Source: a phage. From it: a stretch of 64,000 nt of DNA. The DNA is taken from the sequence record PX418922.1. One strand, given 5' to 3'. Shown here one piece after another: positions 1 to 64,000 of the stretch (positions within the stretch are counted from its first letter, which is position 1; every line of letters begins with the position of its first letter). The notes below the pieces were generated by a model. It worked only from the letters and a program-made list of their open reading frames with translations, was not told where the DNA came from and searched no databases. A program made the translations under genes and the position numbers.

Positions 1-158
1 TCCCCATCATCTACTTTTAAATAAACAATGATTTCACTAAGGTCTAAACCATTTTCGTCAAATGCATTTTCATAGACGAAAGTATCTCCTACATCCAAAT
101 CTTTAATGGTAAGGCATCGTTTATTTACTTTTTGCTCATCAATTTCGAAGTTTAACAC
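1..158 (-). CDS. hypothetical protein, N-terminal part only (gene runs off left edge)
   Basis: Minus-strand frame open from GTG at 158-156 (AGGAGG just upstream) to the window edge; not in ORF track because it is truncated. Confidence 0.3.
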   Translation of the reverse strand, partial: MLNFEIDEQKVNKRCLTIKDLDVGDTFVYENAFDENGLDLSEIIVYLKVDDG

Positions 159-387
159 TTCTTCCTCCTAATGTTATCTCCGGTTTGTATATACGAAGAA
201 TTATAGCATTTTCATTTTCTTTGTCAACCCATTCTTCATAATCAGGCCATACATGAATCTCTACTCTACTTACAATATCTTCCATTCGCACAGTCCCAAT
301 GAAATACTCTTTGAGACTGCGCATAATGAAAGCTTCTCTCTCGCGCCAATAATTTTCTATGACTTGAGAGGCAAGCTCGTCGATCAT
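139..387 (-). CDS. hypothetical protein (82 aa)
   Basis: ORF track; tightly packed with the downstream vWA gene. Confidence 0.4.
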   Translation of the reverse strand: MIDELASQVIENYWREREAFIMRSLKEYFIGTVRMEDIVSRVEIHVWPDYEEWVDKENENAIILRIYKPEITLGGRSVKLRN

Positions 388-1178
388 TTTTTAGCACCTA
401 CTTTAACAACCCACTCTCCGAACTCTTCAGATAAGAGTTTGTCATAAAGCTCTGAATCTGTCAAGTCTAAATCTTTAATGCCAATAAAACCAACATTATC
501 ATAAGCATTTGCCAGTTCTTTCAGGAAGCCAAACTTCTCATTACCAACACCAACCATGAACCAATAAATAGGTTTATTCTTATTCTCTTCGATAAGACGA
601 CGAACAGCACTAGGATCACCATTCTCACCATCCGTCTGGAAGAATACAACACCAGGGGTAATGTCAGCACCTGGTTCAGATACAGCTACAACTTTTTCAC
701 GCTCTACAGACACTGTTTCAGTTTTACCAAGCAGACGATTAAAGAAGCCTTTCTTTGGAGCCTCCTCTTGTACCACTTGTTTAGTGGTAATATATTTAGT
801 AACAGTGCCAAAATACTCATCGTAGATATCCGCCATTACAGGGGCGTAATTTGTTCCACCTCCGATACGAACATTACGCATACATTTACCAACATAGTCA
901 TCGTAAACATCTGCTGTTGCTGGAGTAAGCTCTTGGGAACTCGTATTGAAGGCCCACATATCAATTTGTTGATTATCGTCGAACAGCATACCAAAAGGAA
1001 GCAGTTTACCTACAAAATCACTCACTACCCCATTAGAATATAGACCATGCATACTACCAGAAATATCTAGAGCACATGCTACACGAAGAACAATCTTACC
1101 TTCATTCAGGTTCTTATTCTTTTTCAGAGAGAAAGCAAGGTTTTCTTGACGTTTTTTCAGGCTGATTTTCTCGGACAT
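384..1178 (-). CDS. von Willebrand factor A domain protein (TerY-like)
   Basis: MIDAS motif DISGSM (DxSxS) near N-terminus; 264 aa; 4-nt overlap with neighbour. Confidence 0.6.
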   Translation of the reverse strand: MSEKISLKKRQENLAFSLKKNKNLNEGKIVLRVACALDISGSMHGLYSNGVVSDFVGKLLPFGMLFDDNQQIDMWAFNTSSQELTPATADVYDDYVGKCMRNVRIGGGTNYAPVMADIYDEYFGTVTKYITTKQVVQEEAPKKGFFNRLLGKTETVSVEREKVVAVSEPGADITPGVVFFQTDGENGDPSAVRRLIEENKNKPIYWFMVGVGNEKFGFLKELANAYDNVGFIGIKDLDLTDSELYDKLLSEEFGEWVVKVGAKK

Positions 1179-1179
1179 A

Positions 1180-1458
1180 TTATTTCTCCTTCTTAAGTGT
1201 AATATTGGTAACTTCTAAATCTACTTCCACCATATTTGTATCTGGTGGGATGCAATGAGTATAGCCTCGTTGTGCTAGTGATCCATTAATACAGATCGCA
1301 CTGTTTGTGGAATTTTTAATGAACACCAAGTTACGGTAGGTATCCAACCCTGCGTCTTCATAGGCATCATAATACATGAATGTGGCCCCTACGTCAAGAT
1401 CTTCGAAAGCAATAGGTAAATCCTGACTTTTTTCTTCTTGAATATTGAATCTAAACAC
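1180..1458 (-). CDS. hypothetical protein
   Basis: ORF track frame; start moved to GTG 5 nt after GAGGAGG, overlapping the upstream stop. Confidence 0.45.
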   Translation of the reverse strand: MFRFNIQEEKSQDLPIAFEDLDVGATFMYYDAYEDAGLDTYRNLVFIKNSTNSAICINGSLAQRGYTHCIPPDTNMVEVDLEVTNITLKKEK

Positions 1459-2014
1459 GCATACCTCCTCTACCAATTTTGAAGCCCAAATCGTAAGCTT
1501 CCTTGGTGATCTTTTGTAACTCACTTATAGGAAGTGTTACAAGAGGATCATCTTCTTCAATTTCCATCTTATCATCTTCTGTTTCAATGAGAGTATTATG
1601 CACTTTGTGATAAGGGTTGTCAACACGTTTAAACTTATTCTTTTCTGTGCTGAAAAAACAATCTGGATCTTCTTCGCCATCACCCCAACCTTGGTTAGGA
1701 TCTCCGTCAGATTGTTCTGTAGGGATTTCACCTGTAAAGTACTCTTCCAGCACCATAGCGATACCGTCCCTTGGATTTGAGGAATGCATCAAATCACAAA
1801 CCTTACCCCAATCCATAGCCCATTCGAACCGTTCACGAACGCCGTTTTCATCCTCCTTTCCAGAGAAAACACAACCATAACTATCATAGTTGCCATACAT
1901 CTCTTCAATAACAACACCGTCCTTCAAAAGAAAGAGATAACAAGGTGATCCGTCGAAAGAAGTAGAAAGGGCAGCTTTGCCCGATTCTTTGCACAAAAAG
2001 CTAAAACAACCCAT
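1451..2014 (-). CDS. hypothetical acidic protein (187 aa)
   Basis: ORF track; coding-like composition. Confidence 0.5.
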   Translation of the reverse strand: MGCFSFLCKESGKAALSTSFDGSPCYLFLLKDGVVIEEMYGNYDSYGCVFSGKEDENGVRERFEWAMDWGKVCDLMHSSNPRDGIAMVLEEYFTGEIPTEQSDGDPNQGWGDGEEDPDCFFSTEKNKFKRVDNPYHKVHNTLIETEDDKMEIEEDDPLVTLPISELQKITKEAYDLGFKIGRGGMRV

Positions 2015-2412
2015 TACAAACCCTCCTTCAGATTATCAAGAGCTACAGTGGTTTCACAAAATTCTCCATAAGCTTTATGATGTTCCAGAAAAGCTTCGGG
2101 TCCACCCCAGTCATTATCTTGTGTATTCCAGCCATCAATAAAAGCATCTTCAATGATTGTGATCAGTTCCTGTCGAGTCAACGTAATGGTATCAGGTTTC
2201 TGCGTAGTTTCCACACGGAACCCTGGTTCTTCATAAAAACCTTTAGTTACAATGGATTCTAACTCTTCTGCATCACAGAGGAAGTAGCCACAAAGATAAC
2301 ACCAACCGTCACCATCTTTCATTACTTCATAAACTTCACCACTTGCTAACTTGGTGAAAAGAGTAGGGTCTGTTACTGTAAGTTTTAAAAGAATACCTGT
2401 TGGATTATACAT
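2014..2412 (-). CDS. hypothetical protein (132 aa)
   Basis: ORF track. Confidence 0.5.
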   Translation of the reverse strand: MYNPTGILLKLTVTDPTLFTKLASGEVYEVMKDGDGWCYLCGYFLCDAEELESIVTKGFYEEPGFRVETTQKPDTITLTRQELITIIEDAFIDGWNTQDNDWGGPEAFLEHHKAYGEFCETTVALDNLKEGL

Positions 2413-2578
2413 CTTCTTCCTCCTCTAAAATATGGAACCCGTAATTACAATAATCCTGAAAGGTTTCGTGCGCAAGATCTTCTATATCCTCTTGAGACAT
2501 ATCATCTTCAATTTCGATATCCACAACCTCATTGCATCCACACCAAGCAGTTTCAATATTCACTCGTAATATTTTCAT
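2405..2578 (-). CDS. small hypothetical protein (57 aa)
   Basis: Read manually from reverse complement; ATG overlaps upstream stop (TAATG) and its stop overlaps the next start; below ORF-track size cutoff. Confidence 0.3.
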   Translation of the reverse strand: MKILRVNIETAWCGCNEVVDIEIEDDMSQEDIEDLAHETFQDYCNYGFHILEEEEDV

Positions 2579-2775
2579 TACTCCTCCTCCTCATTGAAGT
2601 CAATATCTGCAAGGAGTTCGAATTTACGGAAGTTACGACAACCTTCATAAATATAACAATCACGACAAACTGCTAGAACACTTGGGGGATATATACCTCC
2701 CATCGGTGCGAATCGTTTTTCGTCATCATAACGGACACCAATGTCTTCATCAATTATATAGATACGGATTCTCAT
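2578..2775 (-). CDS. small Cys-containing hypothetical protein (65 aa)
   Basis: ORF track; translationally coupled to the TelA-like gene. Confidence 0.4.
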   Translation of the reverse strand: MRIRIYIIDEDIGVRYDDEKRFAPMGGIYPPSVLAVCRDCYIYEGCRNFRKFELLADIDFNEEEE

Positions 2776-3884
2776 TTACCAAGCCCTCGTTTCACAGCAG
2801 CTACCATCCCGTCTTCCAGAGATTGAACTTCATTAATATAATCAACACGAGCAGCACGGGCTTCCGTATTGATGCGGTTAGTTTCTTCCAACATCTTAAC
2901 CAAGTTTTCCTGATCGTGACGCAGAGTTTCAATATCCAACACTTGACGGTTAGCCAGTGCTGCTGCTTCGATCTGATTCTGTGTGGCAAGATCGCTACCC
3001 AGTTTAATTGCCAGGTTAAATTCATCAAGAACGTTATTCTGCGTCTCTGCTGCTTTCATTTGACGTAAGCTCTCGATATACATTGAGAAGTTAGCAGAGT
3101 AAGCAGGAATAACATTATTTACTATGTTACGCGCAGATCGCATTAAGCTTGCAGAAACTTTTTGCATACCTTGTACACGCGGTCCCATTTGGACACACAG
3201 TAGGCGCAATGCTTTTAAATCTGCAATACGAATCTCCAGAAGATCCAAAGTATCTCGGATCACTTGTCGCTGTTCTACTGCATCTTCTGGAAGAGCAGCC
3301 AAAGCTTGTTCTTCTTTTTCATAGGTTGTTGTTAGAAGCTGCATATCTCGGTTCAAACTTGCAGCATATTGTCCAATAGCTTGATGTAGCTTTTCAAGAT
3401 ATACCAAAGAATCTTCTTCTTTGCGAATATCCATTTGAAGGTTCTTTACCAACTCTTCAATACGGTTATTAACATTATCAAACTCCCCAAACAGGTCTTC
3501 TTTCATACCCATAACTTTTTTAATGAGTTTAGTAATACCCTTGCTTTGTTTAATAGAGTTTGGATCAAGTTGTTTTGCCTGTTTAATCAAAGCTGTGAGT
3601 CGTTCACTCATCTGATCGCCTTGATTACTACGTTGATGTTTTAATACCTCGGCATTCAAGGAACGCAAGGTTGTTCCTGCCTCTGCCCCAATCTCTTCGA
3701 TCTCTTGTCGGGTCATAGAAGGCAAAACTGGAACTTCTTGCGGTGCGGCTGGTGCATAAACAGGACTGGCATCTAACACGCTTGGAGCGAATACAGATTT
3801 ACTTGCATCTGTTGTTGCAGCAAATACGCTCATTTCAGGCTTCTTCTGACCGCCAGTAGCTGCTTTTAAAAATGGACTTGTCAT
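2772..3884 (-). CDS. TelA-like coiled-coil protein (toxic anion resistance family)
   Basis: 370 aa, long heptad-like coiled-coil character; family assignment by resemblance only. Confidence 0.45.
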   Translation of the reverse strand: MTSPFLKAATGGQKKPEMSVFAATTDASKSVFAPSVLDASPVYAPAAPQEVPVLPSMTRQEIEEIGAEAGTTLRSLNAEVLKHQRSNQGDQMSERLTALIKQAKQLDPNSIKQSKGITKLIKKVMGMKEDLFGEFDNVNNRIEELVKNLQMDIRKEEDSLVYLEKLHQAIGQYAASLNRDMQLLTTTYEKEEQALAALPEDAVEQRQVIRDTLDLLEIRIADLKALRLLCVQMGPRVQGMQKVSASLMRSARNIVNNVIPAYSANFSMYIESLRQMKAAETQNNVLDEFNLAIKLGSDLATQNQIEAAALANRQVLDIETLRHDQENLVKMLEETNRINTEARAARVDYINEVQSLEDGMVAAVKRGLGK

Positions 3885-4471
3885 TCTTCATTCTCCTCTT
3901 CTGCATCTCTTATATATGGTGAAACACCGTACTCTTTAGCTACTTTAACCCAATCGTCCCATTTATACAACCATAATTTTCCTTCGGTCCCTTCTTTATC
4001 TGATTTCAACCACATATTAGGTTGCTTACCCGGGTACATGCGATTAGGTTTACGATTATAACCTCTAACACATCTTGTCGCAAACCTATCTACCAGAACA
4101 AGAACATATTTATACTCGTGGTTCAACGGCTCTTTGGAAGTGGCTTTAGGATTAGCCCCTAATTCTGCTGCCAGTTTTTGCCAATGAGCACCGTGCCTAC
4201 TAAACTTACCCATACAACCATCAATAGCATGAGCAATTTCGTGCTTCATTGTATCCACGATCATATCTCTTGTGGAGTTCTTATGCAAGTGCCAATTTAC
4301 AACAACAATTTTATCTCGGTAGTTGCACCAACCGAAAGAGTTATTCACTTTGTTTCTAACACAAGCTTTATATCCTGCTTCACGTAACATGTTGTAGTAA
4401 ACAGGAAAATCTTCTTTTATTTCCTGCATCACTTCCCACCACAAGAGTTGCAAGTCTCTCTCGGTATGCAT
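3881..4471 (-). CDS. SprT-like zinc metallopeptidase
   Basis: HExxH motif (HEIAHAIDG) in a 196-aa protein. Confidence 0.55.
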   Translation of the reverse strand: MHTERDLQLLWWEVMQEIKEDFPVYYNMLREAGYKACVRNKVNNSFGWCNYRDKIVVVNWHLHKNSTRDMIVDTMKHEIAHAIDGCMGKFSRHGAHWQKLAAELGANPKATSKEPLNHEYKYVLVLVDRFATRCVRGYNRKPNRMYPGKQPNMWLKSDKEGTEGKLWLYKWDDWVKVAKEYGVSPYIRDAEEENEE

Positions 4472-4474
4472 AAC

Positions 4475-5068
4475 TTACACCTTAAAAGCGAAATGCGTGG
4501 TCGTGGCTTCAAAATCAGGGCCAGATAAACTTGCACTGAAATCTGAAATATTTGTAATTAAAAAGCTTTTATGCATACCTAACACAGCCACGCTTTCAAT
4601 ATCTTCTACTAACATTTCAATCATGTTAGAAACATGGCTGAACGTATAGTTTTGTTTTTTGATGGTGTAGAAAGAAAGACTCCCACCTGCTGTATAAGAT
4701 ACCTCTTCAAAATCTTTAATCGTATATTGTGTGCCATCAGTAAAGAAAATGGTAGCTTTATTAGTAGCACGTTTCTTGTTTTTTGGTCCTTTTTTACGTT
4801 TACTGCGAGTAGGCAAACCGTTTGGGAACACCATAGCTACAAATTCTTCAGCAGAAACCTCCTTACCGAAATCATAACCATAAGAAACAGCGTCTATAAA
4901 CTCGTCATCTTCATTTTTAAAATAATGGAAATAGGGCCGATTTGAAAGATTATCAAGCATCTTATGCTCGTCCACAGCAGAGAATGTATCCCTCAAAGCG
5001 CGTGTGATTTGCAAAGCATTAGGCAACCTTTTAACACCTACGATGGAAGTACGAATAGAAATTGTCAT
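4475..5068 (-). CDS. hypothetical protein (197 aa)
   Basis: ORF track. Confidence 0.5.
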   Translation of the reverse strand: MTISIRTSIVGVKRLPNALQITRALRDTFSAVDEHKMLDNLSNRPYFHYFKNEDDEFIDAVSYGYDFGKEVSAEEFVAMVFPNGLPTRSKRKKGPKNKKRATNKATIFFTDGTQYTIKDFEEVSYTAGGSLSFYTIKKQNYTFSHVSNMIEMLVEDIESVAVLGMHKSFLITNISDFSASLSGPDFEATTTHFAFKV

Positions 5069-5082
5069 TGTTTTTCTCCTTA

Positions 5083-5520
5083 TTAACGCCGCTTGCTACG
5101 AGATGAACTCTTTTTACTTAAAGGGCTATTGTAAGATTTACGAGTTGTATAGCTACTATTTGTTTTAAAAGTTTGTCTCGGCTTTTCATAAGTTTTTATC
5201 TCTTGTTTAGGCTTACCATAAAAATTAGTTTTCGGTTTAGGTGTATTATAATGCTTATTAATAATCGTTCTGTTATCGTTATAATCCCCACTGCTACGAT
5301 TACTACCACCACTCATCATATGCCCTAACAACATACCTGTAGCAAACTCACTAACACCGCTACTACTAGAACCGCCACCATTGTTGATAATAGTTGTATC
5401 TCCGTCAGATCCTTGTTGAGCGTATTGTTGAGGAGGTTGTTGGTATTGTGCAGGATTTGTTTCATCCTCGCAAGCTGTTAAAAAGATACAACCAATTAAA
5501 ATCAGGGCTAGTTTTTTCAT
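5083..5520 (-). CDS. putative lipoprotein, Gly/Ser-rich
   Basis: Start moved to internal ATG (MKKLALILIGCIFLTAC) with GAGGAAAG upstream; signal peptide plus lipobox LTAC. Confidence 0.5.
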   Translation of the reverse strand: MKKLALILIGCIFLTACEDETNPAQYQQPPQQYAQQGSDGDTTIINNGGGSSSSGVSEFATGMLLGHMMSGGSNRSSGDYNDNRTIINKHYNTPKPKTNFYGKPKQEIKTYEKPRQTFKTNSSYTTRKSYNSPLSKKSSSRSKRR

Positions 5521-5707
5521 ATTTGCTTTCCTCGTTTTGGCTATTAATACATCTGTGTTTGAAATCTCCAGAGAAGCAATAAAGTTGCTCTCCATCTCGG
5601 TATAAACTCACTTTACTGCCGTTGATTACGCTTGTCAATACAAAAATTACAACAAACAACCCTATTGCAAAACAGATATTTTCAAACACAACCAACAAGT
5701 ATTTCAT
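5462..5707 (-). CDS. small membrane protein (81 aa)
   Basis: ORF track; hydrophobic N-terminus; ATGA overlap with upstream gene; 3' end overlaps lipoprotein gene. Confidence 0.35.
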   Translation of the reverse strand: MKYLLVVFENICFAIGLFVVIFVLTSVINGSKVSLYRDGEQLYCFSGDFKHRCINSQNEESKYEKTSPDFNWLYLFNSLRG

Positions 5708-6054
5708 TTTAAAAACACCTCATCATCAGTCTCATTATCCCAGAAGAACAAATCCCAACCATTTGGATCATTCCATTTGGCTGCTGGAGAAGTCCATATT
5801 TGCTCAATATCAATATTCAAAACTTCACCGTTTCGTTTTGAAACAGCTTTAGTTAATTCCCAACGAGATACAGGCTCTACTTCTCCTGAACCACTTCCAC
5901 AACAAGCTACAACATTAGGAGGCAAATTAATTGGATCTTTGGTCACAATCATAACGCTTACCCCAGGGTAAACTTTTGAAAGATAATCTAAAACGTAATC
6001 CACATCACCAGATAAATCCCAAACAAGTTCTTGAATTTCATCAAAATTATTCAT
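5704..6054 (-). CDS. hypothetical protein (116 aa)
   Basis: ORF track. Confidence 0.5.
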   Translation of the reverse strand: MNNFDEIQELVWDLSGDVDYVLDYLSKVYPGVSVMIVTKDPINLPPNVVACCGSGSGEVEPVSRWELTKAVSKRNGEVLNIDIEQIWTSPAAKWNDPNGWDLFFWDNETDDEVFLK

Positions 6055-6067
6055 AAGTCTCTCCTAT

Positions 6068-6090
6068 AAAATAGCCTCCCGAAGGAGGCT
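6068..6090 (-). terminator. putative intrinsic terminator after TerC gene
   Basis: Minus-strand hairpin GAGCCTCC-TTCG-GGAGGCT followed by ATTTTAT. Confidence 0.35.
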
Positions 6091-6096
6091 CATCTA

Positions 6097-7071
6097 TTAA
6101 ACAGCAGCTTCTTCTTTTTCAGGGAAGATAAAGCTTGCAATAACACCAAGAGCTAATGTGCCTAGAACAATCATCAGACTTACGTTAGGGGAAATATCAT
6201 GCGGGAGGAATGACCACTTGGCATGAAGTGTTTCACCGAACGGGTGATACATAAGTTTAGCACCGACAAATACCAGAACCACAGCAACAGCTTTCTCTAA
6301 GTGAACCAGATATTTCACAGCTACACTTAACACAAAGAAAAGTGCACGTAAACCAAGAACAGCCATCAGCATTGCAGAATAAACTAGCAGAGGTTCTTGT
6401 GTCACACCGATCACAGCCGGAACTGAATCAAAAGAGAAGACAATATCTGTAAGCTCAATAACAAACACACAAAGAAGAGCAGGAGTTGCATATTTAATAC
6501 CATTCTTAATGGTGATGAACTTTTCACCATCCAGTGCATTGTGCACAGGCAGAACTTTACCTACTAAACGAACAGCCCAATGCTTAGAGTAATCAATATC
6601 CTCTTCTTCGTCACCACCTTTGATGATAGCCACGGCAGACCAAGCTACAATCAAACCGAACAACACTTGGACCGACCAATGAAGGTTAAACAAAGCGGTC
6701 CCTGCTGCAACAAAAATACCTCGGAAGACAATGGCTCCTGCAATTCCCCAAAGTAAAATCTTATGTTGGAGATGTGTGCTCTTAATTCCAAAGCTTGCAA
6801 AAATTGCCATGAACACCATCAGGTTATCTACAGAAAGACTCTTTTCCAACACATAGCCACTTAGGAAAAGCGCGGCAAACTCTTTACCATGTTCTACCCA
6901 AATGAATGCGTAATATCCTAAAGCTAAAGCAATCCAAAAAACAGACCAAAGCAAAGCAGATTTAATTCCAATTTCTTTATTCTCTTTATGACCAAAGAAA
7001 TCAATACCAATAGACAATGCTAAAATACCAACTAAAACAACTACATCAATAATGGGGAAACCAAGTTGCAT
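6097..7071 (-). CDS. TerC-family integral membrane protein
   Basis: Multi-pass hydrophobic protein with the two TerC-type motifs EKSLSVDN and FSFDSVPAVIG. Confidence 0.65.
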   Translation of the reverse strand: MQLGFPIIDVVVLVGILALSIGIDFFGHKENKEIGIKSALLWSVFWIALALGYYAFIWVEHGKEFAALFLSGYVLEKSLSVDNLMVFMAIFASFGIKSTHLQHKILLWGIAGAIVFRGIFVAAGTALFNLHWSVQVLFGLIVAWSAVAIIKGGDEEEDIDYSKHWAVRLVGKVLPVHNALDGEKFITIKNGIKYATPALLCVFVIELTDIVFSFDSVPAVIGVTQEPLLVYSAMLMAVLGLRALFFVLSVAVKYLVHLEKAVAVVLVFVGAKLMYHPFGETLHAKWSFLPHDISPNVSLMIVLGTLALGVIASFIFPEKEEAAV

Positions 7072-7084
7072 TATTTTCTCCTTT

Positions 7085-7143
7085 CTCTTTGCGGGGAACC
7101 ACTCCCCGCCTCATGTGATACATCTTACTCTATTCTAAAACTT
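7085..7143 (-). promoter_or_regulatory. sigma70-like promoter plus 5' leader hairpin driving TerC gene
   Basis: Minus strand reads TTGACA-N16-TAAGAT-GTATCAC-AT-GAGGCGGGGAGTGGTTCCCCGC; same architecture as the island promoters. Confidence 0.5.
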
Positions 7144-7152
7144 TGTCAACAC

Positions 7153-7374
7153 TTATTTTGAAGAACTTGAGGAAAAGATCCCACGTAGTACAGCCATGAT
7201 AAATGCCACACACACCACAGTCCAGAAGGTGACAGGAACAGTGATATCTGTGTGACCCATCATTTCAACAACGTAGTTATAAGCCAGCAGCAGAAGCCAT
7301 GCTGGAATCATACTAATCAGAAAAGCAATAACAAACACAATAATCACTGCAAGAATACCTGCTAAAACGCCCAT
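7153..7374 (-). CDS. small membrane protein (73 aa)
   Basis: ORF track; two hydrophobic segments. Confidence 0.45.
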   Translation of the reverse strand: MGVLAGILAVIIVFVIAFLISMIPAWLLLLAYNYVVEMMGHTDITVPVTFWTVVCVAFIMAVLRGIFSSSSSK

Positions 7375-7387
7375 AATATTTCTCCTC

Positions 7388-7861
7388 TTAAAGTTTATAA
7401 ATAGTCACATCGTGACCTGTTTTTACTAAAGTTTCTTCAATCATCACTTCAATGATAGCCCAATTACCTCCTGCCAACCCTGCTCCAATCATAGGTAAGC
7501 CGATCTTACATTTTTGGTCACGGAGAAGCAAATCATTAGCCATAGCTATTAGTGCATCGTACAAGGCATCATAGTCCAACTGACGACCTTTAGCATTGTA
7601 TCCATAACGATACTGCCCGTATAGATTATATACCAAAGGATCTGATTGTTCGTCTGGCACCCCTAAACTAAAACAACCTAGTTTACTTTGATCACCAGCC
7701 ATTGTGTCTAAATCTGCCGCATATGCATAAGGGAATGCTCGTTTAATTTGCGGAGCAATTCCTGCTCCCATATTACACATACAATTGCAACAATGAGCAA
7801 TAACAGTTACTTCACCTGCTTTAGCGGCATCGATAAGATTACCTGTTTTCATTTTAAGCAT
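7388..7861 (-). CDS. macro domain protein (ADP-ribose binding / processing)
   Basis: Macro-like motifs TVIAHCCNCMCNMGAGIAPQI and GLPMIGAGLAGG; start moved to ATG after GGAG. Confidence 0.55.
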   Translation of the reverse strand: MLKMKTGNLIDAAKAGEVTVIAHCCNCMCNMGAGIAPQIKRAFPYAYAADLDTMAGDQSKLGCFSLGVPDEQSDPLVYNLYGQYRYGYNAKGRQLDYDALYDALIAMANDLLLRDQKCKIGLPMIGAGLAGGNWAIIEVMIEETLVKTGHDVTIYKL

Positions 7862-7874
7862 TTTTAGCTCCTTA

Positions 7875-8702
7875 TTACAGAATGTGTTGTTTTGTGTAAC
7901 GATCCAAGAATTCAAAGTTTTCAGCATACTTTGAAATTCGGTTGTAACCTTCTCCCAAACATCCGAAGAAAAGTTGCTCTACATAGTAGTGTGGCAATTG
8001 GCTAAGAATGATTTTGAAGTCTTCGTGATTTTGGCCCATAAGATACTTAATAGGACGAACAAGACACTGTGCATCACGTTCTTCATTAATCATTTTAACA
8101 AAAGCTTCTGGTGTATTAATATAATTAAAATTCAGTTTAGCTTCGGTATCTGCTTGATTACCTTCATATTTTGCAAAATACAGGAAGTAAACATCATTTT
8201 TAACTTGATTTTCATCAAGGATCTCAATCAGTTTGTCTTCGTGCGTTCCAGTGATATTTACATCATCAATGAATACAAGCTTCTTATCACCCCAGAATTC
8301 TTTGTTGCAGTAGAATGTATCCCCATCAATAAGTTTCTTACGACTAGCTTTATCCAAGAAGCCATAATCATTAATATAGCTAACTTTACGATGAATAATA
8401 TCCAGTTCTGCTGAACGACCTTGATCATATTGTGCTTGCAACATATTAAAGTAATTAATAAAATGATCTGTCATCATTGTGGCAGCATTATGCACATGGT
8501 TGTAAGGAGAAGGAATGATAACAAATTGTTCCCCAATATGTTTCATTGCCACTTGAGCAAAAAACTGAAGTGCCAATTCTTTACCCATACGACGCGCGGC
8601 TTGGTTACTACCAAATTTCAATTTTGAATAATCTTGGATATCAAAAGTAGCAGTTTCCAGGTCATCAAATTTATTTGCAAAAATTTGAGTTTGATTACGC
8701 AT
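7875..8702 (-). CDS. phosphoribosyltransferase-fold protein
   Basis: PRPP-binding-type motif KLVFIDDVNITGTHE; 275 aa. Confidence 0.5.
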   Translation of the reverse strand: MRNQTQIFANKFDDLETATFDIQDYSKLKFGSNQAARRMGKELALQFFAQVAMKHIGEQFVIIPSPYNHVHNAATMMTDHFINYFNMLQAQYDQGRSAELDIIHRKVSYINDYGFLDKASRKKLIDGDTFYCNKEFWGDKKLVFIDDVNITGTHEDKLIEILDENQVKNDVYFLYFAKYEGNQADTEAKLNFNYINTPEAFVKMINEERDAQCLVRPIKYLMGQNHEDFKIILSQLPHYYVEQLFFGCLGEGYNRISKYAENFEFLDRYTKQHIL

Positions 8703-9351
8703 TTACAATTTCTCCTCTTTTAAGTTTCTCTAGTAAGTCGTTAGGGTTCTTAATATGACAGAAGTTAAATCCTAAGTCAACACATTTTCCATCATATTCT
8801 TCACTATCGCCTACGTGCAATACTTCGTGCCCTAACAGAGGGATCGGAGAATACGTGAGCGTGCGAGCAAAGAATCGCGGATCTGGTTTACAAAGTAAAG
8901 CTTCATCCGAGAAATGGGTGAACTCAAAACAATTCCAACTATCAAACTTACAAGCACGACGCAGGATATCCCCTGATATAAAGTTGGTATTGCTCTTAAT
9001 ACTCAAATCATAACGTCCCGAAAGATACAGCAAGTACATCGGCAGATCCACGGCTACGTGTGGTGGAAACTTAAGGAACCACTGTTCACACTCGAAACGA
9101 AGCTTTGCAGACTTCCAAGGTGTTATCCCAAGTTCAGAACCAAGTTTTTCCCAAGCGTATGCTGCACACTCGGCTTTGCCTTGAAGTGCTGCATTATCCA
9201 GTTCCTTTTTGATCTTCTTATAAGCTGCTCTTGCTTCCACTTCCGTAATATCTCCATATTTTGCGATAGTCCAGGCTCGCATGTCTGCGTAATTGGAGTT
9301 TGCTGTGATCAGTGTGTTCCATACATCAAAAGAGATATGTTTAATAGTCAT
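8695..9351 (-). CDS. HAD-like hydrolase (divergent motif I)
   Basis: N-terminal FDVWNTL and later HVGDS resemble HAD motifs; second Asp of motif I is absent. Confidence 0.4.
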   Translation of the reverse strand: MTIKHISFDVWNTLITANSNYADMRAWTIAKYGDITEVEARAAYKKIKKELDNAALQGKAECAAYAWEKLGSELGITPWKSAKLRFECEQWFLKFPPHVAVDLPMYLLYLSGRYDLSIKSNTNFISGDILRRACKFDSWNCFEFTHFSDEALLCKPDPRFFARTLTYSPIPLLGHEVLHVGDSEEYDGKCVDLGFNFCHIKNPNDLLEKLKRGEIVNA

Positions 9352-9352
9352 A

Positions 9353-9958
9353 TTAAGCCCACCATGCGTCTAAGTTAAGATTACTGTCCACTACCACTTG
9401 TTCTATGTGGTAGCCTTTTATCTGTATCCCACTGTTCAAGAGCATATCATACGCTTCATTGAAACGCAACTTATCTTCTGCGGAATATAAGCGAGCATTA
9501 TAAAATCGGTAATCAATTTCTTCAGCATTAGAAGAAATACGGAAGAAGTTTGTTTCTACTTCGGGATCACTTGCTGAAGTCTTAATGTGAACTTCTCCGT
9601 AATTTTCTTTACTTAGATCCATGAAAAGAACACAGGCAACATGTTTAAACATTCGTTCCAGTTTGTAACGAACAACATTGAAACCTGCATTCTCAAGTTT
9701 TTCTACACACTGCAACATTAAAGTAGTGTCGAGATCGCTTTGATACTTTGTTAACATACGATCACGTTGAGACTTTGTATCCCGATGTAAATCAATTGTT
9801 GTGCATTTGGCACCAATAATCTTAGCTGCTTTCATCAACTCTTCAGAACTAACGTTAGATAAAGTAAGATGAAAATGGGCTTTCCACACTTTTTTAGCAG
9901 GGACACCAAAAGATTTATCCCCACTATTCGGCATGCTGACTACTACACTATGTTGCAT
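9353..9958 (-). CDS. 2H phosphoesterase-like protein (LigT / cyclic phosphodiesterase family)
   Basis: Two HxT/S motifs: HFHLTL and VHIKTS. Confidence 0.45.
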   Translation of the reverse strand: MQHSVVVSMPNSGDKSFGVPAKKVWKAHFHLTLSNVSSEELMKAAKIIGAKCTTIDLHRDTKSQRDRMLTKYQSDLDTTLMLQCVEKLENAGFNVVRYKLERMFKHVACVLFMDLSKENYGEVHIKTSASDPEVETNFFRISSNAEEIDYRFYNARLYSAEDKLRFNEAYDMLLNSGIQIKGYHIEQVVVDSNLNLDAWWA

Positions 9959-9973
9959 TACTTATCTCCTCAC

Positions 9974-10165
9974 TTAAAATGGAAGTCTTTGAAGTTCATC
10001 TCCTCCGATATCAAGTAATTTAGCAACATCTCGATCAGAAAGCAACTCTTTTCTTTGTAAAATATCCACAAGGGTTGCAAGAATGTCCTTAACGTCCCGA
10101 TCACTGTTCTTCAAAAGTTCTCCTGCCGTCCCTACTCTATCTCCTACAGCAAAATATGTAACCAT
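9974..10165 (-). CDS. small hypothetical protein
   Basis: ORF track frame; start moved to ATG 7 nt after AGGAGG, removing overlap with nrdG. Confidence 0.35.
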   Translation of the reverse strand: MVTYFAVGDRVGTAGELLKNSDRDVKDILATLVDILQRKELLSDRDVAKLLDIGGDELQRLPF

Positions 10166-10178
10166 GAAACCTCCTAAG

Positions 10179-10649
10179 TTAATCTGATTGCCAACCACTT
10201 GCCGTTTTGGTCCATAATCTTTGATTATCTGACCCTCTGAAAGGTTTTGTAGTTGGATTGTTTATTTCATACTTTCCGTCTACAATAATGTCAACAATAT
10301 TTTTAATATACAAAGGCACTTCCTCAAAAGTATATCCTGTATACACCATTATATCTTTGCTTGACCCATAAACATCTCTAACCTTTTCTATAAGGTTTTT
10401 AACATTGTAAATATTCTGCGGATCTAATGGCTCTCCTCCTAAAATTGTTAAACCTTTTACAAACGGTCTTGACAAATCTTTTAAAACTTGCTCTACATTT
10501 TCGTGAGTAAACGGTTTCCCATAAGAATAAGACCAGGCTTTTTGGTTAAAACAGCCACGACAACCGTGGCTACAACCACTAACCCAGAGGGAGCACCTAA
10601 CTCCCTCACCATTAATAAGATCTACAGGTTCGTATCCTGCAAAATTCAA
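10179..10649 (-). CDS. nrdG: anaerobic ribonucleotide reductase activating protein
   Basis: Radical-SAM Cys cluster GCSHGCRGC; 4-nt overlap with nrdD. Confidence 0.75.
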   Translation of the reverse strand: MNFAGYEPVDLINGEGVRCSLWVSGCSHGCRGCFNQKAWSYSYGKPFTHENVEQVLKDLSRPFVKGLTILGGEPLDPQNIYNVKNLIEKVRDVYGSSKDIMVYTGYTFEEVPLYIKNIVDIIVDGKYEINNPTTKPFRGSDNQRLWTKTASGWQSD

Positions 10650-12460
10650 AAATGTTTCTCCCTTTGCAAAACTTCCTGCATTTTACCTTTGTTATAAGGC
10701 CGTGAATTAGGGGCAGAAAGATACCCTGATACACGTCTAACTACAGAAATAGTTTCTTCTTCATGGTTGCCACAATCAGGACACTCAAACCCTTTAGCCG
10801 TTGCCTTAAATTCCCCATGAAAACCACACTTAAAGCATTGATCCACGGGCTGATTAATACCAAAATAGTGAATATGTTCATAAGCGTAGTCTACTAAAGT
10901 CTCCAAAGCTTCTAAGTTATTCTTTAAGTTTGGTGTTTCGACATAACTTATGTTACCACCATTACTAATCTGTGCAAAACCTGCTTCATAATCCCATTTT
11001 TCAAAAGGATTTGTTACCAACCATACAGGTTGATGAAAAGAGTTAGTAAGATAGTCTCTTTCTACCAAACCTGGGTATTTTTCATTTAAAGCTGTTGCAA
11101 ACTTATAGCACAAAGATTCTGCTGGAGTTCCATAGAGACTAAACGCCAGCTTAGATCGTTCTTTAAACACAGCACACACATCTTTCATATGTTGCAGAAT
11201 GCTTTTACCAAGTTCCTTTTTATCTTTTTCTTCTGGATAAAGGATTTCCAAAGCTTCGGCAAGACCTACATAACCAATACTAATAGAAGCATAACCACCT
11301 TCAAACAAAACACCAATTTCATCATTGGCATTTAAACGCGCTAAAGCCCCTTCCATGAAAAGAATAGGGTTTTCAGATGCTTTGGTATGTCTGATACGGT
11401 TTACACGTAGCATGTGAGCATCGTAGGCTATCTCCATATGTTTATTAAGAAGATCGGTGAAAGATTCTCCTTTACTTCTCGCTTCCGCAGCGATCAGAGG
11501 TAAGTTGATAGAAACTACTCCAAGGTTGAATCGTCCATCGTATTTTTCTCCTTGTTCGGTGGCATAGTACGACAAAAAGGAACGACAACCCATACTCGTA
11601 ACAGTACCATCTGCTGATCCCGTAACTTCTTTGTTCAAAGGAACAGAAATAAAATCTGGATAAATACGATCAGCACAACATGCCAAAGCTTGTTGCTTAA
11701 GGTCATAGTTAGGATCACTAGGTTTCATGTTAACACCTTCTTGTAAAAAGAAAATAACTTTAGGGAATACAGGTGTTACATGATCTTTGCCTAGACCGTT
11801 ACTATGCACTTTAAGATAGTTAGCTGTGATCATTCTGCCAAAAACAGAGGTATCCAGACCCATACTGATTGTAATAAAAGGAGATTGTCCATTAACACTC
11901 ATTAAAGTATTAACCTGATACAAGAGAGTTTGCATAGCATCGTATACATCTTGTTCGGTCATTTCTAGGGCTTCTTTCCTTGCATAACAACCGTAGCGAC
12001 GTTTGGTTATCTCCATGTTTTTAAGGAAACTAGCTTCAACATAAGGACTAAGACCTTTATCAATGTGCGCACACGTCTGACCTCCATACTGACTGGAGGC
12101 AACAGCTTGGATGATTTGAGTTAGCACTGTGGTAGCTACTCCAATAGATTTTGGTTTTTCTATCTGTGCAGCACCGATCTTAAAACCATTTTCTAACATA
12201 TCTTGATAATTAACAAGACAACAGTTTGTAAGAGGAGAGAGCAGATAATCCAAGTCGTGAATATGTCCAAAACCTTCTGTATGCCATTCTGACAAGTTTT
12301 TTGGCAGTATCTGTGTCATTGCCATATGTTTGCTTAAAATCCCAGCCAAGAGATCCCTATGCGTGTTAACGAGGTGGGAAGGTTTGTTTGCATTCTCTCT
12401 AGTGTATGTTTCTGAAGTACGATCTAAAAAAGAAAAAACATCTTGGTACAAATCTTTCAT
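10646..12460 (-). CDS. nrdD: class III anaerobic ribonucleoside-triphosphate reductase
   Basis: 604 aa; C-terminal zinc ribbon (CFKCG...CPDCG) and glycine-radical motif RVSGYLS. Confidence 0.85.
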   Translation of the reverse strand: MKDLYQDVFSFLDRTSETYTRENANKPSHLVNTHRDLLAGILSKHMAMTQILPKNLSEWHTEGFGHIHDLDYLLSPLTNCCLVNYQDMLENGFKIGAAQIEKPKSIGVATTVLTQIIQAVASSQYGGQTCAHIDKGLSPYVEASFLKNMEITKRRYGCYARKEALEMTEQDVYDAMQTLLYQVNTLMSVNGQSPFITISMGLDTSVFGRMITANYLKVHSNGLGKDHVTPVFPKVIFFLQEGVNMKPSDPNYDLKQQALACCADRIYPDFISVPLNKEVTGSADGTVTSMGCRSFLSYYATEQGEKYDGRFNLGVVSINLPLIAAEARSKGESFTDLLNKHMEIAYDAHMLRVNRIRHTKASENPILFMEGALARLNANDEIGVLFEGGYASISIGYVGLAEALEILYPEEKDKKELGKSILQHMKDVCAVFKERSKLAFSLYGTPAESLCYKFATALNEKYPGLVERDYLTNSFHQPVWLVTNPFEKWDYEAGFAQISNGGNISYVETPNLKNNLEALETLVDYAYEHIHYFGINQPVDQCFKCGFHGEFKATAKGFECPDCGNHEEETISVVRRVSGYLSAPNSRPYNKGKMQEVLQREKHF

Positions 12461-12530
12461 TATTAATCCTTATTTTGTGAGTAGAACTATTATTCTACCT
12501 CTTCCAACCGAAAAAAGCTTTGAGGAAAAT

Positions 12531-12552
12531 CAAAAAAGGCGCAAAGTGCGCC
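12531..12552 (-). terminator. intrinsic terminator
   Basis: Minus-strand hairpin GGCGCA-CTT-TGCGCC followed by TTTTTTG. Confidence 0.5.
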
Positions 12553-12560
12553 TTTAAGTT

Positions 12561-13907
12561 TTATCGTTTGGAGAGGAATTGTCTTCCCATGATCTTACCG
12601 TTCTTTACAGCGGTCCCATCGTGTCCATTATAATCCCAAGTTCCATCAATGTTACGCAAGAAACTATCACGAACAGTGTAGGCTTTACCGTTCTCTACTT
12701 TACTTTCTTCCACAATGATTGCCATAACAAGCTTATTTTCAATTTCGGTAGTAACCGATTCTTTAATACCCTCTGTAACTTCACGATCATATTGGATATA
12801 AACTCGCTCCTCGGTCACTTGCACGTCTACCACATTTTTAAATGTGTATGTCTGCTGTGTAGTGTAAAGGACACGAACGACACTCTTCTTACCTACTGGC
12901 GGCTTCTGACGACGCTTGCGGTAACGGGGAGACGGGTTAAGTTTAATATAACCTACAATATCTGATCCATCTCCAGAGTGGCTCCAATAAAACGTCTCTG
13001 CCAAACCTTTTCCTTGGTCCCCATTTCGAAAAAGAACATTAACAGGACCATCACAAGGGCGTCTACCTCCAATGTGGGCTTGGTATTTTGCTGTTCTTGG
13101 GAGAACAAAATATTCTTCAATCTGCCATTCACTATCGTATTTCTCCCATTCAAAGTGGTTGGCTTTGCATACTTCTAAAACACCATTTTTGTAACGGACT
13201 TGAACAAAGTCCTCACAAGGTTGAATACCTGTATTAGGAATATAGGTAGGCTCTGTGTCTTCTGGTTCAAAAGTCTCTTTTTGTTGTTCCATATCTTCCA
13301 CTTTCCTTACATGCTTAGTATAAAACATATCTTTAAACTCCTGTGCTTCAACCTCAACTGCAAATTCATGTTCTCTGACAGCCGGAGGCACAAGGCTTCC
13401 ACACTCAAGATGCAGCGCATCCAGACCTGCCACTTTATCGTAAAAGATAACTTTTCGATACTTCTTACCGTTTTCTGGAAAAGCAGGGTCTACTCGTTTA
13501 AGACGGGAAGCATCACTTTTAGTCCAAAAACTCTTCCCTGTTGTATTATTGAAAGTAGTAATCATCTCTCCAATTTCTTCTTCAGAAAGGTTACTAGTGT
13601 CTGTGTAAACATCTTCAATTTTTAGCATTTTAGTTTTCTTAAGAATTAAATCTAGCATTGCATCTCCTGTAAAACGTAGCTCATTATCTCCTACTGTCGG
13701 CTCTCCAGAAAATTCATTGGTCCCGACTGTGTGACAGACGTATGGAAAATTTGTGCAACCGTGTAAAAGAGCATATTGTCCTGTAAGTTTAGGATCTGTC
13801 TCTTTAGTCCAACCATATGCAATTTCAATAGCTTTGCAAAGCCTATCGAACAAGCCCCGATTGTTTGCCGCTGTTACCAAATCTTGCTTATGTGTATATA
13901 CATTCAT
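12561..13907 (-). CDS. hypothetical protein (448 aa)
   Basis: Long ORF; no motif recognised. Confidence 0.6.
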   Translation of the reverse strand: MNVYTHKQDLVTAANNRGLFDRLCKAIEIAYGWTKETDPKLTGQYALLHGCTNFPYVCHTVGTNEFSGEPTVGDNELRFTGDAMLDLILKKTKMLKIEDVYTDTSNLSEEEIGEMITTFNNTTGKSFWTKSDASRLKRVDPAFPENGKKYRKVIFYDKVAGLDALHLECGSLVPPAVREHEFAVEVEAQEFKDMFYTKHVRKVEDMEQQKETFEPEDTEPTYIPNTGIQPCEDFVQVRYKNGVLEVCKANHFEWEKYDSEWQIEEYFVLPRTAKYQAHIGGRRPCDGPVNVLFRNGDQGKGLAETFYWSHSGDGSDIVGYIKLNPSPRYRKRRQKPPVGKKSVVRVLYTTQQTYTFKNVVDVQVTEERVYIQYDREVTEGIKESVTTEIENKLVMAIIVEESKVENGKAYTVRDSFLRNIDGTWDYNGHDGTAVKNGKIMGRQFLSKR

Positions 13908-14458
13908 AATAACCCTCCTCGTTTTATTGCAATAGATGCCCTAGGCTCTGCGATACCAGTGGCGTATAAATACGGATGACCTTGTGGAGAAGTTCTCATC
14001 CCAAACGAACCTAATTCTAACCCATACATATCTTCCACGTCAAGACCAATATCTGTCTCTATGATTTGAGTTTGAACTTTGTAATACGTCCAAAAGAAAT
14101 AGCGCATAGTTTCGGCATATTCTTTGACGGACGCTCCTGGATAAAACTCAATAATTTCCAACTTTAAGAAAATGTTAAAATGAGCATCATCCAACTCTTC
14201 TTCTGTTCGGTAGCAAGGTGTTAGAGCCATATAAGGATGATCTGTTGAAAATTCAAACCCGTCTTTCTCCATTTGGAGGAAAGACTGCTCTGCACTGGCT
14301 ACGTAGAACTTACCATTAGGATGCCCCAAGGGGCGATCCTCTTTACCTTCTGGTAATGTATATGCAAGGATATCCGCATCTACAAGATAAGGGACTTCCA
14401 ACATCTCCGCAAATCGCCCATAGTAATCAATAGCTTGAGCAATAACAGCTACGTTCAT
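13904..14458 (-). CDS. hypothetical protein (184 aa)
   Basis: ORF track; 4-nt overlap coupling on both sides. Confidence 0.55.
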   Translation of the reverse strand: MNVAVIAQAIDYYGRFAEMLEVPYLVDADILAYTLPEGKEDRPLGHPNGKFYVASAEQSFLQMEKDGFEFSTDHPYMALTPCYRTEEELDDAHFNIFLKLEIIEFYPGASVKEYAETMRYFFWTYYKVQTQIIETDIGLDVEDMYGLELGSFGMRTSPQGHPYLYATGIAEPRASIAIKRGGLL

Positions 14459-14706
14459 GATCTCCCTCCTGTGCGGAAAGCGCGTTTAGTAATGTTGGAC
14501 ATAATGATTAAATCTTGTAAAGTCATATCTGGGAACTGTTGTTCTAAAACTCCCTCGACAGCACCTATAATATCAGATAGTTCAACAAGTTGCATTATTT
14601 TGCAATCCTGTTCAACAGCATCGAAAAGTTCTTCCACTTCCTCTTTAATCTTTTCTATGCTTCCGTAAGATTGTTTCTTAATGTCTGTTATGTGATACCC
14701 TGCCAT
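14455..14706 (-). CDS. hypothetical protein (83 aa)
   Basis: ORF track; coupled to neighbours. Confidence 0.45.
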   Translation of the reverse strand: MAGYHITDIKKQSYGSIEKIKEEVEELFDAVEQDCKIMQLVELSDIIGAVEGVLEQQFPDMTLQDLIIMSNITKRAFRTGGRS

Positions 14707-16299
14707 TTAACGATCCTCTCTGATTTGATTAATCTTACGAGCAAGGGCAGCTATAAGTTTATCTTCTTCAGATACAGGAGCTGTGCTCTTACCTAAACGA
14801 TGCATGTCTAAAATCTCTTGAACAGTTCGGTTCCATTGCAGGCATTTAATACAACGTGTATGTGCAACATACAGAAGATTTCGTTCTGATTCTTCAAGAC
14901 CTACCCACTCACCCTTCTTATCATAATTGGAAGGAAAGTCATTTGCAACAATAACCTGATCCCATTCCAAACCTTTTGATTTGTGGGCTGTAGTTAAAGT
15001 AACTTTAGCCGTTGGAGAGTTACGGTGCATACGTAAAGTATATGCAATATTATTAGCTTTACCAGAAACAACAATATTTAAAAGTCGTTTTGCATCAGGA
15101 TCTGATTCTGCACACTCTACAAATTCTTCCCAAGAAGTGTAAGGGAGAACTGTCTCATGCTTAACTTTGTCCAAATCGCCTCTACGTAAAGCATTAACAC
15201 TATCAACCATAGAAATGAAATCTTTGGTATCTACGTTAATAATAATCTCTTCTCCGTTAGCGATTCGGTCCATAGCTTCGAGCAACAGGGTCAAATTCTT
15301 ACGGAAAATAATGGTGTAAGGTTTACTATAATCTACCACATCAGAATGAAAACTTCCAGTGACAGTATCATAACCTTTGCCTACCAGCGGATGCTTCAGA
15401 GGTGAACGATCAGAAAGGATCGCATTAGCAATGTCCGCAACTTTAGGACCAAAGCGAAAACAAGCTGTCAGAGGCAACTCAACCCCATATGTAGCCGTTT
15501 GCTTCATCATGTTCTGGCTTCCACGGAACTGATAAATACTCTGAAATTCATCACCCACAACAACAATACGTTTAGCCGATTTAGCATTGCGAAGGATAGA
15601 CAGGAATGCAGGGTTAACATCCTGGAATTCATCTCCAAAAATAATATCGTATCCTAAATCTTCTTTACTCAATTCAAAGAGTTTCACATAGGTGTCATGA
15701 GTCATAATGGTTTCTGATTTAGGATCAATACGCTCACGCCAAAGTTGCTTCGCATATTTAACAACTTCGTTAATAAGTTTTTGTTCGTTGATGTTCTTAC
15801 GTTTAAGATCTGACATATGCACTTTAGGAAAATGTTTATGTCCAATATGTTCATCGTCAGAAAACTCATATTTAGCTAAAGTTTGTTTTACCATTAACCC
15901 GATCATTGCACGAGTCAGTAGCACTTTACCATTCTTATCAATCAAGTTCTGAATCTTGAATTTTTTGGCAATCTCGCTACCAGTTCCAGCTACGTTAACA
16001 TATTGACCTTCTGGACGAGACAATTTGTGTCGAAGGTTTTGTGGAAGACGCTGGTAACAGATTGAATGTAGCGTTCGGCACATAACGTTAGGCGGCATTT
16101 TACGTCGAGCTTCCTCTGCCATACTTTTGTTAAACGCCAAGTATAGAATACTATCATTTGTGCCATTAGCCAACATATACAGTGTTGACGTTTTACCTGA
16201 TCCAGATTTAGCTTGAATTGTAACGAAACGATTTTCTTTATACCCGCTTTCAATAGCGTATTGTTCATCAGTAGGTGTAAAACTCAATTGTGTAGACAC
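14707..16299 (-). CDS. UvrD/Rep-family SF1 DNA helicase
   Basis: Walker A AKSGSGKTST, motif II DEFQD, motif III GDEFQSIYQFRGS. Confidence 0.7.
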   Translation of the reverse strand: MSTQLSFTPTDEQYAIESGYKENRFVTIQAKSGSGKTSTLYMLANGTNDSILYLAFNKSMAEEARRKMPPNVMCRTLHSICYQRLPQNLRHKLSRPEGQYVNVAGTGSEIAKKFKIQNLIDKNGKVLLTRAMIGLMVKQTLAKYEFSDDEHIGHKHFPKVHMSDLKRKNINEQKLINEVVKYAKQLWRERIDPKSETIMTHDTYVKLFELSKEDLGYDIIFGDEFQDVNPAFLSILRNAKSAKRIVVVGDEFQSIYQFRGSQNMMKQTATYGVELPLTACFRFGPKVADIANAILSDRSPLKHPLVGKGYDTVTGSFHSDVVDYSKPYTIIFRKNLTLLLEAMDRIANGEEIIINVDTKDFISMVDSVNALRRGDLDKVKHETVLPYTSWEEFVECAESDPDAKRLLNIVVSGKANNIAYTLRMHRNSPTAKVTLTTAHKSKGLEWDQVIVANDFPSNYDKKGEWVGLEESERNLLYVAHTRCIKCLQWNRTVQEILDMHRLGKSTAPVSEEDKLIAALARKINQIREDR

Positions 16300-16313
16300 G
16301 TATTTCTCCTCTC

Positions 16314-16829
16314 TTAATAAAAACTCTTGACAATCCTCATCATTTCCTTAGCTCTGCTGGCGTAAGGTTCTTTTAGATTAGGTGGCAAATGTGCATTAAT
16401 GTACCCCATTTGTTTTTCCCATGTCCACTTATCTTTAAATCTTGGCATGGTGTCTCCTGCTAAACTGTTTTCTTTTCGTGTTTGAATAATCCAATTACAT
16501 GGAAAATGCACACCACCTTTACGGAAGGGAATATAATGTCCCAATGTGAATGCCTTATTGTTCTTTAAACGTCCAGCTAAATTAAGATTAACAATAAGAC
16601 TACGAAACACGTAGTATTGATAAAGATTGTCAACAGTATATACAGAGTAGTATGCTCTAAGTGCATTATCTCGACTAAGATTACCAACATCCAAACTACA
16701 CCAGTTTAAATTACTTGGATCATAGTTGTGATTATCAATCCATTCTTCTCTTTCCTCAAATTCTGCATTAACAGCAGATTGCCCTGCTGTAGATACAAAA
16801 AGAGAATTTGCATCAAAGAACATACTCAC
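16314..16829 (-). CDS. hypothetical protein (171 aa)
   Basis: ORF track. Confidence 0.5.
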   Translation of the reverse strand: MSMFFDANSLFVSTAGQSAVNAEFEEREEWIDNHNYDPSNLNWCSLDVGNLSRDNALRAYYSVYTVDNLYQYYVFRSLIVNLNLAGRLKNNKAFTLGHYIPFRKGGVHFPCNWIIQTRKENSLAGDTMPRFKDKWTWEKQMGYINAHLPPNLKEPYASRAKEMMRIVKSFY

Positions 16830-16837
16830 TCCCTCCT

Positions 16838-17191
16838 TTAGTTTACATCGTTTAGAGCATTACCAATCTTTAAGATAATAACATCATTAAGAGCTTCTTC
16901 TCCATTAAGGCCAGAGAAAGCAGGAGTAACGAAAGTTATCATATAATAATGGTCTTCTTGTAGGATTGCGATAACGCCATCTAGTTTAACATCTCCTGTG
17001 AAACGAAAAACTTTCAACTTTTGTTCTAAAGGAAGATCTCCTTCAACATTTAAAACCATATCTCCGACACCAAACTTTTCTGCCCCGATGTAGATGTAAG
17101 CTTGGTCCTCTTTTTTATGATAATACAATGTTGCTTGTTTGTCTTGTAGTGTTGTGATACCAAACACATCTACATCAATAATATTTTTCAA
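16838..17191 (-). CDS. hypothetical protein
   Basis: ORF track frame; start moved to TTG after GGGAGGAG to remove a 61-nt overlap. Confidence 0.4.
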   Translation of the reverse strand: MKNIIDVDVFGITTLQDKQATLYYHKKEDQAYIYIGAEKFGVGDMVLNVEGDLPLEQKLKVFRFTGDVKLDGVIAILQEDHYYMITFVTPAFSGLNGEEALNDVIILKIGNALNDVN

Positions 17192-17556
17192 AAATTCTCC
17201 TCCCAAATCCAATAATTGTCTACATAAGTAGGATGCCTTTTGTCCCACTCTTTTCTAGCCCAAGCTACGGCTGCTACCAATACATCTCCATGACAAGGTT
17301 GAGGTGAGCAGTAGCAAACTAAATCTTTCCCTTCTAACTCTAATAAATCTTCAAGAGTGATCTTACCACAACGAATTTGCTCCCACAACCACTCTTTATA
17401 CCTTTGTATGGTTGATCCTCGTGGTTCATCATCTTTTAACTTAAAAGGATTTGCAAACTTAGAGGCTTTTAGTCCCATATGTGGCATTGCTCTACCAATA
17501 TAAACAGCACCCTCTGGGATTGTTTTGCCTAAATGGTAAAAGTTTAATACCTTCAT
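17188..17556 (-). CDS. DUF4326-like protein
   Basis: Motif CYCSPQPCHGDVL. Confidence 0.45.
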   Translation of the reverse strand: MKVLNFYHLGKTIPEGAVYIGRAMPHMGLKASKFANPFKLKDDEPRGSTIQRYKEWLWEQIRCGKITLEDLLELEGKDLVCYCSPQPCHGDVLVAAVAWARKEWDKRHPTYVDNYWIWEENF

Positions 17557-17557
17557 A

Positions 17558-17920
17558 TTAACCTAAACACATACGTGCGATCAGACCCTGGATGAGTTTA
17601 TCTGCTTCTTCGCGATCATAGTCGGTATCTTCTATACCACCATCTTCATCACGATAAACTTTACCTTCCAGGTACCCAGCATCGATCAAACCAATAATCA
17701 AATCGAACTGCCAGCAAGAGTTACCGAAAGGGCGTTTTCCACTGAAACTATCTTCTTCTTCCCAAAGCGTAGAGAGCAGTCGTCTGAAATATTCACGCAC
17801 AGTAACAGTGCCAAGATCATCGTCTTCAAAAACAACATCTAAAGCATCTGGTTCAGCTTTCTCTACAACAGGCACATAACGTTGACCATTAATAACAACA
17901 TCTACGATTGTTTCTCTCAT
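17558..17920 (-). CDS. hypothetical protein (120 aa)
   Basis: ORF track. Confidence 0.5.
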   Translation of the reverse strand: MRETIVDVVINGQRYVPVVEKAEPDALDVVFEDDDLGTVTVREYFRRLLSTLWEEEDSFSGKRPFGNSCWQFDLIIGLIDAGYLEGKVYRDEDGGIEDTDYDREEADKLIQGLIARMCLG

Positions 17921-18279
17921 TTTTCCTCCTTTTTGTATTCAATGAACATATCTGCATAGTAAGCTTTACGTTCTTCAAATTTAGCAGGGTTTACCACAAT
18001 GAACAACACCTTTCTGTTGTCTTGTGGTTCTTTGACTGTAATATATAAATCTTTTGTGCAATAGAAACCTGTGGCTTTGTAAGCGTCACCCCAATTATCC
18101 ACTCCACGATCTATACGATCAAACTTGCAGTTATACTTTTTATCATCCACTTGGTAGACAGCCTCCCCACCATACCAAGTGAAGAATTGGCTACCTTCCA
18201 CCCCAATCTTGAAACCATCACGGGCGGCTGTAGCATTGGTGGCAATCATCAACATCAGGACACAAAGTAGCCTTTTCAT
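17917..18279 (-). CDS. secreted hypothetical protein
   Basis: N-terminal signal peptide MKRLLCVLMLMIATNATA. Confidence 0.5.
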   Translation of the reverse strand: MKRLLCVLMLMIATNATAARDGFKIGVEGSQFFTWYGGEAVYQVDDKKYNCKFDRIDRGVDNWGDAYKATGFYCTKDLYITVKEPQDNRKVLFIVVNPAKFEERKAYYADMFIEYKKEEK

Positions 18280-18585
18280 TTAGAATTCCTCTTCAGTCTT
18301 CTGTCGGTTTTTGAAGAATACTACGTCATATACCTCTCCGTAACCATCATTTACATAGAACATAATAAAACGATCATCTTCTGCTGTTGGTGCGCGATGT
18401 TCAAGTTCAAAACTTTCAATAAAACCGCGTGAATTTACGTAGTAGATTTCATCCTCGCCAGAGAACATCCAATCCCTGTCTATCAAATAGAAAGCTAAAC
18501 TCACAGGCGACAACTCATCCTTCACAGAATCATTGTACAGCATGTGGGCTGCAACTGCCAAGCTTAAAGTCGTATTGTGCTGCAT
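18280..18585 (-). CDS. hypothetical protein, tandem paralog 1
   Basis: Shares LSLAV...YYVN.G.GE...VVF pattern with the adjacent gene. Confidence 0.5.
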   Translation of the reverse strand: MQHNTTLSLAVAAHMLYNDSVKDELSPVSLAFYLIDRDWMFSGEDEIYYVNSRGFIESFELEHRAPTAEDDRFIMFYVNDGYGEVYDVVFFKNRQKTEEEF

Positions 18586-18896
18586 TACATCTCCTCGTCG
18601 GACTTCAAGGCTTTAGAGAATACTACGTTAAACGTTTCACCGCAACCATTATTAACATAATACATGATGTAATTGTCATCTTCGTCTACAGGCGCACGAT
18701 ACTCCAGTTCATAACTGTATAAATTAGAATTACTTGTGCAACCTTGTGGATACCAAAAGTAGAGTTCATCCCCAGATTCTACCCATTTAAGACCAGTCCG
18801 ATCTTCAAATACTAATGTAGATGGATTTTCTGAATCTTTTACAGCTTCTTCGTAATACTGGTGCACCGTAACTGCTAATGATAATGTACTCATCAC
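18585..18896 (-). CDS. hypothetical protein, tandem paralog 2
   Basis: Paralogous to 18280-18585. Confidence 0.5.
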   Translation of the reverse strand: MMSTLSLAVTVHQYYEEAVKDSENPSTLVFEDRTGLKWVESGDELYFWYPQGCTSNSNLYSYELEYRAPVDEDDNYIMYYVNNGCGETFNVVFSKALKSDEEM

Positions 18897-19109
18897 GCCT
18901 CCAAATAGTGTTTACAAATGACAAAACGCCATGTTTGTTTATAATAGTCTCTTTTTTCAAGAGCCTCTTTGTAAGAGGGTATACGTTGCGACAGAAGCAT
19001 CCATTCACAATCTGCACCCATTCTTCCATAAAGCGCGTAACGGATGTTACTTTGTTTATCTCCCATAAATGCCTCCTTAATCTTGTTTACAAGTATACCC
19101 TCTAATTAG

Positions 19110-19307
19110 TTACACTTTTTCCCAAGTACCAAAAGCACAGGAAGGGTAGATTCCAACTTGAGGGTTTCCGTTATCATCTTTGAAAGTAAAACTGTTGTTG
19201 TCTTTATCAAGAACTGTAGAATAAATCTTACCAACAGTAACGCAGTTGGAAGCTTGACCCAGTTCAGTGAGAGTAAGACATTTCATTTTCTGTTTCTTTG
19301 TAGCCAT
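19110..19307 (-). CDS. hypothetical protein (65 aa)
   Basis: ORF track; promoter just upstream. Confidence 0.45.
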   Translation of the reverse strand: MATKKQKMKCLTLTELGQASNCVTVGKIYSTVLDKDNNSFTFKDDNGNPQVGIYPSCAFGTWEKV

Positions 19308-19337
19308 TTATAAAATCTCCTTAGTAAGTGAATCTTT

Positions 19338-19367
19338 ATTCTACACAAAGAGCTTTGCACATGTCAA
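19338..19367 (-). promoter_or_regulatory. sigma70-like promoter
   Basis: Minus strand TTGACA-N18-TAGAAT. Confidence 0.45.
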
Positions 19368-19389
19368 GTAACTCTTTGTCAGATTAGTC

Positions 19390-19659
19390 TTAATGATTGG
19401 TGATGTTGATGACAATCTTAGTTTCAACCTTAGCCCAACAGTAATCTGCTTCATTAAAACGACTATTCACAATGTATTCTCCTGCACGAGAACCTGTTAA
19501 GCACACTGCACCTGTATCTGTAGCCAAATAGTATTCCCGTTCTTGTTCATCTACTTCTGCAATGTAATAGTAGAAAACAGACATAGGTTCAATTTCAGAT
19601 AAACGGTATAACTTTGGAACAGGGGATTTCTCGATAAACTCAACAGAAGTTTTACTCAT
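19390..19659 (-). CDS. hypothetical protein (89 aa)
   Basis: ORF track. Confidence 0.45.
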   Translation of the reverse strand: MSKTSVEFIEKSPVPKLYRLSEIEPMSVFYYYIAEVDEQEREYYLATDTGAVCLTGSRAGEYIVNSRFNEADYCWAKVETKIVINITNH

Positions 19660-19892
19660 TTGTTTTCTCCTAGATCTAAACTAATTAAGAAGTCACGAAG
19701 GATGATCATTTGTTCTGTAGACAATGATAATACACCTTCTCCATAAATATCACCAGACCATTCAGCAGTTAGATCTAGTGTACCAGTACCAGGAAACCAA
19801 TCAACAGTGATCTGATTACCATTAGAGTCAGGTAGTATTTCACTGACTAACATAACACACTCTCCTATTATTGTTCTTGATCTTACGATCAT
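19656..19892 (-). CDS. hypothetical protein (78 aa)
   Basis: ORF track; coupled. Confidence 0.45.
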   Translation of the reverse strand: MIVRSRTIIGECVMLVSEILPDSNGNQITVDWFPGTGTLDLTAEWSGDIYGEGVLSLSTEQMIILRDFLISLDLGENK

Positions 19893-19967
19893 CTACCGAT
19901 AAGAACAAGTACTTAAATCTCTGTTCTTCGAACATCTAACGATAGAGATTAATCTATTACATAATCT

Positions 19968-20026
19968 ATACTCGCTATCGCTCGACCCTTCGGGGTTAGG
20001 GTAGCATATTTTTTGAAAAAAGTCAA
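19968..20026. repeat. conserved ~60-bp intergenic element, copy A
   Basis: TACTCGCTATCGCTCG + hairpin (CCC-TTCG-GGG) + TAGGGTAGCATATTTTTTGAAAAAAGTCAA; second copy at 52633-52690. Confidence 0.6.
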
Positions 20027-20029
20027 CAC

Positions 20030-20347
20030 TTATTTTTTGGTAAGTAGATAAATCAATTGTTCACCTGCTTCTGGTGCATATAGTGCTTTAGTATCGAAGT
20101 CAAAGAAGTGAGTGACTCCTGTTACTTTGGATGCATGAATAGATAATCGTGCAAGCTTAAGCAGATTATCCATTTCCGCAATCTTTGCACGAAATACTGC
20201 ACGTGTAGCGTCAAAAGCTGCATGTGGCATGTATTTACGATTTAGACTACTACGTTTAAATTTACGATAATCTGCAATGATCCTGTTACGTTCTTTGTTC
20301 AAGTGCTTTACCAGTGCAGTATATACATGTGGTTCTTTGTTAGCCAT
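20030..20347 (-). CDS. hypothetical protein
   Basis: ORF track frame; start moved to ATG 7 nt after GAGGAG. Confidence 0.45.
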   Translation of the reverse strand: MANKEPHVYTALVKHLNKERNRIIADYRKFKRSSLNRKYMPHAAFDATRAVFRAKIAEMDNLLKLARLSIHASKVTGVTHFFDFDTKALYAPEAGEQLIYLLTKK

Positions 20348-20552
20348 TGTTAATCTCCTCTTCATATGTTGGTAGTGCATGGTATACGATCACAGGTGCC
20401 AAGTCAAAATAAAAATGACCATTGATAACAGCTATCGTGCCATTGCGTGTTTTGTTAACTTCACAGAATCCCTTCTTGCCGTTTGCCATGATTACAAGCC
20501 ACTCTCCGATAGGAACATCCTCGGTACCAGATACTTTAATCCATCCACTCAC
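20340..20552 (-). CDS. hypothetical protein (70 aa)
   Basis: ORF track. Confidence 0.45.
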   Translation of the reverse strand: MSGWIKVSGTEDVPIGEWLVIMANGKKGFCEVNKTRNGTIAVINGHFYFDLAPVIVYHALPTYEEEINNG

Positions 20553-20809
20553 TTTACTTCCCCTTTGTAATCGGACACTATACCAGGTCTTACTTTTGCC
20601 TTAAGATGTTTCAACTCTGCCATAGGAGTTGCCACTTGTATAAGGTTAATAATTTCAACCTCGTAGATAGTATACTCATAACCCGCATACTTCCCGATGG
20701 AATGCAGGTATTTGATAGCATGTTCAGGTGAATCTGCTTCAACATACCCCAAATCTTTTGTAGTGCGGCCTTCACAGTCGCCTTCTGTAGTTACGTGATA
20801 AAGTGTCAT
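20549..20809 (-). CDS. hypothetical protein (86 aa)
   Basis: ORF track; GAGGAGG upstream. Confidence 0.45.
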   Translation of the reverse strand: MTLYHVTTEGDCEGRTTKDLGYVEADSPEHAIKYLHSIGKYAGYEYTIYEVEIINLIQVATPMAELKHLKAKVRPGIVSDYKGEVK

Positions 20810-20955
20810 AAAACCTCCTCATAGTAAGGTAAAGCCTTGATCAGTTGTTCTGAAGTGCCATTTTGCACCCACGTAACACCCTTGTCAAGAGAAACATACC
20901 CTTTCTTATTGATAAATTTACGGAGACAACCAGTGAACTTGTTTTTGTAGATCAT
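20806..20955 (-). CDS. small hypothetical protein (49 aa)
   Basis: Read manually; AAGGAAG upstream; stop overlaps next start; overlaps 3' end of 20918-21394. Confidence 0.3.
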   Translation of the reverse strand: MIYKNKFTGCLRKFINKKGYVSLDKGVTWVQNGTSEQLIKALPYYEEVL

Positions 20956-21394
20956 TTCTTCTTTCCTTTTTTAATTTGTTGTGACCTTTACCCTTATAAA
21001 GCTTGTGATTACGAGCAGACGGGTTATTTTGGTTCTCCAGTCGGCTAACAGGTGTATTCCAAAGGTTTCCTGCTACAAAAGATGCTGCCACAAGTTCTTC
21101 CAGGTATACAAAATCTAAAGCAGGTATCTTTGTTTCCCTCATCTCGCGTTCTACATTAGACAACACGCCTTCTTCCTTACTATCTTCTTTTTCAATTACA
21201 GACCAACCCTCTTCCTGCCAAGCTTCCCCTCTGAACCAAGTTTCCATGTTATAACCTTGTTCGTCGAGAATAACACCATCTCGCATCTCAAACCATTCGC
21301 CACCACAAAAATGGCGGTGCTCAACACGTCTACCTTCCTTCATTGCTTCTTTAGCTTCGGGCCAAGTCAGTTTGATGTTTTGGATGTTTTGCAT
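20918..21394 (-). CDS. hypothetical protein (158 aa)
   Basis: ORF track; first gene of the minus-strand block. Confidence 0.5.
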   Translation of the reverse strand: MQNIQNIKLTWPEAKEAMKEGRRVEHRHFCGGEWFEMRDGVILDEQGYNMETWFRGEAWQEEGWSVIEKEDSKEEGVLSNVEREMRETKIPALDFVYLEELVAASFVAGNLWNTPVSRLENQNNPSARNHKLYKGKGHNKLKKERRNDLQKQVHWLSP

Positions 21395-21423
21395 TTGTTT
21401 TCTCCTTTTGTTTGGTAGGAGTT

Positions 21424-21483
21424 GATCTTAACAAGATTAAAAAGTATGTCAATACTTGATCTGAAATTATTTTCAGGTATCAT
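21424..21483. promoter_or_regulatory. divergent sigma70-like promoter pair at the strand switch
   Basis: Minus: TTGACA-N16-TAAGAT; plus: TTGATC-N16-TATCAT ahead of 21509. Confidence 0.45.
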
Positions 21484-21508
21484 GTATGAACATTAACAAG
21501 AGAGGTAG

Positions 21509-21802
21509 ATGATGAACATTACTTTAGCAACTAAGAATATTTCTGAAACAATTAACGGTTTTGGTGTGATTGTAGCCTTGCACGGTAACAATGAGAAATG
21601 GTTGGCTTCTTTTGAAGAGGATCGTCAACACAACATTATTTTAGATGCCCCTATAAAAGTTATGCATATCGTTGGTGAAAACAAAGTGCTCACTTCCTCC
21701 CGTTCAAAGGAACAAATTACAAACGAATTAGTAAAACTGCTTGACAATGTTCTTAACATGTTTGATAATGCACCCATCGACACAAAACGTGTCTTAATGT
21801 GA
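21509..21802 (+). CDS. hypothetical protein (97 aa)
   Basis: ORF track. Confidence 0.5.
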   Translation: MMNITLATKNISETINGFGVIVALHGNNEKWLASFEEDRQHNIILDAPIKVMHIVGENKVLTSSRSKEQITNELVKLLDNVLNMFDNAPIDTKRVLM

Positions 21803-21814
21803 GAGGAGAACCAA

Positions 21815-22099
21815 ATGTATTATTCACAAAATGAAGCAGCAAACATTAAACTGGCAGTTGGCGATCTTATTGTGTCACCTAACTACCATTGGGATAACAC
21901 AGATTTGGTTGAAGTAGTAACTCATGTTGGGTTTGAGGGTGTTGTGCTCTACACATTAGGTGGAGGTGTTGTTGGGGAAATGGAACGTTATACAACAACG
22001 AAGAAACTGGTAAGCTCTTATCGCATGTTTTTACACCAAGGTTCGGAAGAGTATACAGCTTTCTTGTTGAAATTAGATGCAGATCGGGAGAAGGCATGA
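21815..22099 (+). CDS. hypothetical protein (94 aa)
   Basis: ORF track. Confidence 0.5.
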   Translation: MYYSQNEAANIKLAVGDLIVSPNYHWDNTDLVEVVTHVGFEGVVLYTLGGGVVGEMERYTTTKKLVSSYRMFLHQGSEEYTAFLLKLDADREKA

Positions 22100-22455
22100 T
22101 GAAAATTGTACACGATGAAATTCAAATAGAAGAAAGTGACCTGATGGATTTGGATGCAGCTTTGGGGAAGGTAATCTATGCAGGAATTAAAGCCTTCCGT
22201 GAGAAGGCAAACAATAGCACGTTTGTCATGATCCCCACTAAACTGATGCGTGTTTTGTATCCAAATAGAAGTGCGCCGTATACAGATGAAGAAGAGGAGA
22301 CAGGTAGAAGAGAGTGGTTAAATATTTTAGAAAAGATGGAGAATGCTTTTATTGATAGTGGTAATCCAGAAATCGTGTATGCTGAAGATCAAAGGAAGGC
22401 ACGGTTAGAGGGCCGTCTTTTATTCGCTAGTTATTTTGATAATCTTTGGAGCTAA
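22096..22455 (+). CDS. hypothetical protein (119 aa)
   Basis: ORF track; ATGA overlap. Confidence 0.5.
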   Translation: MMKIVHDEIQIEESDLMDLDAALGKVIYAGIKAFREKANNSTFVMIPTKLMRVLYPNRSAPYTDEEEETGRREWLNILEKMENAFIDSGNPEIVYAEDQRKARLEGRLLFASYFDNLWS

Positions 22456-22457
22456 AT

Positions 22458-22634
22458 ATGTCTGAATTCTTCACAATGGCTTTCTTAGGGATCTATCTGA
22501 TTATTAGTGCTGTTGGCTTAATCATGTCTCTAATAGAGGAAATGGGAATTAAGTGGAATTGTGCATTCGGTATAGCTCTTATGCTCACTCCGGTTTGGAT
22601 CTACATCTGCAAAGCAGTTGAACTAATTGGTTAA
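22458..22634 (+). CDS. small membrane protein
   Basis: Start moved to ATG after GGAG; two hydrophobic helices. Confidence 0.45.
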   Translation: MSEFFTMAFLGIYLIISAVGLIMSLIEEMGIKWNCAFGIALMLTPVWIYICKAVELIG

Positions 22635-22645
22635 TAGGGGGTAAT

Positions 22646-22897
22646 ATGATTCAGTTTCAAAAAGGTCAAAAGATGACGGTATACGACGCAAAAGATATGG
22701 AATTTGCACTTGAACTTCTCGAAGATGCAGGTTTTGTGTGGATCAACGGCGGAGAGAAGCCTACGGCTTGGCTTCCACATGAAAAAGTAGTCAACCACAC
22801 CTTTCCTGACAGTATCAACTGGCATTCTGATGGTAAGATTTGCCGTGGAAGTTACCCAACAGGTGTCGAGTGGACCATTAAATTAGGAGGGCTTTAA
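22646..22897 (+). CDS. hypothetical protein (83 aa)
   Basis: ORF track. Confidence 0.5.
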   Translation: MIQFQKGQKMTVYDAKDMEFALELLEDAGFVWINGGEKPTAWLPHEKVVNHTFPDSINWHSDGKICRGSYPTGVEWTIKLGGL

Positions 22898-22898
22898 T

Positions 22899-23237
22899 AT
22901 GTTTAGTAAAGAGATGAGAGACGTAATTGCCACTCTGGTAGTTGATCATGGTGTTGAAGTTGAGCGTCACGTTTGGAAAGATGAGCCTCCTTTCTTTGAT
23001 TTGGCATCACGGGCTAAAAGTCACATGTATCTCCTTGAAGATGATAAGGATTTTATTCTGCGTATGCGTTATGATCGAGAGTTTAGAATTCCTCTTGACA
23101 CAGATCCTGATGATGTAGTATTGTGGTTGGCAGAGCATTTCGCATTTAACGCTCTACATGGAAGAAGTTTTGGTAATGAACGTTGGGATACCATTTGTCG
23201 TAAACATAATATTGAACCAGAATACGGGAGTATGTAA
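22899..23237 (+). CDS. hypothetical protein (112 aa)
   Basis: ORF track. Confidence 0.5.
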   Translation: MFSKEMRDVIATLVVDHGVEVERHVWKDEPPFFDLASRAKSHMYLLEDDKDFILRMRYDREFRIPLDTDPDDVVLWLAEHFAFNALHGRSFGNERWDTICRKHNIEPEYGSM

Positions 23238-23488
23238 TGTTAAGCATCAAACCTAAAATGATTACTGAAGATCAAAAAGATTACATTTATAAATGTGGTC
23301 GGGTGTGGAAAGAATACACTAAAGGTAATGAAGTTATTGTAGTTACGGAACATGCTATTTCTTTATCAGATCTTTTTGGTGATTATTTGCAAGTCATTAA
23401 AATTGGTATTGACAGAGGTTTGGTGCAGGTGTTAACATTATCCCAAGTTGAAGCAGAACACTTAGACAAAATCATTGTCGAGTTCTAA
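23237..23488 (+). CDS. hypothetical protein (83 aa)
   Basis: ORF track. Confidence 0.5.
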   Translation: MLSIKPKMITEDQKDYIYKCGRVWKEYTKGNEVIVVTEHAISLSDLFGDYLQVIKIGIDRGLVQVLTLSQVEAEHLDKIIVEF

Positions 23489-23501
23489 GAGGAGAAAGAA
23501 T

Positions 23502-23666
23502 ATGATCTCTTTAGAATCAATAGCTTTTAAGAAAGGGTATACCGCAGGGTTCAAGTTTGGTATGTTTAATAAAGTAAATCCATACTGTCCAATGACACAC
23601 AAAAAGGAATTTGAAGAATGGGAAGATGGATTTTCTAAAGGCTACCAGGCAAAGGGTTGGTTGTAA
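23502..23666 (+). CDS. small hypothetical protein
   Basis: Start moved to ATG after GAGGAG. Confidence 0.45.
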   Translation: MISLESIAFKKGYTAGFKFGMFNKVNPYCPMTHKKEFEEWEDGFSKGYQAKGWL

Positions 23667-23675
23667 GGAGAGAAT

Positions 23676-23840
23676 ATGATTTTAAACTTCATCATCAACT
23701 TGTGTTTGACATTGGGACTACTCTGTGCAATAGTATCCCCTCTGATTGGTGAATATTTTTCTGAACTGGCGATGTTTATAGTTCTTGGTGCGGCTGTTGC
23801 TAACATGTTTGTCGCTGCGATTTGTATGTTGTGGGAATAG
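23676..23840 (+). CDS. small hydrophobic membrane peptide (54 aa)
   Basis: Read manually; AGGAGAG upstream; below ORF-track cutoff. Confidence 0.35.
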   Translation: MILNFIINLCLTLGLLCAIVSPLIGEYFSELAMFIVLGAAVANMFVAAICMLWE

Positions 23841-23851
23841 GAGGGAAGTTT

Positions 23852-24208
23852 ATGAAAAAATTAATCTTAGCCACATTGCTGGCTACCGTAAGCTTCACCA
23901 CTTACGCTCAAAAATTTGTAGCAGTTAAAACAGATATTGGTAAAGATGTTGTGATCACAGGCAACAAGTTTTACTATACACCTGGAAATGGTGTTCTAGA
24001 AGAGTGTAAAGATGTTGAGGCATATACAGGAAAAGAAGATAACACGGAACGTCCTTTTTATTCGATTATAGCCACTTGCAAAAATGAAATAGTAGCTATT
24101 AAACAATATAAAGATGCCCCTGGAGGAGAATACTTATTAGTCAAGAATATTAAGAGTGAAAAAACTGCAAAGTTTACAGTAATTATTTTAAAAGGAGAAA
24201 CGTTCTAA
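23852..24208 (+). CDS. secreted hypothetical protein
   Basis: Start moved to MKKLILATLLATVSFTTYA signal peptide. Confidence 0.5.
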   Translation: MKKLILATLLATVSFTTYAQKFVAVKTDIGKDVVITGNKFYYTPGNGVLEECKDVEAYTGKEDNTERPFYSIIATCKNEIVAIKQYKDAPGGEYLLVKNIKSEKTAKFTVIILKGETF

Positions 24209-25347
24209 TGAAATACACTATTTTTGGAGATGTGGCTGTTGTAAATAAGGAATATGGTGTTGAAGCTAATAAACTTCCTGCTGGAGTTTGGGTTGTCAAC
24301 TGCGATCCGCACGGTAACTACTCTTTAGTGCGTGGCGAAAGTTTCTCTCTTCCGAACACTCTTTATGGGGAAACTAAAGACCGCGCCGCACATGTTATTA
24401 AAACATTTGCTCGTCGTAGTAAAGAAGGTAAAAATACTGGGGTGTTACTGACAGGCACAAAAGGCAGTGGTAAGACGATGTTAGCTAAACTAATTAGCAT
24501 GTCCCTAATGTCCACAGAAGGTTTAGGTATTCCAACCATTTTGGTTACACAGCCTTACACAGATGCTGGCTTCTTAGAATTTATGAGTAAAATTACAGAT
24601 CGTGCTGTTGTTTTATTTGACGAATTTGATAAAGTGTACGCTAAGAAAGAAGATCAGGAAGCACTGTTGACCTTGTTGGATGGAACAGGAAGTGGGAATA
24701 AACTTTACATCCTAACTAAAAATAGTGGTTATATCTCGGAATATTTTGTAAACCGTCCTAGTCGTATCTATTACAGTTTCAATTACGATAAACTGTCTAG
24801 TGAAACTATGTTAGATTACTTGGATAAGAACTTGGTAAATAAAAAACACGTAGATAACTTCCAACGTTTATGGGATGTTAGCACAGAGTTGTCTTTCGAT
24901 GTTATTCAAGGTATTGTAGAAGAATTGAATTTCTATCCAAAAATGACTTTTAAAGAATGTCTTGAAATGATGGGTATTTCTTTAGGCAACGATGCTAAAT
25001 GGAATGTGGCTTCTATCGTAGCTAATGGCAAAACTCTGAAGGTGAATTGGATCAATAACTGGCACGACTTCACCCCTACTAAGTTTTTGTCGGGTGCTTG
25101 TTCCCTGAACATCTATCTGCAAAGCTTGAAAGATGATGAAGTGGAAGCAATGGAAACCAACAGTTATGTTATCCTGGATGAAGATGGTGATCCACATATT
25201 GATCTATGTGCAACTGCTGATGGTCTAACTTGTGATCTGATTGAAGGTGGTAAGATCCTGGTGATGAGCACTACACCAGGAAACACTCTGCGAGTGGTGC
25301 TGGAGCCTGTAACACAACGTTCCACCACATTAGGTAGCGTGTTCTAA
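24208..25347 (+). CDS. AAA+ family ATPase
   Basis: Walker A GTKGSGKT and Walker B VVLFDEFDK. Confidence 0.6.
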   Translation: MKYTIFGDVAVVNKEYGVEANKLPAGVWVVNCDPHGNYSLVRGESFSLPNTLYGETKDRAAHVIKTFARRSKEGKNTGVLLTGTKGSGKTMLAKLISMSLMSTEGLGIPTILVTQPYTDAGFLEFMSKITDRAVVLFDEFDKVYAKKEDQEALLTLLDGTGSGNKLYILTKNSGYISEYFVNRPSRIYYSFNYDKLSSETMLDYLDKNLVNKKHVDNFQRLWDVSTELSFDVIQGIVEELNFYPKMTFKECLEMMGISLGNDAKWNVASIVANGKTLKVNWINNWHDFTPTKFLSGACSLNIYLQSLKDDEVEAMETNSYVILDEDGDPHIDLCATADGLTCDLIEGGKILVMSTTPGNTLRVVLEPVTQRSTTLGSVF

Positions 25348-25366
25348 TAAGTTGAGATTTATTAAA

Positions 25367-25388
25367 CCCGCTTCGGCGGGTTTTCTCT
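25367..25388 (+). terminator. intrinsic terminator
   Basis: CCCGC-TTCG-GCGGG hairpin followed by TTTTCTCTT. Confidence 0.6.
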
Positions 25389-25422
25389 TGTATGGATATC
25401 AGATTAATAAGAGGAGCAACAG

Positions 25423-26409
25423 ATGGCAGCACCAAAATCATGGGAACAATATAAAGAAGAGTGTCAACCAATAGCAGAGAGTAAGCAAATCCAAATCTTA
25501 GGATGGACGGGAGAATGGAAAGGGGTTAATACAAAACTTGATTTGTTGTGTCATTGTGGTTATAAATGGGATACTACAAGTATTAACAATTTTAAACGTG
25601 GTAGTGGTTGTCCTTTATGTGGATATGAGAATACAAGGAAGGCACAAACAATATCCGACGATCAACATATTGCAGATTTCTTTTCTACAGGGAAGTTTAA
25701 GGAAGGCACTATTTTCACCAATACGGGGGAACGTAAAGGGTGTGATCCAGTATGGATGATTCAGTGTCCTGTTTGTTCTCATGATGAATATGTTAAAGCT
25801 GGACTATGTGATGGTAAGTTTTATATGACGCGTGGCAATCTTAAATATGGATACTTACCCTGCCGTTGCTCTGCATCTTATAGGTATACAGCGGAACAGA
25901 TTACGTATAAAGTAAGAAAGAAAATAGAAAAGAAAGGGTATGTTTGGATAGGATGGATTACCAAACCATCTTCTATAGGTAAGTTTAAATATATATGTAA
26001 GAGTCATGGGGAACAAAAAGGAACTGCAAACAACCTTTTAAACATAGGACAAGGTTGTCCGCAGTGTGCTAACAAAAATCAACAACAAGCCTACATTAAT
26101 TATATTTACGATGAGCAAGATATTATCTGTGCACTGAAGTTTGGTATTGCTAATAATAGTAATCGCCGTATGAAAGAACAAAATAGTCATAATGTGTTCA
26201 CTATGAAACAACACCAAGTGTGGCACTTCCCTACTGTTAAGCAATGCCAAAACGCAGAGAAATATTGCAAGAAGGTGTTAAACACGGAAGCAGTGAGCAA
26301 ATATTCTATGCAAGATGGCTACACAGAAACAGTGGAGCTATCTTGCATGGCATCCGTACAGAATATTTATAAACTTTATGGTGGAACATTACAGGAGGAA
26401 ACATGTTAG
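25423..26409 (+). CDS. zinc-ribbon repeat protein with C-terminal GIY-YIG / T5orf172-like domain, copy 1
   Basis: Repeated CxxC pairs; C-terminal YINYIY-(10)-KFGIA...R; paralog at 42111-43091. Confidence 0.45.
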   Translation: MAAPKSWEQYKEECQPIAESKQIQILGWTGEWKGVNTKLDLLCHCGYKWDTTSINNFKRGSGCPLCGYENTRKAQTISDDQHIADFFSTGKFKEGTIFTNTGERKGCDPVWMIQCPVCSHDEYVKAGLCDGKFYMTRGNLKYGYLPCRCSASYRYTAEQITYKVRKKIEKKGYVWIGWITKPSSIGKFKYICKSHGEQKGTANNLLNIGQGCPQCANKNQQQAYINYIYDEQDIICALKFGIANNSNRRMKEQNSHNVFTMKQHQVWHFPTVKQCQNAEKYCKKVLNTEAVSKYSMQDGYTETVELSCMASVQNIYKLYGGTLQEETC

Positions 26410-26768
26410 TTGACGTTCAAATTATGCGCAACGAAAGAATGGACTTCTTTGAAGCAGTAGAGAAACATCTGATCAGATGGGACTATGAATTTGTTCCTGC
26501 TGGATGTGGACCAGTAGAGCATTTAGCGGAAGACGACGATGTATACATGATCATTCGTCAAGTGTACCAGACAGACCAGTGTGAAGAAACGCCCGAACTG
26601 ATTTTGTTTGAGTGTAAAGATCTTGCAAAATATTTTGACTATGGCGGAAAAGAGGGTCATAATCTCTCCAGATACAATAAACGTCTACTTATCTTAGACT
26701 ACATGCGGAACAACAAACACAAACTCATCGACGCAGACGCAGTTTATGGCTACTGGTGGATGGATTAA
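26403..26768 (+). CDS. hypothetical protein (121 aa)
   Basis: ORF track. Confidence 0.5.
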   Translation: MLVDVQIMRNERMDFFEAVEKHLIRWDYEFVPAGCGPVEHLAEDDDVYMIIRQVYQTDQCEETPELILFECKDLAKYFDYGGKEGHNLSRYNKRLLILDYMRNNKHKLIDADAVYGYWWMD

Positions 26769-26781
26769 CAAAGGAGAAACT

Positions 26782-26970
26782 ATGGCACGTTTAGCAGATA
26801 ACCCTGTATTCTACCCCGTTCTTGATCTTTATGATGAATTGACATATGTTGTGGAGCGGTATAATTACAATGAAGACCTCTTGGAGACAAACCTTAAAGT
26901 AGTTCTGATGAAAGCCTATCAGCAAGGGCAACGTGAAATTTTGGAGAGTATGAAAAATGCGAATAACTGA
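26782..26970 (+). CDS. small hypothetical protein
   Basis: Start moved to ATG after AAAGGAG. Confidence 0.45.
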   Translation: MARLADNPVFYPVLDLYDELTYVVERYNYNEDLLETNLKVVLMKAYQQGQREILESMKNANN

Positions 26971-27499
26971 TGATTATGTATTCTTCTTTTCACATAAAGA
27001 TGTTTTTAGTAATTGGTATATTGCACCCTTTACAGAAACCGAACCAGGTTACAATCAGACATTTAATTGTGTCGAACAATACATGATGTGGCGTAAAGCT
27101 TTGCTTTTTAATGACCACAACACTGCACAGGCTATTCTGACTCATAGTTTGATACGGAAAGATGAGAAGATCCAAGCTTATTACAAACGTATGGGTAAGG
27201 CAGTGTCGGATTTTGATAACAACGTATGGGAAGAGAACCGTGAGCGTATTGTTATGCGAGGTTTATGCTTGAAATATGTACAGAATCCAGATTTGTATGC
27301 AGACTTACACCTTTACCAATACAAAACGTTTGTTGAAGCAAGCCCCTACGATAAGGTTTACGGAATTGGAATGGGGATGTATGAACCAGGGGTGCTAAAC
27401 CCTGCCACCTGGAAAGGGCAGAATCTTTTAGGTAAATATCATAATAAACTGATCGAAATACTTTTCCCAGACAAAATACCGCAAAGACGATATTTGTGA
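26957..27499 (+). CDS. NADAR (YbiA-like) domain protein
   Basis: FFFSHKDVFSNWY near N-terminus and YGIGMGMYEPG near C-terminus resemble the NADAR/DUF1768 fold. Confidence 0.5.
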   Translation: MRITDDYVFFFSHKDVFSNWYIAPFTETEPGYNQTFNCVEQYMMWRKALLFNDHNTAQAILTHSLIRKDEKIQAYYKRMGKAVSDFDNNVWEENRERIVMRGLCLKYVQNPDLYADLHLYQYKTFVEASPYDKVYGIGMGMYEPGVLNPATWKGQNLLGKYHNKLIEILFPDKIPQRRYL

Positions 27500-27740
27500 T
27501 ATTTTAACTTTTTTCATTTTTAGAACAAAGGTGTCACTTTGTAGCACAGAAATAAGGCTCCTACAGCACCGTAGAGAGCCTGTTATTTTGTCCTATACAA
27601 ACCCTTGTCTTTTTCAGTTTGCATCACTAGGATTCGATCTAAGTAGGTTCCTGAAGGTCTACCAATAAGATTAAAGGTTATCTCAAATTACCACTACCTG
27701 TTATCTCAAAAATTCCTCAAATTATTTAAACTTTTTAAGA

Positions 27741-27920
27741 ATTTACAAAAGTGAAAGTTGAAAACCAAAATTTAAAGTTTAGGAAAATTATCTTAAAATG
27801 TCAGATACAAAACAAAACTCAAAAGTCAAGGAAAATTTTAAAAATTTTGCGCGCCCACAGTATTTAAAGTTTTTTTGCTTTTACAAAAATGAAAGTACAA
27901 AAGCAAAATTTAAAGTTTAC
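27741..27920. repeat. two ~40-bp imperfect direct repeats in an AT-rich intergenic region
   Basis: TTTACAAAAGTGAAAGTTGAAAACCAAAATTTAAAGTTTA (27741-27780) and TTTTACAAAAATGAAAGTACAAAAGCAAAATTTAAAGTTTAC (27879-27920). Confidence 0.6.
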
Positions 27921-27967
27921 AAAAATTTATGCAGATGGGAATGAGAAGAGTTCTCATGTGGAAATGC

Positions 27968-28046
27968 AAATGATAATGATTCGCATTTAGGTTTATAAAT
28001 GAGATTGATTCTTATTTAATAAAGTAAATGATAATCATTCTCATTT
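27968..28046. promoter_or_regulatory. three Fur-box-like palindromic sites
   Basis: AAATGATAATGATTCGCATTT, AAATGAGATTGATTCTTATTT, AAATGATAATCATTCTCATTT; core GATAATCATTCTC is 1 mismatch from the Fur-box 3' 13-mer. Confidence 0.4.
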
Positions 28047-28304
28047 AGAGAATGACGCGCAGGGGCGGTGTTTGTCTCGCGCTCCCGTGTCCCCTCGCCA
28101 TGTACTAAGAATAACAGATCCAGCCAGGAAAGCAAGCGATTATTTTATCTTTACATTTCTTTACAAATATATAGCGCCCAGCCTACCGGCGATCAACCTT
28201 CCAACCAGTGCCCCTGGTATGTTAGCCCCGCCTTTACGCCGTGGGGTGGCGCTTCCTCTTCTGTATGTAAAACAGTATAAGCCCTATCCCTGGGCTTGTC
28301 AAGA

Positions 28305-28571
28305 TTATTTTTTGTTTTCTTGCCAGGTCAGGACACCTAGCCAAAAATGAATATCACCTTTTCCCCAATGTGGTATATTGCTTTCTTTCCCACCTTCACG
28401 CGCCCAGGTAAAACCGCCCGTGTAACTTTGTAATTGATAACTATCCTCGACCTTATAATCTGATAGGTTGAGAACGGTTTCAACCTTTAAGCCCGTTGCG
28501 CTTGCTACCTGGTGCACCGTGCCGCCTTGCCAGCCCAATGAGTGCATAAGATGTAATGTAGTATTTGTCAT
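28305..28571 (-). CDS. hypothetical protein (88 aa), GC-rich
   Basis: ORF track; AAGGG upstream; lies in an otherwise non-coding stretch, so uncertain. Confidence 0.3.
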   Translation of the reverse strand: MTNTTLHLMHSLGWQGGTVHQVASATGLKVETVLNLSDYKVEDSYQLQSYTGGFTWAREGGKESNIPHWGKGDIHFWLGVLTWQENKK

Positions 28572-28680
28572 GGTGTCGCCCTTTCTTTGTTGTGCGCCCT
28601 GGTTGGCGCGGTAGAAAGATGATAGCCCTTTCCTTTATATATAGCAAGCAAAAAGAAAATAAAAAAGATTGAAAAAGTGG

Positions 28681-28738
28681 TTGACGTTCGCCAGGTGGCG
28701 GCATAATATTTACCACGTAGCGCGGCAATGGTGCCGCT
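28681..28738 (+). promoter_or_regulatory. island promoter + 5' leader hairpin (P1)
   Basis: TTGACG-N17-TAATAT-TTACCAC-GTAG then hairpin GCGGCA-ATGG-TGCCGC. Confidence 0.55.
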
Positions 28739-28758
28739 CACTATTTGGAGTTAAGATC

Positions 28759-28956
28759 ATGGCAACATTGCACATTGTGGCGAAAGCTGGACAAATCAAC
28801 GTAATAGTAAACGGTTTTACTGAGTTCAGTCATCCCCAGGATGATCATGAAACGGTTTTATCTTTCATTGATTCCCTGTTAGAAATGGGAGTCATTACAG
28901 AAGACCAGCACGCTACAAAATGCAAGCGCGTTAATCAAATTGCAGGGATAGAATAA
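28759..28956 (+). CDS. island small protein (65 aa)
   Basis: ATG after GGAG; ORF-track frame trimmed so the start is downstream of the leader hairpin. Confidence 0.5.
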   Translation: MATLHIVAKAGQINVIVNGFTEFSHPQDDHETVLSFIDSLLEMGVITEDQHATKCKRVNQIAGIE

Positions 28957-28962
28957 AAAGTA

Positions 28963-29017
28963 TTGACAACAAACAACAACCTGATAAGATGTATCACATA
29001 GGGGCGACAAGCGCCCC
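28963..29017 (+). promoter_or_regulatory. island promoter + 5' leader hairpin (P2)
   Basis: TTGACA-N16-TAAGAT-GTATCAC-ATAG then hairpin GGGGCG-ACAA-GCGCCCC. Confidence 0.55.
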
Positions 29018-29041
29018 GCCTAACAGAAGAGAGAAATCATC

Positions 29042-29314
29042 ATGGCATCATATAGCGCAACAATGATCGTAACTGGCACCACTGGTAAACCTATGAGCGG
29101 TGGCGGATCTTTCGCTAATATTAATATTGACGGGCGCTTATCCCTGGACGCAGCGATCACCGTGGCGCGGGAAACATTTAAGAAAGAATGTAAATTCAAT
29201 AAACAAGATTATCTCGGTTTCGCTATTGAAAAAACCGCGCGCTTTGTTGATTATAAAAGCCCGAAAATGGTTGATACTACACTGAAAGCGCAAGATGTAG
29301 CCTTTTTGCTTTAA
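29042..29314 (+). CDS. island small protein (90 aa), Gly-rich N-terminus
   Basis: ORF track; AGAGAGA RBS. Confidence 0.55.
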   Translation: MASYSATMIVTGTTGKPMSGGGSFANINIDGRLSLDAAITVARETFKKECKFNKQDYLGFAIEKTARFVDYKSPKMVDTTLKAQDVAFLL

Positions 29315-29317
29315 GGC

Positions 29318-29371
29318 TTGACATTAACGAATAATTTGTTAATATGTTACATAAAGCGGGAATAGTTCCCG
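29318..29371 (+). promoter_or_regulatory. island promoter + 5' leader hairpin (P3)
   Basis: TTGACA-N16-TAATAT-GTTACAT then hairpin GCGGGAA-TAG-TTCCCGC. Confidence 0.55.
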
Positions 29372-29390
29372 CTATTTGTAAGGTGGTAGA

Positions 29391-29648
29391 ATGTTTTACA
29401 TCAAATTAAAAGGTCACGTGATCGCGTTCAAAGATAACGCTTTTTACAGATTAGCAAAATATGCGTTAATACATCCCCACTATGTTTATATAAGGGGGCG
29501 TGATGAAATAAATATTTTTGATCAAACAACATGCGAAAACATCGAGATCCGCAAGGTTGGCGTACGTGATTATCGTACATCTTTCTACCCTTGCAAGGAT
29601 TCAGCAAGTCTTTTTAAAGTATGCCAATTGTTGAAAAAAGGTGGTTAA
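29391..29648 (+). CDS. island small protein (85 aa)
   Basis: ORF track. Confidence 0.55.
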   Translation: MFYIKLKGHVIAFKDNAFYRLAKYALIHPHYVYIRGRDEINIFDQTTCENIEIRKVGVRDYRTSFYPCKDSASLFKVCQLLKKGG

Positions 29649-29649
29649 T

Positions 29650-30207
29650 ATGGGCCGCGAATATGTGATCCAGTCTTGGGTAAAACATGAAGCAGATGAT
29701 CCGCGCATCATTCCCGATCATCTTATCGATGAATCCACGGGATATAGCGGTGAGCAAATAGGTAACAGATTAGCACGTAGTAACGGCAACGTAAAAGCGC
29801 GTTATGTGCGCCCTGGCTGGCTGGCAAATGGTAACGCTGATTTATCCAGTGCGGAAGATGCGAGCGACGGCGCGAAAGATAATCCTTTGTACAAAATTGA
29901 TCCGGCTTTTCGTGTCCTGGATGAATACCCCAGCAAGATAGCGGCGCTCGATCAGGCCCTGGAAAGTAAGCGCATCACCTGGACCGCTTACAACATGGCA
30001 AAAAACGTACTTGATGGTAAATTGATTCAAGCTGAAAGAAAATTAGCCAAAATTGCAGCCATAACCCAGGAGGAAGACGAGGAGACAACGGAAGAGGAAG
30101 AGTACGAAGAGATCCCGCCGTTGTTGTGTGTTGATGCTTTCCCTGATTATCAGCCGACAGAGGAAGAAAAAAGGATCGCACTAGAAAACTTTGAAAATAG
30201 TCTTTGA
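29650..30207 (+). CDS. island protein with acidic C-terminal tail (185 aa)
   Basis: ATG after AAAGGTGG; C-terminus EEDEETTEEEEYEE; no own promoter. Confidence 0.5.
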   Translation: MGREYVIQSWVKHEADDPRIIPDHLIDESTGYSGEQIGNRLARSNGNVKARYVRPGWLANGNADLSSAEDASDGAKDNPLYKIDPAFRVLDEYPSKIAALDQALESKRITWTAYNMAKNVLDGKLIQAERKLAKIAAITQEEDEETTEEEEYEEIPPLLCVDAFPDYQPTEEEKRIALENFENSL

Positions 30208-30260
30208 CATATCGCCGCCACTGGCATAATATTTACCACGTAGGGCGGCAATGGTGCCGC
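30204..30260 (+). promoter_or_regulatory. island promoter + 5' leader hairpin (P4)
   Basis: TTGACA-N17-ATAATA-TTTACCAC-GTAG then GCGGCA-ATGG-TGCCGC. Confidence 0.55.
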
Positions 30261-30289
30261 TCATAGTGAAATTATGCAAGAGGTTTGCA

Positions 30290-30385
30290 ATGATTAATAA
30301 AGAAAATAGCTTGACGGTTGGAACGATTAACGCTATCATTCTTGCCGTTCCATTTTGGATTGTATTAGCGGCTATTATTTTCTAA
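30290..30385 (+). CDS. hydrophobic micro-protein (31 aa)
   Basis: MINKENSLTVGTINAIILAVPFWIVLAAIIF; only coding capacity downstream of P4. Confidence 0.35.
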   Translation: MINKENSLTVGTINAIILAVPFWIVLAAIIF

Positions 30386-30394
30386 AAAATATTC

Positions 30395-30455
30395 TTGACA
30401 ACGTTTTTTAATCTGATAAGATGTATCACATAGGGCGGCGGAATACTTCCCCGCC
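30395..30455 (+). promoter_or_regulatory. island promoter + 5' leader hairpin (P5)
   Basis: TTGACA-N16-TAAGAT-GTATCAC-ATAG then GGCGG..GGAA-TAC-TTCC.CCGCC. Confidence 0.55.
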
Positions 30456-30476
30456 AAAACAAAAAAGGGTAACACA

Positions 30477-30839
30477 ATGAGCAAGCAAATCAATACTATC
30501 ATGTTTAATCTGGTATCTTTCCGCGATGATATGAAAAATTTACCACGTGAAACGGTTGATATTCATGTTTCAGCTTATCGCGCCCTTATTGATATGTTAC
30601 CGCTAAAACGTGATCAACATGCCGCTAATATGATGCTTAATGCTATGCTTAAAAAGATGATTCAAACGGATCTCACCCTGGCGTATGAGTATCAAGGGCG
30701 CTTATATGCAACTTACAACAAGGCGGTACCTGGTCTGGGAAGTACCGAAGAGTTGCACGGCTTAAACCTGGATCAAAACACTTGGGATAGTATGCGCCGC
30801 GTTATGGTATGGGCCGAAAGCGGTAAAATTTACGAATAA
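30477..30839 (+). CDS. island small protein (120 aa)
   Basis: ORF track. Confidence 0.55.
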   Translation: MSKQINTIMFNLVSFRDDMKNLPRETVDIHVSAYRALIDMLPLKRDQHAANMMLNAMLKKMIQTDLTLAYEYQGRLYATYNKAVPGLGSTEELHGLNLDQNTWDSMRRVMVWAESGKIYE

Positions 30840-30844
30840 AAACG

Positions 30845-30902
30845 GTTGACATTGTTTAAAATTCTAGTATAGTTTACCACATAGGGCGGGAAGTGGTTTC
30901 CC
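30845..30902 (+). promoter_or_regulatory. island promoter + 5' leader hairpin (P6)
   Basis: TTGACA-N16-TATAGT-TTACCAC-ATAG then GCGGGAA-GTGG-TTTCCCGC. Confidence 0.55.
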
Positions 30903-30927
30903 GCCAACAATGAAAAAGGTTATCATC

Positions 30928-31293
30928 ATGGCTATTAATATTAATGTTTCCGCTTATGCTACCCTGGCTAACACGGCTAAAATTGAATTATCCAGCATTG
31001 AGGCGGTGCATATTAGCGCCCGTCGCTGGTTTCAACGGTCCTACGGTAACACATATTTTTCTTTAATGGTTGACGTTGAGATCGGCGGTAAACTGATCGA
31101 GGTGGTTAACGTTCCGTTTCAATATGGCTATGGTGATCATTTTGATACCGTCGCCCTAGAAGAGTTTAGCAAGGTTATCAACCTGGAAGGTAAAGAGTTT
31201 TCAAATTATGCCTACCTTTCCCGTTTTTGCCGTGACAATGGGATCACTGTATACAGTCATGCGAGCGATGTAAAACGTAAAAAAGATTTATAA
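30928..31293 (+). CDS. island small protein (121 aa)
   Basis: Second in-frame ATG chosen (AAAAAGG upstream); the first ATG abuts the hairpin. Confidence 0.5.
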   Translation: MAININVSAYATLANTAKIELSSIEAVHISARRWFQRSYGNTYFSLMVDVEIGGKLIEVVNVPFQYGYGDHFDTVALEEFSKVINLEGKEFSNYAYLSRFCRDNGITVYSHASDVKRKKDL

Positions 31294-31299
31294 AAAGCA

Positions 31300-31360
31300 T
31301 TGACAGCACGAATAAAAAGAGTAAACTGTATTACATAGAGAGCGGGAACACTTCCCGCCT
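31300..31360 (+). promoter_or_regulatory. island promoter + 5' leader hairpin (P7)
   Basis: TTGACA-N17-TAAACT-GTATTAC-ATAG then GCGGGAA-CAC-TTCCCGC. Confidence 0.55.
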
Positions 31361-31382
31361 CACTGAAAAAGAGAGAAAAATC

Positions 31383-31622
31383 ATGGCTAAATCTAAAATG
31401 TACAACGGTCACAAAAACAAAACTCATTGGAATGTAAGCCTTTGGATTAATAACGATGAATCGTTATACCGGTTGGCCCAAGATTTTATTAACGCTAATG
31501 CTAATCGTAATGATGCGGCGCGGGATATGATGCTTTTTCTGGAACAAACTGGACAAGATAAAACGCCAGACGGTTTCAAATATAGCACTACTGCGATCCG
31601 TGCCGCGATGGTTGGAATGTAA
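31383..31622 (+). CDS. island small protein (79 aa)
   Basis: ORF track. Confidence 0.55.
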   Translation: MAKSKMYNGHKNKTHWNVSLWINNDESLYRLAQDFINANANRNDAARDMMLFLEQTGQDKTPDGFKYSTTAIRAAMVGM

Positions 31623-31631
31623 TAAAAACAG

Positions 31632-31689
31632 TTGACAACGTTTAAAATTAGTGTAAGATGTATCACATAGGGCGGGAAGTGGTTTCCCG
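31632..31689 (+). promoter_or_regulatory. island promoter + 5' leader hairpin (P8)
   Basis: TTGACA-N16-TAAGAT-GTATCAC-ATAG then GCGGGAA-GTGG-TTTCCCGC. Confidence 0.55.
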
Positions 31690-31712
31690 CCAAAACAAAG
31701 AGATTAAAGATT

Positions 31713-31940
31713 ATGGCTATCAATATTGTTCGCGTATCCGGCACCGTTGGCACTTCCCAGGTTATTGCAGTTGTAACAAACAAAAAGATTAATGATGTAT
31801 GTGAGATCTTGAATAAGTGGGCTATTGCTAATTTTGGGGAATATGCAAGCGTCGAGTACATCGAATCCTACCAGGTGCCAACCATCAGCCTAACCGATCT
31901 CAACGTTGATCGCCTGTTATGCCTGGATGAATTGATCTGA
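31713..31940 (+). CDS. island small protein (75 aa)
   Basis: ORF track. Confidence 0.55.
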   Translation: MAINIVRVSGTVGTSQVIAVVTNKKINDVCEILNKWAIANFGEYASVEYIESYQVPTISLTDLNVDRLLCLDELI

Positions 31941-31949
31941 AAAAGATTG

Positions 31950-32006
31950 TTGACACCGGAAAGAAAAAGAGTAAACTGTATTACGTAGGGCGGCAATGGT
32001 GCCGCT
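31950..32006 (+). promoter_or_regulatory. island promoter + 5' leader hairpin (P9)
   Basis: TTGACA-N17-TAAACT-GTATTAC-GTAG then GCGGCA-ATGG-TGCCGC. Confidence 0.55.
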
Positions 32007-32030
32007 CACAACAAAAGAGAGATTATTACG

Positions 32031-32243
32031 ATGGCTAATATCCGCACACTGTTAAAAAATGCAAGTCAAGTTTTATTTTCAGATGACGAGTATTTCAATA
32101 AAGACATTACAGGCGTGAAGAATATCAAAGATGTAAAAAGTGTTATGGGTATATATTGCAATGTTAAACGTGTTGGAACGTTCGGTGATAAAGTATTGTA
32201 CCAATCAGGTGATTACAATTTTACTTTGACGATTATTTCATAA
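32031..32243 (+). CDS. island small protein (70 aa)
   Basis: ORF track. Confidence 0.55.
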   Translation: MANIRTLLKNASQVLFSDDEYFNKDITGVKNIKDVKSVMGIYCNVKRVGTFGDKVLYQSGDYNFTLTIIS

Positions 32244-32248
32244 AACGC

Positions 32249-32310
32249 TTGCAATACTGCAAAAATAAAGTAAACTGTATTACATCAAGGCGGCGGAATG
32301 GTCCACCGCC
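32249..32310 (+). promoter_or_regulatory. island promoter + 5' leader hairpin (P10)
   Basis: TTGCAA-N16-TAAACT-GTATTAC-ATCAA then GGCGGCGGA-ATGG-TCCACCGCC. Confidence 0.5.
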
Positions 32311-32334
32311 TAACAAAGAGAAGAGGAAAATATC

Positions 32335-32502
32335 ATGATCACTTTCGCTACCCGTGAAGCCGCTCGCAACGTTGCACGTAAAGTTAACGCCGCCAACCTG
32401 GGCGCTACTTTTAAAGCGCCTGTAAAAGATGAATCAGGAAAATGGATCTTCCCTGGTCTGCGTCACGCTGATAAGCTAGGCACTTTAAGCCTTAAAAAAT
32501 AA
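32335..32502 (+). CDS. island small protein (55 aa)
   Basis: Read manually (MITFATREAARNVARK...); AGAGAAGAGG upstream; shares MITFA N-terminus with the next gene. Confidence 0.4.
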   Translation: MITFATREAARNVARKVNAANLGATFKAPVKDESGKWIFPGLRHADKLGTLSLKK

Positions 32503-32505
32503 TCG

Positions 32506-32540
32506 TTGACTTTTCGTTATAGCGCCCATTATAAGGCGCT
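32506..32540 (+). promoter_or_regulatory. island promoter with variant hairpin (P11)
   Basis: TTGACT then hairpin AGCGCC-CATTATAA-GGCGCT; -10 element unclear. Confidence 0.35.
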
Positions 32541-32576
32541 ATAGAGAAGAGAAACCACTACTAACAAGGAAACATC

Positions 32577-32798
32577 ATGATCACTTTCGCTATTGTCGCC
32601 GTTGTCGCTGGTCAGGTTTACGTAAACGATACATTCACCACAGAAGACAAGGCCGCAGGAGACATAACCGCCGTTTACAATGAGTGCAAGGCAGTAGAAA
32701 GGATGTTAGCGCCTTGTATGTTAATGAGTGAACGCCAGGACGGGATAACAGTGTTTACTAACATTGAAACAGGGTACCAAATGGTAGTAACAAAATAA
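32577..32798 (+). CDS. island small protein (73 aa), hydrophobic N-terminus
   Basis: ORF track. Confidence 0.5.
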   Translation: MITFAIVAVVAGQVYVNDTFTTEDKAAGDITAVYNECKAVERMLAPCMLMSERQDGITVFTNIETGYQMVVTK

Positions 32799-32801
32799 AG
32801 C

Positions 32802-32858
32802 TTGACACGGATTTAATTTTCAGTAAACTGTTACACGTAGGGCGGGAATAGTTCCCGC
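32802..32858 (+). promoter_or_regulatory. island promoter + 5' leader hairpin (P12)
   Basis: TTGACA-N16-TAAACT-GTTACAC-GTAG then GCGGGAA-TAG-TTCCCGC. Confidence 0.55.
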
Positions 32859-32876
32859 TAAAAAGAGAGAAAGACC

Positions 32877-33230
32877 ATGAAAGCACAAAATGCAATTAAA
32901 GAGTACATCCTTGCCGCTATCGATTTTAATGATTACGGTATTACAACCGAAAAAGAGAAGATCGCGGAATTGATGCGCCGTTTTAATTCCGAGTACTGGT
33001 ACCCTGATAATCAATCACGTTTTAATTATAGTATTGTTAAAGCACTTGCATCATGGTTACAAGGCTTGCCATCAGATATTAATATAGCTTTCGAATATTG
33101 GGAAATTGATCGTTTGTTAACATCCTGGGGATACATTAAAGAGAATAGCAGCGATGATAAAATCCAACGAGAAAGGGAAAATTATTGGCTTTATATTGCA
33201 GGCGTGATCCTTGCTTGCTCTTATGAATGA
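32877..33230 (+). CDS. island small protein (117 aa)
   Basis: ORF track. Confidence 0.55.
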   Translation: MKAQNAIKEYILAAIDFNDYGITTEKEKIAELMRRFNSEYWYPDNQSRFNYSIVKALASWLQGLPSDINIAFEYWEIDRLLTSWGYIKENSSDDKIQRERENYWLYIAGVILACSYE

Positions 33231-33236
33231 TAAACC

Positions 33237-33289
33237 TTGACAATTTTACAAAACAGTTTAAATTAATAATATAGCGGCAATGGTGCCGC
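33237..33289 (+). promoter_or_regulatory. island promoter + 5' leader hairpin (P13)
   Basis: TTGACA-N16-TAAATT then GCGGCA-ATGG-TGCCGC. Confidence 0.5.
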
Positions 33290-33309
33290 TCATATAAAGA
33301 GGAAACAAA

Positions 33310-33456
33310 ATGAATACATCTAATCGCGCAGAAAAAATTCAATCTTCCAAGATCCGCAAGGCCTGGAATGAGGAAGTGATCCGCAAAGGCGACAAGCGCA
33401 ATAAAACAAAGCGCGGGAAGAGTGACAAATATAATTGGATGGATTTAGAGGATTAA
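33310..33456 (+). CDS. highly basic micro-protein (48 aa)
   Basis: Read manually (MNTSNRAEKIQSSKIRKAW...KRNKTKRGKSDKYNW); terminator follows. Confidence 0.4.
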   Translation: MNTSNRAEKIQSSKIRKAWNEEVIRKGDKRNKTKRGKSDKYNWMDLED

Positions 33457-33464
33457 CATAACAA

Positions 33465-33490
33465 GGGCGCACCAAGCGCCCTTTCTTTTT
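33465..33490 (+). terminator. intrinsic terminator
   Basis: GGGCGC-ACCAA-GCGCCC then TTTCTTTTT. Confidence 0.65.
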
Positions 33491-33511
33491 ACATGTAGAG
33501 GATAAACAAAA

Positions 33512-33697
33512 ATGACTTTAAACGAGCTTAAAACAGCCTATAACGCAACATTAAAAATAGCCGTGCGTTACCGTGACGAATACGGTTTTATTGCGCAGGG
33601 CGTGATCCTGGGCTTTTCTGACGATGGTTTGATCTATGTTGATGCACATCACAACAAGGTTAAACCGGAAAACGTTATCAGTATAAAATATCTTTAA
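33512..33697 (+). CDS. island small protein (61 aa)
   Basis: ORF track; GAGGATAA upstream. Confidence 0.45.
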   Translation: MTLNELKTAYNATLKIAVRYRDEYGFIAQGVILGFSDDGLIYVDAHHNKVKPENVISIKYL

Positions 33698-33703
33698 AAG
33701 TGG

Positions 33704-33760
33704 TTGACACCATAACCGGACCTGTTAAACTGTATTACATCAGGCGGGGAATAGTTCCCC
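33704..33760 (+). promoter_or_regulatory. island promoter + 5' leader hairpin (P14)
   Basis: TTGACA-N16-TAAACT-GTATTAC-ATCAG then GGGGAA-TAG-TTCCCC. Confidence 0.55.
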
Positions 33761-33783
33761 AACCATACAAAAAGGTAAATATT

Positions 33784-33990
33784 ATGATCACCGCAAAACA
33801 AGAAAAAATCATTATCGACGTTGCAGCCGTTGCCGCTATTGCTATTATTGGATCTTATTATGATACCCGTTTCCCGTCGGCTATGCATGAGATCGCCGCC
33901 GTTGCATCAGTTGGCGTGCTGTTTTACGTTGGTAAACGCTATTTATCACCAATGATTAACAAGCTGACACCGTGGAAAAATAAAGGTTGA
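33784..33990 (+). CDS. island small membrane protein (68 aa)
   Basis: Start moved downstream of hairpin; hydrophobic AAVAAIAIIG segment. Confidence 0.5.
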   Translation: MITAKQEKIIIDVAAVAAIAIIGSYYDTRFPSAMHEIAAVASVGVLFYVGKRYLSPMINKLTPWKNKG

Positions 33991-34041
33991 TCCTGTTTTA
34001 TATTGTGTTATAGTTATCGTGTAGGGCGGCAATGGTGCCGC
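33987..34041 (+). promoter_or_regulatory. island promoter + 5' leader hairpin (P15)
   Basis: TTGATC-N16-TATAGT-TATCGT-GTAG then GCGGCA-ATGG-TGCCGC. Confidence 0.5.
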
Positions 34042-34061
34042 GCCCCTTTGAGGATGCAATC

Positions 34062-34346
34062 ATGAGTAAAGCTAACACCGTGCTAATGTTTTCCCTGATT
34101 AATGATCCCGCTTACTTGTCCAACATGACGCAGGAGGGTAACACATTAACGGCAACATTCACCAATAAGCTTGACCGAGTGATCATCATCTCACTGAAAA
34201 CAGTTAGTAAAGGCTTTTACTCGTTAGCTTATCATTGGATCACTGATACCGATGAGACAAGCCAGGACTATAGCGCCCCTTTCCCTGAATCAATGGCACG
34301 GGAGATCATCGCCGCCGTTGTAAATGATGGTTTGTTTACTGCATAA
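34062..34346 (+). CDS. island small protein (94 aa)
   Basis: Start moved to ATG downstream of hairpin. Confidence 0.5.
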   Translation: MSKANTVLMFSLINDPAYLSNMTQEGNTLTATFTNKLDRVIIISLKTVSKGFYSLAYHWITDTDETSQDYSAPFPESMAREIIAAVVNDGLFTA

Positions 34347-34363
34347 ATAATTTAGAAAAAGGC

Positions 34364-34422
34364 TTGCAATCATTTTGAGATAGTGTATATTTAATTCATA
34401 GGGCGGCGGGAATAGTTCCCAA
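34364..34422 (+). promoter_or_regulatory. island promoter + 5' leader hairpin (P16)
   Basis: TTGCAA-N16-TATATT-TAATTC-ATAG then GGGAA-TAG-TTCCC. Confidence 0.5.
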
Positions 34423-34443
34423 AGCAAACGAGAGGATTACACG

Positions 34444-34563
34444 ATGAGCAAGTACACAGTAGAATACACGGTAGAGAATCCGGCAGTATCCGAAGGTAAA
34501 AAGATGACATTTGCCATCAGTATAATCGCTTTCGTTGTCACTATCTTATCAATCATCTTATAA
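34444..34563 (+). CDS. hydrophobic micro-protein (39 aa)
   Basis: Read manually (MSKYTVEYTVENPAVSEGKKMTFAISIIAFVVTILSIIL). Confidence 0.35.
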   Translation: MSKYTVEYTVENPAVSEGKKMTFAISIIAFVVTILSIIL

Positions 34564-34573
34564 GGTACACACC

Positions 34574-34735
34574 ATGAAAATAACAGACATTATCAAAGAG
34601 ATCGCCCTTGCCGCTGGCGTTGAAGTCGAGGAAGTGATCGCGCTCAATCTTACAGAAAACGATCTGCGCAACTATGAAGCGGAAAGCGTGAAAGCAAGCG
34701 GCGCGGTCCTGGTATATGATCCGGCTAACAAGTAA
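34574..34735 (+). CDS. island small protein (53 aa)
   Basis: Start moved to MKITDII... Confidence 0.4.
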   Translation: MKITDIIKEIALAAGVEVEEVIALNLTENDLRNYEAESVKASGAVLVYDPANK

Positions 34736-34744
34736 GGGGGTAAC

Positions 34745-34855
34745 ATGAATCCGAAAGATATGCAAGCATGGAAAGGGTACGACGATCTAAGCGCCTTGCG
34801 CAATAAGTCAAGCCGTAACTTTAGACGGTTGGAAGCAAAGAAAAAGAAAAAATAG
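34745..34855 (+). CDS. basic micro-protein (36 aa)
   Basis: Read manually (MNPKDMQAWKGYDDLSALRNKSSRNFRRLEAKKKKK); GGGGG upstream. Confidence 0.35.
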   Translation: MNPKDMQAWKGYDDLSALRNKSSRNFRRLEAKKKKK

Positions 34856-34856
34856 T

Positions 34857-34912
34857 TTGACAAGTCCGCCTAGTCTGATAATATGTATCTTGTAGGGCGG
34901 CAATGGTGCCGC
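34857..34912 (+). promoter_or_regulatory. island promoter + 5' leader hairpin (P17)
   Basis: TTGACA-N16-TAATAT-GTATCTT-GTAG then GCGGCA-ATGG-TGCCGC. Confidence 0.55.
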
Positions 34913-34933
34913 TCACAAGAAGAGAGAAAAATC

Positions 34934-35218
34934 ATGAAAATTACAAAAAGCCTAACTAATTATGCAGCACGTCGCGGATTATGTTTAACCGTTGAAAACT
35001 TAGGGAAAGAAGACTTTTTGTGTTTTTGGGAGCTTGAGAATGATTGCGAGTGGATGTTTTCTTATTCTATCTGCGAAGATCAAAACGGTTGTTTGTTAAC
35101 CTGGCGCGGTAATATCTATTTACCGGAAGAAATTAAAGAAGAGTTACCAGGTACGATCATGACAGAGAGACAGCTTAAGGAAGTGATCAATTTTGTAGGG
35201 CAAAACATTAAAAAATAA
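34934..35218 (+). CDS. island small protein (94 aa)
   Basis: Start moved downstream of hairpin; AGAGAGA RBS. Confidence 0.5.
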   Translation: MKITKSLTNYAARRGLCLTVENLGKEDFLCFWELENDCEWMFSYSICEDQNGCLLTWRGNIYLPEEIKEELPGTIMTERQLKEVINFVGQNIKK

Positions 35219-35219
35219 T

Positions 35220-35280
35220 TTGACAGCAGGCAAACAACGTAGTAAAGTTTACCACATAGGGCGGCGGAATGGTCCACCGC
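35220..35280 (+). promoter_or_regulatory. island promoter + 5' leader hairpin (P18)
   Basis: TTGACA-N17-TAAAGT-TTACCAC-ATAG then GGCGGCGGA-ATGG-TCCACCGC. Confidence 0.55.
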
Positions 35281-35303
35281 TCACAACAGAAGAGAAACAA
35301 ATC

Positions 35304-35474
35304 ATGATCCCGACTATGTTTTATGTATCGCGCAAAGGTCACAATATTTTTTGGTCTGAAGATTTAAATGAAGCTATGACGTTTGCCCGTGATCGTGTTG
35401 CTATCGGTGGCGTTAACATCACCGTAACCGATGAAAATGGCATTGAATACTATAACGGCGACGATGAAGAATAA
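35304..35474 (+). CDS. island small protein (56 aa)
   Basis: Start moved to MIPTMFYV... Confidence 0.45.
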   Translation: MIPTMFYVSRKGHNIFWSEDLNEAMTFARDRVAIGGVNITVTDENGIEYYNGDDEE

Positions 35475-35479
35475 TTAAT

Positions 35480-35512
35480 GAGGCGGGGGAGTATTCCCCG
35501 CCGTCAATAAAG
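35480..35512 (+). promoter_or_regulatory. orphan leader-type hairpin with no recognisable promoter
   Basis: GGCGGGGGA-GTA-TTCCCCGCC immediately ahead of the RBS of 35522. Confidence 0.4.
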
Positions 35513-35521
35513 AGGTAAATC

Positions 35522-35791
35522 ATGAAAATATCATTAGACGTTGCAATCAAGGCCATCGAATCCGGTTACACCCTGGTAAAAGATGATAAGGCTAAAACCG
35601 TGCACCACGTTAACAAAGAAACAGGCGAAAGCATGATCACATATAAAGCCGCCTACTTTCTCCAATCAGTAGCAGATCCGCGCGTACAACGCCAGGTTAC
35701 AGCGGCTATTGCTAAAAAATTATGTGCTTTACAGGGCACAAGTTTTAACGAGATCGCCCCGTGTTTTGACTGGTCGAGCTTGAAAAAATAG
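35522..35791 (+). CDS. island small protein (89 aa)
   Basis: ORF track. Confidence 0.5.
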   Translation: MKISLDVAIKAIESGYTLVKDDKAKTVHHVNKETGESMITYKAAYFLQSVADPRVQRQVTAAIAKKLCALQGTSFNEIAPCFDWSSLKK

Positions 35792-35792
35792 T

Positions 35793-35845
35793 TTGACAAC
35801 AATTATAAATCGGGTAGAATGTATTTCGTAGGGCGGGGCAATGGT
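35793..35845 (+). promoter_or_regulatory. island promoter with degenerate hairpin (P19)
   Basis: TTGACA-N16-TAGAAT-GTATTTC-GTAG then GGGCGGGGCAATGGTGCAACGCC. Confidence 0.45.
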
Positions 35846-35872
35846 GCAACGCCTACTAATGAGGGTAAAATC

Positions 35873-35977
35873 ATGTTAGAGAAAATTTTCACGGTTGTAG
35901 TAGTGGGCCTGGTGTTATCGGTTGGAGTGGTTGCAACTATGGCTAACATGATCCTATCTTCCCACGGTATTGGATAA
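35873..35977 (+). CDS. hydrophobic micro-protein (34 aa)
   Basis: Read manually (MLEKIFTVVVVGLVLSVGVVATMANMILSSHGIG). Confidence 0.35.
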   Translation: MLEKIFTVVVVGLVLSVGVVATMANMILSSHGIG

Positions 35978-35987
35978 GGTGAATCAA

Positions 35988-36203
35988 ATGATCACGAATA
36001 AGACAGGTAAAACAGAATTTTTACGCGCCTTGCAGATCGGCAAGCCTGAGATCTGGCATTGCACTAAATCCGCGCATAATGAAATGAAAGATTTTACCGC
36101 TACTTTACAACGTGTTAAAATATCTATCACACAGAAAAAAGCCTTGTTAGTAGTAGAAAACGAGATCCCGCAAACTATTATTATTGTCGAGCGTACAGCA
36201 TGA
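35988..36203 (+). CDS. island small protein (71 aa)
   Basis: Start moved from TTG to the in-frame ATG. Confidence 0.45.
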   Translation: MITNKTGKTEFLRALQIGKPEIWHCTKSAHNEMKDFTATLQRVKISITQKKALLVVENEIPQTIIIVERTA

Positions 36204-36586
36204 AAACAGAAATCATTATTGAAATCATCAACGGTTATAAAGAAGCCTTTATTTTTGCTGAATCAGCAAGGGATCATGAAGGTAATTTTATTGATAACTT
36301 AGACGATTATGATTTTTCTCCTAGCGTGGATCAACGGATCGCCCAGGATGTAACAGCCTTTATTAATGCTAATCTTGCCGCTATCTCTGAGGCAATGAGC
36401 GACGGCGCAACAGCCAACCAGATCGGGAATGATTTACATTTTACCCGTAACGGTCACGGCGTAGGCTTTTGGGATCGCCCTGAAATATACACCACTAACA
36501 CGGCGAACCGCCTAACCAATGCAGCTAAGTTTATGCCGAACGTGTCGGCTTACATTGGTGAAGATAATTTGATTTATATTGAATAA
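36200..36586 (+). CDS. island small protein (128 aa)
   Basis: ORF track; ATGA coupling. Confidence 0.5.
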   Translation: MKTEIIIEIINGYKEAFIFAESARDHEGNFIDNLDDYDFSPSVDQRIAQDVTAFINANLAAISEAMSDGATANQIGNDLHFTRNGHGVGFWDRPEIYTTNTANRLTNAAKFMPNVSAYIGEDNLIYIE

Positions 36587-36592
36587 AAAGTA

Positions 36593-36650
36593 TTGACACC
36601 GATCCCCAATATGGTACTATTTACCACGTAGGCGGGAAATGGTTTCCCGC
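36593..36650 (+). promoter_or_regulatory. island promoter + 5' leader hairpin (P20)
   Basis: TTGACA-N16-TACTAT-TTACCAC-GTAG then GCGGGAA-ATGG-TTTCCCGC. Confidence 0.55.
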
Positions 36651-36674
36651 CAGGTAATCAAAAAGGTAAATACT

Positions 36675-37064
36675 ATGCGCAACCTGGTTTCTGTTTCTAA
36701 CGTTGAAAAATTTCAATCTTTACAGGGTATCGTTAACAACGTAGCGCCTTTTTTAGTCAACGGCTTGATTGCAAAGATGAAAAATAAACATCATGCGGCA
36801 TGGTCTGCTTACTGCTTTGATAATGATGAAAAAGCGGCTGAAATGATGTTAAATATGCTGTTAGACAGTGTAGAATCATCTTTACCGGAAAACATCGCAG
36901 AAGAGATCACCTATCGTTATAATATGGCGATCACTTACCAGGAGGTTGCGCAATTTAATATGATGGACGATGACGAACAACAGGATCAGGAAATGTTTTG
37001 GGAGTATGCTGATCGTCAATCGGCTTTTGATGAAAAATTAGCGATGTATTATAACGAATATTAA
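36675..37064 (+). CDS. island small protein (129 aa)
   Basis: Start moved downstream of hairpin. Confidence 0.5.
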   Translation: MRNLVSVSNVEKFQSLQGIVNNVAPFLVNGLIAKMKNKHHAAWSAYCFDNDEKAAEMMLNMLLDSVESSLPENIAEEITYRYNMAITYQEVAQFNMMDDDEQQDQEMFWEYADRQSAFDEKLAMYYNEY

Positions 37065-37080
37065 TACACGGTAAAAGAAA

Positions 37081-37105
37081 GGGGCGCACTAAGCGCCCTT
37101 TTTTG
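37081..37105 (+). terminator. intrinsic terminator
   Basis: GGGCGC-ACTAA-GCGCCC then TTTTTTG. Confidence 0.65.
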
Positions 37106-37448
37106 TATTCTTTTTTCACGATGGAAACAACACGTAAAGAATAGGCGTAAAGGTGGCGTAAAACCATCTAAAACCGACTGTAACCGCTTAAACAAGGTAG
37201 GAATGATTAATCACCTTGCCAGGATGAAAAAGCCGTTATAAAGCTATCTAGAGCGTTTAAAGCACATAGGAAATAATTTGCTTTTTATCTTGCCTTTTAC
37301 CCTGCTTTTGATTATTATTATGGAACGGGCGGCACCTGGAGACAGGGGAAGATAATCACCGGAAGATCCCGCTATATATTGATAGCTAATACCTATTAAA
37401 CAACAAAACATCAAAGGAATAAACTATCAAATCTTTACAATTCTACCT

Positions 37449-37495
37449 ATTGACACCGGATCGCCCTTATACTAAGATGTATCACGTAGGGCAAA
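37449..37495 (+). promoter_or_regulatory. island promoter without clear hairpin (P21)
   Basis: TTGACA-N17-TAAGAT-GTATCAC-GTAGGGC; hairpin degenerate. Confidence 0.45.
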
Positions 37496-37524
37496 TGATT
37501 TTAAACGGTAAACGAGGAATCACC

Positions 37525-37908
37525 ATGAGCAATATCATCAACCTGGCAGCGACTGTAAACGGTAAAGACTTTAACGGCGCTGTAGACCGTGATCCTATGT
37601 GGTACTTGTCAGTGTTTAAAGGCGATCTGGTTGAAGTTAGAACAACCGAAGGGTATAGCGATGATTATAAATGCGAGATTCATTTACATAATTGGTACAC
37701 GGGTAAAACTTATGCGCTGAATCACGCGTTTATCGGAAAAATCGAATATCGTGAGATGATCGACGAAGAAACGGGGCAAGATTTTAGCGAAAACGTTTAT
37801 ATTCGTTCCGAGACATTAGCCGAACGTTTGATCGAGAAAATGAAAGCAAAAAATAAAATTAATTTATCTCATTGGATTGATATAACAAACGATCCAGCTT
37901 ATCAGTAA
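37525..37908 (+). CDS. island small protein (127 aa)
   Basis: Start moved to MSNIINLAAT... Confidence 0.5.
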   Translation: MSNIINLAATVNGKDFNGAVDRDPMWYLSVFKGDLVEVRTTEGYSDDYKCEIHLHNWYTGKTYALNHAFIGKIEYREMIDEETGQDFSENVYIRSETLAERLIEKMKAKNKINLSHWIDITNDPAYQ

Positions 37909-37924
37909 ATAACATTTCATACCA

Positions 37925-37950
37925 GGGCGCACAAAGCGCCCTTTCTTTTT
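37925..37950 (+). terminator. intrinsic terminator closing the island
   Basis: GGGCGC-ACAAA-GCGCCC then TTTCTTTTT. Confidence 0.65.
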
Positions 37951-39529
37951 GCCCGAACAATGTTGATAGATTCCGCCTATGGAAAACCGACACAGAACAA
38001 AACTGAATAAATAGCGGTATCAAGCTAATCAACCATTAAATGAATAACCATACCTCCCAGGGTAACAGGCTGTTAGAGAGCCATTTAAAGCGGTTAAAAT
38101 CGATCAACAACCAACAACAAACCATCAAAAACACCCTTTTACCTCCTTTCTAGTGCAATGATAACCATTATCATCTATCCATGTTTATCTATACAATATA
38201 AGTGCATAATTATAATGTTGATAATAGTTCGCAACAACTAACCAACAAACAACATAAAACAATAAGCAAACTAATCATAATCAAAGGAATAATAGCAAGA
38301 TGATTGATAACAACAAACAATCAAACCATGATGAATACTAAGCAAGATAACGATAACACGACAAAACAACCAACTAACGAACAATAACAAACGAAACCAT
38401 TAAAATAATAACTATTGCCATAATAGTGACTAAATGAAATCATTACAAAACGAATCATTCACAGAGTCATCATTAGCACGCTATGCCGGACACATAGCGA
38501 GCTAATAATAAGCCAACTACACCCCAACAATCATAACCATCGGTGATGGTTATTTCTTGTTACTGCGTAGCTTGCAATAATTGCAAGCGTAATGACGCTT
38601 ACACTTATTGCGCTGGCTTATTATTAGCATTATATGTAATTACCAAGATCATAACATTAGCGCAATAACAATAATCATTGTGGTAATTACGTAAGGAAAC
38701 AATTAGCATGGCAATAATTATGGGGCAATGGGAGGATGATTATCATCATTCCGATACATTGCACACTATGCACATAATAGAATAAAAAGCAATAATTTTG
38801 GGGGCGAAATGTTACCGCCACAGGCGGGAATGTTGAGCACTAAGAAAAGAGATAAACCTTAATCATGGGGGCGTAAATATCCGCAGGATTGCCAACGGCG
38901 ATCCGGTAGGATGTTGAGCATCTTCTCTTAAACGTAAATAAAATCAGAAAATTCTTGATTTATTTTAGTTTTTATGTTAATAAACGTTTAAATAATAATC
39001 ATTCTCATATAAATAATAGTCTGCTTGTCATGAGCGGGATTAGTTGACAATGTTCCGTCATATGATGAAGTTGCCAACCTATTGATAAATAAGTGTTTGT
39101 GTGATTTATAATCAAGTGGCCCACCTTGTCGCTACGTTGGCATAAGCCTTGCATAAGTCATTGAATACGAATGATAATTATTCTCATTCGCATGATATTT
39201 GGGAATTGTCGCTGCGTGGACCTGACGGCCCGAAAATTCGCGTTAAGCACTTCTTACGTATGCGCCATGATTTTTGCCATATGATATTGATTCTATTAGA
39301 TATTCTTGCCATGATTGCCATGAAACAGGGTGTCCCGAAATAATCTTTCCCCGTAGATATTTTGGGTTACTTTTTATACAAGAGTGGGGTGTCAAAAATA
39401 ATCGGTATATATGGGATAATTGATAGGAATCCCCTATGATAATTCGATTGTAATTCCCTGAGATTGATCGTATGATGTTGGTGATTGATGATTGCCATGA
39501 AAGATGGCTAACGATGAGAGGAGATTATC
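37951..39529. other. 1.6-kb non-coding, repeat-rich region with strand-skewed A+C content
   Basis: No ORF of 60 aa or more; CAACAA/ACAAAC low-complexity runs; palindromes; Fur-box-like sites at 38991-39010 and 39169-39189. Confidence 0.5.
38570..38588. repeat. 19-bp palindrome
   Basis: GCTTGCAAT-A-ATTGCAAGC, 9-bp arms. Confidence 0.6.
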
Positions 39530-39904
39530 ATGCAAGAGAGTAAAAATATTCCGTTGAGCAGTGCAGCATTGCTTCGCTTCTATAAAGCATGGATTGCCAA
39601 CTATCCTGCAATGAATCGCACAACGAGTGGCTTATGTGGTTGTCTGGTGGATTATGTAGATGATTTTGTTGGTGAGACAACTAGAGAAGAAGATAGAAGA
39701 TGGCGGGATAGTTTGTTGGACCGTTTGAAATATGAAATGAGGAGACAATTTACATGTGCAGGGCTGGACTATAATCTTCCGTTCAATGCAGATTGCATGG
39801 ATTACCTTTCAGAGTGTATAAACTTGGCGTGTCATACCAACACGTTACGTCTTCAGTGGGTGAAAGACAGAATTGAAGATGCAAATAATGTTTGCATTGA
39901 ATAA
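39530..39904 (+). CDS. hypothetical protein, paralog family A copy 1
   Basis: Shares Y..W......GLC.CL....PF.....WVKD pattern with 44137, 49930, 51236. Confidence 0.5.
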   Translation: MQESKNIPLSSAALLRFYKAWIANYPAMNRTTSGLCGCLVDYVDDFVGETTREEDRRWRDSLLDRLKYEMRRQFTCAGLDYNLPFNADCMDYLSECINLACHTNTLRLQWVKDRIEDANNVCIE

Positions 39905-39963
39905 AAATGTCTGTATAGTGGTTTGCATACCGCGCATAACAGATAGCCAATGAGGAGATTGAA

Positions 39964-40173
39964 ATGTCAAATATGAAAACTGTATCCTTGTATTTAGCTA
40001 ACACTGATCGTGTGCACACCCTTGCTAACGCAAGTCGTGTACTCGTGCAGTTCCGAAACTTTAAGCCGTCCGTTGTGACAGGCAGTGAAACGTGTGTTAT
40101 CGATTTCATTAACGAATACTTCCGAGGGAATCCGGTTGGTCGTTACTTTATTAAGGGTTTGAAGGATGCATAG
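39964..40173 (+). CDS. hypothetical protein (69 aa)
   Basis: ORF track. Confidence 0.45.
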   Translation: MSNMKTVSLYLANTDRVHTLANASRVLVQFRNFKPSVVTGSETCVIDFINEYFRGNPVGRYFIKGLKDA

Positions 40174-40396
40174 TATGAAACGCATGAAAATTCGTATTGA
40201 GAATGATGGTGGTTATAAAGGATTGGCACATGCAAAATTTCCACTTGTGTTGGAAGCTACGGTGGAATACAGTGGGCTTGCTCATGTGCGATTCTCGAAG
40301 ATGATGGAAGTGCAGGAATGGTTTTGGGACGAGATAGATGCACGAGAAGGAGAAGATTATGTTTTCTTTCCTCACGAATATAACATTGTTTATTAA
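40166..40396 (+). CDS. hypothetical protein, paralog family B copy 1
   Basis: Shares W.WF..D.....DYVFF..E.N with 44847. Confidence 0.45.
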   Translation: MHSMKRMKIRIENDGGYKGLAHAKFPLVLEATVEYSGLAHVRFSKMMEVQEWFWDEIDAREGEDYVFFPHEYNIVY

Positions 40397-40399
40397 AGG

Positions 40400-40648
40400 T
40401 TGTGTGCAATGATCACACCACAACAGAATGAAGCAGCAATGGATCTTCTTGATAGTTTGTATTTCGATAATTGGTACTCTGAATGTGAATGGATGAATAT
40501 GCAAACTCTGAAAGAGAAGACAAAAGCGTTGATTACAGTAGATCAATTTCTTGCAGAGACGGAAAGAATGAATTATGATATGGCATCTCGCGCACGACGC
40601 GTTTCCATTTTCAATAAAATGTTAGCATTATGGGGAGGTAGAAAATGA
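40400..40648 (+). CDS. hypothetical protein (82 aa)
   Basis: ORF track. Confidence 0.45.
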   Translation: MCAMITPQQNEAAMDLLDSLYFDNWYSECEWMNMQTLKEKTKALITVDQFLAETERMNYDMASRARRVSIFNKMLALWGGRK

Positions 40649-41106
40649 GACAACCATCTATACTGGAAGCGCATGTGCAATGTGTTGTAGATTATGTCAA
40701 AGAACACTCAAGTTTGTTGAATGTAACCTGTGCAGTGCAAAATGATGTAGGTATTGTCTGTGTGCAACATATCTTATCTGAAACTCGTTATGAAGTATTT
40801 CGTGCCACGTTGTTTGGATGTGATCGAGTGCATGTAAACTTCCTGGACTCCAATTATCGTTATGCTTTAGAAAATATTGATGATTATCTTCCTTGCTCTC
40901 CGACAGGATATGTAATGGTAACAGCAAACGAAGTAACACCGAGCAACAGTGAACAGGAAGCTTTGTTACGGAAGAAAATACGCCAACTGCAAGTGTTGAA
41001 TGAACTGAAAGAAGAGATTGAAAAAGAACTGAAAGAAGATTTTGGTATGCTTCCAAAAGACGCTTTGAAATGGTATGATGAGTTAGGAGGAGAGAACAAT
41101 GTTTAA
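40645..41106 (+). CDS. hypothetical protein (153 aa)
   Basis: ORF track. Confidence 0.5.
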   Translation: MRQPSILEAHVQCVVDYVKEHSSLLNVTCAVQNDVGIVCVQHILSETRYEVFRATLFGCDRVHVNFLDSNYRYALENIDDYLPCSPTGYVMVTANEVTPSNSEQEALLRKKIRQLQVLNELKEEIEKELKEDFGMLPKDALKWYDELGGENNV

Positions 41107-41557
41107 AGAAGGTCATGTCTACCGTTTCCAGGATGAGGATTATATGCGATTATATTCTACCTTTGATAACAGTATTGCTGCTATCATTGGAGAGAATTTT
41201 TTCGAGGTGTTGAGCACTGATGCAAATGGTAATATCTTGTCAATGGTTGTAATAGGTATGAGAGACGGTATTATCACTGCTGGTGATGGGGATCGTTACA
41301 TAATCAATTCTGCTCATATAGATTATTTTGTTGACGGTGGTGTTCGTGGTGGTCGTGGAAAACCCCAAGAAGAACCTGTTGATACAACAAAAGAAGAGTG
41401 GTATGTTGTAATGACTGATGACACCTGTATTTCTGGATTTGAAAGTTATGAAGAAGCTTTGAAAGAAGCAGCAGAGCATAAAATGGCTAATCCTACAGAA
41501 GAGGTTGAAGTTTATAAACGTTTGGTTGTTGCTACCATCGGCGTATCTTTTGTTTAA
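41099..41557 (+). CDS. hypothetical protein (152 aa)
   Basis: ORF track. Confidence 0.5.
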   Translation: MFKEGHVYRFQDEDYMRLYSTFDNSIAAIIGENFFEVLSTDANGNILSMVVIGMRDGIITAGDGDRYIINSAHIDYFVDGGVRGGRGKPQEEPVDTTKEEWYVVMTDDTCISGFESYEEALKEAAEHKMANPTEEVEVYKRLVVATIGVSFV

Positions 41558-41569
41558 AAGGGGAATGTT

Positions 41570-42007
41570 ATGTTTAAAGTTAATGCTGTTTACTGTTTCA
41601 AAAGTAAAGCTGCCTGTGAAGCTTTCTCTATGATCTCTGATGAAAATTTCAAAATGGCAGCTTTGATTGAAGGGTCTTGTTTCCGCGTCGAGGATGTTAG
41701 TGAATCAGGGTCTGTTTGCTCATTGACTTTATTGGACAGCGGGGATATTATTGAAGCTGGACAGTATCCGTTCAGGAGTTGGGAGATATTGTTAGCTCGC
41801 GGAGAGCGTAACTTTTTTATGTGCGTGTCTGCGGGGGAAGTTGTGAAAGAAACTAAGGATGTTTCTGTTTACAATTCTGAATTTATAAGTTATAGTGAGT
41901 ATCAACATCTGGAAGGCATTGTTGGTCACTTGTTATCTCTGATTGACATTGAATGTGACCTGCCTGAATCATTGAAAGAAGAGTTGAAAGCATTAGATCT
42001 GCTGTAA
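41570..42007 (+). CDS. hypothetical protein (145 aa)
   Basis: ORF track. Confidence 0.5.
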   Translation: MFKVNAVYCFKSKAACEAFSMISDENFKMAALIEGSCFRVEDVSESGSVCSLTLLDSGDIIEAGQYPFRSWEILLARGERNFFMCVSAGEVVKETKDVSVYNSEFISYSEYQHLEGIVGHLLSLIDIECDLPESLKEELKALDLL

Positions 42008-42110
42008 TGTTTCGCACAACGGAGACTAAGCATGTCGATTGTTTACCTGGCTGTTTGGTTCCGCTGTGATTTGTTTGTCCTGTCGGGGCATTTTTAGGAG
42101 TCTGGAAGTA

Positions 42111-43091
42111 ATGGCTAAAACTAAAAGTTGGGAAGAACATTTAAAAGATTGTTTAGAGGTTGTAAAACCAGGTGTTAAGATACTAGGATGGTCAGGAGAA
42201 TGGAAAGGAGCACATACCCGTTTGCGGTGCGTGTGTTCTGTTCACGGGGAATGGACTTCCACCACAATACATAAGTTTAAAATGGGGAGAAGTTGTCCAG
42301 GTTGTAGGACAGATGCTTCAGCCCATGCTAGACACAACGGAGATAAGTTTTGGTTGGATTTGTTGTATAATTTTTGTCAAGAACGAGATTTCTTTTTTGA
42401 AGTGCCTCAACCTCCTATCTACGGTAGGTCTGAAATCAAGATCTGCTGCCCGAAACACGGTACATTTAGAAGTACACTAAGTAATATACAAAAACAAAGA
42501 TCATGTCCCATGTGTAAAGTAGATGCAGCCAGAGAGAATAATCTTTTACCTGACCAATATCACGTGGAGAAGTACATGGCGACAGGTTCTTTTCCACAGG
42601 GCAGTTTATTTCGTAGAATAGGTAAAACAAGAAGTTCGAAAGGTTCAGCACAAACATGGGAGTGCTACTGTCCCACATGCAATGAAACACATCTTGCACG
42701 TGATAGCAATCTGGCTCAAGGTAAGCGACCATGTTCTTGTTCAGGGAATAATCAGAAGCAAGCGTACATTAATGTGGTATTTGACAACAACACTCCTATA
42801 GCTTTAAAGTTTGGAATAGCAAGAAACAGTGCACAAAGATTAGCCGCACAAAATAAAAAGAATTTTTTGAAGATGGATTGCTTGGCGGTATATTCTTTCA
42901 GAACAGTCAGAGAATGTAAAGCTGCGGAACGCGCTTGTAAGAGGATGCTGGTCTGTAGTACAGTAGGTAAGAAAGAAATGGTTGACGGGTATACTGAAAC
43001 AACATATATTTCTAATTACGATACAATTGTGGATATCTATAAGAAGTTTGGAGGTGTGAAGTTGCAAATGATAAAGAAGAGTACCGAGTGA
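42111..43091 (+). CDS. zinc-ribbon repeat protein with C-terminal GIY-YIG / T5orf172-like domain, copy 2
   Basis: Start moved to MAKTKSWEEH after GGAG; paralog of 25423; C-terminal YINVVF...KFGIA...R. Confidence 0.45.
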   Translation: MAKTKSWEEHLKDCLEVVKPGVKILGWSGEWKGAHTRLRCVCSVHGEWTSTTIHKFKMGRSCPGCRTDASAHARHNGDKFWLDLLYNFCQERDFFFEVPQPPIYGRSEIKICCPKHGTFRSTLSNIQKQRSCPMCKVDAARENNLLPDQYHVEKYMATGSFPQGSLFRRIGKTRSSKGSAQTWECYCPTCNETHLARDSNLAQGKRPCSCSGNNQKQAYINVVFDNNTPIALKFGIARNSAQRLAAQNKKNFLKMDCLAVYSFRTVRECKAAERACKRMLVCSTVGKKEMVDGYTETTYISNYDTIVDIYKKFGGVKLQMIKKSTE

Positions 43092-43188
43092 GGCGTACAC
43101 ATATCTATTAAATTTGGATTGTTTATAAAGAAATGGATCTAAACGGAGCATATGAGTGGATCACTATTGATTGGTCGGAGGTGAAATA

Positions 43189-43398
43189 ATGGTTACTATC
43201 ACGTTGACAGTTACACAAGAGCAAGCAGAAGAATTACGTGATGCACTGGCATATATGGGACGCGCTTATTATATGCCTCACAAATCTCAAGATGTTTTTG
43301 CTACAGCCGTTGAGAAAGCTTTAAACAAATACCGAGAAACTCATGCCGTTCCTAAAGTATCAGCAGAAGAGTTTGGCACTTGGCACGAAGTTCACTGA
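43189..43398 (+). CDS. hypothetical protein
   Basis: Start moved to ATG after GGAGGTG. Confidence 0.45.
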   Translation: MVTITLTVTQEQAEELRDALAYMGRAYYMPHKSQDVFATAVEKALNKYRETHAVPKVSAEEFGTWHEVH

Positions 43399-43408
43399 GG
43401 AGGTTTCG

Positions 43409-43663
43409 ATGAAAGGTAACAAGATGAAAGTTAATCAAGTGCCGAGCGCATACACTTTGTGGCTTGCGCGAGCGTTACACCAGACGATCAAAGACCCTAA
43501 GAAGCCAATGAAGAGTGGGAAGAAGTTTATGTCTAAGGGCAAAACAACCTTTGGCTTCACTCGTATGTCTGTTAAGATGAAAAGGCTGGGGGGTACAAGC
43601 CAAACTACGCTCGTTACCCTTCTGAATACAACTGGTTTGATTAAAGAGGAGAACAAAACATGA
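43409..43663 (+). CDS. basic hypothetical protein
   Basis: Start moved to ATG after GAGGAGG. Confidence 0.45.
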   Translation: MKGNKMKVNQVPSAYTLWLARALHQTIKDPKKPMKSGKKFMSKGKTTFGFTRMSVKMKRLGGTSQTTLVTLLNTTGLIKEENKT

Positions 43664-43944
43664 AAACATCTATTCGCGTAAAACATGATCCAAACAGCAG
43701 TTACCCATATGTGTATGTTGAACGTCATGAAGGGGACTATTACACCATAAAACGTAAAGTCCCAACTGATACAGGGTTTAACTTTGATGTTATTGCACTG
43801 GATGATCAAGGTGTTGATAATCTGGTAAATGCATTACTCGCATTGAAGGAAGTACGACATGAAAATCAGACTAAAGGTAAAGTGGCTTTCGATTCTTGTG
43901 ATCGTTTAGCCGAAGAGATTGCCGAATGGCGTGATACTCACTAA
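43660..43944 (+). CDS. hypothetical protein (94 aa)
   Basis: ORF track. Confidence 0.5.
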   Translation: MKTSIRVKHDPNSSYPYVYVERHEGDYYTIKRKVPTDTGFNFDVIALDDQGVDNLVNALLALKEVRHENQTKGKVAFDSCDRLAEEIAEWRDTH

Positions 43945-43959
43945 AACAGGAGAAAGATT

Positions 43960-44136
43960 ATGGCTACTTTTCAACAACTGAAAGATGTTTCACGTTTAGT
44001 AAGAAAAATCCGAGAAGCAGACGCTGCTGTGCGGAATGCATTAACGCCAGCAGAGCGTGAAGATCTTGAAGAGGAGGTGAAAACAGCCGAGAATGCTTTT
44101 GCTGCGTATCTTTCAACACTGTATACAGGAGGTTAA
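43960..44136 (+). CDS. small hypothetical protein (58 aa)
   Basis: Read manually; AGGAGAAAG upstream; fills the gap before 44137. Confidence 0.4.
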   Translation: MATFQQLKDVSRLVRKIREADAAVRNALTPAEREDLEEEVKTAENAFAAYLSTLYTGG

Positions 44137-44451
44137 ATGTCAGAAGAACTTAAAGAATTTTATCAAGCATATCATAACTGGCTGTTAGCTGGTGCTCCAG
44201 ATAATAATCCTTTCTGGCATGATAAAGGATTATGTAGTTGCCTCTACCTTTGGACTGGAGGTTATGATGATCTAAATTATGAAATGCAAATGCAATTCCG
44301 TGAGGCAGGATTGTCTGAAGAATACCCGTTTGATGACGGAGACTGGTTTAAATATGATTTTGCACAAAGAAACGGGCTATTGCATTTGAATGCTGCCCGT
44401 ATAAAATGGGTAAAAGACCATGCTACACAGGAGGATGTGCAATGCCAATAG
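44137..44451 (+). CDS. hypothetical protein, paralog family A copy 2
   Basis: Family A pattern. Confidence 0.5.
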   Translation: MSEELKEFYQAYHNWLLAGAPDNNPFWHDKGLCSCLYLWTGGYDDLNYEMQMQFREAGLSEEYPFDDGDWFKYDFAQRNGLLHLNAARIKWVKDHATQEDVQCQ

Positions 44452-44642
44452 TGTTTAGTTTCTTAGTAATTGTTATGGTTGTTCTTTTCGCGGCATGGCT
44501 TTGGGATTTTGACCCAGGAGCAGCGCAGCAAAGAGCTACAGACTGGAAAGAACAATGTATTGTGCTCAAACATGAACGAAATGCGGAGAAATTTCTTGAC
44601 CTAGAGTGTGATCGCCTTGTAAGATACAAGCAAGATAAATAA
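44442..44642 (+). CDS. small membrane-anchored protein
   Basis: Start moved to MPIVFSFLVIVMVVLFAAWLW after GGAGG. Confidence 0.45.
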   Translation: MPIVFSFLVIVMVVLFAAWLWDFDPGAAQQRATDWKEQCIVLKHERNAEKFLDLECDRLVRYKQDK

Positions 44643-44656
44643 CCTTGAGGTGCAAA

Positions 44657-44845
44657 ATGGTAATTGAGATTAAACTTGAATATGCTGGGGCTGTTGCTCT
44701 GATCGCACAAATGCTTGGAGCAAAGATTGAAGAAGTGTATATCAATGCCTGGAGCGTAGAGATTGATGTTCCTATGGACAACATTGCTAATCGCTTGCTG
44801 GTGGCAGAGTGTGAACGCACCAACATAATCTACAAAGGAGCATAA
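44657..44845 (+). CDS. hypothetical protein
   Basis: Start moved to ATG after GAGGTG. Confidence 0.45.
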   Translation: MVIEIKLEYAGAVALIAQMLGAKIEEVYINAWSVEIDVPMDNIANRLLVAECERTNIIYKGA

Positions 44846-44846
44846 T

Positions 44847-45068
44847 ATGAAAATTAGAGTTTGTGATGTATTGGGTTATGTTGGTTTTGAGAATGTTCAG
44901 ATTCCTTTTGTTGTTGAAGCACATCTTGTTAGCGACGATATGACAACATTCTTTGTTACGATAGAAGAAATGTCCAAAGTTGAGGGATGGGAGTGGTTTG
45001 AAGAAGATGTTTGGGAAGGTTGTGATTACGTATTTTTCTCTGACGAAGTGAATGTTCTTGCGGAGTAG
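44847..45068 (+). CDS. hypothetical protein, paralog family B copy 2
   Basis: Family B pattern. Confidence 0.45.
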   Translation: MKIRVCDVLGYVGFENVQIPFVVEAHLVSDDMTTFFVTIEEMSKVEGWEWFEEDVWEGCDYVFFSDEVNVLAE

Positions 45069-45070
45069 GT

Positions 45071-45277
45071 ATGTCTTGTTTTACAAAAGCAGTGTCCATA
45101 TGTAAGAAACAGTATGAAAGTGATTACGGAATATTTAATATTCCAGCAGATCATACAAAGTATTGTTCATGTGGTGGCAGAATGAAGAAAACAGTGATTT
45201 ATGCGGATAGTGGAGACGAACTTGTTCCGGTTATGGTTTGCAAAGCTTGTCATTCTGTTAAAACATTAAAAGCGTAA
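45071..45277 (+). CDS. small zinc-ribbon protein
   Basis: CSCGG ... CKACH cysteine pairs. Confidence 0.45.
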   Translation: MSCFTKAVSICKKQYESDYGIFNIPADHTKYCSCGGRMKKTVIYADSGDELVPVMVCKACHSVKTLKA

Positions 45278-45372
45278 GGAGTCGGGACACCCGACGATTG
45301 GAGCTAAAAATTTTGCGTACAACCCTTTCCGCCCAACAGGGGCGCGTCGGGTAAATAAAGAGGAGAGTTTAT

Positions 45373-45771
45373 ATGAAAAAGATCATCGTAGGTTTATTGT
45401 TACTCATTGCATCACTCGGAACAGCAAATGCGTCTCAAGTTTATGAGTGTGTGTCAGATGTGGTTGTTAAAAATCTGAAAGGTGAAGTGATTTCTGGTCC
45501 TAAGAAAATGGCTTCTGTTGTCATTAATAAAGATAACTCCTTTATCCTTAAAAATTCAGGTGGTGCTTTGATGAGTGGCATTCTGCAATACACAGGAGAA
45601 AAAAGTAAAGATGGTAGTGCTATGTATGGTTCACAACAGTTTATTGGCACTACTGAAGTTGTGATGATGCGCACAGAGTATCGAGACACTTTAGCTTGGT
45701 TTGCATTTCTAAAAAATGATAAAACAATAACAAATGTTCTTACTCTAGAAGCCGATTGTACGCAACGATAA
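45373..45771 (+). CDS. secreted hypothetical protein
   Basis: Signal peptide MKKIIVGLLLLIASLGTANA. Confidence 0.5.
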   Translation: MKKIIVGLLLLIASLGTANASQVYECVSDVVVKNLKGEVISGPKKMASVVINKDNSFILKNSGGALMSGILQYTGEKSKDGSAMYGSQQFIGTTEVVMMRTEYRDTLAWFAFLKNDKTITNVLTLEADCTQR

Positions 45772-45781
45772 GGGGGTATTT

Positions 45782-46237
45782 ATGACTAAAGTGCGACATT
45801 ACGCTGTAAACTGCAACGATGCTTGGCGTTTGTGTCCTGATGATCCGACAGAAGGCACATTTGTAAGATATGAGGATTATAAAGAATTATCGGATGCTGT
45901 AATCGCATTGTTAACTGATATCCGTTCACGTTATCCAGGACAAGATTTCACTTGCCCTCACATCAAACTTCTTGCTTGCCTGGTAGAAGGTGAGAAAGAA
46001 GTGGAAGATGGCTTCAAGCGTGTAGAGTATCAAGGTGAAACTTTAGATGTTCCTGAATTTGTTAATTATATTGCAACAGATTCGAGTGGCGAGCGTTATG
46101 GTTACACTCATAAACCGGAGATTCCAGATTTCGCTTATGCGTGGCGTATTCCTTATGAAGTTTTTAATGTTGCAGATTGCTGGTATTTAGGAGAAGGAAA
46201 CAACCTTAATTGGCGTGATTCCTTGGTTCAGGTTTAA
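45782..46237 (+). CDS. hypothetical protein (151 aa)
   Basis: ORF track. Confidence 0.5.
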   Translation: MTKVRHYAVNCNDAWRLCPDDPTEGTFVRYEDYKELSDAVIALLTDIRSRYPGQDFTCPHIKLLACLVEGEKEVEDGFKRVEYQGETLDVPEFVNYIATDSSGERYGYTHKPEIPDFAYAWRIPYEVFNVADCWYLGEGNNLNWRDSLVQV

Positions 46238-46241
46238 CAAT

Positions 46242-46505
46242 ATGAAAGAGACATTGCCAGCAGCATACCGTTTGAATGATGAACGTATTTGGGAGTGGAC
46301 CGACGTTTCTTGTTTTTACCCTGAAATAGTTCAATATTGGCGAGCAAAAGGGTGTGTTGTAGTTATCAACCCATGTGGACCAGTGGATGAAGATTGCTTG
46401 TATCTCGATGGAAAGTGGCACAGTTATTGTCGCTGGCCTTTTGAGTGGATGTGTAAAGAAGATCTCCCAGAGGGTTGGGAGTATCCAAAAGCAAATAGGA
46501 GATAA
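46242..46505 (+). CDS. hypothetical protein
   Basis: Start moved to the ATG just after the upstream stop. Confidence 0.45.
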   Translation: MKETLPAAYRLNDERIWEWTDVSCFYPEIVQYWRAKGCVVVINPCGPVDEDCLYLDGKWHSYCRWPFEWMCKEDLPEGWEYPKANRR

Positions 46506-46506
46506 T

Positions 46507-46869
46507 ATGTCTAAAGATTTTGTTGAAATGTTTGTCAAAGATGAAGAAACTGGTTTAGGCACAGGTTTCATTTGTGAAGAAACCTTTAAACGTGAACAAG
46601 AAAAAGCTATTCTTATGCGAAACTATGATCACGCATTAGAACAATGGAAAAATGCAGAACAAAAATGCAAAAACCTTTATGCAGAAAATAGAAAACTACA
46701 AGATCAAATGGAGTTGTTAGCTATCAGTTTACGATCTCTCATTTTGGCTGTAGAAGATGGTTTTAAAAATCCAGATGGTTTTCCTGTGAGCGATATTGAA
46801 CATGATTTGTATCTTGCTCGTGGTGCTTACTTCTATGTTAAACAGAAGTCTGTAGAAGGAGAGAAGTGA
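46507..46869 (+). CDS. hypothetical coiled-coil protein
   Basis: Start moved to MSKDFVEMF after AGGAG. Confidence 0.45.
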   Translation: MSKDFVEMFVKDEETGLGTGFICEETFKREQEKAILMRNYDHALEQWKNAEQKCKNLYAENRKLQDQMELLAISLRSLILAVEDGFKNPDGFPVSDIEHDLYLARGAYFYVKQKSVEGEK

Positions 46870-47066
46870 TGGAAGAAAAACTGGAACGTATTATCGAGTT
46901 AGCCATGTCTATTGGCTACGACGATTGTTTTCTCCAAACTATTGGAGAAATAGAGAACGATTACGACTCTTGGGTGAAAGAGTTGGAAGAACTTAAAACT
47001 TCCTTGATTGCTGACTTTGCTGAAGCAGAGGATAAAGCAGATCGTTACAACTATCTGTGTCGATAA
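46866..47066 (+). CDS. hypothetical protein (66 aa)
   Basis: ORF track. Confidence 0.45.
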   Translation: MMEEKLERIIELAMSIGYDDCFLQTIGEIENDYDSWVKELEELKTSLIADFAEAEDKADRYNYLCR

Positions 47067-47068
47067 AG

Positions 47069-47096
47069 CTTGACACACGCTTCCTGTATGGTATGC
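47069..47096 (+). promoter_or_regulatory. sigma70-like promoter
   Basis: TTGACA-N16-TATGCT then TTACCAC. Confidence 0.45.
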
Positions 47097-47126
47097 TTAC
47101 CACATCAAGACAATAAGGAGAGAAAA

Positions 47127-47471
47127 ATGACTAAACTTTTGTGCGTATCATCTTCCGTTCCATATTTCACTGTTGGTAAGCAATACCCTGTGACAAATAC
47201 GGACGAGGATGTAGATTACTACTGGATCAATAGTGATGACGGAACAGATTGTGTTATTGAGTTGAGAATGCGCTGCGCCACTTTTGAGGTGGTAACTGAA
47301 AACGTGATGCGTCTTTTCGAGATCCGATATACAAAAGATAACGGCAGTATTAAAACTTATCAGATCCCAGCCCTTTCTATCTACGACGCATGTGTACGTT
47401 TGGGTCAGATTTACGGGGACGATAAATACTACCGTGACGATGTGTCCATTCATGTGGTAGAGGTGGTGTAA
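47127..47471 (+). CDS. hypothetical protein
   Basis: Start moved to MTKLLCV after AAGGAGAG. Confidence 0.5.
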   Translation: MTKLLCVSSSVPYFTVGKQYPVTNTDEDVDYYWINSDDGTDCVIELRMRCATFEVVTENVMRLFEIRYTKDNGSIKTYQIPALSIYDACVRLGQIYGDDKYYRDDVSIHVVEVV

Positions 47472-47472
47472 T

Positions 47473-47745
47473 ATGAATAAAGATCGGTTTCTTTCTTTAG
47501 TCGCGGAAGCTCCTTTTGATGTTCTTGGGGTGAGATTATGGAAAGACAGAAACTATGGGTTAGATGTTCAAACATACTCTCTTTGGTTGGTTGGGGAGCA
47601 CAGCTTAGATGAAAGCTTGTGCATGGGTAGGGATTCTCGTTCCCTCTGTTTAAAGTTCAGAAGCTTAGAACGCGCAAACAAAGAGCAAGAAAAACTAACG
47701 AGGTGGCTAAATGAAAACAAGCGCAAGGTTGATGGAGTTTTATAA
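47473..47745 (+). CDS. hypothetical protein (90 aa)
   Basis: ORF track. Confidence 0.45.
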   Translation: MNKDRFLSLVAEAPFDVLGVRLWKDRNYGLDVQTYSLWLVGEHSLDESLCMGRDSRSLCLKFRSLERANKEQEKLTRWLNENKRKVDGVL

Positions 47746-47932
47746 AATTTATCTAGCATGGATTGATGTTGGTGCTCCTGATGGTAAACCTTTTCGGCGG
47801 GATTGACTTTGGGTCATTGTTTGGCAAACATTGAAGATGTTGTGATCCAAAGGGTTGTTTTAGAGAAAGAGGCTATTTGAGAGAAGACGGCACAATACTT
47901 AAATATAAAGATTAACCACAAAGGAGATAGAT

Positions 47933-48232
47933 ATGCAAGTTGAAGACCTGATTAAAATTTTGAATGAAGCTAAAGAGAAAGGTGCTATCAAGGACTGGAA
48001 ACGTGAAACAAGTGAAGACCTATCTCATTGTTGCCGAGAGTTTTACATCGAAGGTATTGCTGACGATCATTATACTATCGAATGGTATATCAACTTAATG
48101 ACCCTTAAGCACGGTTCATTTGAGATTTGGTTTGATGACATTGATGTAAATGGTTTTCATCCTGGCTATAAAATCGCTATGCAGTTATCTTATCGTAGAG
48201 AAGTTGTAGCACATTTGGGTTTACATAACTAA
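47933..48232 (+). CDS. hypothetical protein (99 aa)
   Basis: ORF track; AAGGAGATAG upstream. Confidence 0.5.
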   Translation: MQVEDLIKILNEAKEKGAIKDWKRETSEDLSHCCREFYIEGIADDHYTIEWYINLMTLKHGSFEIWFDDIDVNGFHPGYKIAMQLSYRREVVAHLGLHN

Positions 48233-48242
48233 GGAGAAAAGA

Positions 48243-48566
48243 ATGCAAGCAGTTGTTAACGAAGCTATTATGAACTTATCCTTCTTGTTAGCTGGTTTAG
48301 GAGGTGTTCTCATAGGTTTGGCTCTTATCTGGTGTATTCGTCGATTAATCGGGTACCGACAAAAAGGTGTTTCATGTTTTGTATCTTACAATTTTACAAC
48401 TGCTTACAGCAATGAAGTTGGATCTGGTAATGCTCAAGCATTTTTACCAACATATCCTCCTACGGTGGAAGATATTCGAAACTTGGAAGTACAACTTATG
48501 GGACTAGGTGATAACTATACATCTCTAGTTATTCAAAATATTTTTCGACTAAAACAGGGGGCGTGA
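48243..48566 (+). CDS. membrane-anchored hypothetical protein
   Basis: N-terminal hydrophobic helix. Confidence 0.5.
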   Translation: MQAVVNEAIMNLSFLLAGLGGVLIGLALIWCIRRLIGYRQKGVSCFVSYNFTTAYSNEVGSGNAQAFLPTYPPTVEDIRNLEVQLMGLGDNYTSLVIQNIFRLKQGA

Positions 48567-48779
48567 ATGAAGGTACATTACCCTCATCCATTTGATCCTA
48601 AAAACAAAGCCGTAATTCTTCGTCAGTGGCAACGGGTTTGTCGTACTAAATGTCCAATCAATAGCCCACACAATGTAGACAAGGACTATCTTGGGACATT
48701 TGTTGAATACACTTACATAGACAAAAACAAGCGTAAACAGCATGTCGAGGAATACTGCTTAAGAGTAGAATGGCTGTAA
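48567..48779 (+). CDS. hypothetical protein (70 aa)
   Basis: ORF track. Confidence 0.45.
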   Translation: MKVHYPHPFDPKNKAVILRQWQRVCRTKCPINSPHNVDKDYLGTFVEYTYIDKNKRKQHVEEYCLRVEWL

Positions 48780-48791
48780 ATAATAAATACC

Positions 48792-48820
48792 TTGACAAGT
48801 GTTTATTCGTTTTGTAAAGT
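48792..48820 (+). promoter_or_regulatory. sigma70-like promoter
   Basis: TTGACA-N17-TAAAGT ahead of the recombinase gene. Confidence 0.5.
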
Positions 48821-48849
48821 GAGAATACAGCAATGGTTTAGGAGTGGTT

Positions 48850-49521
48850 ATGAAAAAGTTTGTTGTTTACAGTCGTCTTTCTAAACAGAAAAAAGGTGAG
48901 GCACAATATGGTATGGAGAGCCAAGAGAATGATATCCGTTACTTCTTAGACTCTGTGCCTGATGCGGAAGTTATTGGTCAATTTTCTGAATACTATTCGG
49001 GTAAGGGCGATTGGAAGCAACGTAAGGAACTGGTTAAAGCGGTTGAAATGTGTAAAGCTACCGGAGCAACTTTATTGGTAGCTAAAGTTGACCGCTTGGG
49101 TCGTAACAACGCCTCCGTAGCAACTCTTCTAGAAATGATCGATGTTAAGATAGCCATTATGCCAGACGCAGATAAAATGGTTATACAGCTTCTGTCTGTT
49201 CTGGCTGAACAAGAAGTTAGAGGTATTGCTGATCGTATTAAAAAGGGTCTTGCTGTAGCAAAAAGCAAAGGTGTTTTATTAGGCAGTGCTAATCCTAAAA
49301 CTGCCGCTGCACGTAGAAAAGGAAAAATGGAATACAACTCTGTTAAAGCAGACGCTTTTGCAGAGACATTCCGTGAACGCTTGGAGATCCTTAGAGATTT
49401 AAATACACCTTACAAAACTATTGCTGAAAAATTCAATAGTAAGAAAATAGCAACAGCACGTGGTGGTAAATGGGATGCTAAAACTGTTTCTCGTTTGTGT
49501 GCCAGACTGAACATTAAATAG
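48850..49521 (+). CDS. serine recombinase (resolvase / invertase family)
   Basis: N-terminal YSRLSKQKK (catalytic Ser region) and LLVAKVDRLGRN motif; start moved to ATG after AGGAG. Confidence 0.55.
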   Translation: MKKFVVYSRLSKQKKGEAQYGMESQENDIRYFLDSVPDAEVIGQFSEYYSGKGDWKQRKELVKAVEMCKATGATLLVAKVDRLGRNNASVATLLEMIDVKIAIMPDADKMVIQLLSVLAEQEVRGIADRIKKGLAVAKSKGVLLGSANPKTAAARRKGKMEYNSVKADAFAETFRERLEILRDLNTPYKTIAEKFNSKKIATARGGKWDAKTVSRLCARLNIK

Positions 49522-49529
49522 GAGAGGAT

Positions 49530-49952
49530 ATGAAACAAGAAAATGAATCTGTAGATCACTTAATCATGCTGTCAGCCCTTTTTGCCGGATGGGACGTATT
49601 TTTTGAAAATTTGTTCAATTCTGCTACAGATGGTTCCGATTTTATGCGCCAGTTTAAACGACGAACTGTTGAGGACTATGCTTTCTATTCAGGTCGGATT
49701 GAAAAAGGTTACGAAGATACAAATACAACACTCACCATTAAAGTTTTAGATGTGATGTTTAGTGTTATAGATGCTATCGACGAAAGTCTTCCGATCCTAG
49801 ACAATTGTAATACGAAAGCCTATGTTTACAAAATAGCTCGTGCTTATGTGTCTGCAAACAGTTGTCTTCTTTCCACCCAGATTGCCGTGAACAATCTTGC
49901 CAACTTGTTTGATGAAGGAGAAACTTTTTATGACAATCGATTTGAAGTGTAA
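49530..49952 (+). CDS. hypothetical protein (140 aa)
   Basis: ORF track. Confidence 0.5.
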   Translation: MKQENESVDHLIMLSALFAGWDVFFENLFNSATDGSDFMRQFKRRTVEDYAFYSGRIEKGYEDTNTTLTIKVLDVMFSVIDAIDESLPILDNCNTKAYVYKIARAYVSANSCLLSTQIAVNNLANLFDEGETFYDNRFEV

Positions 49953-50295
49953 GAGGATTCTTTTAGATTTCTATAATAATTGGTTAGAACACCTCCGGCT
50001 CTTTCCAAGAGAAAGTGGTTACGCTGATGTTGGCTTATGCCGAGGTCTACGTATGTATATAAGTGGTGAATTTCGGGCCGAGCATTCTTTAGCATATTCT
50101 GTTTATGGTATGCAATTAGCCAGTTTTGAAAACGCTGGCTTAGATACAACTTTCCCATTTAACACAGCAAAATCTTTTGAGCAAGAGTGTAAGGAAAAAC
50201 GTTGCATGTTTAATGAAAAACGTGTACAGTGGGTTAAGGATCGAGTTAAACAACTGGAACAAGAGTTGGATTTCTTCTATGATGAGGCAGAATAA
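49930..50295 (+). CDS. hypothetical protein, paralog family A copy 3
   Basis: Start moved to ATG after AAGGAG; family A pattern. Confidence 0.45.
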   Translation: MTIDLKCKRILLDFYNNWLEHLRLFPRESGYADVGLCRGLRMYISGEFRAEHSLAYSVYGMQLASFENAGLDTTFPFNTAKSFEQECKEKRCMFNEKRVQWVKDRVKQLEQELDFFYDEAE

Positions 50296-50567
50296 TGGAT
50301 AGACAAACCTTAAAAACAATGGCAGATGCCACTAATTCCCCGTACTTTGAAAAAGTAAGTAAATTGGTAGCTAAAGCCGCAGAGGAAGGATATTATAACA
50401 TAAACATCCATAACCCAAGTCTTATACTAGAAATGCCAAGTGATAAGAAGATACAAGAGAGTATCTGTGAAGGTATTGTTAGTTACTGGCGCGAGCGTGG
50501 GTGTGGTGCAAACATGGCTTTAGACAGTGCAAACATTGTAAGATATATAAATATTTCTTGGGGGTGA
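50295..50567 (+). CDS. hypothetical protein (90 aa)
   Basis: ORF track. Confidence 0.5.
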   Translation: MDRQTLKTMADATNSPYFEKVSKLVAKAAEEGYYNINIHNPSLILEMPSDKKIQESICEGIVSYWRERGCGANMALDSANIVRYINISWG

Positions 50568-50608
50568 TTTTATGATTCAATGCACTCATATCCAAATTAC
50601 TTGGAGAG

Positions 50609-51184
50609 ATGAACTTTACCATTTTGGGACAATTTACTGTAGGGGAAACATACCCTGTCATTAAACATAATCCTAACATCGCAAACTTTGATAGGATGGT
50701 TCTTGTTGAGGACGATCTGGGTCAAACTTATTCTTTAGATCTAAAATATCCGTTTTCTTACGGCTACGATTGGATCGTTACTTTTGAAGACGTGGAGGAA
50801 AATAAAACAATGAACGAAAAAAATTCTTGGTATTATCGTTGTGAACTGCCGCCAGTAGGTGAAAAGGTTATCTTTGTTCCTGATTTGGAAAGATATTCTT
50901 GGGACAGTTCTTATTCTATTCCTAAAGAAGGCACCGAAGTTGAAGTTATTGCACATCGCACAACTTCGCATGGTAACGATGTAGCAGTTGTTTTCTGGGA
51001 TGATGAAGGTGCTGCTTGTGCAGGTGGCTTTGTTGCAGGTAATTTTGAACCCCTGCCAGATCCTTTGAAGGAGGCAATTTTAGGCGTAGCTTCTTTTGGA
51101 CTCTCTTACACATCTGCACAAGAGATCGTAGAAGGTATTTTAAACGGTACCGTTCCAAACGAAATTTTTAAACAGATTAAATAA
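50609..51184 (+). CDS. hypothetical protein (191 aa)
   Basis: ORF track. Confidence 0.5.
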   Translation: MNFTILGQFTVGETYPVIKHNPNIANFDRMVLVEDDLGQTYSLDLKYPFSYGYDWIVTFEDVEENKTMNEKNSWYYRCELPPVGEKVIFVPDLERYSWDSSYSIPKEGTEVEVIAHRTTSHGNDVAVVFWDDEGAACAGGFVAGNFEPLPDPLKEAILGVASFGLSYTSAQEIVEGILNGTVPNEIFKQIK

Positions 51185-51235
51185 TAGTTGCACCCCGTTC
51201 TGCGGGGTGTTATTGTATATGTAAAGGAGGCGCTA

Positions 51236-51574
51236 ATGTATTACACTGAAGACTACATATTGTATAACTTTTTTAAAGGTTGGTTGAAATGGGCGGAACA
51301 AGCTCCTGTCGGAGATTGTGTTTTTCCTTGGGATTCTCGTCAAGGCTTGTGTCGTTGTTTGGAAGATTGGCTTATAACCACAAACTACAATTCAGAAACT
51401 AAGAAATCTACATCAAACAGATTAAAAATGTTGTTTGAAGAAGATGGTTTAGATCCAATTTATCCTTTCGGTGAGGAAAGTTTCCACAATGGTCTTTTCC
51501 TTGGCACTCAACATTATGATAAAGATCGTGTAGATTGGGTAAAAGAAAAGGTAGCACAGTATGAATGGGGTTAA
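51236..51574 (+). CDS. hypothetical protein, paralog family A copy 4
   Basis: Start moved to ATG after AAGGAGG; family A pattern. Confidence 0.45.
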   Translation: MYYTEDYILYNFFKGWLKWAEQAPVGDCVFPWDSRQGLCRCLEDWLITTNYNSETKKSTSNRLKMLFEEDGLDPIYPFGEESFHNGLFLGTQHYDKDRVDWVKEKVAQYEWG

Positions 51575-51764
51575 GAATTATCACCGCTGGTTAGAAAGCT
51601 ATCTTAAGAAATGTGAACTTGGTGTTCCAGGTTATACTTACGACACGGACGAGATCCTTGATGAAATGGAAGTTTGGTTTAAAGAGCCTCGTGAACTATT
51701 GGAAAACATTCTAATGGCTTGGGATGGTACGGCACAAAGCATTGAAGGAGGTAGAAATGAGTAA
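51561..51764 (+). CDS. hypothetical protein (67 aa)
   Basis: ORF track. Confidence 0.45.
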   Translation: MNGVKNYHRWLESYLKKCELGVPGYTYDTDEILDEMEVWFKEPRELLENILMAWDGTAQSIEGGRNE

Positions 51765-51892
51765 GAAATTGTTTAATATTCGTGAGAATCGTGATGGATC
51801 GTTCTCTGTAGTCAATGAGTTTAATGTTTCGGTTGGGACTTTTATTACTAAACGTCAAGCAGAACAAGTAAGAGATACTTTAAACAAGTAAA
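51758..51892 (+). CDS. small hypothetical protein (44 aa)
   Basis: Read manually after GGAGG; coordinates may be off by 1-2 nt. Confidence 0.3.
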
Positions 51893-51908
51893 TTTTTAAG
51901 GGGGACTT

Positions 51909-52328
51909 ATGTTAGGTAAGATCAAAGCTTTTTTCAAACGTATTGTTGAAGGAAGTCCAACAGAAGGTGCATTAGGAAGATCTCTAACAGGAGAACCGCT
52001 TGCCATAATTTCTATCAGTCGGTATGGTGGATATTCAATTAAACAAACACCTTTAGGTATAGAAGGTAGTATGCTTTCTTGGACAATATCTCAAGTTGGT
52101 GATAACAGGCTTGCAGCTATAGCATTGCTTCGTGGGGAGTATGACTATTGTTTATCAGCGCCTTGTAAAAAGCATCTCATAGAGCACATTAGAGATAGAG
52201 TAGAAAGAGAAGGCGGATACTTCTTCGAAACTAAGAGAAACGAACAAGGAACTCTTGACTTCACTAAGGTTTACTGGGACAATCATACTCGTCAAACTGT
52301 TGAACAACTTCTGGAGGAAAGATGTTAA
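51909..52328 (+). CDS. hypothetical protein (139 aa)
   Basis: ORF track. Confidence 0.5.
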   Translation: MLGKIKAFFKRIVEGSPTEGALGRSLTGEPLAIISISRYGGYSIKQTPLGIEGSMLSWTISQVGDNRLAAIALLRGEYDYCLSAPCKKHLIEHIRDRVEREGGYFFETKRNEQGTLDFTKVYWDNHTRQTVEQLLEERC

Positions 52329-52531
52329 AAGCTTTTGCTGTATACTCTACTGTAGGATTCTTTTATTGGATTATAGTTGTTGTTGGATGTTGGTTGGGTT
52401 CTTCTGTTGTGATGGGAGAATGGTTAACATACAATGTATTTGAATGGAATGTAGTTTGTAGATCATTACTTGTTATATGGACTGCTATTGTTTGTTGGAT
52501 AACTGTTAGTCTAACATTAGATCTATATTGA
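52322..52531 (+). CDS. small membrane protein (69 aa)
   Basis: GGAGG RBS; two hydrophobic helices. Confidence 0.45.
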   Translation: MLKAFAVYSTVGFFYWIIVVVGCWLGSSVVMGEWLTYNVFEWNVVCRSLLVIWTAIVCWITVSLTLDLY

Positions 52532-52632
52532 TTAATAGATGGTAGATAGATGATCATAGTTTATCTACCTTCACTTACGTTTCATACCTCACTATCGTGA
52601 GTAACATGAAACATTATTATATAGAAATCTAC

Positions 52633-52690
52633 TACTCGCTATCGCTCGTAAACATATGTTTAGGGTACCATATTTTTTTGAAAAAGTCAA
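52633..52690. repeat. conserved ~60-bp intergenic element, copy B
   Basis: TACTCGCTATCGCTCG + hairpin (AAACA-TA-TGTTT) + TAGGGTACCATATTTTTTTGAAAAAGTCAA; copy A at 19968-20026. Confidence 0.6.
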
Positions 52691-52697
52691 TGCTGAT

Positions 52698-52790
52698 TCA
52701 CCTATCAATTATCTGTTTAAGATAAATCTTACCTATCAATCTAACTCTTAACTAGTATTGCACCTATAGTAAGACTATTCCTATAGTTAT
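52698..52790. repeat. iteron-like short direct repeats
   Basis: CCTATCAAT at 2 sites and CCTATAGT at 2 sites within about 90 bp. Confidence 0.4.
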
Positions 52791-52824
52791 TAACCCTCTT
52801 CTTCTGTAGAATGTAATTAGATCC

Positions 52825-52854
52825 TTGACAAACTCACAAAGCTTGTGTTACATT
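52825..52854 (+). promoter_or_regulatory. sigma70-like promoter
   Basis: TTGACA-N18-TACATT ahead of 52892. Confidence 0.4.
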
Positions 52855-52891
52855 GTGTCTCACAAGTGAATAATACCGAACAGGAGGAAGA

Positions 52892-53107
52892 ATGAGTTCC
52901 AATTTTCTATACAAAGCAAAAGATTCACGAGATGGAGAGAACCATTGGTGGTTGATCACAGAAGATGGTGTTATCATCCTACCGTGGGACGGAGAGACGA
53001 AAGTTCAAATACTAGAGAAAGTAAAAGGTGTTAGTTTTAATGTTAATCATGATATAACAACTTTCAAAGCTTTTGCTATGAATCCTAGTCTTGTTGCTGA
53101 ATGGTAA
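52892..53107 (+). CDS. hypothetical protein (71 aa)
   Basis: ORF track; AGGAGG upstream. Confidence 0.5.
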   Translation: MSSNFLYKAKDSRDGENHWWLITEDGVIILPWDGETKVQILEKVKGVSFNVNHDITTFKAFAMNPSLVAEW

Positions 53108-53120
53108 TCCAGGAGAAGAT

Positions 53121-53339
53121 ATGACTAAAATGTATGCAGCCGTTGATAAGCTGGATGGGTCTGATTCTGTTTTTATTTTGAATAAAATGGGTGTCTTAGT
53201 TTATGCCCGAACTTCTCAAAACATAGAGCACCAAGTGGAAGCAGCACAAATTTTAGAGCAAATAACCCCTCCATACCTATACTCAAATGTTGAGCGTTTT
53301 AACGATGCACTTGGTTTGACGTTAATAGCGGAATGGTAA
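53121..53339 (+). CDS. hypothetical protein
   Basis: Start moved to ATG after AGGAG. Confidence 0.45.
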   Translation: MTKMYAAVDKLDGSDSVFILNKMGVLVYARTSQNIEHQVEAAQILEQITPPYLYSNVERFNDALGLTLIAEW

Positions 53340-53539
53340 TAATGGCGAAAATGTTGAAAATTGATAATGTCGTAACAATCACTACGTCCATACCTTGTCC
53401 TCCTATGCCTTGCCCCTATTGTGGTGGTGCAGGATATGTTATGGCGGATGTAGGTCAAATTTACGAGTGTAACCCGTGCAAAACCACAGGTTATATCCAA
53501 ATAGAATCAGAGGAGAAACACTATGAGCCAAAACGCTAA
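53333..53539 (+). CDS. small Cys-rich protein
   Basis: CPPMPCPYCGG ... CNPC; start ambiguous (53333 or 53342). Confidence 0.4.
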   Translation: MVIMAKMLKIDNVVTITTSIPCPPMPCPYCGGAGYVMADVGQIYECNPCKTTGYIQIESEEKHYEPKR

Positions 53540-53972
53540 AGAAAAAGAAGTAATCACGGTAATCCGTCAGATGGAAGGTGCCGAAAACAATGCTTTTGTT
53601 ACTAAGATTCTTCTTAATATCTTTGAAGATGTTATTTTAAACAATCCTGGTCATAAAGATTATCAGTATGATGTTATGATGGGTGCTTTGCTTGAGATTA
53701 ACAAAAACACTTTTGCTGAATATGAGCAACACATGCTTTTACCAGAGGAAGATCAGGATTATTTGTTATCTGGTGCTTTAAGTGCACAAGAAAATTTCTA
53801 CCACGTTCTTAATATGGCTTATGCAGATGAACTTGCTGTCTCCCTTGAAGAGCGGATTCAAATGGTTCGTGACGTAATGAATGAACAAATCCAAGAAGTT
53901 GAGGATCTGGTGGCAGAGCCTTTAGCAGAAATTCGTGCAGCTATTGAAAAACAAAAAGGAACTCAATCATGA
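53523..53972 (+). CDS. hypothetical protein (149 aa)
   Basis: ORF track. Confidence 0.5.
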   Translation: MSQNAKEKEVITVIRQMEGAENNAFVTKILLNIFEDVILNNPGHKDYQYDVMMGALLEINKNTFAEYEQHMLLPEEDQDYLLSGALSAQENFYHVLNMAYADELAVSLEERIQMVRDVMNEQIQEVEDLVAEPLAEIRAAIEKQKGTQS

Positions 53973-54136
53973 TGCAAGTAGGTGATGTGGTTTGCCTTAA
54001 AGGTGCAAACAAACAAATGACAGTAATAGAAAGTTATGGTGAATCTTGTAAAGTAACTTGGTTCGATGAAAACGGGGAATTGCAACACGCCATATTCGAT
54101 CAAAAAGCTTTGAGGAAGGTTGAAGAAAAAGAATGA
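53969..54136 (+). CDS. small hypothetical protein (55 aa)
   Basis: Read manually; ATGA coupling to upstream gene. Confidence 0.4.
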   Translation: MMQVGDVVCLKGANKQMTVIESYGESCKVTWFDENGELQHAIFDQKALRKVEEKE

Positions 54137-54396
54137 GCCATCCGTCAATATTTTTCTGTTTTGTAGATCTTGAAAACGAGTCTTTAATCGTTGATAGTGA
54201 GGGTTACTTCACTTATTGGGAATCCGAGCACGAAACTATAAGTGTAGTGAAAGAAATTATGCAAACCAATCCAAACCTACCAGCACATAAGTACGGTATT
54301 GCAAAAGTGTTTGTTACTAAAACAGAGTACACAAAAGAGCGAAGCACTTTGTACCATAATATTGAAGTGATTCACTATTTCAAAGATGTTATTTAG
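54133..54396 (+). CDS. hypothetical protein (87 aa)
   Basis: ORF track. Confidence 0.45.
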   Translation: MSHPSIFFCFVDLENESLIVDSEGYFTYWESEHETISVVKEIMQTNPNLPAHKYGIAKVFVTKTEYTKERSTLYHNIEVIHYFKDVI

Positions 54397-54404
54397 GAGG
54401 TTAT

Positions 54405-55013
54405 ATGGAAGAGAAGATTTGGGATGGTAAAGATCCTTTAGAAGTTGGACACGTAGCACGTGTCAAAAAATCTACTACAGGTCCTGGTTTTTCTGGTTTG
54501 TATCATATACCAGAAGAAGGTCAGCACGTTACAATTTTGGCTCGTGACAAACAAAACGGAGCAACGCCTGTGTGGATTGTTCGCTGGTATGACAAAGATC
54601 TTAACATTTGCTTGTCACCTATTATGGCTCATTTGCTGGAAGCCCCTTGCTCTGAAGAAGCTCTAATTTTTGTTTCGGCTTTTCAGAAAGCCACAGGTTT
54701 AACATTAGATGCAAAAGATGTGCAAAAAGCATTTGACATTATTCAGGAAGACAACGATACTACATCTAACGACGAACTGGTTGAAGTTACAATCTTATCT
54801 TCAGCAGATATCCGAGAGATTGATAATTGTGATTTTCCAATCACATTTAAAATGTCGCAGAAAGACATGCAGTCATCTGGAAGTTGTTTTGGTATACCTC
54901 GTTGGTTTTTTGATTCTATCAAAAATTCTACTACAGAGGGATCAGACTATGATCAAGATGACATGCTTTGGTTCTTAAAAAACCGAGAGATTGTTCTCTC
55001 ACCACTTAAATAA
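54405..55013 (+). CDS. hypothetical protein (202 aa)
   Basis: ORF track; GGAGG upstream. Confidence 0.5.
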   Translation: MEEKIWDGKDPLEVGHVARVKKSTTGPGFSGLYHIPEEGQHVTILARDKQNGATPVWIVRWYDKDLNICLSPIMAHLLEAPCSEEALIFVSAFQKATGLTLDAKDVQKAFDIIQEDNDTTSNDELVEVTILSSADIREIDNCDFPITFKMSQKDMQSSGSCFGIPRWFFDSIKNSTTEGSDYDQDDMLWFLKNREIVLSPLK

Positions 55014-55022
55014 GGAGAAATA

Positions 55023-55124
55023 ATGGTTTCATTTATCGTAGGTGTAGTTGTAGGCTATCTGATTAACAAATATCAAGACGTTATCACGGCAAAAGTAAAA
55101 GACATTTTAGACTCATCTAAATAA
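55023..55124 (+). CDS. hydrophobic micro-protein (33 aa)
   Basis: Read manually (MVSFIVGVVVGYLINKYQDVITAKVKDILDSSK); AAGGAGAAATA upstream. Confidence 0.35.
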   Translation: MVSFIVGVVVGYLINKYQDVITAKVKDILDSSK

Positions 55125-55176
55125 TCTATCAAAGCTGCATCTTCAATAGGTGCAGCCTTTTAAAAGGAGATATGGC

Positions 55177-55350
55177 ATGACTAAACGCACTGATTTTAAA
55201 TGTATGCATTGTGGGAAATCTTTTGGGGATCATCAAGCTCGCACATTCAACTGTCCACGTAAAGGTCGCGGAAATTTTAAAGGTTTTAATCCCGCACATG
55301 TTTATTCTCCAGATTACGATAAGCCAGAAGAAGAAAAATTTGTTATTTAA
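55177..55350 (+). CDS. small zinc-ribbon protein
   Basis: Start moved to ATG after AAGGAG; CMHCG ... CPRKG. Confidence 0.45.
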   Translation: MTKRTDFKCMHCGKSFGDHQARTFNCPRKGRGNFKGFNPAHVYSPDYDKPEEEKFVI

Positions 55351-55362
55351 TAAGGAGGTCAT

Positions 55363-55644
55363 ATGGAACTCGTTCAAGAATTGTATAATGCTTTAGGAGC
55401 AAAAGGAAAAGATTGGCCCGAACATGCGCTTATTGCTATAAGAGACTCCGATGGTGAGATTAAGTTTTCAAGCGTAAGTAAAGAGCACATCGTAGAAACA
55501 AAACTGGGTATTTACATGCGTGGAACTTATTGCTTATTCAACACCAGAATGGTAGAAGCTCCTGTTATTGAAAATGGGACAAAAGATTGCCCCACAATCG
55601 TAACAAAAGCTGAATATGAGAAGTTTTTCTACGCTAAGGCTTGA
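55363..55644 (+). CDS. hypothetical protein (93 aa)
   Basis: ORF track; AAGGAGG upstream. Confidence 0.5.
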   Translation: MELVQELYNALGAKGKDWPEHALIAIRDSDGEIKFSSVSKEHIVETKLGIYMRGTYCLFNTRMVEAPVIENGTKDCPTIVTKAEYEKFFYAKA

Positions 55645-55687
55645 CACAGGAACAATACTATAGGATAGTAATCCTATCGTAGCAATA

Positions 55688-55711
55688 GAACCCGCTTCGG
55701 CGGGTTTTTTC
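55688..55711 (+). terminator. intrinsic terminator
   Basis: CCCGC-TTCG-GCGGG then TTTTTT. Confidence 0.65.
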
Positions 55712-55735
55712 ATATCTGTAGCAATAGGAGGTCGT

Positions 55736-55966
55736 GTGTTAAATAAAATCGAAGAAGGTTGTATGGCATTTTTGGTAGATAACCCGTTTCCCTTTATGGT
55801 TAAGGTCCATGTAGGAGAGTATTTAGGTTATGACGAATGGGATTGTATTATCAATAGTGAAATGCACCACTACCAACCAACAATACTTAAGACGGATCAA
55901 ATGGCGCGTATTACAGTAGAGGATGAATTGATCATTGAGTTATACGAGAGAGCACTACACAAGTAA
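55736..55966 (+). CDS. hypothetical protein (76 aa), GTG start
   Basis: AGGAGG 4 nt ahead of GTG; sits between two terminators. Confidence 0.4.
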   Translation: MLNKIEEGCMAFLVDNPFPFMVKVHVGEYLGYDEWDCIINSEMHHYQPTILKTDQMARITVEDELIIELYERALHK

Positions 55967-56004
55967 GCTAGAACCCACCTAAATCGAACAGAGACGCTCT
56001 AAAA

Positions 56005-56040
56005 TAGAAAAGGCACCCACTTGGGTGCCTTTGTTTTATT
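56005..56040. terminator. bidirectional intrinsic terminator at the convergent junction
   Basis: AGGCACCCA-CTT-GGGTGCCT flanked by an A-run and TTGTTTTATT. Confidence 0.6.
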
Positions 56041-56308
56041 CTTCGTTAGATTGCGTTTCAGACGCGTTAAATTCGGTTTCAGTACAACTTGCTAGGTAAC
56101 TTATATTTTGCATCACTACAACTACAGGTGTTTGAAGTTTATCTTCTAGCCCAGCAGCCACTTGAGCCAAAGCATTATCAATATTCGATTTCCTAACACC
56201 TGTTCCATGTCCTGTTGCCAAGTAAAGATTACCTTCCCCTTTTTGTGTAGCATTGGCAAAGTAGTAAACGTAATGTGCAAGGTAGTAATCACGGATTTCT
56301 TCAGTCAT
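56036..56308 (-). CDS. hypothetical protein (90 aa)
   Basis: ORF track. Confidence 0.45.
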   Translation of the reverse strand: MTEEIRDYYLAHYVYYFANATQKGEGNLYLATGHGTGVRKSNIDNALAQVAAGLEDKLQTPVVVVMQNISYLASCTETEFNASETQSNEE

Positions 56309-56351
56309 TTTATTCTCCTAATAAGAAAGGGGCCGAAGCCCCTTGAGTGGT

Positions 56352-57152
56352 TTATTTGTTTAAGTGGTCTTCGACCATTTTAATAAAACCTTCATTGCTG
56401 AAGGCTGTTGCAGCTTTTTCTCGGTAAACAAAAACTCCACGATCTTCATAGAGAAGTGTTTCTTCGTAATTAACTTCAGGGTTAACTACAACCATTTTTG
56501 TCCCGATGTTAAGAGCAGGAAAAAGCTCCCAGTTAAAATTGATAACTTGATTAGAGCAACCCACTACAATCACCATATCTTGAGCCGTCAAGCCGTCTAA
56601 GATGTGGTACATATCGTTATACAATGGGGCAGTCTCCCCAAAGAACACTACATTAGGCTTCACATACTTGTAATCATCTACATCGATAGCAGCATAGCCA
56701 ACATCTTTGATGATTCTATTGTCTACGATCACTTCAGGCAGGAAGCCGTGAACATGTAGAACATCTTCATGAACAACACCCGCTTGTTCCAGAAGATCAT
56801 CTACGTTTGTCGTGATGTTGATAACACGATCACAGCCGTACTCTTGAAACCATTCCGCGATCTGGTAATGCGCAGCGTTAGGAGTTACACTATCCATCTC
56901 TACGCGACGTTTATTGTAGAAGTCATGAGTTTTACGGTAGAGGTTGTATCCCTCTGCATCTAATCCGCCAACAGCCCCAGGAACACACTGTTCTTGTTGG
57001 TATCCAGCACGGAAGTTGAAAATGTCACACACTTCAGAAAGGTCGTATTCATCCCACAAAGCTTTCCCACTATCTGTATCAGTGCGGAAAGTACGTACAC
57101 CGCTATCGGCGCTTAAGCCAGCGCCGCTGATCACTATTAATCGTCTTGGCAT
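56352..57152 (-). CDS. Sir2-family NAD-dependent protein (sirtuin-like)
   Basis: NAD-binding motif GAGLSADSGVRTFR and VLHVHG (catalytic His region); no obvious zinc-ribbon Cys pairs. Confidence 0.6.
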   Translation of the reverse strand: MPRRLIVISGAGLSADSGVRTFRTDTDSGKALWDEYDLSEVCDIFNFRAGYQQEQCVPGAVGGLDAEGYNLYRKTHDFYNKRRVEMDSVTPNAAHYQIAEWFQEYGCDRVINITTNVDDLLEQAGVVHEDVLHVHGFLPEVIVDNRIIKDVGYAAIDVDDYKYVKPNVVFFGETAPLYNDMYHILDGLTAQDMVIVVGCSNQVINFNWELFPALNIGTKMVVVNPEVNYEETLLYEDRGVFVYREKAATAFSNEGFIKMVEDHLNK

Positions 57153-57649
57153 TCTTCCTCCTCATAATCATCATAATCTTCATCATCCAAATCGTACACT
57201 TCGTCTTGAGAATAACTCACTTCAAAGTAAATATCAAACTCTGCAAACAAACGTAGAATGTTGGACATGCTGTAATAGTTATCATAAGCTTCCTCTGCTT
57301 CATAGTAGAGGCGTAGCAAACGTTCAGCTTCTTCGTCTTCTACCCATTTATGATCAACATAAACAGAAGCGGCATAAATATTGTAGGCTTGTTCTCGACT
57401 ATCAGCAAGATTTCGGCTTAACAGTTCAGGGAAGTCTTTACCATTTACATTTAGTCTTCCGCATAACCACAAAGCAATATCATGCCAATCTGCATCCTCT
57501 CCGCTGAAGCAGCTTGCGACTTCGCCAAACTTGGCATCCCCTAAGTCTCCGCTAATAGTGATCATGGTTGAACTATTGTAACCACAAGTTTCGCAATTTG
57601 AACAACTGTTGTGCACATGAATTTCTACTTGAAACATATTTCCTCCCAT
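57137..57649 (-). CDS. highly acidic hypothetical protein (170 aa)
   Basis: C-terminus DLDDEDYDDYEEEECQDD; Asp/Glu-rich throughout. Confidence 0.5.
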   Translation of the reverse strand: MGGNMFQVEIHVHNSCSNCETCGYNSSTMITISGDLGDAKFGEVASCFSGEDADWHDIALWLCGRLNVNGKDFPELLSRNLADSREQAYNIYAASVYVDHKWVEDEEAERLLRLYYEAEEAYDNYYSMSNILRLFAEFDIYFEVSYSQDEVYDLDDEDYDDYEEEECQDD

Positions 57650-57680
57650 AAAAGAAAAGCCCCCTGAAACAGGAGGCTTT
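57650..57680 (-). terminator. putative intrinsic terminator
   Basis: Minus-strand AGCCTCCTG-TTTC-AGGGGGCT (one G-U) then TTTTCTTTT. Confidence 0.4.
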
Positions 57681-57695
57681 GTTCAGATTCTGACA

Positions 57696-58346
57696 CTATA
57701 CCAGACTTTGTAGGTATTTGTCAAGGGCTTCTTGATCACCTTGACAAACATAGCAACGGAAGTCTTGAGCCGAAGGTTGTTTATTCTCATCCCAGTCCCA
57801 CATTATATTACCTTTGTAACGTGAACCAGGGAAGTCGAAAAATGCTGTATGGGTGATGTGGTGTGGACCGCCCCAAACCTCTGTAAAGGTGAACTGCGGA
57901 TACGCTACCTTCACCGCCTCCATAAACCAAGCTTTACGAATCAAAGCATTGTTGATAAAATGCGCGTGACGTTCCATTTCTTCCCAGTTCTTCCACACGC
58001 TTTTCTCGTCAAGGGAAAATACAAGATCCTCTTCAATATACAAGCCATCTTCGCATTCGTCAAAATCTGCCTCAAGACCTCCTACAGGTTCGTCGAGTCT
58101 AACACCATCAAAAGCAGAATATACCCACCAACCATCTTCCAGTAAGGCTTTGATAGGGACGAAGCCTTTATCAGCATATTGATCGAATTGTTTCACACGG
58201 TGGCTTGTGCAGTCTTCAAACTCACATTCTAAACGATATGCACCTTTTCGACGAGCCTCAAGACCGTGTGTACTGAAAATAACAACACTTCCTTCACCAT
58301 CATTACGATCTACTTGATAAGCAACTACTGGTTTTGAATTTGACAT
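57696..58346 (-). CDS. hypothetical protein (216 aa)
   Basis: ORF track. Confidence 0.5.
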   Translation of the reverse strand: MSNSKPVVAYQVDRNDGEGSVVIFSTHGLEARRKGAYRLECEFEDCTSHRVKQFDQYADKGFVPIKALLEDGWWVYSAFDGVRLDEPVGGLEADFDECEDGLYIEEDLVFSLDEKSVWKNWEEMERHAHFINNALIRKAWFMEAVKVAYPQFTFTEVWGGPHHITHTAFFDFPGSRYKGNIMWDWDENKQPSAQDFRCYVCQGDQEALDKYLQSLV

Positions 58347-59029
58347 TATTTCTCCTTATCTAGAAGATTGTTAGACAAAAACACGGCACGAGCAAAACCA
58401 CGTGCGGTTAGGGATCTAAGTTGTTTTGTTTTTGCACTAGCTCCACCTAAGCTTTTCCAACCCCAGAAGCAGCCTATATGATCTACTGGTTTCTTCACTG
58501 GTTGAACAAAACCATTGCCGTGCCAAATACAAGTTTTCTTTGTATACCCATCACGGGTAGGCATTTTAGGATGAAAGCTTCCTTCCTCTTCAAACAAATA
58601 CCCACCATATTCATAAGGATTAAAGTAAAAATCGGGTTTACGCCATAAGGTTGAAAGTTTACCTACTGGGTTCTCAATCATCCAAGGAACATTATATTTG
58701 TTACCCAAAGCTTCCACTACACGAATATTAGCTAAAGCTTCATCTAATTCCTCTGTGCTACGTTCGTGTTTGCTACCACTACCTGCTAACATAGTACAAG
58801 GTGGAAATCCAAAAATAATATCGGGTTTAGGTATCCCATGATCTTCAGGGTTGAATGTAGAATCTATCCAGGCATTCACATAGGTTATGTTTGGGTGCTC
58901 CATCCTAACCTCGTATTTACCGTGATCCCCTTCATCAGCGTTTACACAAAAACACTTGTGACCTGCTTCGGCATAACGTAACACCATGATCCCAGATCCG
59001 TCAAACATAGACAAAACTGTTTTACTCAT
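58346..59029 (-). CDS. DNA (cytosine-5)-methyltransferase-like protein
   Basis: Motif I SMFDGSG, motif IV FGFPPCT (Pro-Cys), motif VI IENPVG; start moved to ATG after GGAGGGG. Confidence 0.5.
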   Translation of the reverse strand: MSKTVLSMFDGSGIMVLRYAEAGHKCFCVNADEGDHGKYEVRMEHPNITYVNAWIDSTFNPEDHGIPKPDIIFGFPPCTMLAGSGSKHERSTEELDEALANIRVVEALGNKYNVPWMIENPVGKLSTLWRKPDFYFNPYEYGGYLFEEEGSFHPKMPTRDGYTKKTCIWHGNGFVQPVKKPVDHIGCFWGWKSLGGASAKTKQLRSLTARGFARAVFLSNNLLDKEK

Positions 59030-59435
59030 TACCCCTCCATTCAAGACAAGCCATAACTTTACGCCAATCACTTTCTGTAAGAAAAATCTCGTTTGCTTTC
59101 TTCCACAAATCTAAATCGTGAAGGGTTGGAATACGATATGTTAGTTCACAGAATCTATGCTCTTCTTCTGTAATATAACCAAAATGCAGAGCCACATCGT
59201 GAAACCAACACCAACCATGCATCTCTCGAACAACATGGTCATGCTGAGACATTGTTTTATGCCGTAAACCTAACCAACAAGGAACAGATACTTTAGTAGT
59301 CTTTAATCTGTGATCAACAGTATTAGAGTATTCAATAATAGCTGTCAGTTTCAATCGTGCTTTTTCTAAATCCTCATGGGTCACTTTGAAATAACTTTCT
59401 GAAAGATATCCACACATATTAATAACCTCCTTCAA
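59022..59435 (-). CDS. hypothetical protein (137 aa)
   Basis: ORF track. Confidence 0.45.
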   Translation of the reverse strand: MKEVINMCGYLSESYFKVTHEDLEKARLKLTAIIEYSNTVDHRLKTTKVSVPCWLGLRHKTMSQHDHVVREMHGWCWFHDVALHFGYITEEEHRFCELTYRIPTLHDLDLWKKANEIFLTESDWRKVMACLEWRGNE

Positions 59436-60360
59436 AAGGCTTTACTACATGTTGATTAGCTTTAAAACGTTCAACATAGTCGTTTTCACCCATGTTTTCA
59501 TATAGTTTAGTAACAACATAAAAGTTTTCCCAAGCATATTCCCTAAACCAACCACTAGTGATGGAGGTGCAGACTTTTGATAAAGCCATTATAAAACTTT
59601 GCTTAGGGGTTGGACCTCCGATCTCTTCACCGAAAGGAATTTGTGAACGTTCCAAAGCCAAAACACACGCTTCTTCATAAACACCTAACAGGCGCACATG
59701 TTTTGGTTGAGCAAAAAACTTTTCTTTGCTGGTCATAACTTCACTTCCATCTTTCATATAAGATTTATATGCTGGAGCATCCATTAACGCGATTGCTTCA
59801 TGGATAGAATCATGATCATAAACATACGGAACCTCGTCACCTTTAAAGAACTCTTTACTTTTTACGTTTAAGTTCGGATGAGAGTAAGTGTATGTTTCTT
59901 TCTCACGCAACTCATAAATACTCTTAAGATTTTCTGGGATCTTTGCGCCCAGTGACCGCATGAAATGAATATCTTTCATAGTTTTAAAGAAGTGAGGACT
60001 ATCCTTTTTAAAACGATGACTCATTTTAAGAAGGTAGAGCACATCTAAAGGAGCAACAACATGTCCAGCGTAAGTTCGACGAACATCATCAGAATCTTCA
60101 CAATAACTAATCAAAGCTTCTGTGCTATCTCCTTGAGAAGCAATATCGTATTCCAAATGTGCACCAGCTATCATTTTGACATGGCCTTTGTTCCCTTTAC
60201 GTTCTACAAGTTCAACAAACTCGTCTTGAGAGAACATTTTTGATAATTCTTCCCACTCTTGTTCTGTACACAGGTAATCTAAATCTACACAAGGGCGATA
60301 CAAGTCTTTTCCCATGTCCATAGCATGAATTTGTAATGCACGGCTACCAATTAACACCAT
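59419..60360 (-). CDS. nucleotidyltransferase-fold protein (tentative)
   Basis: N-terminal LIGSRALQ...DLDYL resembles the GS...DxD signature of the Pol-beta-like NTase fold. Confidence 0.35.
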   Translation of the reverse strand: MVLIGSRALQIHAMDMGKDLYRPCVDLDYLCTEQEWEELSKMFSQDEFVELVERKGNKGHVKMIAGAHLEYDIASQGDSTEALISYCEDSDDVRRTYAGHVVAPLDVLYLLKMSHRFKKDSPHFFKTMKDIHFMRSLGAKIPENLKSIYELREKETYTYSHPNLNVKSKEFFKGDEVPYVYDHDSIHEAIALMDAPAYKSYMKDGSEVMTSKEKFFAQPKHVRLLGVYEEACVLALERSQIPFGEEIGGPTPKQSFIMALSKVCTSITSGWFREYAWENFYVVTKLYENMGENDYVERFKANQHVVKPFEGGY

Positions 60361-60420
60361 AATATTTCTCCTCTATTGGTTGATAGGTTAAGTTTATCAA
60401 GCTTCCAGATTCCTGTCAAT

Positions 60421-60445
60421 AAAAAACCCGCCGAAGCGGGTTATT
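60421..60445 (-). terminator. intrinsic terminator
   Basis: Minus-strand CCCGC-TTCG-GCGGG then TTTTTT. Confidence 0.6.
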
Positions 60446-60450
60446 ATTTA

Positions 60451-60723
60451 CTAACACATTGAGGAAGAAGAGATCCAAACACCTCTTGTGGTTAAACCAT
60501 TTTCATCCAACTCTACACCATAATCTTCACAAATGAAATCAATATAGTGATCTGCGGCTGGCGTTCCTGTAGGGTAATAAGTTTCTCCGTTACCGTAGTC
60601 ACCTATCCAAGCTTGTTCCTGAAACTGTTCACAAAGTTCTTCAATTTCCTTACGAAACTTTCCTTGTGCTTGTTCCATCTCTTTAACTTTCTTTTTTATC
60701 AGCAGTTCGCCTTCAGACTCCAC
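60451..60723 (-). CDS. hypothetical protein (90 aa)
   Basis: ORF track. Confidence 0.45.
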   Translation of the reverse strand: MESEGELLIKKKVKEMEQAQGKFRKEIEELCEQFQEQAWIGDYGNGETYYPTGTPAADHYIDFICEDYGVELDENGLTTRGVWISSSSMC

Positions 60724-60732
60724 AATCTCTCC

Positions 60733-60951
60733 TTAACAGCTACTACTGTGCCAAACGCCTTGAGAATTAACAACGAAACCATCATCACCTTCACCATAAC
60801 AAGAAGAGGATTGCCAATCTTCAAAACAGATTGCGTCATCTTCTAAACTAAGACCAAAACCAGCATCTTCAGCTTCTTTTGTAAGTTCGTCCACCAAAGC
60901 CATAATAGCTTGGGCTTTTTCAGTTAATTCTTCAACATTACGATAACTCAT
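60733..60951 (-). CDS. hypothetical acidic protein
   Basis: Start moved to ATG after AGAGGAG (TAATG overlap with upstream stop). Confidence 0.45.
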   Translation of the reverse strand: MSYRNVEELTEKAQAIMALVDELTKEAEDAGFGLSLEDDAICFEDWQSSSCYGEGDDGFVVNSQGVWHSSSC

Positions 60952-61265
60952 TAGTATTTCTCCTCTGGTTGGAAAACGGAACGACAAGCCCACATACTAG
61001 CTTCTTTTAAATGTTTAATAGCACAACGGATTTGATCAATACGTTCGTATGCAAGATCTAATTCTTTTTCTGTGCCGTCAAAAGACCCATGATATGCTTC
61101 ACAATACTCTTCCTCTAAAGCTTTGAAGATTAAACCTAAACGCTCTTCTGCATCTTTAATAGCGTTAACCTTGCCAATCTTATCGTCAGTATGCGCCTTA
61201 TAACCTTTGATATCTTCGATTCCCACTTTACCTCCTATTAACAACTTAAAGAAGATGGATGCCAA
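60951..61265 (-). CDS. hypothetical protein (104 aa)
   Basis: ORF track. Confidence 0.45.
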   Translation of the reverse strand: MASIFFKLLIGGKVGIEDIKGYKAHTDDKIGKVNAIKDAEERLGLIFKALEEEYCEAYHGSFDGTEKELDLAYERIDQIRCAIKHLKEASMWACRSVFQPEEKY

Positions 61266-61435
61266 TTTGTTCCAGTATTCTCATTTTCATCTTCTGGATC
61301 ATAATAGCCACCCATCCCATATTCAGGGGAGAAACGGAAACCTTTACCAGTCTCATCTGCTAACTGCTCTGCTTCCGCTAAAGCCTCATAAGCTGCTTTT
61401 ACGGCTTCTTCTACTGTTTTAAACTTGGTCGTCAT
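61238..61435 (-). CDS. hypothetical protein (65 aa)
   Basis: ORF track. Confidence 0.4.
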   Translation of the reverse strand: MTTKFKTVEEAVKAAYEALAEAEQLADETGKGFRFSPEYGMGGYYDPEDENENTGTNWHPSSLSC

Positions 61436-61709
61436 AAAATTTCTCCTCTCCTAAAGACATGTTGACATGAAATGCACGATATGTAAATTCGTTGTCCGTT
61501 GTGTTTGAATAAAACTCAAATTGAACAACACCGTCTTGAGAAGACAGATACATGCCAATTTGAACTGTTCCTTCTGGTACCAGGTAAGCATACTCTGGAC
61601 GTAGTGTTACATTGTAAAAATAAAGTTCCCCAACACCCATTTCATCCCAAGCTTCCCAAGCGGTAACGAAGTTACTTTCAAAACTTGTTACTGATCTGAA
61701 CTCTGCCAT
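61419..61709 (-). CDS. hypothetical protein (96 aa)
   Basis: ORF track. Confidence 0.45.
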   Translation of the reverse strand: MAEFRSVTSFESNFVTAWEAWDEMGVGELYFYNVTLRPEYAYLVPEGTVQIGMYLSSQDGVVQFEFYSNTTDNEFTYRAFHVNMSLGEEKFYDDQV

Positions 61710-62200
61710 AAAACCTCCTCAATCTTGTAGTTTGACTCCATCTCCAATACATTTCCACGAACGTCTCTCCGAAGAAAGGCATAAGCTTTATTAGGTATTG
61801 TAGACTCATATTTAACCATATCTGGCACAGCAAAAGATACTACTACTCCTGCTGGGCTTCTGTCAAGAGCCTTATTAATATTTCTAAGGATATCGTTAGC
61901 CAAGATTTCTGCCAATTCTCCAAGAACGGTTTCGGTTATATCTTTATATCCCATTAAGTATTTGTTGATATCTTTCATCTCTGTATTGTTCAGAGTATAA
62001 TCCAAAGGATAGAAATTCAAAGCGGAGTCACTTTTATGTGTCCACATGAAATGCACCCGATCCGAGCAGAATCGTAACCCTCTTTGAAGAATATCTTCTA
62101 CAACAGGCAGAATTTCTTTTGTCACATCATTAACCATGTTGTAATCTAAGATTTCTGCCAAGTTTGTTCTTTGTTCACCACGTTTACGTTTAGGAATCAC
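61688..62200 (-). CDS. hypothetical protein (170 aa)
   Basis: ORF track. Confidence 0.5.
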   Translation of the reverse strand: MIPKRKRGEQRTNLAEILDYNMVNDVTKEILPVVEDILQRGLRFCSDRVHFMWTHKSDSALNFYPLDYTLNNTEMKDINKYLMGYKDITETVLGELAEILANDILRNINKALDRSPAGVVVSFAVPDMVKYESTIPNKAYAFLRRDVRGNVLEMESNYKIEEVLWQSSDQ

Positions 62201-62771
62201 TTGTTATTGCCCTCATTACCAAAGGTCGTAGAAAATCGTAAATCTCTTGTTTTGTTTTCCCACGAATGTTTAAACAAGGAACATTATTGGCTTTAGCTAT
62301 CTTCCAAGCCGTAGCTGTTCCACCTTTTGCATCTCCATGTTTATCAGTATTAGCACAAGCCAACAAGAAACATGATGGAGCAGGATTCTCCAAATCTCTA
62401 CCTAACACTTGATGCACATTACGTTGGTGCAATTTTCTAGCACCCTGCTTAAGCTTTTCATAGGCTGGGTGAACATCTTTGATCCATTGCACAGAGATAG
62501 CATAGTTCATTGTATCTGGTTTTGCAAGAACAATAACATCCCCTGGAATCTGATTACCTTTGAAATTTTCCCAAGGAACATAAATCTCCTTGTTAGTAGG
62601 ATTTTCAGACTCTTGGACACCTGTTTCAAAAGCAGAATCACTACCCTCTGCCTTCCCAGACCTTAATTTAAACCCAAGGTTTGAAAGCCATTTCCCTATG
62701 CCTACCATCAAAGCCCACTCTTCTTCGGATATGTCTCTACTTCCAACTCCCGTATAGAACAGTTCTGCCAT
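62190..62771 (-). CDS. DprA/Smf-like Rossmann-fold protein (SLOG-type)
   Basis: YTGVGSRDIS ... SGKAEGSDSAF ... GGTATAW pattern; start moved to ATG after GAGGTG. Confidence 0.45.
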   Translation of the reverse strand: MAELFYTGVGSRDISEEEWALMVGIGKWLSNLGFKLRSGKAEGSDSAFETGVQESENPTNKEIYVPWENFKGNQIPGDVIVLAKPDTMNYAISVQWIKDVHPAYEKLKQGARKLHQRNVHQVLGRDLENPAPSCFLLACANTDKHGDAKGGTATAWKIAKANNVPCLNIRGKTKQEIYDFLRPLVMRAITSDS

Positions 62772-62778
62772 AATCACC

Positions 62779-63087
62779 TCAACAAGTAATTTCAAAAGGT
62801 GTATACGGTTCCGTATTTCTCATGATCCAAGGACTGCTAGGATTGCTCGGATCATAAGGACCAAAAGGTTTTATGGTCGGTTGTGTTTCTTTCTTCTGAA
62901 TCTCTTCAAAAATACGACGAAGTTCAGAATATTCTTGATCCACCATAAGATTCGGTGCATCTGATTCTACAGCTTGCAGGTTATCTTCCTTAAGAACAAT
63001 CTCACGAACAAGATTAACATCTTCTGTTTCTAAGATAACTTCTTTACGGATATTACCTACACTTTGAATAATTGTAATCTTATACAT
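62779..63087 (-). CDS. hypothetical protein (102 aa)
   Basis: ORF track. Confidence 0.45.
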   Translation of the reverse strand: MYKITIIQSVGNIRKEVILETEDVNLVREIVLKEDNLQAVESDAPNLMVDQEYSELRRIFEEIQKKETQPTIKPFGPYDPSNPSSPWIMRNTEPYTPFEITC

Positions 63088-63830
63088 TAATCCTCCTCAA
63101 GAGTTGAATAAAATTGAAGACCACCGTCCATATCGAAATAAGCAAATGTTAAGTTATTATTGAACACAGATCCAGTATCCATATAAACACGATTCGCATT
63201 GATAATAGGTGTTTTTACATAAGAGTGTCCATGAAACACATAATCCACACCCATCACAACAGGAAGTTTCATTCCCTCTTTAGCACAGTCTACCATATCT
63301 CTGTCCCACATAAGTGCTTCAGCAAAACGGTTTTCCTGTGTTTTTGTCATCTTCGAAATGTATTCTGGAATATCTGTTACAGGGAGATATTCCAAAGAAG
63401 ATGGATACCCACCATGAATAAACGCAAGTTTCATGCCTCTGTAGTTAACAATGAGAACAACAGGTAAATCTTCTGTCATCATTGTTAAGGCTGTAGCTCC
63501 TTCTTCACCACATTCTTCAAAGACCGTATATCCTCCATTTTGATACCAACACTCGTAGTAGCTACGATCTCCTTCCAGCATACCTTTAATCATCATGTCT
63601 TCATGATTGCCACGAATAGCGTAGCGATTGTGTTTACGAGTAAATTCTAAAACACAACGAAAGTTTTGCTTTCCACGGTCAGTAAGATCTCCTAGAGATA
63701 CAACCACATCTGTATCTCGGATACCTAACTTTGCCTTTCCTTTTTCATACAAATTATAACAACCGTGTAGATCTCCAATTATAAAAAGATCTTGATCGCT
63801 TTTAACAGTAATTTCTCTGTGTATGATCAC
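63087..63830 (-). CDS. Ser/Thr protein phosphatase (calcineurin-like metallophosphatase)
   Basis: Motifs GDLHG, GDLTDRG, GNHE; GTG start overlapping upstream stop (GTGA). Confidence 0.7.
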   Translation of the reverse strand: MIIHREITVKSDQDLFIIGDLHGCYNLYEKGKAKLGIRDTDVVVSLGDLTDRGKQNFRCVLEFTRKHNRYAIRGNHEDMMIKGMLEGDRSYYECWYQNGGYTVFEECGEEGATALTMMTEDLPVVLIVNYRGMKLAFIHGGYPSSLEYLPVTDIPEYISKMTKTQENRFAEALMWDRDMVDCAKEGMKLPVVMGVDYVFHGHSYVKTPIINANRVYMDTGSVFNNNLTFAYFDMDGGLQFYSTLEED

Positions 63831-64000
63831 TTATCCTCCTCAAAATCTAAGAAAATAAAAATATTCACCTTTCCTTCAATCTCTTGTTCTAAAACAAGAT
63901 CGGCAAATTCTGCATAAGCTTTCTCTTCAACTTTTTCAATATGTTCTGCGGCATCTTTAAAAGGCGTATCCCCATCCACCTTTACTAATAAGAAAAGAGA
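63827..64000 (-). CDS. hypothetical protein, C-terminal part only (gene starts beyond window end)
   Basis: Minus-strand frame open from the window edge (...DAAEHIEKVEEKAYAEFADLVLEQEIEGKVNIFIFLDFEEDK) to TGA at 63829-63827. Confidence 0.4.
   Translation of the reverse strand, partial: SLFLLVKVDGDTPFKDAAEHIEKVEEKAYAEFADLVLEQEIEGKVNIFIFLDFEEDK

Follow-up and report, generated by a model that had tools for sequence, protein, structure and literature searches.

A HAD-phosphoribosyltransferase gene pair in the Ter cluster of a Phapecoctavirus-type coliphage, flanked by a macrodomain gene and an uncharacterised phage gene

The Ter stress response and phage resistance systems, as outlined by Anantharaman, Iyer & Aravind (2012), include a predicted module for a nucleoside-like metabolite. 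This biosynthetic module, which consists of phosphoribosyltransferases (PRTases) and HAD phosphoesterases, occurs in phages as well (Iyer et al. 2021, PMC7824862) and has also been summarised elsewhere (PMC8115787); in the literature we found no experimental work on the Ter PRTase or HAD and no paper on TerC in phAPEC8. PRTase-fold enzymes and macro domains also meet in the phage NAD+ reconstitution pathway NARP1-AP, which combines Adps (of the Prs family), Adpp (a Poa1p-like macro phosphatase) and Namat (Nampt-like), with NARP2 as a further pathway of this kind. In T4, the macrodomain protein Tk.4/AdfM is an anti-DarT factor that is required for resistance to DarTG2 and that probably strips ADP-ribose from DNA (bioRxiv 10.1101/2025.11.20.689424).

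Here we compare with these systems a block of four genes in a 64-kb stretch of phage DNA (the whole of it is called the window below). The source phage is a phAPEC8-like Phapecoctavirus, a lytic coliphage of ~150 kb. A previous sequence-only reading had taken the four products to be a macro domain protein, a PRTase-fold protein, a HAD-like hydrolase and a 2H phosphoesterase, and had joined them to a NADAR and a Sir2-like protein encoded elsewhere in the window under one theme, the handling of NAD and ADP-ribose. The first three labels hold, that of the HAD with the qualification that the protein is atypical, and the fourth does not. To judge from the sequences, the block is fairly likely to be a mosaic, in which a HAD-PRTase pair belonging to a Ter cluster stands next to an anti-DarT macrodomain and an uncharacterised protein (ORF4), and not a single ADP-ribose pathway. 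The components are mostly of known kinds.

Layout of the block and of the genes downstream

The four adjacent genes are present at 7388-9958 as proposed, as tightly packed minus-strand ORFs (7388-7927, 7875-8702, 8695-9351 and 9353-9958), and since each of them has numerous homologues, they represent real genes rather than chance ORFs. A single nucleotide lies between ORF4 and HAD, the HAD frame runs 8 nt into that of PRTase, and PRTase and Macro are separated by a gap of 13 nt, given a Macro start at the ATG at 7861, which is preceded by an AAGGAG RBS and agrees with the annotation of phAPEC8 gp050. The features of the block and of the region downstream are the following.

384..1178, minus strand: vWA protein of the TerF C-terminal type (vWA-TerF), 264 aa (PF10138, 1e-37)
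2772..3884, minus strand: TelA (toxic anion resistance) homologue, 370 aa (PF05816, 4e-33)
3881..4471, minus strand: SprT-like metalloprotease-domain protein (PF10263, 4e-9), overlapping the start of TelA
6073-6090: terminator-like hairpin after TerC
6097..7071, minus strand: TerC/Alx-family integral membrane protein, 324 aa (PF03741, 3e-40; TIGR03718, 319 bits against a cutoff of 246)
7122..7149, minus strand: sigma-70-like promoter TTGACA-16-TAAGAT upstream of TerC, predicted by a consensus scan alone (10/12 matches), coinciding with a promoter annotated in phAPEC8
7153..7374, minus strand: small hydrophobic (two-TM-like) protein between Macro and TerC, 73 aa (phrog_16065, 5e-42)
7388..7861, minus strand: macro-domain protein (Macro), 157 aa, from the RBS-supported start; the open frame reaches 7927 (179-aa ORF)
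7875..8702, minus strand: type I phosphoribosyltransferase (PRTase) of the family PF15610 (PRTase_3, 'PRTase ComF-like'), 275 aa (Pfam and AF2 model)
8695..9351, minus strand: HAD-superfamily hydrolase (HAD), 218 aa, directly upstream of PRTase (phrog_14393, 2e-117)
9353..9958, minus strand: ORF4, 201 aa, of a mostly phage-borne uncharacterised family

A small gene between Macro and TerC is found in phi92 too, and the SprT-like gene occupies the same position in the Phapecoctavirus-like loci L018 and L019. The nucleotide-metabolism genes NrdD and NrdG lie beside the HAD-PRTase pair, in a ribonucleotide-reductase region. A riboswitch upstream of the Alx-like TerC was considered and rejected, Rfam giving no hit in 1-12000 at E<=1 and the leader being ~50 nt long, and no tRNA genes occur in the 64-kb window. 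Family assignments, gene linkage and the conservation of catalytic motifs are the direct results of the present study, from which the substrates, the product and the biological role are inferred.

The HAD-PRTase pair and its Ter neighbours

The PRTase matches PF15610 at 7.7e-42 and 143.9 bits (cutoff, 28.7) over residues 11 to 266 of 275, and its AF2 model (pLDDT, 92.3) matches type I PRTases, in agreement with the fold proposed by the sequence-only reading. The PRPP-binding loop is intact, with D146, D147, I150, T151, G152, T153, H154 and E155 invariant in 41 sequences. The best Foldseek matches of the model are HGXPRT/HGPRT (E, 1e-6), ComF (7p0h) and PyrR, with TM-scores of only ~0.4, and the model is nearest to 6-oxopurine PRTases and ComF. 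Closest solved folds of the hypoxanthine-guanine(-xanthine) type, together with the location of the gene in a ribonucleotide-reductase region, would be expected of a plain purine salvage enzyme that boosts nucleotides for phage DNA synthesis and has no relation to its neighbours. We consider this explanation very improbable, as the sequence of the protein matches no HGPRT family in Pfam or NCBIfam and no HGPRT among PDB sequences, the TM-scores are low and the PRTase carries a family-specific 90-residue C-terminal helical extension; moreover, the host already has such enzymes, and the obligate HAD partner (see below) would undo the salvage.

The HAD-like hydrolase is borne out as well, in an atypical form. 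Besides phrog_14393, it matches TIGR02252 (2e-8) and PDB entry 2om6 (8e-5), and it scores 21.3 bits against PF00702, under the cutoff of 26.4. Motifs I to IV are present, motif I reading DxWNT, with Trp11 replacing the canonical Asp+2 of DxDxT. The nucleophile D9 is retained and invariant, as are W11, N12, T13, S120, N121, K155, G181, D182 and D187. With the general acid Asp+2 lacking, the designation 'phosphatase' is not assured, and general-acid catalysis may differ in this protein.

HAD is located directly upstream of PRTase in all 38 loci examined (23/23 viral or metagenomic loci and 15/15 from the genome collection), and the two form an obligate, probably translationally coupled pair. Ter genes lie within 10 kb of the pair in 14 of the 23 viral loci and in 2 Bacteroidetes MAGs; the order TelA, vWA-TerF, TerC, HAD, PRTase_3, TerD is conserved on independent phage contigs, and Ter neighbours recur across divergent PRTase lineages (31-50% identity) and the Bacteroidetes MAGs, while no alternative conserved partner emerged from the loci examined. 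In the window, TerC, TelA and vWA-TerF are encoded on the same strand as the pair and within 7.5 kb of it, and phi92 shows the same arrangement. By phmmer, TelA matches the TelA proteins of loci L001 and L003 (7e-25 and 3e-30), and vWA-TerF matches the TerF-like proteins of L001, L003 and L006 (1e-35 to 6e-42). A TerD homologue is found ~130-730 bp beyond the left window edge in the 99%-identical phage vB_Ec-G1.

The locus resembles the described Ter systems in that a PF15610 PRTase and a HAD share their strand with TerC, TelA, vWA-TerF and TerD. It differs from them in two respects: (i) it resides in a lytic coliphage and, among the proteins scanned, is devoid of several components, Pfam detecting no ATP-grasp, TIM-barrel lyase, TerB or TerY-kinase/phosphatase among 17 cluster proteins, and (ii) it adds the lineage-specific Macro, ORF4 and SprT-like genes. 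The published phage versions of Ter are likewise abbreviated (PMC7824862).

We propose that HAD and PRTase_3 would form the part of a phage-borne Ter cluster that makes its small molecule. The PRTase would join a base, probably purine-like, to PRPP, yielding a ribonucleoside 5'-monophosphate, and the HAD would remove the phosphate, releasing a nucleoside-like metabolite, which, following the published comparative-genomics model of Ter in its outline, would act with the membrane-associated proteins TerD, TerC, TelA and vWA. In a lytic phage, the cluster would most plausibly help to keep rival phages out or prepare the envelope and metal balance of the host during infection, both of which are offered as speculation. 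The idea of a metabolite comes from comparative genomics only.

On the other hand, in 9 of the 23 viral loci, and in 12 of 14 cellular ones, no Ter gene was detected within 10 kb of the pair. Such Ter-free loci include those of XaC1, Rhizobium phages, several metagenomic phages and Rhizobiaceae genomes, and in Sinorhizobium the neighbourhood of the pair consists of housekeeping genes and a ClpP-like gene; the existence of such loci implies that the pair is able to function without Ter proteins. Along with the location of the pair beside NrdD/NrdG in the window, they would fit a self-contained, Ter-independent module of the nucleotide pool or of anti-defence, in which the pair either makes an antimetabolite or decoy nucleoside or degrades a host nucleotide or immune signal, the adjacency to Ter genes being due to the synteny of a shared accessory island. 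Deazapurine nucleoside antibiotics, e.g., toyocamycin with ToyH/ToyI, follow the same logic of a PRTase combined with a phosphatase. We nevertheless hold a Ter-independent module to be unlikely, since no neighbours other than Ter genes were found to recur, and these do so across the divergent PRTase lineages as well as in the Bacteroidetes MAGs.

The role of the ter locus and its predicted 'nucleoside-like metabolite' have been unexplained for decades, and a compact Ter cluster in a phage that forms plaques on E. coli could bring them within reach of tests: its HAD-PRTase core consists of just two strictly conserved genes, the genetics are easy, and the host is K-12.

The macrodomain and the handling of NAD and ADP-ribose

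Macro scores 23.9 bits against PF01661 (cutoff, 22), and its sequence matches in the PDB are SCO6735 (9e-14), TARG1 (8e-7), DarG (3.5e-6) and Poa1p (4e-4), in keeping with the macro domain originally assigned to it; profile models of DarG match it too. In the alignment with TARG1, Lys62 (in the numbering of the 179-aa ORF), within 'QIKRAF', falls on the first Lys of the segment 'FKKKF', which we take to be the catalytic Lys, and an Ala stands opposite the Asp of the TARG1 segment 'GLD'. Macro belongs to the Tk.4/AdfM family, within the TARG1/DarG/SCO6735 branch. It shares with Tk.4/AdfM a PHROG-level family and a DarG/TARG1-like macro fold signature, whereas the identity to T4 Tk.4 is just 37% (over 124 residues; BLASTP E, 2e-21) and the gene has a PRTase neighbour, of which there is none in T4. 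Homologues of Macro, in a family that also includes Tk.4, occur in ~2,950 phage records, compared with 157 for the PRTase, and the adjacency of PRTase and Macro is therefore lineage specific. Macro is an independent, widespread phage gene, the product of which most likely removes ADP-ribose from DarT-modified DNA.

For the block as a whole, the proposed handling of ADP-ribose or NAD is thus retained for Macro alone, as a homologue of Tk.4/AdfM, and not for PRTase and HAD. Profile searches, which the sequence-only reading had itself named as a way to refute its proposal, count against it for PRTase and HAD: the PRTase falls into PF15610, and the HAD-PRTase pair sits in Ter clusters in many phages as well as in the window. 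That reading had also left it undecided whether the PRTase resembles the enzymes of phage NAD reconstitution; Pfam reveals no likeness either to Prs-like Adps (PF14572, E<=1) or to Nampt-like Namat/NadV (PF04095 and PF18127), and none of the four proteins matches the two Namat-type domains.

These results bear on the possibility that the block serves NAD+/ADP-ribose salvage or signal clearing by analogy to NARP1-AP, with Macro dephosphorylating ADPR-1''-phosphate or freeing ADPR, the PRTase rebuilding a nicotinamide nucleotide, and HAD and ORF4 trimming phosphates. As in NARP1-AP and NARP2, the accessory region of the phage places a macro domain beside an enzyme of the PRTase fold, with the same general PRPP/ribose-phosphate logic, and several observations can be adduced in favour of the analogy: (i) a Macro phosphatase (Adpp) has a precedent within Adps-Namat operons; (ii) Macro weakly matches Poa1p, an ADPR-1''-P phosphatase, in the PDB search; (iii) the adjacency of PRTase and Macro is kept in two genera, Phapecoctavirus and Justusliebigvirus, and could reflect functional coupling, although we discounted this; (iv) in Rhizobium phage TM21B, the next gene after the pair encodes a Nudix protein; and (v) NADAR and Sir2 genes are present elsewhere in the window. 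However, the PRTase belongs to PF15610 and is not Prs- or Nampt-like, neither Prs nor Nampt is among its top 50 Foldseek matches, and Macro lies nearer to Tk.4, TARG1 and DarG than to Poa1p. In addition, no Nampt, Nmnat or Prs is annotated in ~100 kb of a near-identical phage (1-50 kb and 91.5-141 kb of a 151-kb record), and in most lineages the pair lies among Ter genes with Macro absent. We therefore regard a NARP1-AP-like function as decidedly improbable and favour the mosaic of a Ter-linked pair and a separate anti-DarT macrodomain. More generally, a PRTase next to a macro domain need not mean an NAD+ reconstitution pathway.

The NADAR and Sir2 proteins elsewhere in the window were confirmed (PF08719, 2e-35, and PF02146, 6e-20). 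To unite all six proteins under one NAD/ADP-ribose theme is nonetheless an over-reading, because the 2H assignment is unsupported, PRTase and HAD are linked to Ter, and the genes for the macro, NADAR and Sir2 proteins are distributed widely among phages and independently of each other. The 719 records of NADAR relatives come mostly from Staphylococcus, Listeria and Stephanstirmvirinae-type phages. A close relationship of the window NADAR to T4 30.3/AdfN was rejected, with no T4-type phage among the 30 best matches listed of these 719 records, and the two proteins appear to be related at the superfamily level only.

ORF4, a mostly phage-borne family

The 2H phosphoesterase label of ORF4 found no support in searches by profile, PDB sequence or fold; by profile or fold, no similarity to LigT, CPDase, AKAP18 or Acb1 was detected, and hhalign of ORF4 against an Acb1 gave a probability of 0.1%. 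ORF4 does resemble 2H proteins (LigT/ThpR, CPDase and Acb1) in its size, in the invariant H30-x-T32 on a beta strand and in a second His strand ~94 residues on, but its second motif is invariantly H124-x-K126 instead of H-x-T/S, and the strand that bears the first motif is the first of the protein. The family has invariant HxT, RxKxE, YxExHxK, SxN and FxNxR motifs and a D..WW C-terminus. It comprises ~1,000 clusters, with no informative names from a cluster look-up, and appears to be essentially viral or metagenomic: among 100,044 species genomes, 47 pattern matches yielded 0 confirmed relatives. Elsewhere, its members occur in fusions with Nudix, HD and ITPase domains, and these suggest a part in nucleotide (pyro)phosphate chemistry.

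ORF4 matches AbiEi models of PADLOC (5e-13), and ORF4 and all 29 relatives tested match both full-length models PDLC02277 and PDLC02279 of PADLOC-DB (best, 6e-63). In contrast, ORF4 has no Pfam AbiEi match and no AbiEi among its PDB sequence matches, and the N-terminal winged-helix domain appears to be absent, according to the structure model. The family deserves to be flagged, as it consists mostly of phage proteins, with nucleotide-enzyme fusions, to which a defence-annotation database in wide use attaches a puzzling 'AbiEi' label. A more far-reaching proposal, which we make tentatively and consider rather doubtful, would combine two elements: (i) a bacterial Ter system captured by the phage, in which the nucleoside made by the pair acts with TerC, TelA, TerD and vWA for phage exclusion or envelope remodelling, and (ii) ORF4 as either a new nucleotide-processing enzyme or an antitoxin mimic directed against abortive-infection toxins of the nucleotidyltransferase type. 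An annotated nucleotidyltransferase of the AbiEii/DUF1814 type occurs neither in the window nor in the genomic contexts of 6 relatives of ORF4, and all 6 of these contexts resemble phage nucleotide-metabolism regions.

Layout of the four genes

Region 6000-10300 of the window shares 99.0% identity with Escherichia phage vB_Ec-G1 and 98.7% with phAPEC8, and at least 80% of it is covered in 71 phage records, which places the window in a genome of Phapecoctavirus (Stephanstirmvirinae) of about 150 kb. The four minus-strand open reading frames lie exactly where the sequence-only reading, which had proposed a cluster of NAD/ADP-ribose enzymes, placed them, and three of its four labels hold (macro domain, PRTase and HAD), the exception being the 2H phosphoesterase, here called ORF4:

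9353-9958, minus strand: ORF4, 201 aa
8695-9351, minus strand: HAD, 218 aa
7875-8702, minus strand: PRTase, 275 aa
7388-7861, minus strand: Macro, within an open frame of 7388-7927, ATG at 7861

The Macro protein is probably 157 aa long, since an AAGGAG ribosome-binding site precedes the ATG at 7861 and the phAPEC8 annotation uses the same start. ORF4 and HAD are 1 nt apart, HAD and PRTase overlap by 8 nt, and PRTase and Macro are separated by 13 nt; the gaps among the four genes are free of terminator-like sites on the coding (minus) strand. The next large gene after them, encoding TerC, is bracketed by a sigma-70-like promoter (7149-7122) and a strong terminator-like hairpin (6090-6073).

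The HAD-PRTase pair and the Ter cluster

The best-supported reading of the locus is that of a phage Ter (tellurite-resistance-type) cluster joined by a macrodomain of the type of T4 Tk.4/AdfM, with one uncharacterised nucleotide-linked protein, ORF4, upstream. All its pieces are of a kind already known or predicted; which substrates the locus uses, what it makes and what it does biologically are inferred. Its interest lies in two questions, namely, what the Ter PRTase/HAD pair produces and what role the ORF4 family plays.

PRTase is matched by PF15610 (PRTase ComF-like; PRTase_3) at 143.9 bits, while searches of NCBIfam and of PDB sequences returned no relative, and its PRPP loop, DDxxITGTHE, is invariant across 41 homologues. 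The AlphaFold model (pLDDT 92.3) best matches hypoxanthine-guanine(-xanthine) PRTases (E 1e-6, TM about 0.4), followed by Helicobacter pylori ComF and PyrR, and a C-terminal helical extension of ~90 residues has no fold match. For HAD, generic HAD models match weakly, phrog_14393 matches at 2e-117, and the sole PDB relative is 2om6 (8e-5), which shares its D-x-W-N-T motif. In the alignment of PRTase-linked HAD homologues, motif I always reads D-x-W-N-T, with motifs II-IV intact, and the invariant Trp occupies the Asp+2 general-acid position of HAD phosphatases.

Phage NAD+ reconstitution pairs an enzyme of the Prs family (PF14572) with a Nampt-like one (PF18127/PF04095), or Nampt with Nmnat; in an extended form, a Poa1p-like Macro phosphatase joins them. 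The window PRTase matches none of these enzyme families by Pfam or Foldseek, and no NAD+ reconstitution gene is annotated in the roughly 100 kb inspected of a near-identical phage. The NAD/ADP-ribose interpretation is partly supported, and for the macro domain only; PRTase lies outside PF14572 and PF18127/PF04095.

Comparative genomics has described a Ter system in which TerD, TerC, TelA and vWA proteins accompany nucleobase PRTases and HAD phosphoesterases, a module whose predicted product is a nucleoside or nucleotide derivative (PMC7824862; summarised in PMC8115787). Ter genes are known in jumbo "and certain other related smaller tailed phages", where a role against superinfecting phages has been proposed (PMC7824862); our literature search turned up no experiments on the PRTase/HAD module. 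On independent phage contigs with PRTase homologues, the order is fixed: TelA, vWA-TerF, intervening genes, TerC, a small gene, HAD, PRTase_3 and TerD. When the window was searched with the neighbour proteins of these homologues, the following genes were found, all on the strand of the four genes:

384-1178, minus strand: TerF-type vWA protein
2772-3884, minus strand: TelA
6097-7071, minus strand: TerC/Alx protein

The cluster is completed by a TerD homologue outside the window, which in vB_Ec-G1 lies about 130-730 bp left of the window start (92451-93053; 952-1554 of locus L033); the endolysin gene comes after it, and it matches the TerD of locus L003 at 2e-25 (phmmer). In phi92, a phage of the sister genus, the genes are laid out alike (HAD, PRTase, Macro, TerC, TelA, vWA and TerD), and ORF4 is absent. 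In the best-supported reading, the HAD-PRTase_3 pair is the predicted metabolite-making arm of the phage Ter cluster.

HAD stands directly upstream of PRTase in 23/23 viral or metagenomic loci and in 15/15 loci of species-representative genomes. Ter genes occur within 10 kb in 14 of the 23 viral loci and in 2 Bacteroidetes MAGs; the pair without Ter genes is found in XaC1, Rhizobium phages, several metagenomic phages and Rhizobiaceae genomes. The Rhizobiaceae loci (L039-L050; Sinorhizobium, Ensifer and Rhizobium) carry the pair at 38-41% identity and include plasmid pRL10 of R. johnstonii 3841, and in L041 a ClpP-like protease gene follows the pair.

In the public record of vB_Ec-G1, the TerF-type vWA protein (EcG1_138) is labelled "RNA-binding protein". 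Similarity between vWA and TROVE domains probably explains this label, as a TROVE/vWA (Ro60-like) gene follows PRTase in locus L006. A gene with an SprT-like metalloprotease domain (3881-4471, minus strand), which is not among the described Ter components, overlaps the start of TelA and is kept there in Phapecoctavirus-like loci.

The macrodomain and the ORF4 family

Macro is barely over the Pfam cutoff (23.9 bits against 22), and phrog_335 matches it at 2e-56. Among PDB sequences, its best relatives are SCO6735 (9e-14), BT1257, human TARG1/OARD1 (8e-7) and DarG (3.5e-6), with yeast Poa1p at only 4e-4, and DarG models of NCBIfam and PADLOC match the macro part. One Lys aligns with the first Lys of the TARG1 "FKKKF" segment, the catalytic Lys, and an Ala stands where the TARG1 "GLD" segment has Asp. 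T4 Tk.4 is 37% identical to Macro (E 2e-21). The tk.4 gene is needed for growth on DarTG2 hosts and has been named adfM (bioRxiv 10.1101/2025.11.20.689424). The macro family is found in 2,950 phage records and the PRTase in 157, and among the loci compared, Macro directly follows PRTase in Stephanstirmvirinae-like loci only. These data best support the insertion of an independent Tk.4/AdfM-type macrodomain into the Ter cluster in this phage subfamily.

ORF4 precedes the pair only in Phapecoctavirus-like loci among those compared. The 2H assignment, which probably came from H30-x-T32 plus H124, is not supported: the second motif is H-x-K in every member, and Pfam, NCBIfam and PDB sequences gave no match, profile search included. 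In the ORF4 model (pLDDT 83), two ferredoxin-like halves together comprise eight strands and four helices. Among 1.84 billion cluster representatives, a profile search picked out 995 relatives at E<=0.001, some with an N-terminal NUDIX domain (three checked) and others with a RelA/SpoT-type HD_4, Ham1/ITPase or HTH_3 domain. R97, K99, E101, Y120, E122, H124, S142, R156, E186, D191 and D197 are invariant across the wide family, a set that would suit an enzyme acting on phosphorylated nucleotides. All contexts inspected are phage nucleotide-metabolism neighbourhoods, with Acb1 adjacent and RNR near, with dCMP deaminase and guanylate kinase adjacent, or with ThyX near.

Two PADLOC "AbiEi" models (PDLC02277 and PDLC02279) match ORF4 and 29/29 tested relatives (best E 6e-63). 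No AbiEii partner was found in any family context inspected, the ORF4 model contains no winged-helix domain, and Pfam and PDB show no AbiEi similarity. The label can be explained in one of two ways: (i) it is a database artefact, or (ii) some members of the family are antitoxins or antitoxin mimics not recognised as such. In a metagenomic phage of 110 kb that is unrelated (locus L011, 7001-8021 and 11545-11976), the gene for Acb1 (anti-CBASS, PF23474) lies directly behind the ORF4 homologue, and a NADAR gene lies 4 kb further along; this neighbourhood suggests that the ORF4 family travels with anti-defence genes.

Other genes of the window

Both distant proteins of the proposed NAD/ADP-ribose set carry the domains ascribed to them. 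The NADAR protein (26957-27499, plus strand) matches PF08719 at 2e-35 and phrog_1017. T4 counters DarTG1 with the NADAR protein 30.3/AdfN, to which the window NADAR is not close: its 719 matching phage records are mostly of Staphylococcus, Listeria and Stephanstirmvirinae-type phages, and no T4-type phage is among the 30 matches listed. The Sir2 protein matches PF02146 at 6e-20 and phrog_2162, and lies within a minus-strand run (56352-63830) in which the following are annotated:

58346-59071, minus strand: DNA-methyltransferase-like protein
62190-62795, minus strand: "DprA-like" protein, which may be a SLOG-type domain
63087-63830, minus strand: calcineurin-like phosphoesterase

According to a published analysis, sirtuins encoded by related rV5-like phages are linked to RNA-end repair. 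No tRNA gene was found anywhere in the window. Finally, at 28000-40000 (plus strand) very small ORFs follow one another in a long series with spacers of roughly 80-100 nt, an arrangement resembling an early-gene array whose regulatory spacers are repeated.

Follow-up and report, generated by a model that had tools for sequence, protein, structure and literature searches.

The stretch of DNA analyzed here (64,000 nucleotides, hereafter the window) belongs to a Phapecoctavirus, i.e., a phAPEC8-like myophage of E. coli, and carries two copies, A and B, of a short element. Both have the same layout on the minus strand: TTGACT and TACCCTA, separated by a 17-nt spacer whose end is TGn, and, 12 nt further on, CGAGCGATAGCGAG, the box. 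The features of the two loci are the following.

20021..20026, minus strand: -35 hexamer TTGACT of copy A, read from the sequence
19998..20006, minus strand: predicted extended -10 of copy A, TGC plus TACCCT, with the 17-nt spacer at 20004-20020
19985..19996, minus strand: small hairpin (hp1) of copy A, ACCC-CGAA-GGGT, from folding; about -5 to +7 around the predicted start at 19991
19971..19984, minus strand: box hairpin (hp2) of copy A, CGAGC-GATA-GCGAG, from folding and covariation
19854..19970, minus strand: structured 5' leader past copy A, with the TATCGTTAGAT motif, a hairpin at 19871-19908 and an RBS at 19860-19866
19656..19853, minus strand: first gene past copy A, heading a leftward block with a helicase, NrdD, and others
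52685..52690, minus strand: -35 hexamer TTGACT of copy B, read from the sequence
52662..52670, minus strand: predicted extended -10 of copy B, TGG plus TACCCT, with the 17-nt spacer at 52668-52684
52650..52661, minus strand: hp1 of copy B, the palindrome AAACATATGTTT, from folding; centred on the predicted start at about 52655
52635..52648, minus strand: box hairpin of copy B, CGAGC-GATA-GCGAG, with the closing stem TAC/GTA, from folding and covariation
52541..52634, minus strand: predicted non-coding transcript body of copy B, with hairpins at 52579-52612 and 52541-52569

The initial annotation had paired a sequence at 19968-20026 with one at 52633-52690, and both copies are indeed there, with a similarity far beyond chance. 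TACTCGCTATCGCTCG occurs exactly at 19969-19984 and 52633-52648 of the window, with no further match at up to 3 mismatches besides these two; 0.11 matches are expected from shuffled sequences, and none of 100 shuffles reached two. Exact matches to TTAGGGTA(G/C)CATATTTTTT likewise lie at 19996-20014 and 52660-52678. The intervening hairpins, ACCC-TTCG-GGGT (19985-19996) and AAACA-TA-TGTTT (52650-52661), differ in sequence and both pair, as had been noticed. The homology said to extend upstream (GATCAT...CTACC) is weak: the pairwise alignment has no extended identity there, and the stretch consists of loop and stem parts of two larger hairpins that are unrelated. The count of two copies was too low. 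A genome-wide search for further copies found a third family site (copy C), outside the 64-kb window and ahead of a tRNA/PRPP-synthetase block, and all complete genomes checked, from four lineages, carry exactly three cassettes at conserved positions.

A covariance model built on 16 members of the cassette family gave three matches per genome at 60-76 bits in each of two whole genomes, where the next-best match elsewhere had at most 13 bits; copies A and B score 71.8 and 73.5 bits. The box sequence is confined to the three family sites per genome in two whole genomes. The first 16 distinct copies were collected by BLAST, genome scanning, and an IMG/VR pattern scan; the latter, which itself demanded TACCCTA and the box, found three copies each in the complete genomes 3300030441_000047 and 3300014004_000001. 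Element A (71 nt) has at least 99% identity in 86 phage records, whereas the 2.5 kb around it reach this level in only 4, a difference that we count as a sign of selection on the element. The cassette, a putative promoter with a leader hairpin, is kept by phAPEC8/phi92-type coliphages, and its family spans a whole phage subfamily. Rfam gives no match in the window at the gathering score and, when relaxed to E <=10, only chance-level matches near either copy. The literature that we searched holds no description of a cassette of promoter and leader hairpin, and no transcriptome or 5'-end mapping for the phAPEC8-like subfamily.

Reading the minus strand as a promoter followed by a hairpin, as the initial annotation had done, fits the comparative data. 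A -35-like hexamer lies 17-18 nt from TACCCT in all 38 distinct phage-type variants (17 nt in 29, 18 nt in 9), and a -35 was demanded by none of the search patterns. The hexamers are TTGACT (23 variants), TTGACA (9), TTTACT (5), and TTGATT (1); every one agrees with TTGACA at 4 or more of the 6 positions, and 32 variants have TTGACT or TTGACA. TG plus TACCCTA is invariant in 16 of 16 distinct copies, the TG itself not being demanded by the searches; in copy A, the A at 19997 completes the invariant TACCCTA. Neither TG nor TACCCTA varies among the 38 variants. The spacer sequence varies among copies, while the -35, the TG, and the -10 stay fixed. From its sequence, the element would have sigma-70 extended -10 promoter activity, with predicted transcription starts on the minus strand near 19991 (A) and 52655 (B), placed by the usual distance of 7 nt past the -10. 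Like the sigma-70 extended -10 promoters of E. coli, it has a TTGACt -35, a 17-18-nt spacer, TG at -15/-14, and TAnnnT, and copies A and C face genes. Yet TACCCT shares only 3 of its 6 letters with the consensus -10, and a simple promoter scan therefore lists neither copy. Ordinary promoter families drift around TATAAT, whereas the -10 of the phage cassette is TACCCTA without exception, whatever the copy or lineage, and, unlike the E. coli promoters, never occurs apart from its particular leader hairpin. Ordinary promoter function gives no reason for so fixed a TACCCTA, which speaks against the promoter reading.

The box, at first taken as plain conserved sequence, folds as a hairpin with a covarying closing stem. 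Its core consists of a C-G pair, tandem G.A/A.G pairs, a G-C pair, and a C-G pair, and then a G-N(N)-A loop. The box is 13-14 nt long, and its core is unchanged over the 38 variants except at the loop N: the loops are GAA (19 variants), GATA (11), GCA (5), GGGA (1), GAAA (1), and GTA (1), all 38 obeying the G-N(1-2)-A rule. On the promoter strand, RNAalifold predicts the box hairpin with compensatory changes at 3 pairs. In this structure 78.9% of cells are paired, versus 30-45% when the partner is slid, and the covariation score of 0.329 is reached by none of 500 shuffles (0.177 +/- 0.036). The closing pair is CG in 8 sequences and AU in 6, and another pair is kept in 16 of 16, six times as a G.U wobble, i.e., A.C on the opposite strand. 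The covariation of the closing stem is limited to the promoter strand. The small hairpin, which had been put forward as the defining structure (CCC-TTCG-GGG or AAACA-TA-TGTTT), loses that place. Both window copies do have it, but more than half of the family does not (a fold forms in only 12 of 29 distinct versions). It also lies across the predicted start, which would leave half of it untranscribed. Since hp1 shows some covariation and yet would be half transcribed, it hints at a role at the DNA level or on the other strand.

The genomic contexts of the copies differ. Copy A had been placed upstream of minus-strand genes, and A-type copies point at genes in every lineage, with an RBS and a gene about 115-135 nt downstream in four lineages. 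The hairpin at 19871-19908 is annotated in ASO2A as a minus-strand terminator. C-type copies lie in divergent intergenic regions and also point at genes. Copy B faces plus-strand genes, as had been described: it is antisense, inside the early block, and this arrangement and position are kept in five lineages. Its predicted transcript body runs antisense toward the 3' end of the plus-strand gene at 52322-52531, and its minus-strand ORF is not protein-like, none being credible. The predicted RNA of 131 nt folds at -32.2 kcal/mol (z = -3.0; none of 200 shuffles folds as well), and the phiWec186 lineage retains both downstream hairpins in spite of sequence changes. Iteron-like repeats lie on the upstream side of window copy B, and an A/T-rich stretch is present at the Klebsiella-phage B copy. 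A consistent downstream terminator was not found, a clear leader terminator occurring only in the Klebsiella-phage lineage, and we found no candidate binding protein or boxA-like partner of the box hairpin.

What we observed of the cassette, namely its anatomy, its number of copies, its conservation, its covariation on one strand, and the genes around it, is probably best explained by a sigma-70 promoter of the extended -10 type with a fixed leader hairpin attached, which would mark three co-regulated transcripts. Host RNA polymerase (sigma-70) would initiate at each element, and the first ~25 nt of the RNA would fold into the compact box hairpin, leaving the outer closing stem free to covary. 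Copy A could restart the transcription of the leftward nucleotide-metabolism and replication block, copy C could drive the tRNA/PRPP-synthetase block, and copy B would fire against the early-gene flow, giving a structured non-coding or antisense RNA. Since TACCCTA and the hairpin always occur together, the two would serve jointly as a shared recognition point, which may set the fate of the three transcripts after initiation. By analogy with nut/boxB-type leaders and 5' stabilizer stem-loops, the most likely route is that a factor or RNA polymerase would read the 5' hairpin and control either the read-through of downstream hairpins and terminators or RNA survival. The box hairpin could be a factor-binding or antitermination site, a 5' stabilizer, or a DNA-level signal, and we would expect it to act in RNA rather than in a displaced DNA strand. 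Against a leader signal, the invariance of the box could reflect constraints of its non-canonical fold and not factor binding, and its core is also present in an unrelated pan-prokaryotic repeat.

It is conceivable, if rather unlikely, that the cassette works as DNA, the box and hp1 being mini-hairpin DNA and the three sites replication origins or priming signals. The hairpins (GCGNAGC or GCGNNAGC) would form on the displaced non-template strand or on the lagging-strand template, and the promoter would drive R-loop formation or transcriptional activation, in parallel to T4 oriF/oriG and T7 promoter-type origins or to G4 primase signals. The GCG-N(1-2)-AGC rule holds in 38 of 38 variants, which vary only at N, and a review reports mini-hairpins at phage replication/transcription initiation sites (PMC13037366). 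However, the rest of the genome has the GCGN(N)AGC core about as often as chance predicts (63 observed versus 52 expected), and the longest ORF has at most 1,077 aa, which excludes an N4-like virion RNA polymerase of the giant type, and of this type only. Past copy C lie an iteron-like GTACT x5 (an annotated repeat_region), a block of ~45 bp consisting of A/T only, and another promoter, but no comparable pure-A/T block follows copies A and B in the window. The cumulative GC skew, too, has its global minimum ~100 bp away from copy C, but GC skew here simply tracks gene orientation. Other observations agree with a role in DNA: straddling the predicted start, hp1 cannot form in RNA from its own promoter; copy B makes no protein, and origin transcripts need not do so; and a DNA repeat with the hairpin core of the box is spread over prokaryotic phyla.

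The invariant blocks have also been considered on the plus strand, as an intrinsic terminator, the promoter likeness of the other strand being secondary or coincidental; we regard this as quite improbable. The box complement would pair with the -10 complement (GCU..GCUC/GGGU-AGC), enclosing hp1 and followed by AUAUUUUUU. On the plus strand, RNAalifold joins the two invariant blocks by 7 pairs in 16 of 16 sequences, which would explain why both blocks are fixed, but all 7 are invariant and hence give no covariation support. The plus-strand fold of copy A reaches -16.9 kcal/mol (z = -2.9), and a terminator scan flags this copy at 19985-20002, with the tail AGCATATTTT. The scan flags copy A only, an intrinsic terminator (G+C-rich stem plus U-tract) not being a family-wide feature, and copy B folds on the plus strand no better than its shuffled versions do (-6.2 kcal/mol, z = +0.68). 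All B-type copies lie just past a plus-strand gene and have a T-run, but W_A and 5 of the 6 C-type/X copies lack this run and still have the invariant blocks. Furthermore, copy A lies between minus-strand genes, the divergent C regions receive no plus-strand transcript, and the terminators annotated in ASO2A lie elsewhere. The G.U pairs of the closing stem favor the promoter strand, and a terminator has no use for a -35 that is conserved at a fixed distance. We give very little credence to a double-stranded operator, in which a phage repressor or activator would bind two AGCGA repeats (+8 to +22) and switch the three promoters together. The box lies just past the predicted start, where repressors often act, and its strictly conserved sequence has a direct-repeat character, AGCGA-(T)-AGCGA. 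Nevertheless, its flanks covary as a stem and the G.U pairs make the structure strand-specific; the spacing of the AGCGA repeats also shifts by 1 bp among copies (GCGAAGC versus GCGATAGC), which is hard to reconcile with a fixed duplex-bound dimer.

More tentatively, and with low confidence, we suggest that the tandem-G.A mini-hairpin and the frozen TACCCTA could form a dedicated control device, either a nut/put-like loading site or a DNA-level R-loop/priming signal. This would be a kind of device not yet described for large virulent coliphages. In its nut/put-like form, RNA polymerase would become termination-resistant on the three transcripts, and copy B would give a genome-scale antisense transcript shutting down the early region; in its DNA-level form, the three promoters would act as origins by R-loops or by priming. 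The presence of the core in a repeat family of many bacterial and archaeal phyla would then point to a very general structural module.

The promoter fused to a leader hairpin, which we favor, resembles several known systems. It shares with the lambdoid nut sites (boxB bound by N) and HK022 put a short hairpin in the first tens of nt of a few (here predicted) transcripts and few copies per genome, heading long operons with hairpins and terminators. The G-N(N)-A loops of the box recall a GNRA loop, but the hairpin differs from boxB by its tandem G.A mismatches in place of Watson-Crick pairs and by a loop of another sequence and of 3-4 nt instead of 5, and no boxA (CGCUCUUA-like) lies beside the hairpin, which is followed only by a loose U-rich RGRUUYU tract. 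To our knowledge, N proteins are not conserved in sequence. The put RNAs are ~70-nt double stem-loops, unlike the box hairpin, and, unlike in nut/put systems, one cassette copy has no operon to antiterminate. Stabilizer stem-loops at the 5' end are found in ompA-type leaders, and in the cassette, as there and as in the early "island" modules of the window, the hairpin begins within a few nt of the predicted 5' end. Yet ompA-type hairpins need no fixed sequence, whereas the cassette has 12 positions invariant across genera and tied to a fixed -10. The island modules (28.7-37.5 kb; TTGACA-N17-TAAGAT plus GGGCGG..CCGCCC) have, like the cassette, a -10 and then a 5' hairpin a few nt past the start. 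The common order of promoter and hairpin that had been pointed out between them stands, but the counterpart of the island hairpin is the CGAGCGATAGCGAG box and not the small hairpin.

Promoter-type replication origins are known in T4 (oriF/oriG) and T7 (primary origin). As there, the transcript of the cassette need not encode a protein, and past copy C come repeats and a block rich in A/T; unlike there, no comparable A/T-rich block lies past copies A or B in the window. Mini-hairpin DNAs (GCGNAGC or GCGNNAGC) occur at the G4/St-1/alpha3 origins, RSF1010 ssiA, and the N4 early promoters, and follow the sequence rule GC-G-N(1-2)-A-GC (Kimoto & Hirao 2026, PMC13037366). The box core fits this rule exactly, with G..A loops of 3 and 4 nt, and lies in a phage transcription-initiation region. 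The known mini-hairpin DNAs act on single-stranded DNA and are read by primases or the N4 virion RNA polymerase, whereas the box lies downstream of a sigma-70-type promoter and has, in addition, tandem G.A pairs and a stem that covaries. Finally, the same hairpin core recurs in an unrelated pan-prokaryotic repeat found here, tTGTCA-TTCC-GAGCGAAGCGA-GGAA-TCTc, also written TGTCATTCC-GAGCGAAGCGA-GGAATCTC, which is present in environmental bacteria and archaea and not in E. coli. The core, Y-GAGC-G N(N) A-GCGA-R, is identical, with the loop alternatives GAA, GCA, and GATA. In contrast to the cassette, the repeat has its own conserved flanks, TGTCA...TCT, often occurs in inverted pairs, and lacks the -35/-10. 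Its flanks, TGTCA on the 5' side and TCT on the 3' side, are more than 90% conserved over 130 genomic copies and are found in none of the 38 phage variants; four metagenome contigs with these flanks have no -35. Hence, the similarity between the cores of the phage box and of the repeat probably reflects structural convergence and not common descent.

Both elements lie exactly where the initial annotation had placed them (copy A, 19968-20026; copy B, 52633-52690), and their shared sequence is real. The 16-mer TACTCGCTATCGCTCG occurs exactly twice in the window and has no other match with up to three mismatches; shuffled sequences yield 0.11 matches on average and never reached two (0/100). The right-hand 19-mer shows the same behavior. 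The two hairpins do differ in sequence while keeping their pairing, as had been proposed: ACCC-TTCG-GGGT and AAACA-TA-TGTTT both pair. The homology said to extend upstream is weak and confined to the loops of two otherwise unrelated hairpins, and no homology between the transcripts of A and B was found beyond the element. Read on the minus strand, each copy is a cassette with a -35 hexamer, a spacer ending in TGn, TACCCTA, a small hairpin, and an invariant block of 13 to 14 nt that we call the box.

Components of the two copies in the window
20026-20021, minus strand: copy A, -35 hexamer TTGACT, read from the sequence
between these hexamers, minus strand: copy A, spacer of 17 nt ending in TGC
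20003-19998, minus strand: copy A, -10 hexamer TACCCT, followed by A
19996-19985, minus strand: copy A, small hairpin
19984-19971, minus strand: copy A, box CGAGCGATAGCGAG
52690-52635, minus strand: copy B, same layout as copy A

With the usual distance of 7 nt from the -10, minus-strand transcripts would start near 19991 (A) and 52655 (B). Copy A starts directly after the stop codon of the minus-strand gene 20030-20380 and is indeed upstream of minus-strand genes, with an AGGAG ribosome-binding site ~137 nt downstream and then a gene starting at 19853. The 5' leaders of A-type copies from three lineages (this phage, L014, and L069) share the 11-mer TATCGTTAGAT, which is present twice on the minus strand of the window (19935-19948 and 19888-19900, the second copy reading ATCGGTAGAT). 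It sits within covarying hairpins enclosing a GTTC-GAA-GAAC mini-hairpin, and its first copy can alternatively pair with the box. Copy B points against the plus-strand genes, as annotated, from a 360-bp gap between two of them; the antisense or non-coding RNA attributed to it is a prediction. A 64-aa minus-strand ORF (52363-52557) was rejected as its coding product, being antisense to a membrane-protein gene and not protein-like. A 39-aa plus-strand CDS (52607-52726) is annotated straight across copy B in phAPEC8 (phAPEC8_0059) and ASO2A (ASO2A_058). It is probably a spurious call, since phi92, whose record is carefully annotated, has no CDS at the corresponding position. Four iteron-like repeats (52699-52790; ACCTATCAAT from 52699 and 52730, CCTATAG at 52763 and 52780) separate copy B from the next plus-strand promoter, TTGACA-N18-TACATT (52825-52854).

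In megablast searches with both flanks, the window falls into the genus Phapecoctavirus (subfamily Stephanstirmvirinae), among phAPEC8-like E. coli myophages, with 99% identity to vB_EcoM-P3322, anhysbys, SKA64, and ASO2A. BLAST revealed the 71-nt element across the subfamily. The initial count of two copies covered A and B, which are real, but a TGnTACCCT scan of the whole genomes of Phapecoctavirus 536P1 and the phi92-like Justusliebigvirus A150 uncovered a third copy, whose variant box, CGAGCGCAGCGAG, had kept it from being noticed. With a covariance model derived from 16 distinct copies, each of these two genomes gave exactly three matches, at 60 to 76 bits, with all others at 13 bits or less, and the box string is confined to the same three sites.

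Positions of the three family copies
A: between same-strand genes, ~1.4 kb into the leftward gene block
B: antisense, in a gap between genes toward the end of the early block, in phi92, phiWec186, Citrobacter phage Tr1, Klebsiella phage phi1_175008, and this phage
C: in a divergent intergenic region, facing a tRNA cluster or PRPP-synthetase/NAMPT genes

The leftward block runs from ~21.4 kb to the left edge of the window and contains a helicase, an anaerobic ribonucleotide reductase, and a tellurite-resistance-type protein. The rightward block, from 21.5 to ~56 kb, holds many small early genes, and beyond ~56 kb the orientation is leftward again. Scans of IMG/VR and metagenomes brought the set to 38 distinct phage-type variants. 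Constraint on the element is stronger than on the DNA around it: 86 phage records carry the 71-nt copy A at 99% identity or more, whereas the surrounding 2.5 kb reach this level in only 4. Past copy C, which lies outside the window, there are tandem repeats, GTACT five times in Phapecoctavirus (annotated as a repeat_region; phage anhysbys, L063:1521-1830) and ACTAACA three times in phi92 (L003:47901-48170); a pure A/T stretch of ~45 bp, AGATCT sites that recur, and a second promoter come next. In phage 536P1, the cumulative GC skew reaches its global minimum (145,883) ~100 bp from copy C. This layout is origin-like, though the skew tracks gene orientation.

Several lines of evidence point to a promoter. 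None of the search patterns demanded a -35, and still one is found in all 38 variants (TTGACT in 23, TTGACA in 9, TTTACT in 5, and TTGATT in 1), separated from TACCCT by 17 nt in 29 variants and by 18 nt in 9. TG is at -15/-14 in all 16 copies gathered without requiring it. Spacer sequences vary among copies, while the -35, TG, and -10 blocks are constant. In every lineage, the A-type and C-type copies are directed toward genes. On the other side, TACCCT agrees with the -10 consensus at only half of its positions, and the simple promoter scan thus omits the element. The main early promoter class of the phage is an island of a dozen or so plus-strand modules (28700-37500) of the form TTGACA-N17-TAAGAT/TAAACT, followed after ~7 nt by 5' hairpins ATAGGGCGG..CCGCC. 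This island is bracketed by two ORF-poor stretches carrying five copies of a 29-nt repeat, TAAATGATAATCATTCTCATTTA (27967-28053, 38989-39017, and 39168-39196; three in tandem), a sequence much like the E. coli Fur-box consensus.

The initial annotation stressed the small hairpin as the conserved structure. It is a weak feature of the family, folding in 12 of 29 distinct versions; the structure truly conserved is the hairpin of the box. The box folds as C-G, G.A, A.G, G-C, and C-G around a G-N(N)-A loop, with two to four covarying outer pairs. RNAalifold returns exactly this hairpin on the promoter strand, with compensatory changes at three pairs, and the 38-variant set agrees. In this structure, 78.9% of cells are paired, against 30 to 45% when the partner is slid, and the covariation score is 0.329, against 0.177 +/- 0.036 in shuffles, none of which reached it (0/500). 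At one closing position, 8 sequences have C-G and 6 have A-U; at another, all 16 sequences pair, six of them by a G.U wobble whose counterpart on the opposite strand would be A.C. This pattern of wobbles and covariation therefore puts the structure on the promoter-sense strand, i.e., in the transcript or in displaced non-template DNA. The hairpin base is 8 to 11 nt past the -10, at the extreme 5' end of the predicted RNA, a position it shares with the GGGCGG..CCGCCC hairpins of the island promoters. Both copies in the window have the small hairpin, as do all A-type orthologues, where its sequence differs (ACCC/GGGT, ACCT/AGGT, CCT/AGG, and CAC/GTG). Its summed energy is -18.8, against -9.8 +/- 4.0 in shuffles (equaled by 21/1000), and the reverse strand scores better. 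The predicted start site falls at its centre, so its 5' arm would stay untranscribed from this promoter.

We consider it probable that the element is a promoter-plus-leader-hairpin cassette, in the simplest reading a sigma-70 promoter followed by a 5' leader hairpin that could act as a common point of post-initiation control or recognition. In all 16 sequences, the box and the -10 region can pair through their reverse complements, and a T-run follows in A-type and B-type copies; a plus-strand terminator would account for both. However, those pairs never vary, the plus-strand fold of copy B is no better than shuffles (z = +0.68), the T-run is missing in five of six C-type/X copies and in the copy W_A, and the conserved -35 would be without role. 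We regard this reading as very improbable, though A-type and B-type copies may also terminate transcription in a secondary role. A double-stranded operator is unlikely, because the spacing of the half-repeats differs by 1 bp from copy to copy and the flanks show the covariation of a stem.

A signal acting at the DNA level, as an origin or priming site, is a less remote alternative than the terminator, if still a doubtful one. The box centre fits the mini-hairpin DNA rule GCGNAGC / GCGNNAGC in 38 of 38 variants, with the N positions alone varying. The small hairpin straddles the predicted start site, which is one reason for retaining this reading, and copy C has iteron-like GTACT repeats, the pure A/T stretch, a second promoter, and the skew minimum in its neighbourhood. 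Yet, GC skew follows gene orientation, which confounds its use as origin evidence, and the genome as a whole shows no enrichment of the core motif. In the window, A and B are not followed by any comparable pure-A/T block, although iteron-like repeats do lie upstream of B.

The element is apparently restricted to the subfamily. Beyond it, the IMG/VR scan matched ~6 unrelated lineages, which is chance level because a mirror-image control pattern of identical composition matched seven stretches. A host origin found no match among 5,426 E. coli genomes, no tRNA or known RNA family (including Rfam) was matched, and more distant phages with the PRPP-synthetase gene had no box upstream of that gene. 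A relaxed scan for variants at the tandem G.A positions gave chance matches among the matches listed. Around 25 aquatic viral IMG/VR contigs similar to L010:2020-2170, and that contig itself, carry TATACCCTATCCCCCCCAACGAGCGAAGCGAG as an inverted pair between divergent genes, adjoining a 496-aa ORF and with short GAGCG-type repeats in the flanks; the mirror-pattern control would put the pair at chance level.

The element is a conserved, subfamily-wide class with three members, including a conserved non-coding one, and in this respect exceeds what the initial annotation proposed. In another respect the finding is more ordinary, since the same phage uses the layout of sigma-70 promoter and 5' hairpin elsewhere. 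Two features are unusual: a frozen -10 that departs from the consensus (TGcTACCCTA) is invariably coupled to a hairpin that is itself frozen and non-Watson-Crick, and the antisense copy is conserved. The phAPEC8- and phi92-type phages are isolated widely and serve as therapy candidates; to our knowledge, their transcription programme is essentially unmapped. Our literature search found neither a description of the element nor transcriptomics for the subfamily. The cassette could define a second promoter class, sharply distinct from the early island promoters, with three fixed positions that split the genome into its main transcription blocks, and it predicts a conserved non-coding or antisense RNA within the early region. 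Three predicted start sites, a 14-nt box, and a predicted RNA of roughly 115 to 130 nt offer handles on expression timing and possibly on the start of replication.

Mini-hairpin DNAs are extraordinarily stable, their RNA versions being much less so, and they occur at the complementary-strand origins of G4, St-1, and alpha3, at RSF1010 ssiA, and in the early promoters of N4 (2026 review, PMC13037366). An N4-type hairpin promoter was rejected here: no ORF exceeds 1,077 aa and hence there is no N4-like giant virion polymerase. Four metagenome matches lacking a -35 (L178, L180, L202, and L224) were also set aside, since they belong to a repeat that is abundant and unrelated, and adjoin TGNTACCCTA by coincidence. 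This repeat, tTGTCA-TTCC-GAGCGAAGCGA-GGAA-TCTc, has no Rfam match and has the same hairpin core and loop alternatives as the phage box. Its 19-mer core TTCCGAGCGAAGCGAGGAA is found at no fewer than 120 loci in GTDB genomes (L229-L348), against ~4 expected by chance. Among the matches listed, these are in Acidobacteriota, Chloroflexota, Planctomycetota, Bacteroidota, Patescibacteria, Proteobacteria, and some archaea, and about a quarter of the copies have an inverted partner ~35 nt away. The phage copies lack the flanks of the repeat, and E. coli lacks the repeat; we therefore read the common core as a probable convergence on an intrinsically favoured fold. Its recurrence weakens the case that the invariance of the box must mean recognition by a protein. 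An unusually strict non-Watson-Crick fold that a phage promoter cassette shares with a very widespread prokaryotic repeat may interest structural work more widely.

Follow-up and report, generated by a model that had tools for sequence, protein, structure and literature searches.

Two paralogous genes of a phAPEC8-like coliphage probably encode free-standing homing endonucleases of the CapR-zinc-finger/T5orf172 type

The stretch of DNA analysed here (64,000 nt, hereafter the window) belongs to a phAPEC8-like E. coli phage (Phapecoctavirus) and carries two genes, ORF-A and ORF-B, that are most likely free-standing homing endonuclease genes of the CapR-zinc-finger/T5orf172 type, with products that are probably selfish, mobile DNA-cutting enzymes. 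They are new members of a homing endonuclease family, CapR/T5orf172, that the Seed laboratory has described, and ORF-B is a divergent one, with at most 40% identity to its nearest proteins besides its own near-identical copies. Public records label the two genes mostly as "hypothetical protein" or "endonuclease".

25,423-26,409, plus strand: ORF-A endonuclease gene (328 aa), CapR-type zinc-finger array and T5orf172-like GIY-YIG domain
42,111-43,091, plus strand: ORF-B endonuclease gene (326 aa), paralog of ORF-A with a different module order

A sequence-only reading of this DNA had proposed two paralogous proteins at 25,423-26,409 and 42,111-43,091, with zinc ribbons and a GIY-YIG/T5orf172-like C-terminal domain, and both ORFs were found at these coordinates. 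They align by BLASTP with 31% identity over about 320 aa (E 3e-43) and are the only family members within the window. An AGGAG motif precedes the ORF-B ATG (42,111) by 8 nt, and gene prediction run independently on Logan contigs yielded the identical 326 aa. Both proteins contain the N-terminal KSWE...ILGW(T/S)GEWKG segment, the Cys pairs and the C-terminal AYIN-(11-12 aa)-ALKFGIA-x-NS-xx-R block that had been pointed out, and both match PHROG 681 "endonuclease" (3.6e-70 for ORF-A, 1.4e-44 for ORF-B). Together with the CapR profile and the fold model described below, these matches support the proposed domain composition.

The N-terminal part of each protein consists of three zinc-finger modules, followed by the nuclease domain (all on the plus strand):

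25,423-25,629, plus strand: ORF-A module a (residues 1-69), helix and zinc knuckle, predicted ligands C43, C45, C63 and C66
25,630-25,878, plus strand: ORF-A module b (residues 70-152), CapR core CxxC...CxC, predicted ligands C115, C118, C147 and C149
25,879-26,076, plus strand: ORF-A module c (residues 153-218), a-like finger, predicted ligands C192, H195, C212 and C215
26,077-26,406, plus strand: ORF-A nuclease domain (residues 219-328), with Y224, K239, G241, R249, E279 and E302
42,111-42,314, plus strand: ORF-B module a (residues 1-68), local alignment with ORF-A module a at z 27
42,315-42,521, plus strand: ORF-B middle module (residues 69-137), a/c-like, CxxH...CxxC, alignment with ORF-A module c at z 7.2
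42,522-42,746, plus strand: ORF-B module b (residues 138-212), CapR core adjoining the nuclease, alignment with ORF-A module b at z 17.9
42,747-43,088, plus strand: ORF-B nuclease domain (residues 213-326), with Y219, K233, G235, R243, E273 and E296

The module order is thus a-b-c in ORF-A and a-c-b in ORF-B. The CapR homology domain PF21817 (Pfam gathering score 24.2 bits) was matched well above threshold, at 100.1 bits in three stretches of ORF-A, the best of which spans residues 90-150, and at 48.2 bits in two stretches of ORF-B. The Cys motifs are CHC43, CPLC63, CPVC115, CRC147, CKSH192 and CPQC212 in ORF-A, and CVC40, CPGC62, CPKH113, CPMC132, CYCPTC185 and CSC208 in ORF-B. Those of the CapR core (CxxC...CxC, about 24-28 residues apart) are C115/C118...C147/C149 in ORF-A and C187/C190...C208/C210 in ORF-B; the four core cysteines, a predicted zinc site, are invariant in 38 homologs, as are 11 of the 12 predicted zinc ligands of ORF-A, the exception being C45. 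The full-length ORF-A model has a pLDDT of 92.1 and a pTM of 0.53, and its confidence drops at the linkers, a combination that fits beads on a string.

For the C-terminal domain, the structure model (pLDDT 94.2) predicts a beta-beta-alpha-beta-alpha topology, that is, the GIY-YIG fold with its three-stranded sheet flanked by helices. The motif elements of the superfamily are present: a Tyr in strand 1, a YIG-type motif in strand 2, an Arg that follows the Gly at a distance of about 8 residues, and a Glu as predicted metal ligand. Y, K-x-G, R and E-T are invariant across 28 diverse family members, and Y219/Y224, K-F-G 233-235/239-241, R243/R249 and E296/E302 (ORF-B/ORF-A numbering) are invariant in sets of 28 and 38 homologs. 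Equivalence to I-TevI residues was assigned by motif spacing, and the distance of 8 residues between Gly and Arg is that of I-TevI. Lys takes the place of the second Tyr in the classical YIG motif of both domains, the usual T5orf172 form, and neither a first-helix His/Tyr nor a conserved Asn was found among the invariant or near-invariant columns of the 28-member alignment. The window proteins themselves score below the Pfam thresholds for T5orf172 (PF10544; 18.7 bits for ORF-A and 14.7-16.7 bits for ORF-B, gathering score 20) and MUG113 (PF13455; 16-16.9 bits for ORF-B, gathering score 22.3), but among the 28 diverse homologous domains T5orf172 was matched in 17 (best 3.5e-5) and MUG113 in 14 (best 3e-5). 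Viral structural neighbours are named as CapR-homology, "Homing endonuclease", GIY-YIG and T5 Orf172 proteins, and the family comprises more than 1000 representatives at 50% clustering.

We infer nuclease activity, target sites and homing along the following lines. The three N-terminal Zn(Cys/His)4 modules, independently folded and joined by flexible linkers, would bind a long asymmetric DNA site, and the tethered C-terminal GIY-YIG-superfamily domain would cut nearby using its Tyr, Arg and metal-binding Glu. In a mixed infection, the enzyme would cut the gene-less allele of a related phage, and recombinational repair from the gene-carrying genome would carry the gene into the break along with part of its flanks. 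Finger number in ORF-A changes through recombination between repeat units.

The T4 enzymes offer a general precedent for such a design. In these GIY-YIG homing endonucleases the catalytic domain is likewise tethered to a DNA-binding region of its own, which in I-TevI includes a zinc finger; the SegA-G genes are free-standing between phage genes; and the T4 genes spread in mixed infections with co-conversion of flanks. The modular tethered design and the free-standing genes are shared with ORF-A and ORF-B, whereas in the T4 enzymes the nuclease is N-terminal rather than C-terminal, the YIG Tyr is retained where ORF-A and ORF-B have Lys, DNA is bound by a zinc finger, a minor-groove helix and a helix-turn-helix instead of an array of three zinc modules, and there is no detectable sequence similarity. 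The structure-specific GIY-YIG (URI) nucleases SLX1 and HIGLE resemble the window proteins in fold only, at 12-14% identity, and differ in biological role and partners (Slx4, RING domain).

Closer relatives are found in Vibrio phage ICP1, whose gp174, gp165 and gp121 likewise combine N-terminal CapR/DUF723-like zinc fingers with a C-terminal T5orf172-like domain (PMC8096241, PMC10448857); by tblastn, 73% of the ORF-A protein aligns to ICP1 at 33% identity (E 1e-31). Repetition of CapR/DUF723 fingers in T5orf172 homing endonucleases, and the loss of repeats by in-frame deletion, have been described (PMC10448857). Shared with the ICP1 type are multiple paralogs per genome, module shuffling, allele exchange between conserved flanks and in-frame variation in repeat number (gp174 versus gp174*; here the 198-bp deletion in ORF-A described below). 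In contrast to it, ORF-A and ORF-B reside in a Stephanstirmvirinae coliphage, ORF-B is no more than 40% identical to proteins other than its near-identical copies, its insertion deleted part of a neighbouring gene, and no recognised essential gene module lies beside either gene, the neighbours being an AAA ATPase, a NADAR protein and small unknowns. A catalytic domain of the same kind is found in the origin-directed T5orf172 nuclease Odn (ICP1 gp88), which the domain of ORF-A and ORF-B resembles in keeping the Arg and Glu while having no invariant first-helix His/Tyr; Odn differs in binding DNA through a RepA_N domain copied from its satellite target instead of through CapR-type fingers. DNA cleavage by Odn was demonstrated in vitro and is abolished when the conserved Glu is mutated (E180A; PMC8263062), and by analogy ORF-A and ORF-B may cleave DNA in a metal-dependent manner.

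The ORF-A locus is polymorphic among related phages, as a homing-endonuclease-like reading would predict:

25,351-26,392, plus strand: ORF-A cassette, a variable segment (own hairpin, ribosome-binding site and endonuclease gene) between conserved flanks
25,557-25,621, plus strand: recombination joint of the deletion, 65 nt, aligning twice in phage nepoznato, 198 bp apart
25,364-25,383, plus strand: terminator-like hairpin upstream of ORF-A, inside the cassette (terminator scan; fold z -2.9)

Identity to phage WPEC2 is 97.8% in the flank ending at 25,350 and 98.2% in the one starting at 26,393, and the DNA between them is unrelated; the WPEC2 allele encodes 486 aa and is only 37% identical. The slot is empty in phiWec188 and deleted in EP57. 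It is intergenic, between an AAA-ATPase gene and a 121-aa gene, and the flanking genes are intact. ORF-A or an allele occupies this locus in most of about 135 related genomes, with allele sizes of about 326, 394, 400-430 and 465-486 aa and with 2-4 a-type plus 1-2 b-type units (counted by Cys motif in the 486-aa WPEC2 allele). The window allele equals that of nepoznato minus 198 bp, an in-frame loss of one finger unit, and the two nepoznato matches of the joint (L002 2058-2122 and 2256-2320) place the crossover inside a 65-nt repeat that encodes FK(R/H)GSGC(P/L)xC. The ORF-A slot is old and almost always occupied, and very different alleles replace one another in it.

Both genes had also been said to be followed by hairpins, which did not hold: folding of the 80 nt after each stop is no more stable than that of shuffled sequence (z +0.35 and +0.70), and the terminator scan found no terminator downstream of either gene. 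The ORF-A stop shares bases with the start codon of the gene that follows (ATGTTAG), leaving no room for a terminator, and the ORF-A 3' end provides the ribosome-binding site of that gene. The only strong hairpin of those examined is the one upstream of ORF-A (AAACCCGC-TTCG-GCGGGTTT, then a T-rich tail); phages in which the site is empty or holds another allele have a different hairpin at this position, GCCCCGCAAGGGGC.

Near-universal presence of ORF-A among relatives would also fit a gene kept for its benefit to the phage, and the proteins could be domesticated nucleases that cut competing phages in the same cell (marker exclusion) or, like ICP1 Odn, parasitic satellites, without propagating themselves. 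The intact catalytic residues agree with such a role, and Inny, Muut and Mt1B1_P17, relatives of this phage group, carry Odn-like RepA_N-T5orf172 nucleases for which satellite targeting has been proposed (PMC10448857). We nevertheless regard it as unlikely: the profile search found no RepA_N or other satellite-mimicking domain in ORF-A or ORF-B, neither matches a PADLOC family at E≤0.01, the ORF-A allele swaps between near-identical flanks and the empty site are as expected of selfish turnover, and ORF-B is a rare gene whose arrival destroyed a conserved one. The same nuclease could serve in both roles.

Site polymorphism, with presence and absence at a fixed position, was likewise found at the ORF-B locus:

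42,022-43,117, plus strand: ORF-B cassette, 1096-bp insertion replacing 241 bp present in related phages
43,118-43,189, plus strand: remnant of the phrog_15686 gene, last 23 codons and stop, cut off by the ORF-B cassette
42,076-42,090, plus strand: weak hairpin with a T-run just upstream of the ORF-B ribosome-binding site (terminator scan)

Folded in context, this weak hairpin is no better than shuffled sequence. Phage vB_Ec-G1 matches the two flanks at 99.1% and 98.4% identity, the breakpoints falling at 42,021/42,022 and 43,117/43,118, and all 62 matching phage records lack ORF-B and match in the flanks only (96-99% identity). ORF-B is a recent, rare acquisition. The insertion removed the ribosome-binding site and the first 76 codons of the phrog_15686 gene, which when intact is conserved and encodes 100 aa; by tblastn, residues 77-99 of EcG1_228 match the remnant with 100% identity, an in-frame stop lies just upstream (43,109-43,111), and there is no second copy in the window. 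The arrival of ORF-B probably removed its own target site as well.

Such truncation of a gene is unusual for a clean homing event, and since the ORF-B junctions lack informative homology, one illegitimate recombination could also have produced the insertion. ORF-B might accordingly be a passive passenger of a single chance illegitimate recombination or transposon-like insertion, a reading in line with the 241-bp replacement, with a donor context that was not found (the nearest other proteins being those at most 40% identical) and with vB_Ec-G1 flanks that show no clearly divergent co-conversion tract. It is rather improbable, however, given that the junction sequences as read reveal no evident transposase, target-site duplication or terminal inverted repeats, that family members, including the paralog ORF-A in the same genome, show site polymorphism, and that two independent Logan assemblies, of phages only 91% identical outside the block that holds it, carry the identical insertion in the same place.

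It is very improbable that the two proteins are sequence-specific DNA-binding regulators with an inactive or vestigial nuclease domain, a reading in keeping with the first annotation of T5orf172 as a DNA-binding domain but at odds with the invariant Tyr, Arg and Glu and with presence/absence polymorphism and allele swapping, neither of which a core regulator would be expected to show. [quoted passage not shown] The earlier suggestion of regulatory nucleases gained no result in its favour, and that of homing-endonuclease-like genes is supported by profiles, fold model and polymorphism at both loci.

Published work already covers the family and its behaviour, from repeated CapR-type fingers and a T5orf172 nuclease to the exchange of alleles and the in-frame loss of repeats, and the result is therefore mainly the correct annotation of two genes. 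Useful aspects are a single phage with two paralogs whose finger order is permuted, a dated-looking one-finger deletion in ORF-A with its crossover mapped, an ORF-A slot that may be empty, deleted or filled with widely differing alleles while its flanks stay near-identical, and a rare ORF-B insertion for which dozens of cultured E. coli phages offer the empty site. More speculatively, and with low probability, each zinc module may act as a separable reading head for a short DNA sub-site of its own. In that case, these nucleases would be re-targeted in nature by permuting, adding or deleting modules, the scaffold would be compact and naturally reprogrammable, and the ORF-A slot alleles would form a ready-made series for decoding its recognition rules. 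As probable homing endonuclease genes of a class so far studied mostly in Vibrio phage ICP1, ORF-A and ORF-B offer a convenient coliphage setting in which to study homing, the recognition of targets and the collateral loss of genes.

The two paralogous genes under study, ORF-A and ORF-B, are consistent with the CapR/T5orf172 class of free-standing homing endonuclease genes in their architecture, in their conserved catalytic and zinc-ligand residues, and in the polymorphism at their insertion sites. For both we infer nuclease activity, target sites and mobility. DNA matches around the two genes come from phAPEC8-like E. coli myophages (Phapecoctavirus, Stephanstirmvirinae), with ECML-183-2 and nepoznato the closest phages at the ORF-A locus (~97%). 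The two proteins are paralogs by BLASTP (31% identity, E 3e-43) and are the only family members in the window. A weak tblastn match of ORF-A at 10712-10867, considered as a third member, falls instead on the C-terminal zinc ribbon of NrdD, the anaerobic ribonucleotide reductase. A 328-aa protein 99% identical to ORF-A occurs in other assemblies, and ICP1 encodes proteins to which ORF-A shows direct sequence similarity (33% identity, E 1e-31). The genes and their parts are as follows.

Features of ORF-A and ORF-B
25423-26409: ORF-A, 328 aa, intact open reading frame
ORF-A residues 1-69: module a, CxC...CxxC
ORF-A residues 70-152: module b, CPxC...CxC, the CapR core
ORF-A residues 153-218: module c, CxxH...CxxC, a-like, nuclease domain next
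ORF-A invariant zinc ligands: C43, C63, C66; C115, C118, C147, C149; C192, H195, C212, C215
ORF-A invariant nuclease residues: Y224, K239, G241, R249, E279, E302
42111-43091: ORF-B, 326 aa, intact open reading frame
ORF-B residues 1-68: module a
ORF-B residues 69-137: middle module, a/c-like
ORF-B residues 138-212: module b, nuclease domain next
ORF-B invariant nuclease residues: Y219, K233, G235, R243, E273, E296

The sequence-only reading had described zinc-ribbon paralogs with a GIY-YIG/T5orf172-like C-terminus, and the N-terminal KSWE...ILGWxGEWKG segment, the cysteine pairs and the C-terminal AYIN...ALKFGIA..NS..R block were all found in both proteins. In Pfam, the CapR homology domain PF21817 (cut-off 24.2 bits) matched both N-terminal regions, at 100.1 bits in ORF-A and 48.2 bits in ORF-B. 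Local alignment of sub-segments against shuffles resolved three zinc modules per protein. The b modules align despite their different positions (z 17.9), and the module order is therefore permuted between the two proteins; the ORF-B arrangement is collinear in ~17 other proteins and so is not unique. Among 38 aligned homologs, 11 of the 12 proposed zinc ligands are invariant, while C45, the second ligand of ORF-A module a, varies. The AlphaFold model of full-length ORF-A has high local and low global confidence (pLDDT 92.1, pTM 0.53), which drops at residues 70-80 and 210-220, a pattern that independently folded beads on linkers would give. Foldseek comparison of this model with the PDB returned no significant match and no solved homolog of the zinc modules, as expected for a protein that is a string of small modules. 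No clear signal of selection by module emerged, the nuclease domain being conserved just slightly above the fingers (mean pairwise identity 0.51 and 0.43-0.48, respectively).

Both proteins match PHROG 681, 'endonuclease' (ORF-A 3.6e-70, ORF-B 1.4e-44). The invariant columns of the nuclease domain are a Tyr in strand 1, Lys-x-Gly in strand 2, an Arg 8 residues past the Gly, a Glu in helix 2, and Glu-Thr preceding the last helix. Both window proteins score just under threshold for Pfam T5orf172 and MUG113, which match 17 (best E 3.5e-5) and 14 (best E 3e-5) of 28 family members, respectively. Among predicted viral structures, the model's closest neighbours are named CapR-homology, 'Homing endonuclease', GIY-YIG and T5 Orf172; a nuclease-domain profile found nothing meaningful among PDB sequences (best match TUP1, E 0.26). 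A domain-profile search of word-indexed proteins added one protein only, and an exhaustive HMM profile search returned 1164 representatives at 50% clustering, so the family is large. It is conceivable that the genes benefit the phage, e.g. by excluding competitors, and such a role could coexist with homing; the intact nuclease core makes a purely regulatory function unlikely. PADLOC matched neither protein, and a defence-system reading was rejected on that ground.

ORF-A occupies a slot flanked by an AAA-ATPase gene on one side and a 121-aa gene on the other, and this slot varies among related phages. The site is empty in phiWec188, where the ATPase stop codon is followed by a hairpin, a ribosome-binding site and the next gene. 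Up to 25350 and from 26393, WPEC2 matches the window at 97.8% and 98.2% identity, respectively; between these flanks stands a 486-aa allele, a-a-a-b-c-nuclease as counted by Cys motifs, that is only 37% identical to ORF-A. Across databases, alleles in this slot cluster at ~326, 394-408, 416-432 and 465-486 aa and carry 2-4 a-type and 1-2 b-type modules. The window allele corresponds to the 394-aa nepoznato-type allele less 198 bp. Positions 25557-25621, 65 nt that encode FKRGSGCPxC, align twice in nepoznato, 198 bp apart, and mark the crossover between two finger units that have otherwise diverged. In EP57, a deletion from ~25338 to 26390 joins the two flanking genes. This record (Escherichia phage vB_EcoM_EP57, OR544956, 130 kb) has the ATPase and the downstream 121-aa gene fused in frame (L006 309-1814), with the endonuclease cassette taken out, and its annotation contains many very short CDSs; the deletion may be genuine or may reflect an error in assembly or annotation. 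Two genes downstream of ORF-A, 26957-27499 codes for a protein with a NADAR domain (Pfam PF08719, E 2e-35).

At the ORF-B region, all 62 matching phage records align to the flanks only (96-99%). Breakpoints against vB_Ec-G1 fall at 42021/42022 and 43117/43118, delimiting a 1096-bp cassette in which the gene is preceded by an 89-nt leader containing a ribosome-binding site and followed by a 26-nt trailer. A conserved 100-aa gene (phrog_15686) lost its ribosome-binding site and first 76 codons with the 241 bp that the cassette replaced; its last 23 codons persist at 43118-43186, with no second copy in the window. Two Logan assemblies carry the same insertion at this site; their identity to the window is 97.3% across 41085-45772 but only ~91% outside this block. 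Besides its own copies, the nearest proteins to ORF-B are at most 40% identical. Searches for a donor failed: the phage collection has no close relative at the DNA or protein level, the 5.8 billion protein clusters searched contain only ORF-B's own copies, and neither junction k-mers nor protein patterns matched anything in IMG/VR. Mismatches to vB_Ec-G1 were not clustered at the junctions and are uninformative about co-conversion tracts. A transposon origin is unlikely: there is no transposase, and neither terminal repeats nor a target duplication was seen on reading the junction sequences. Just upstream of the ORF-B site, vB_Ec-G1 has an extra 262-aa gene that the window lacks (41568-41602 vs L001 476-1268), annotated 'goF mRNA metabolism modulator' and paralogous to the adjoining 145- and 152-aa genes (phrog_3710/22975). 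The indel is bounded by ~35 nt common to the paralogs' 5′ ends; this small gene family also changes copy number via recombination between paralogs.

The claim of hairpins after both genes is wrong: the downstream DNA is no more stably folded than shuffled sequence (z +0.35 and +0.70), and a search for terminator-like sites there gave none. Hairpins lie instead upstream, a strong one before ORF-A (25364-25383) and a weak one before ORF-B (42076-42090). An imperfect inverted repeat within the ORF-A coding sequence (26303-26353; 22-nt arms, 82% complementary, 7-nt loop) spans the part that encodes the catalytic DGYTET region and may have been the source of the claim. A scan of the ORF-B 3′ end (43000-43300), which partly covers the DGYTET codons (~42990-43010), found no counterpart.

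Elsewhere in the window, two stretches, 27500-28300 (~0.8 kb) and 37910-39150 (~1.2 kb), have no ORF of at least 50 aa, no tRNA and no Rfam match. At the former, gene blocks on the + and - strands run towards each other, and a 72-nt sequence is directly repeated there (27718-27789 and 27856-27927, 82% identical), accompanied by promoter-like TTTACA-18-CAAAAT elements. Copies of a palindromic 19-mer resembling AATGATAATCATTCTCATT lie in two extended non-coding regions (27940-28048; 38157-38175, 38991-39009 and 39170-39188): with up to 3 mismatches allowed there are 9 strand-matches where 0.06 would be expected, and three copies are spaced 29 nt apart. The copy at 28024-28042 agrees with the E. 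coli Fur box GATAATGATAATCATTATC at 16 of 19 positions, and 5 of the 7 matches to TGATAATNATTATCA in the window fall within the two 19-mer regions. These copies could form an operator array bound by host Fur or by a regulator of the phage; alternatively, they could be iterons of an origin.

Hairpins aside, the analysis supports the sequence-only reading. The CapR/T5orf172 endonuclease class was defined by the Seed laboratory in Vibrio phage ICP1 and other phages. DNA binding by CapR needs its four Cys (PMC8096241). For the T5orf172 nuclease Odn, DNA cleavage was shown in vitro and is lost in a Glu-to-Ala mutant (PMC8263062). Repeated CapR/DUF723/DUF4397 fingers are common on T5orf172 endonucleases, for which in-frame repeat deletions (gp174*), domain shuffling and location at genetic-exchange boundaries have been described (PMC10448857). 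ORF-A and ORF-B belong to this already known class, of which ORF-B is a divergent and rare member. Their main value is as a tractable coliphage system, offering mapped empty sites, an allele series and a paralog pair with permuted modules.
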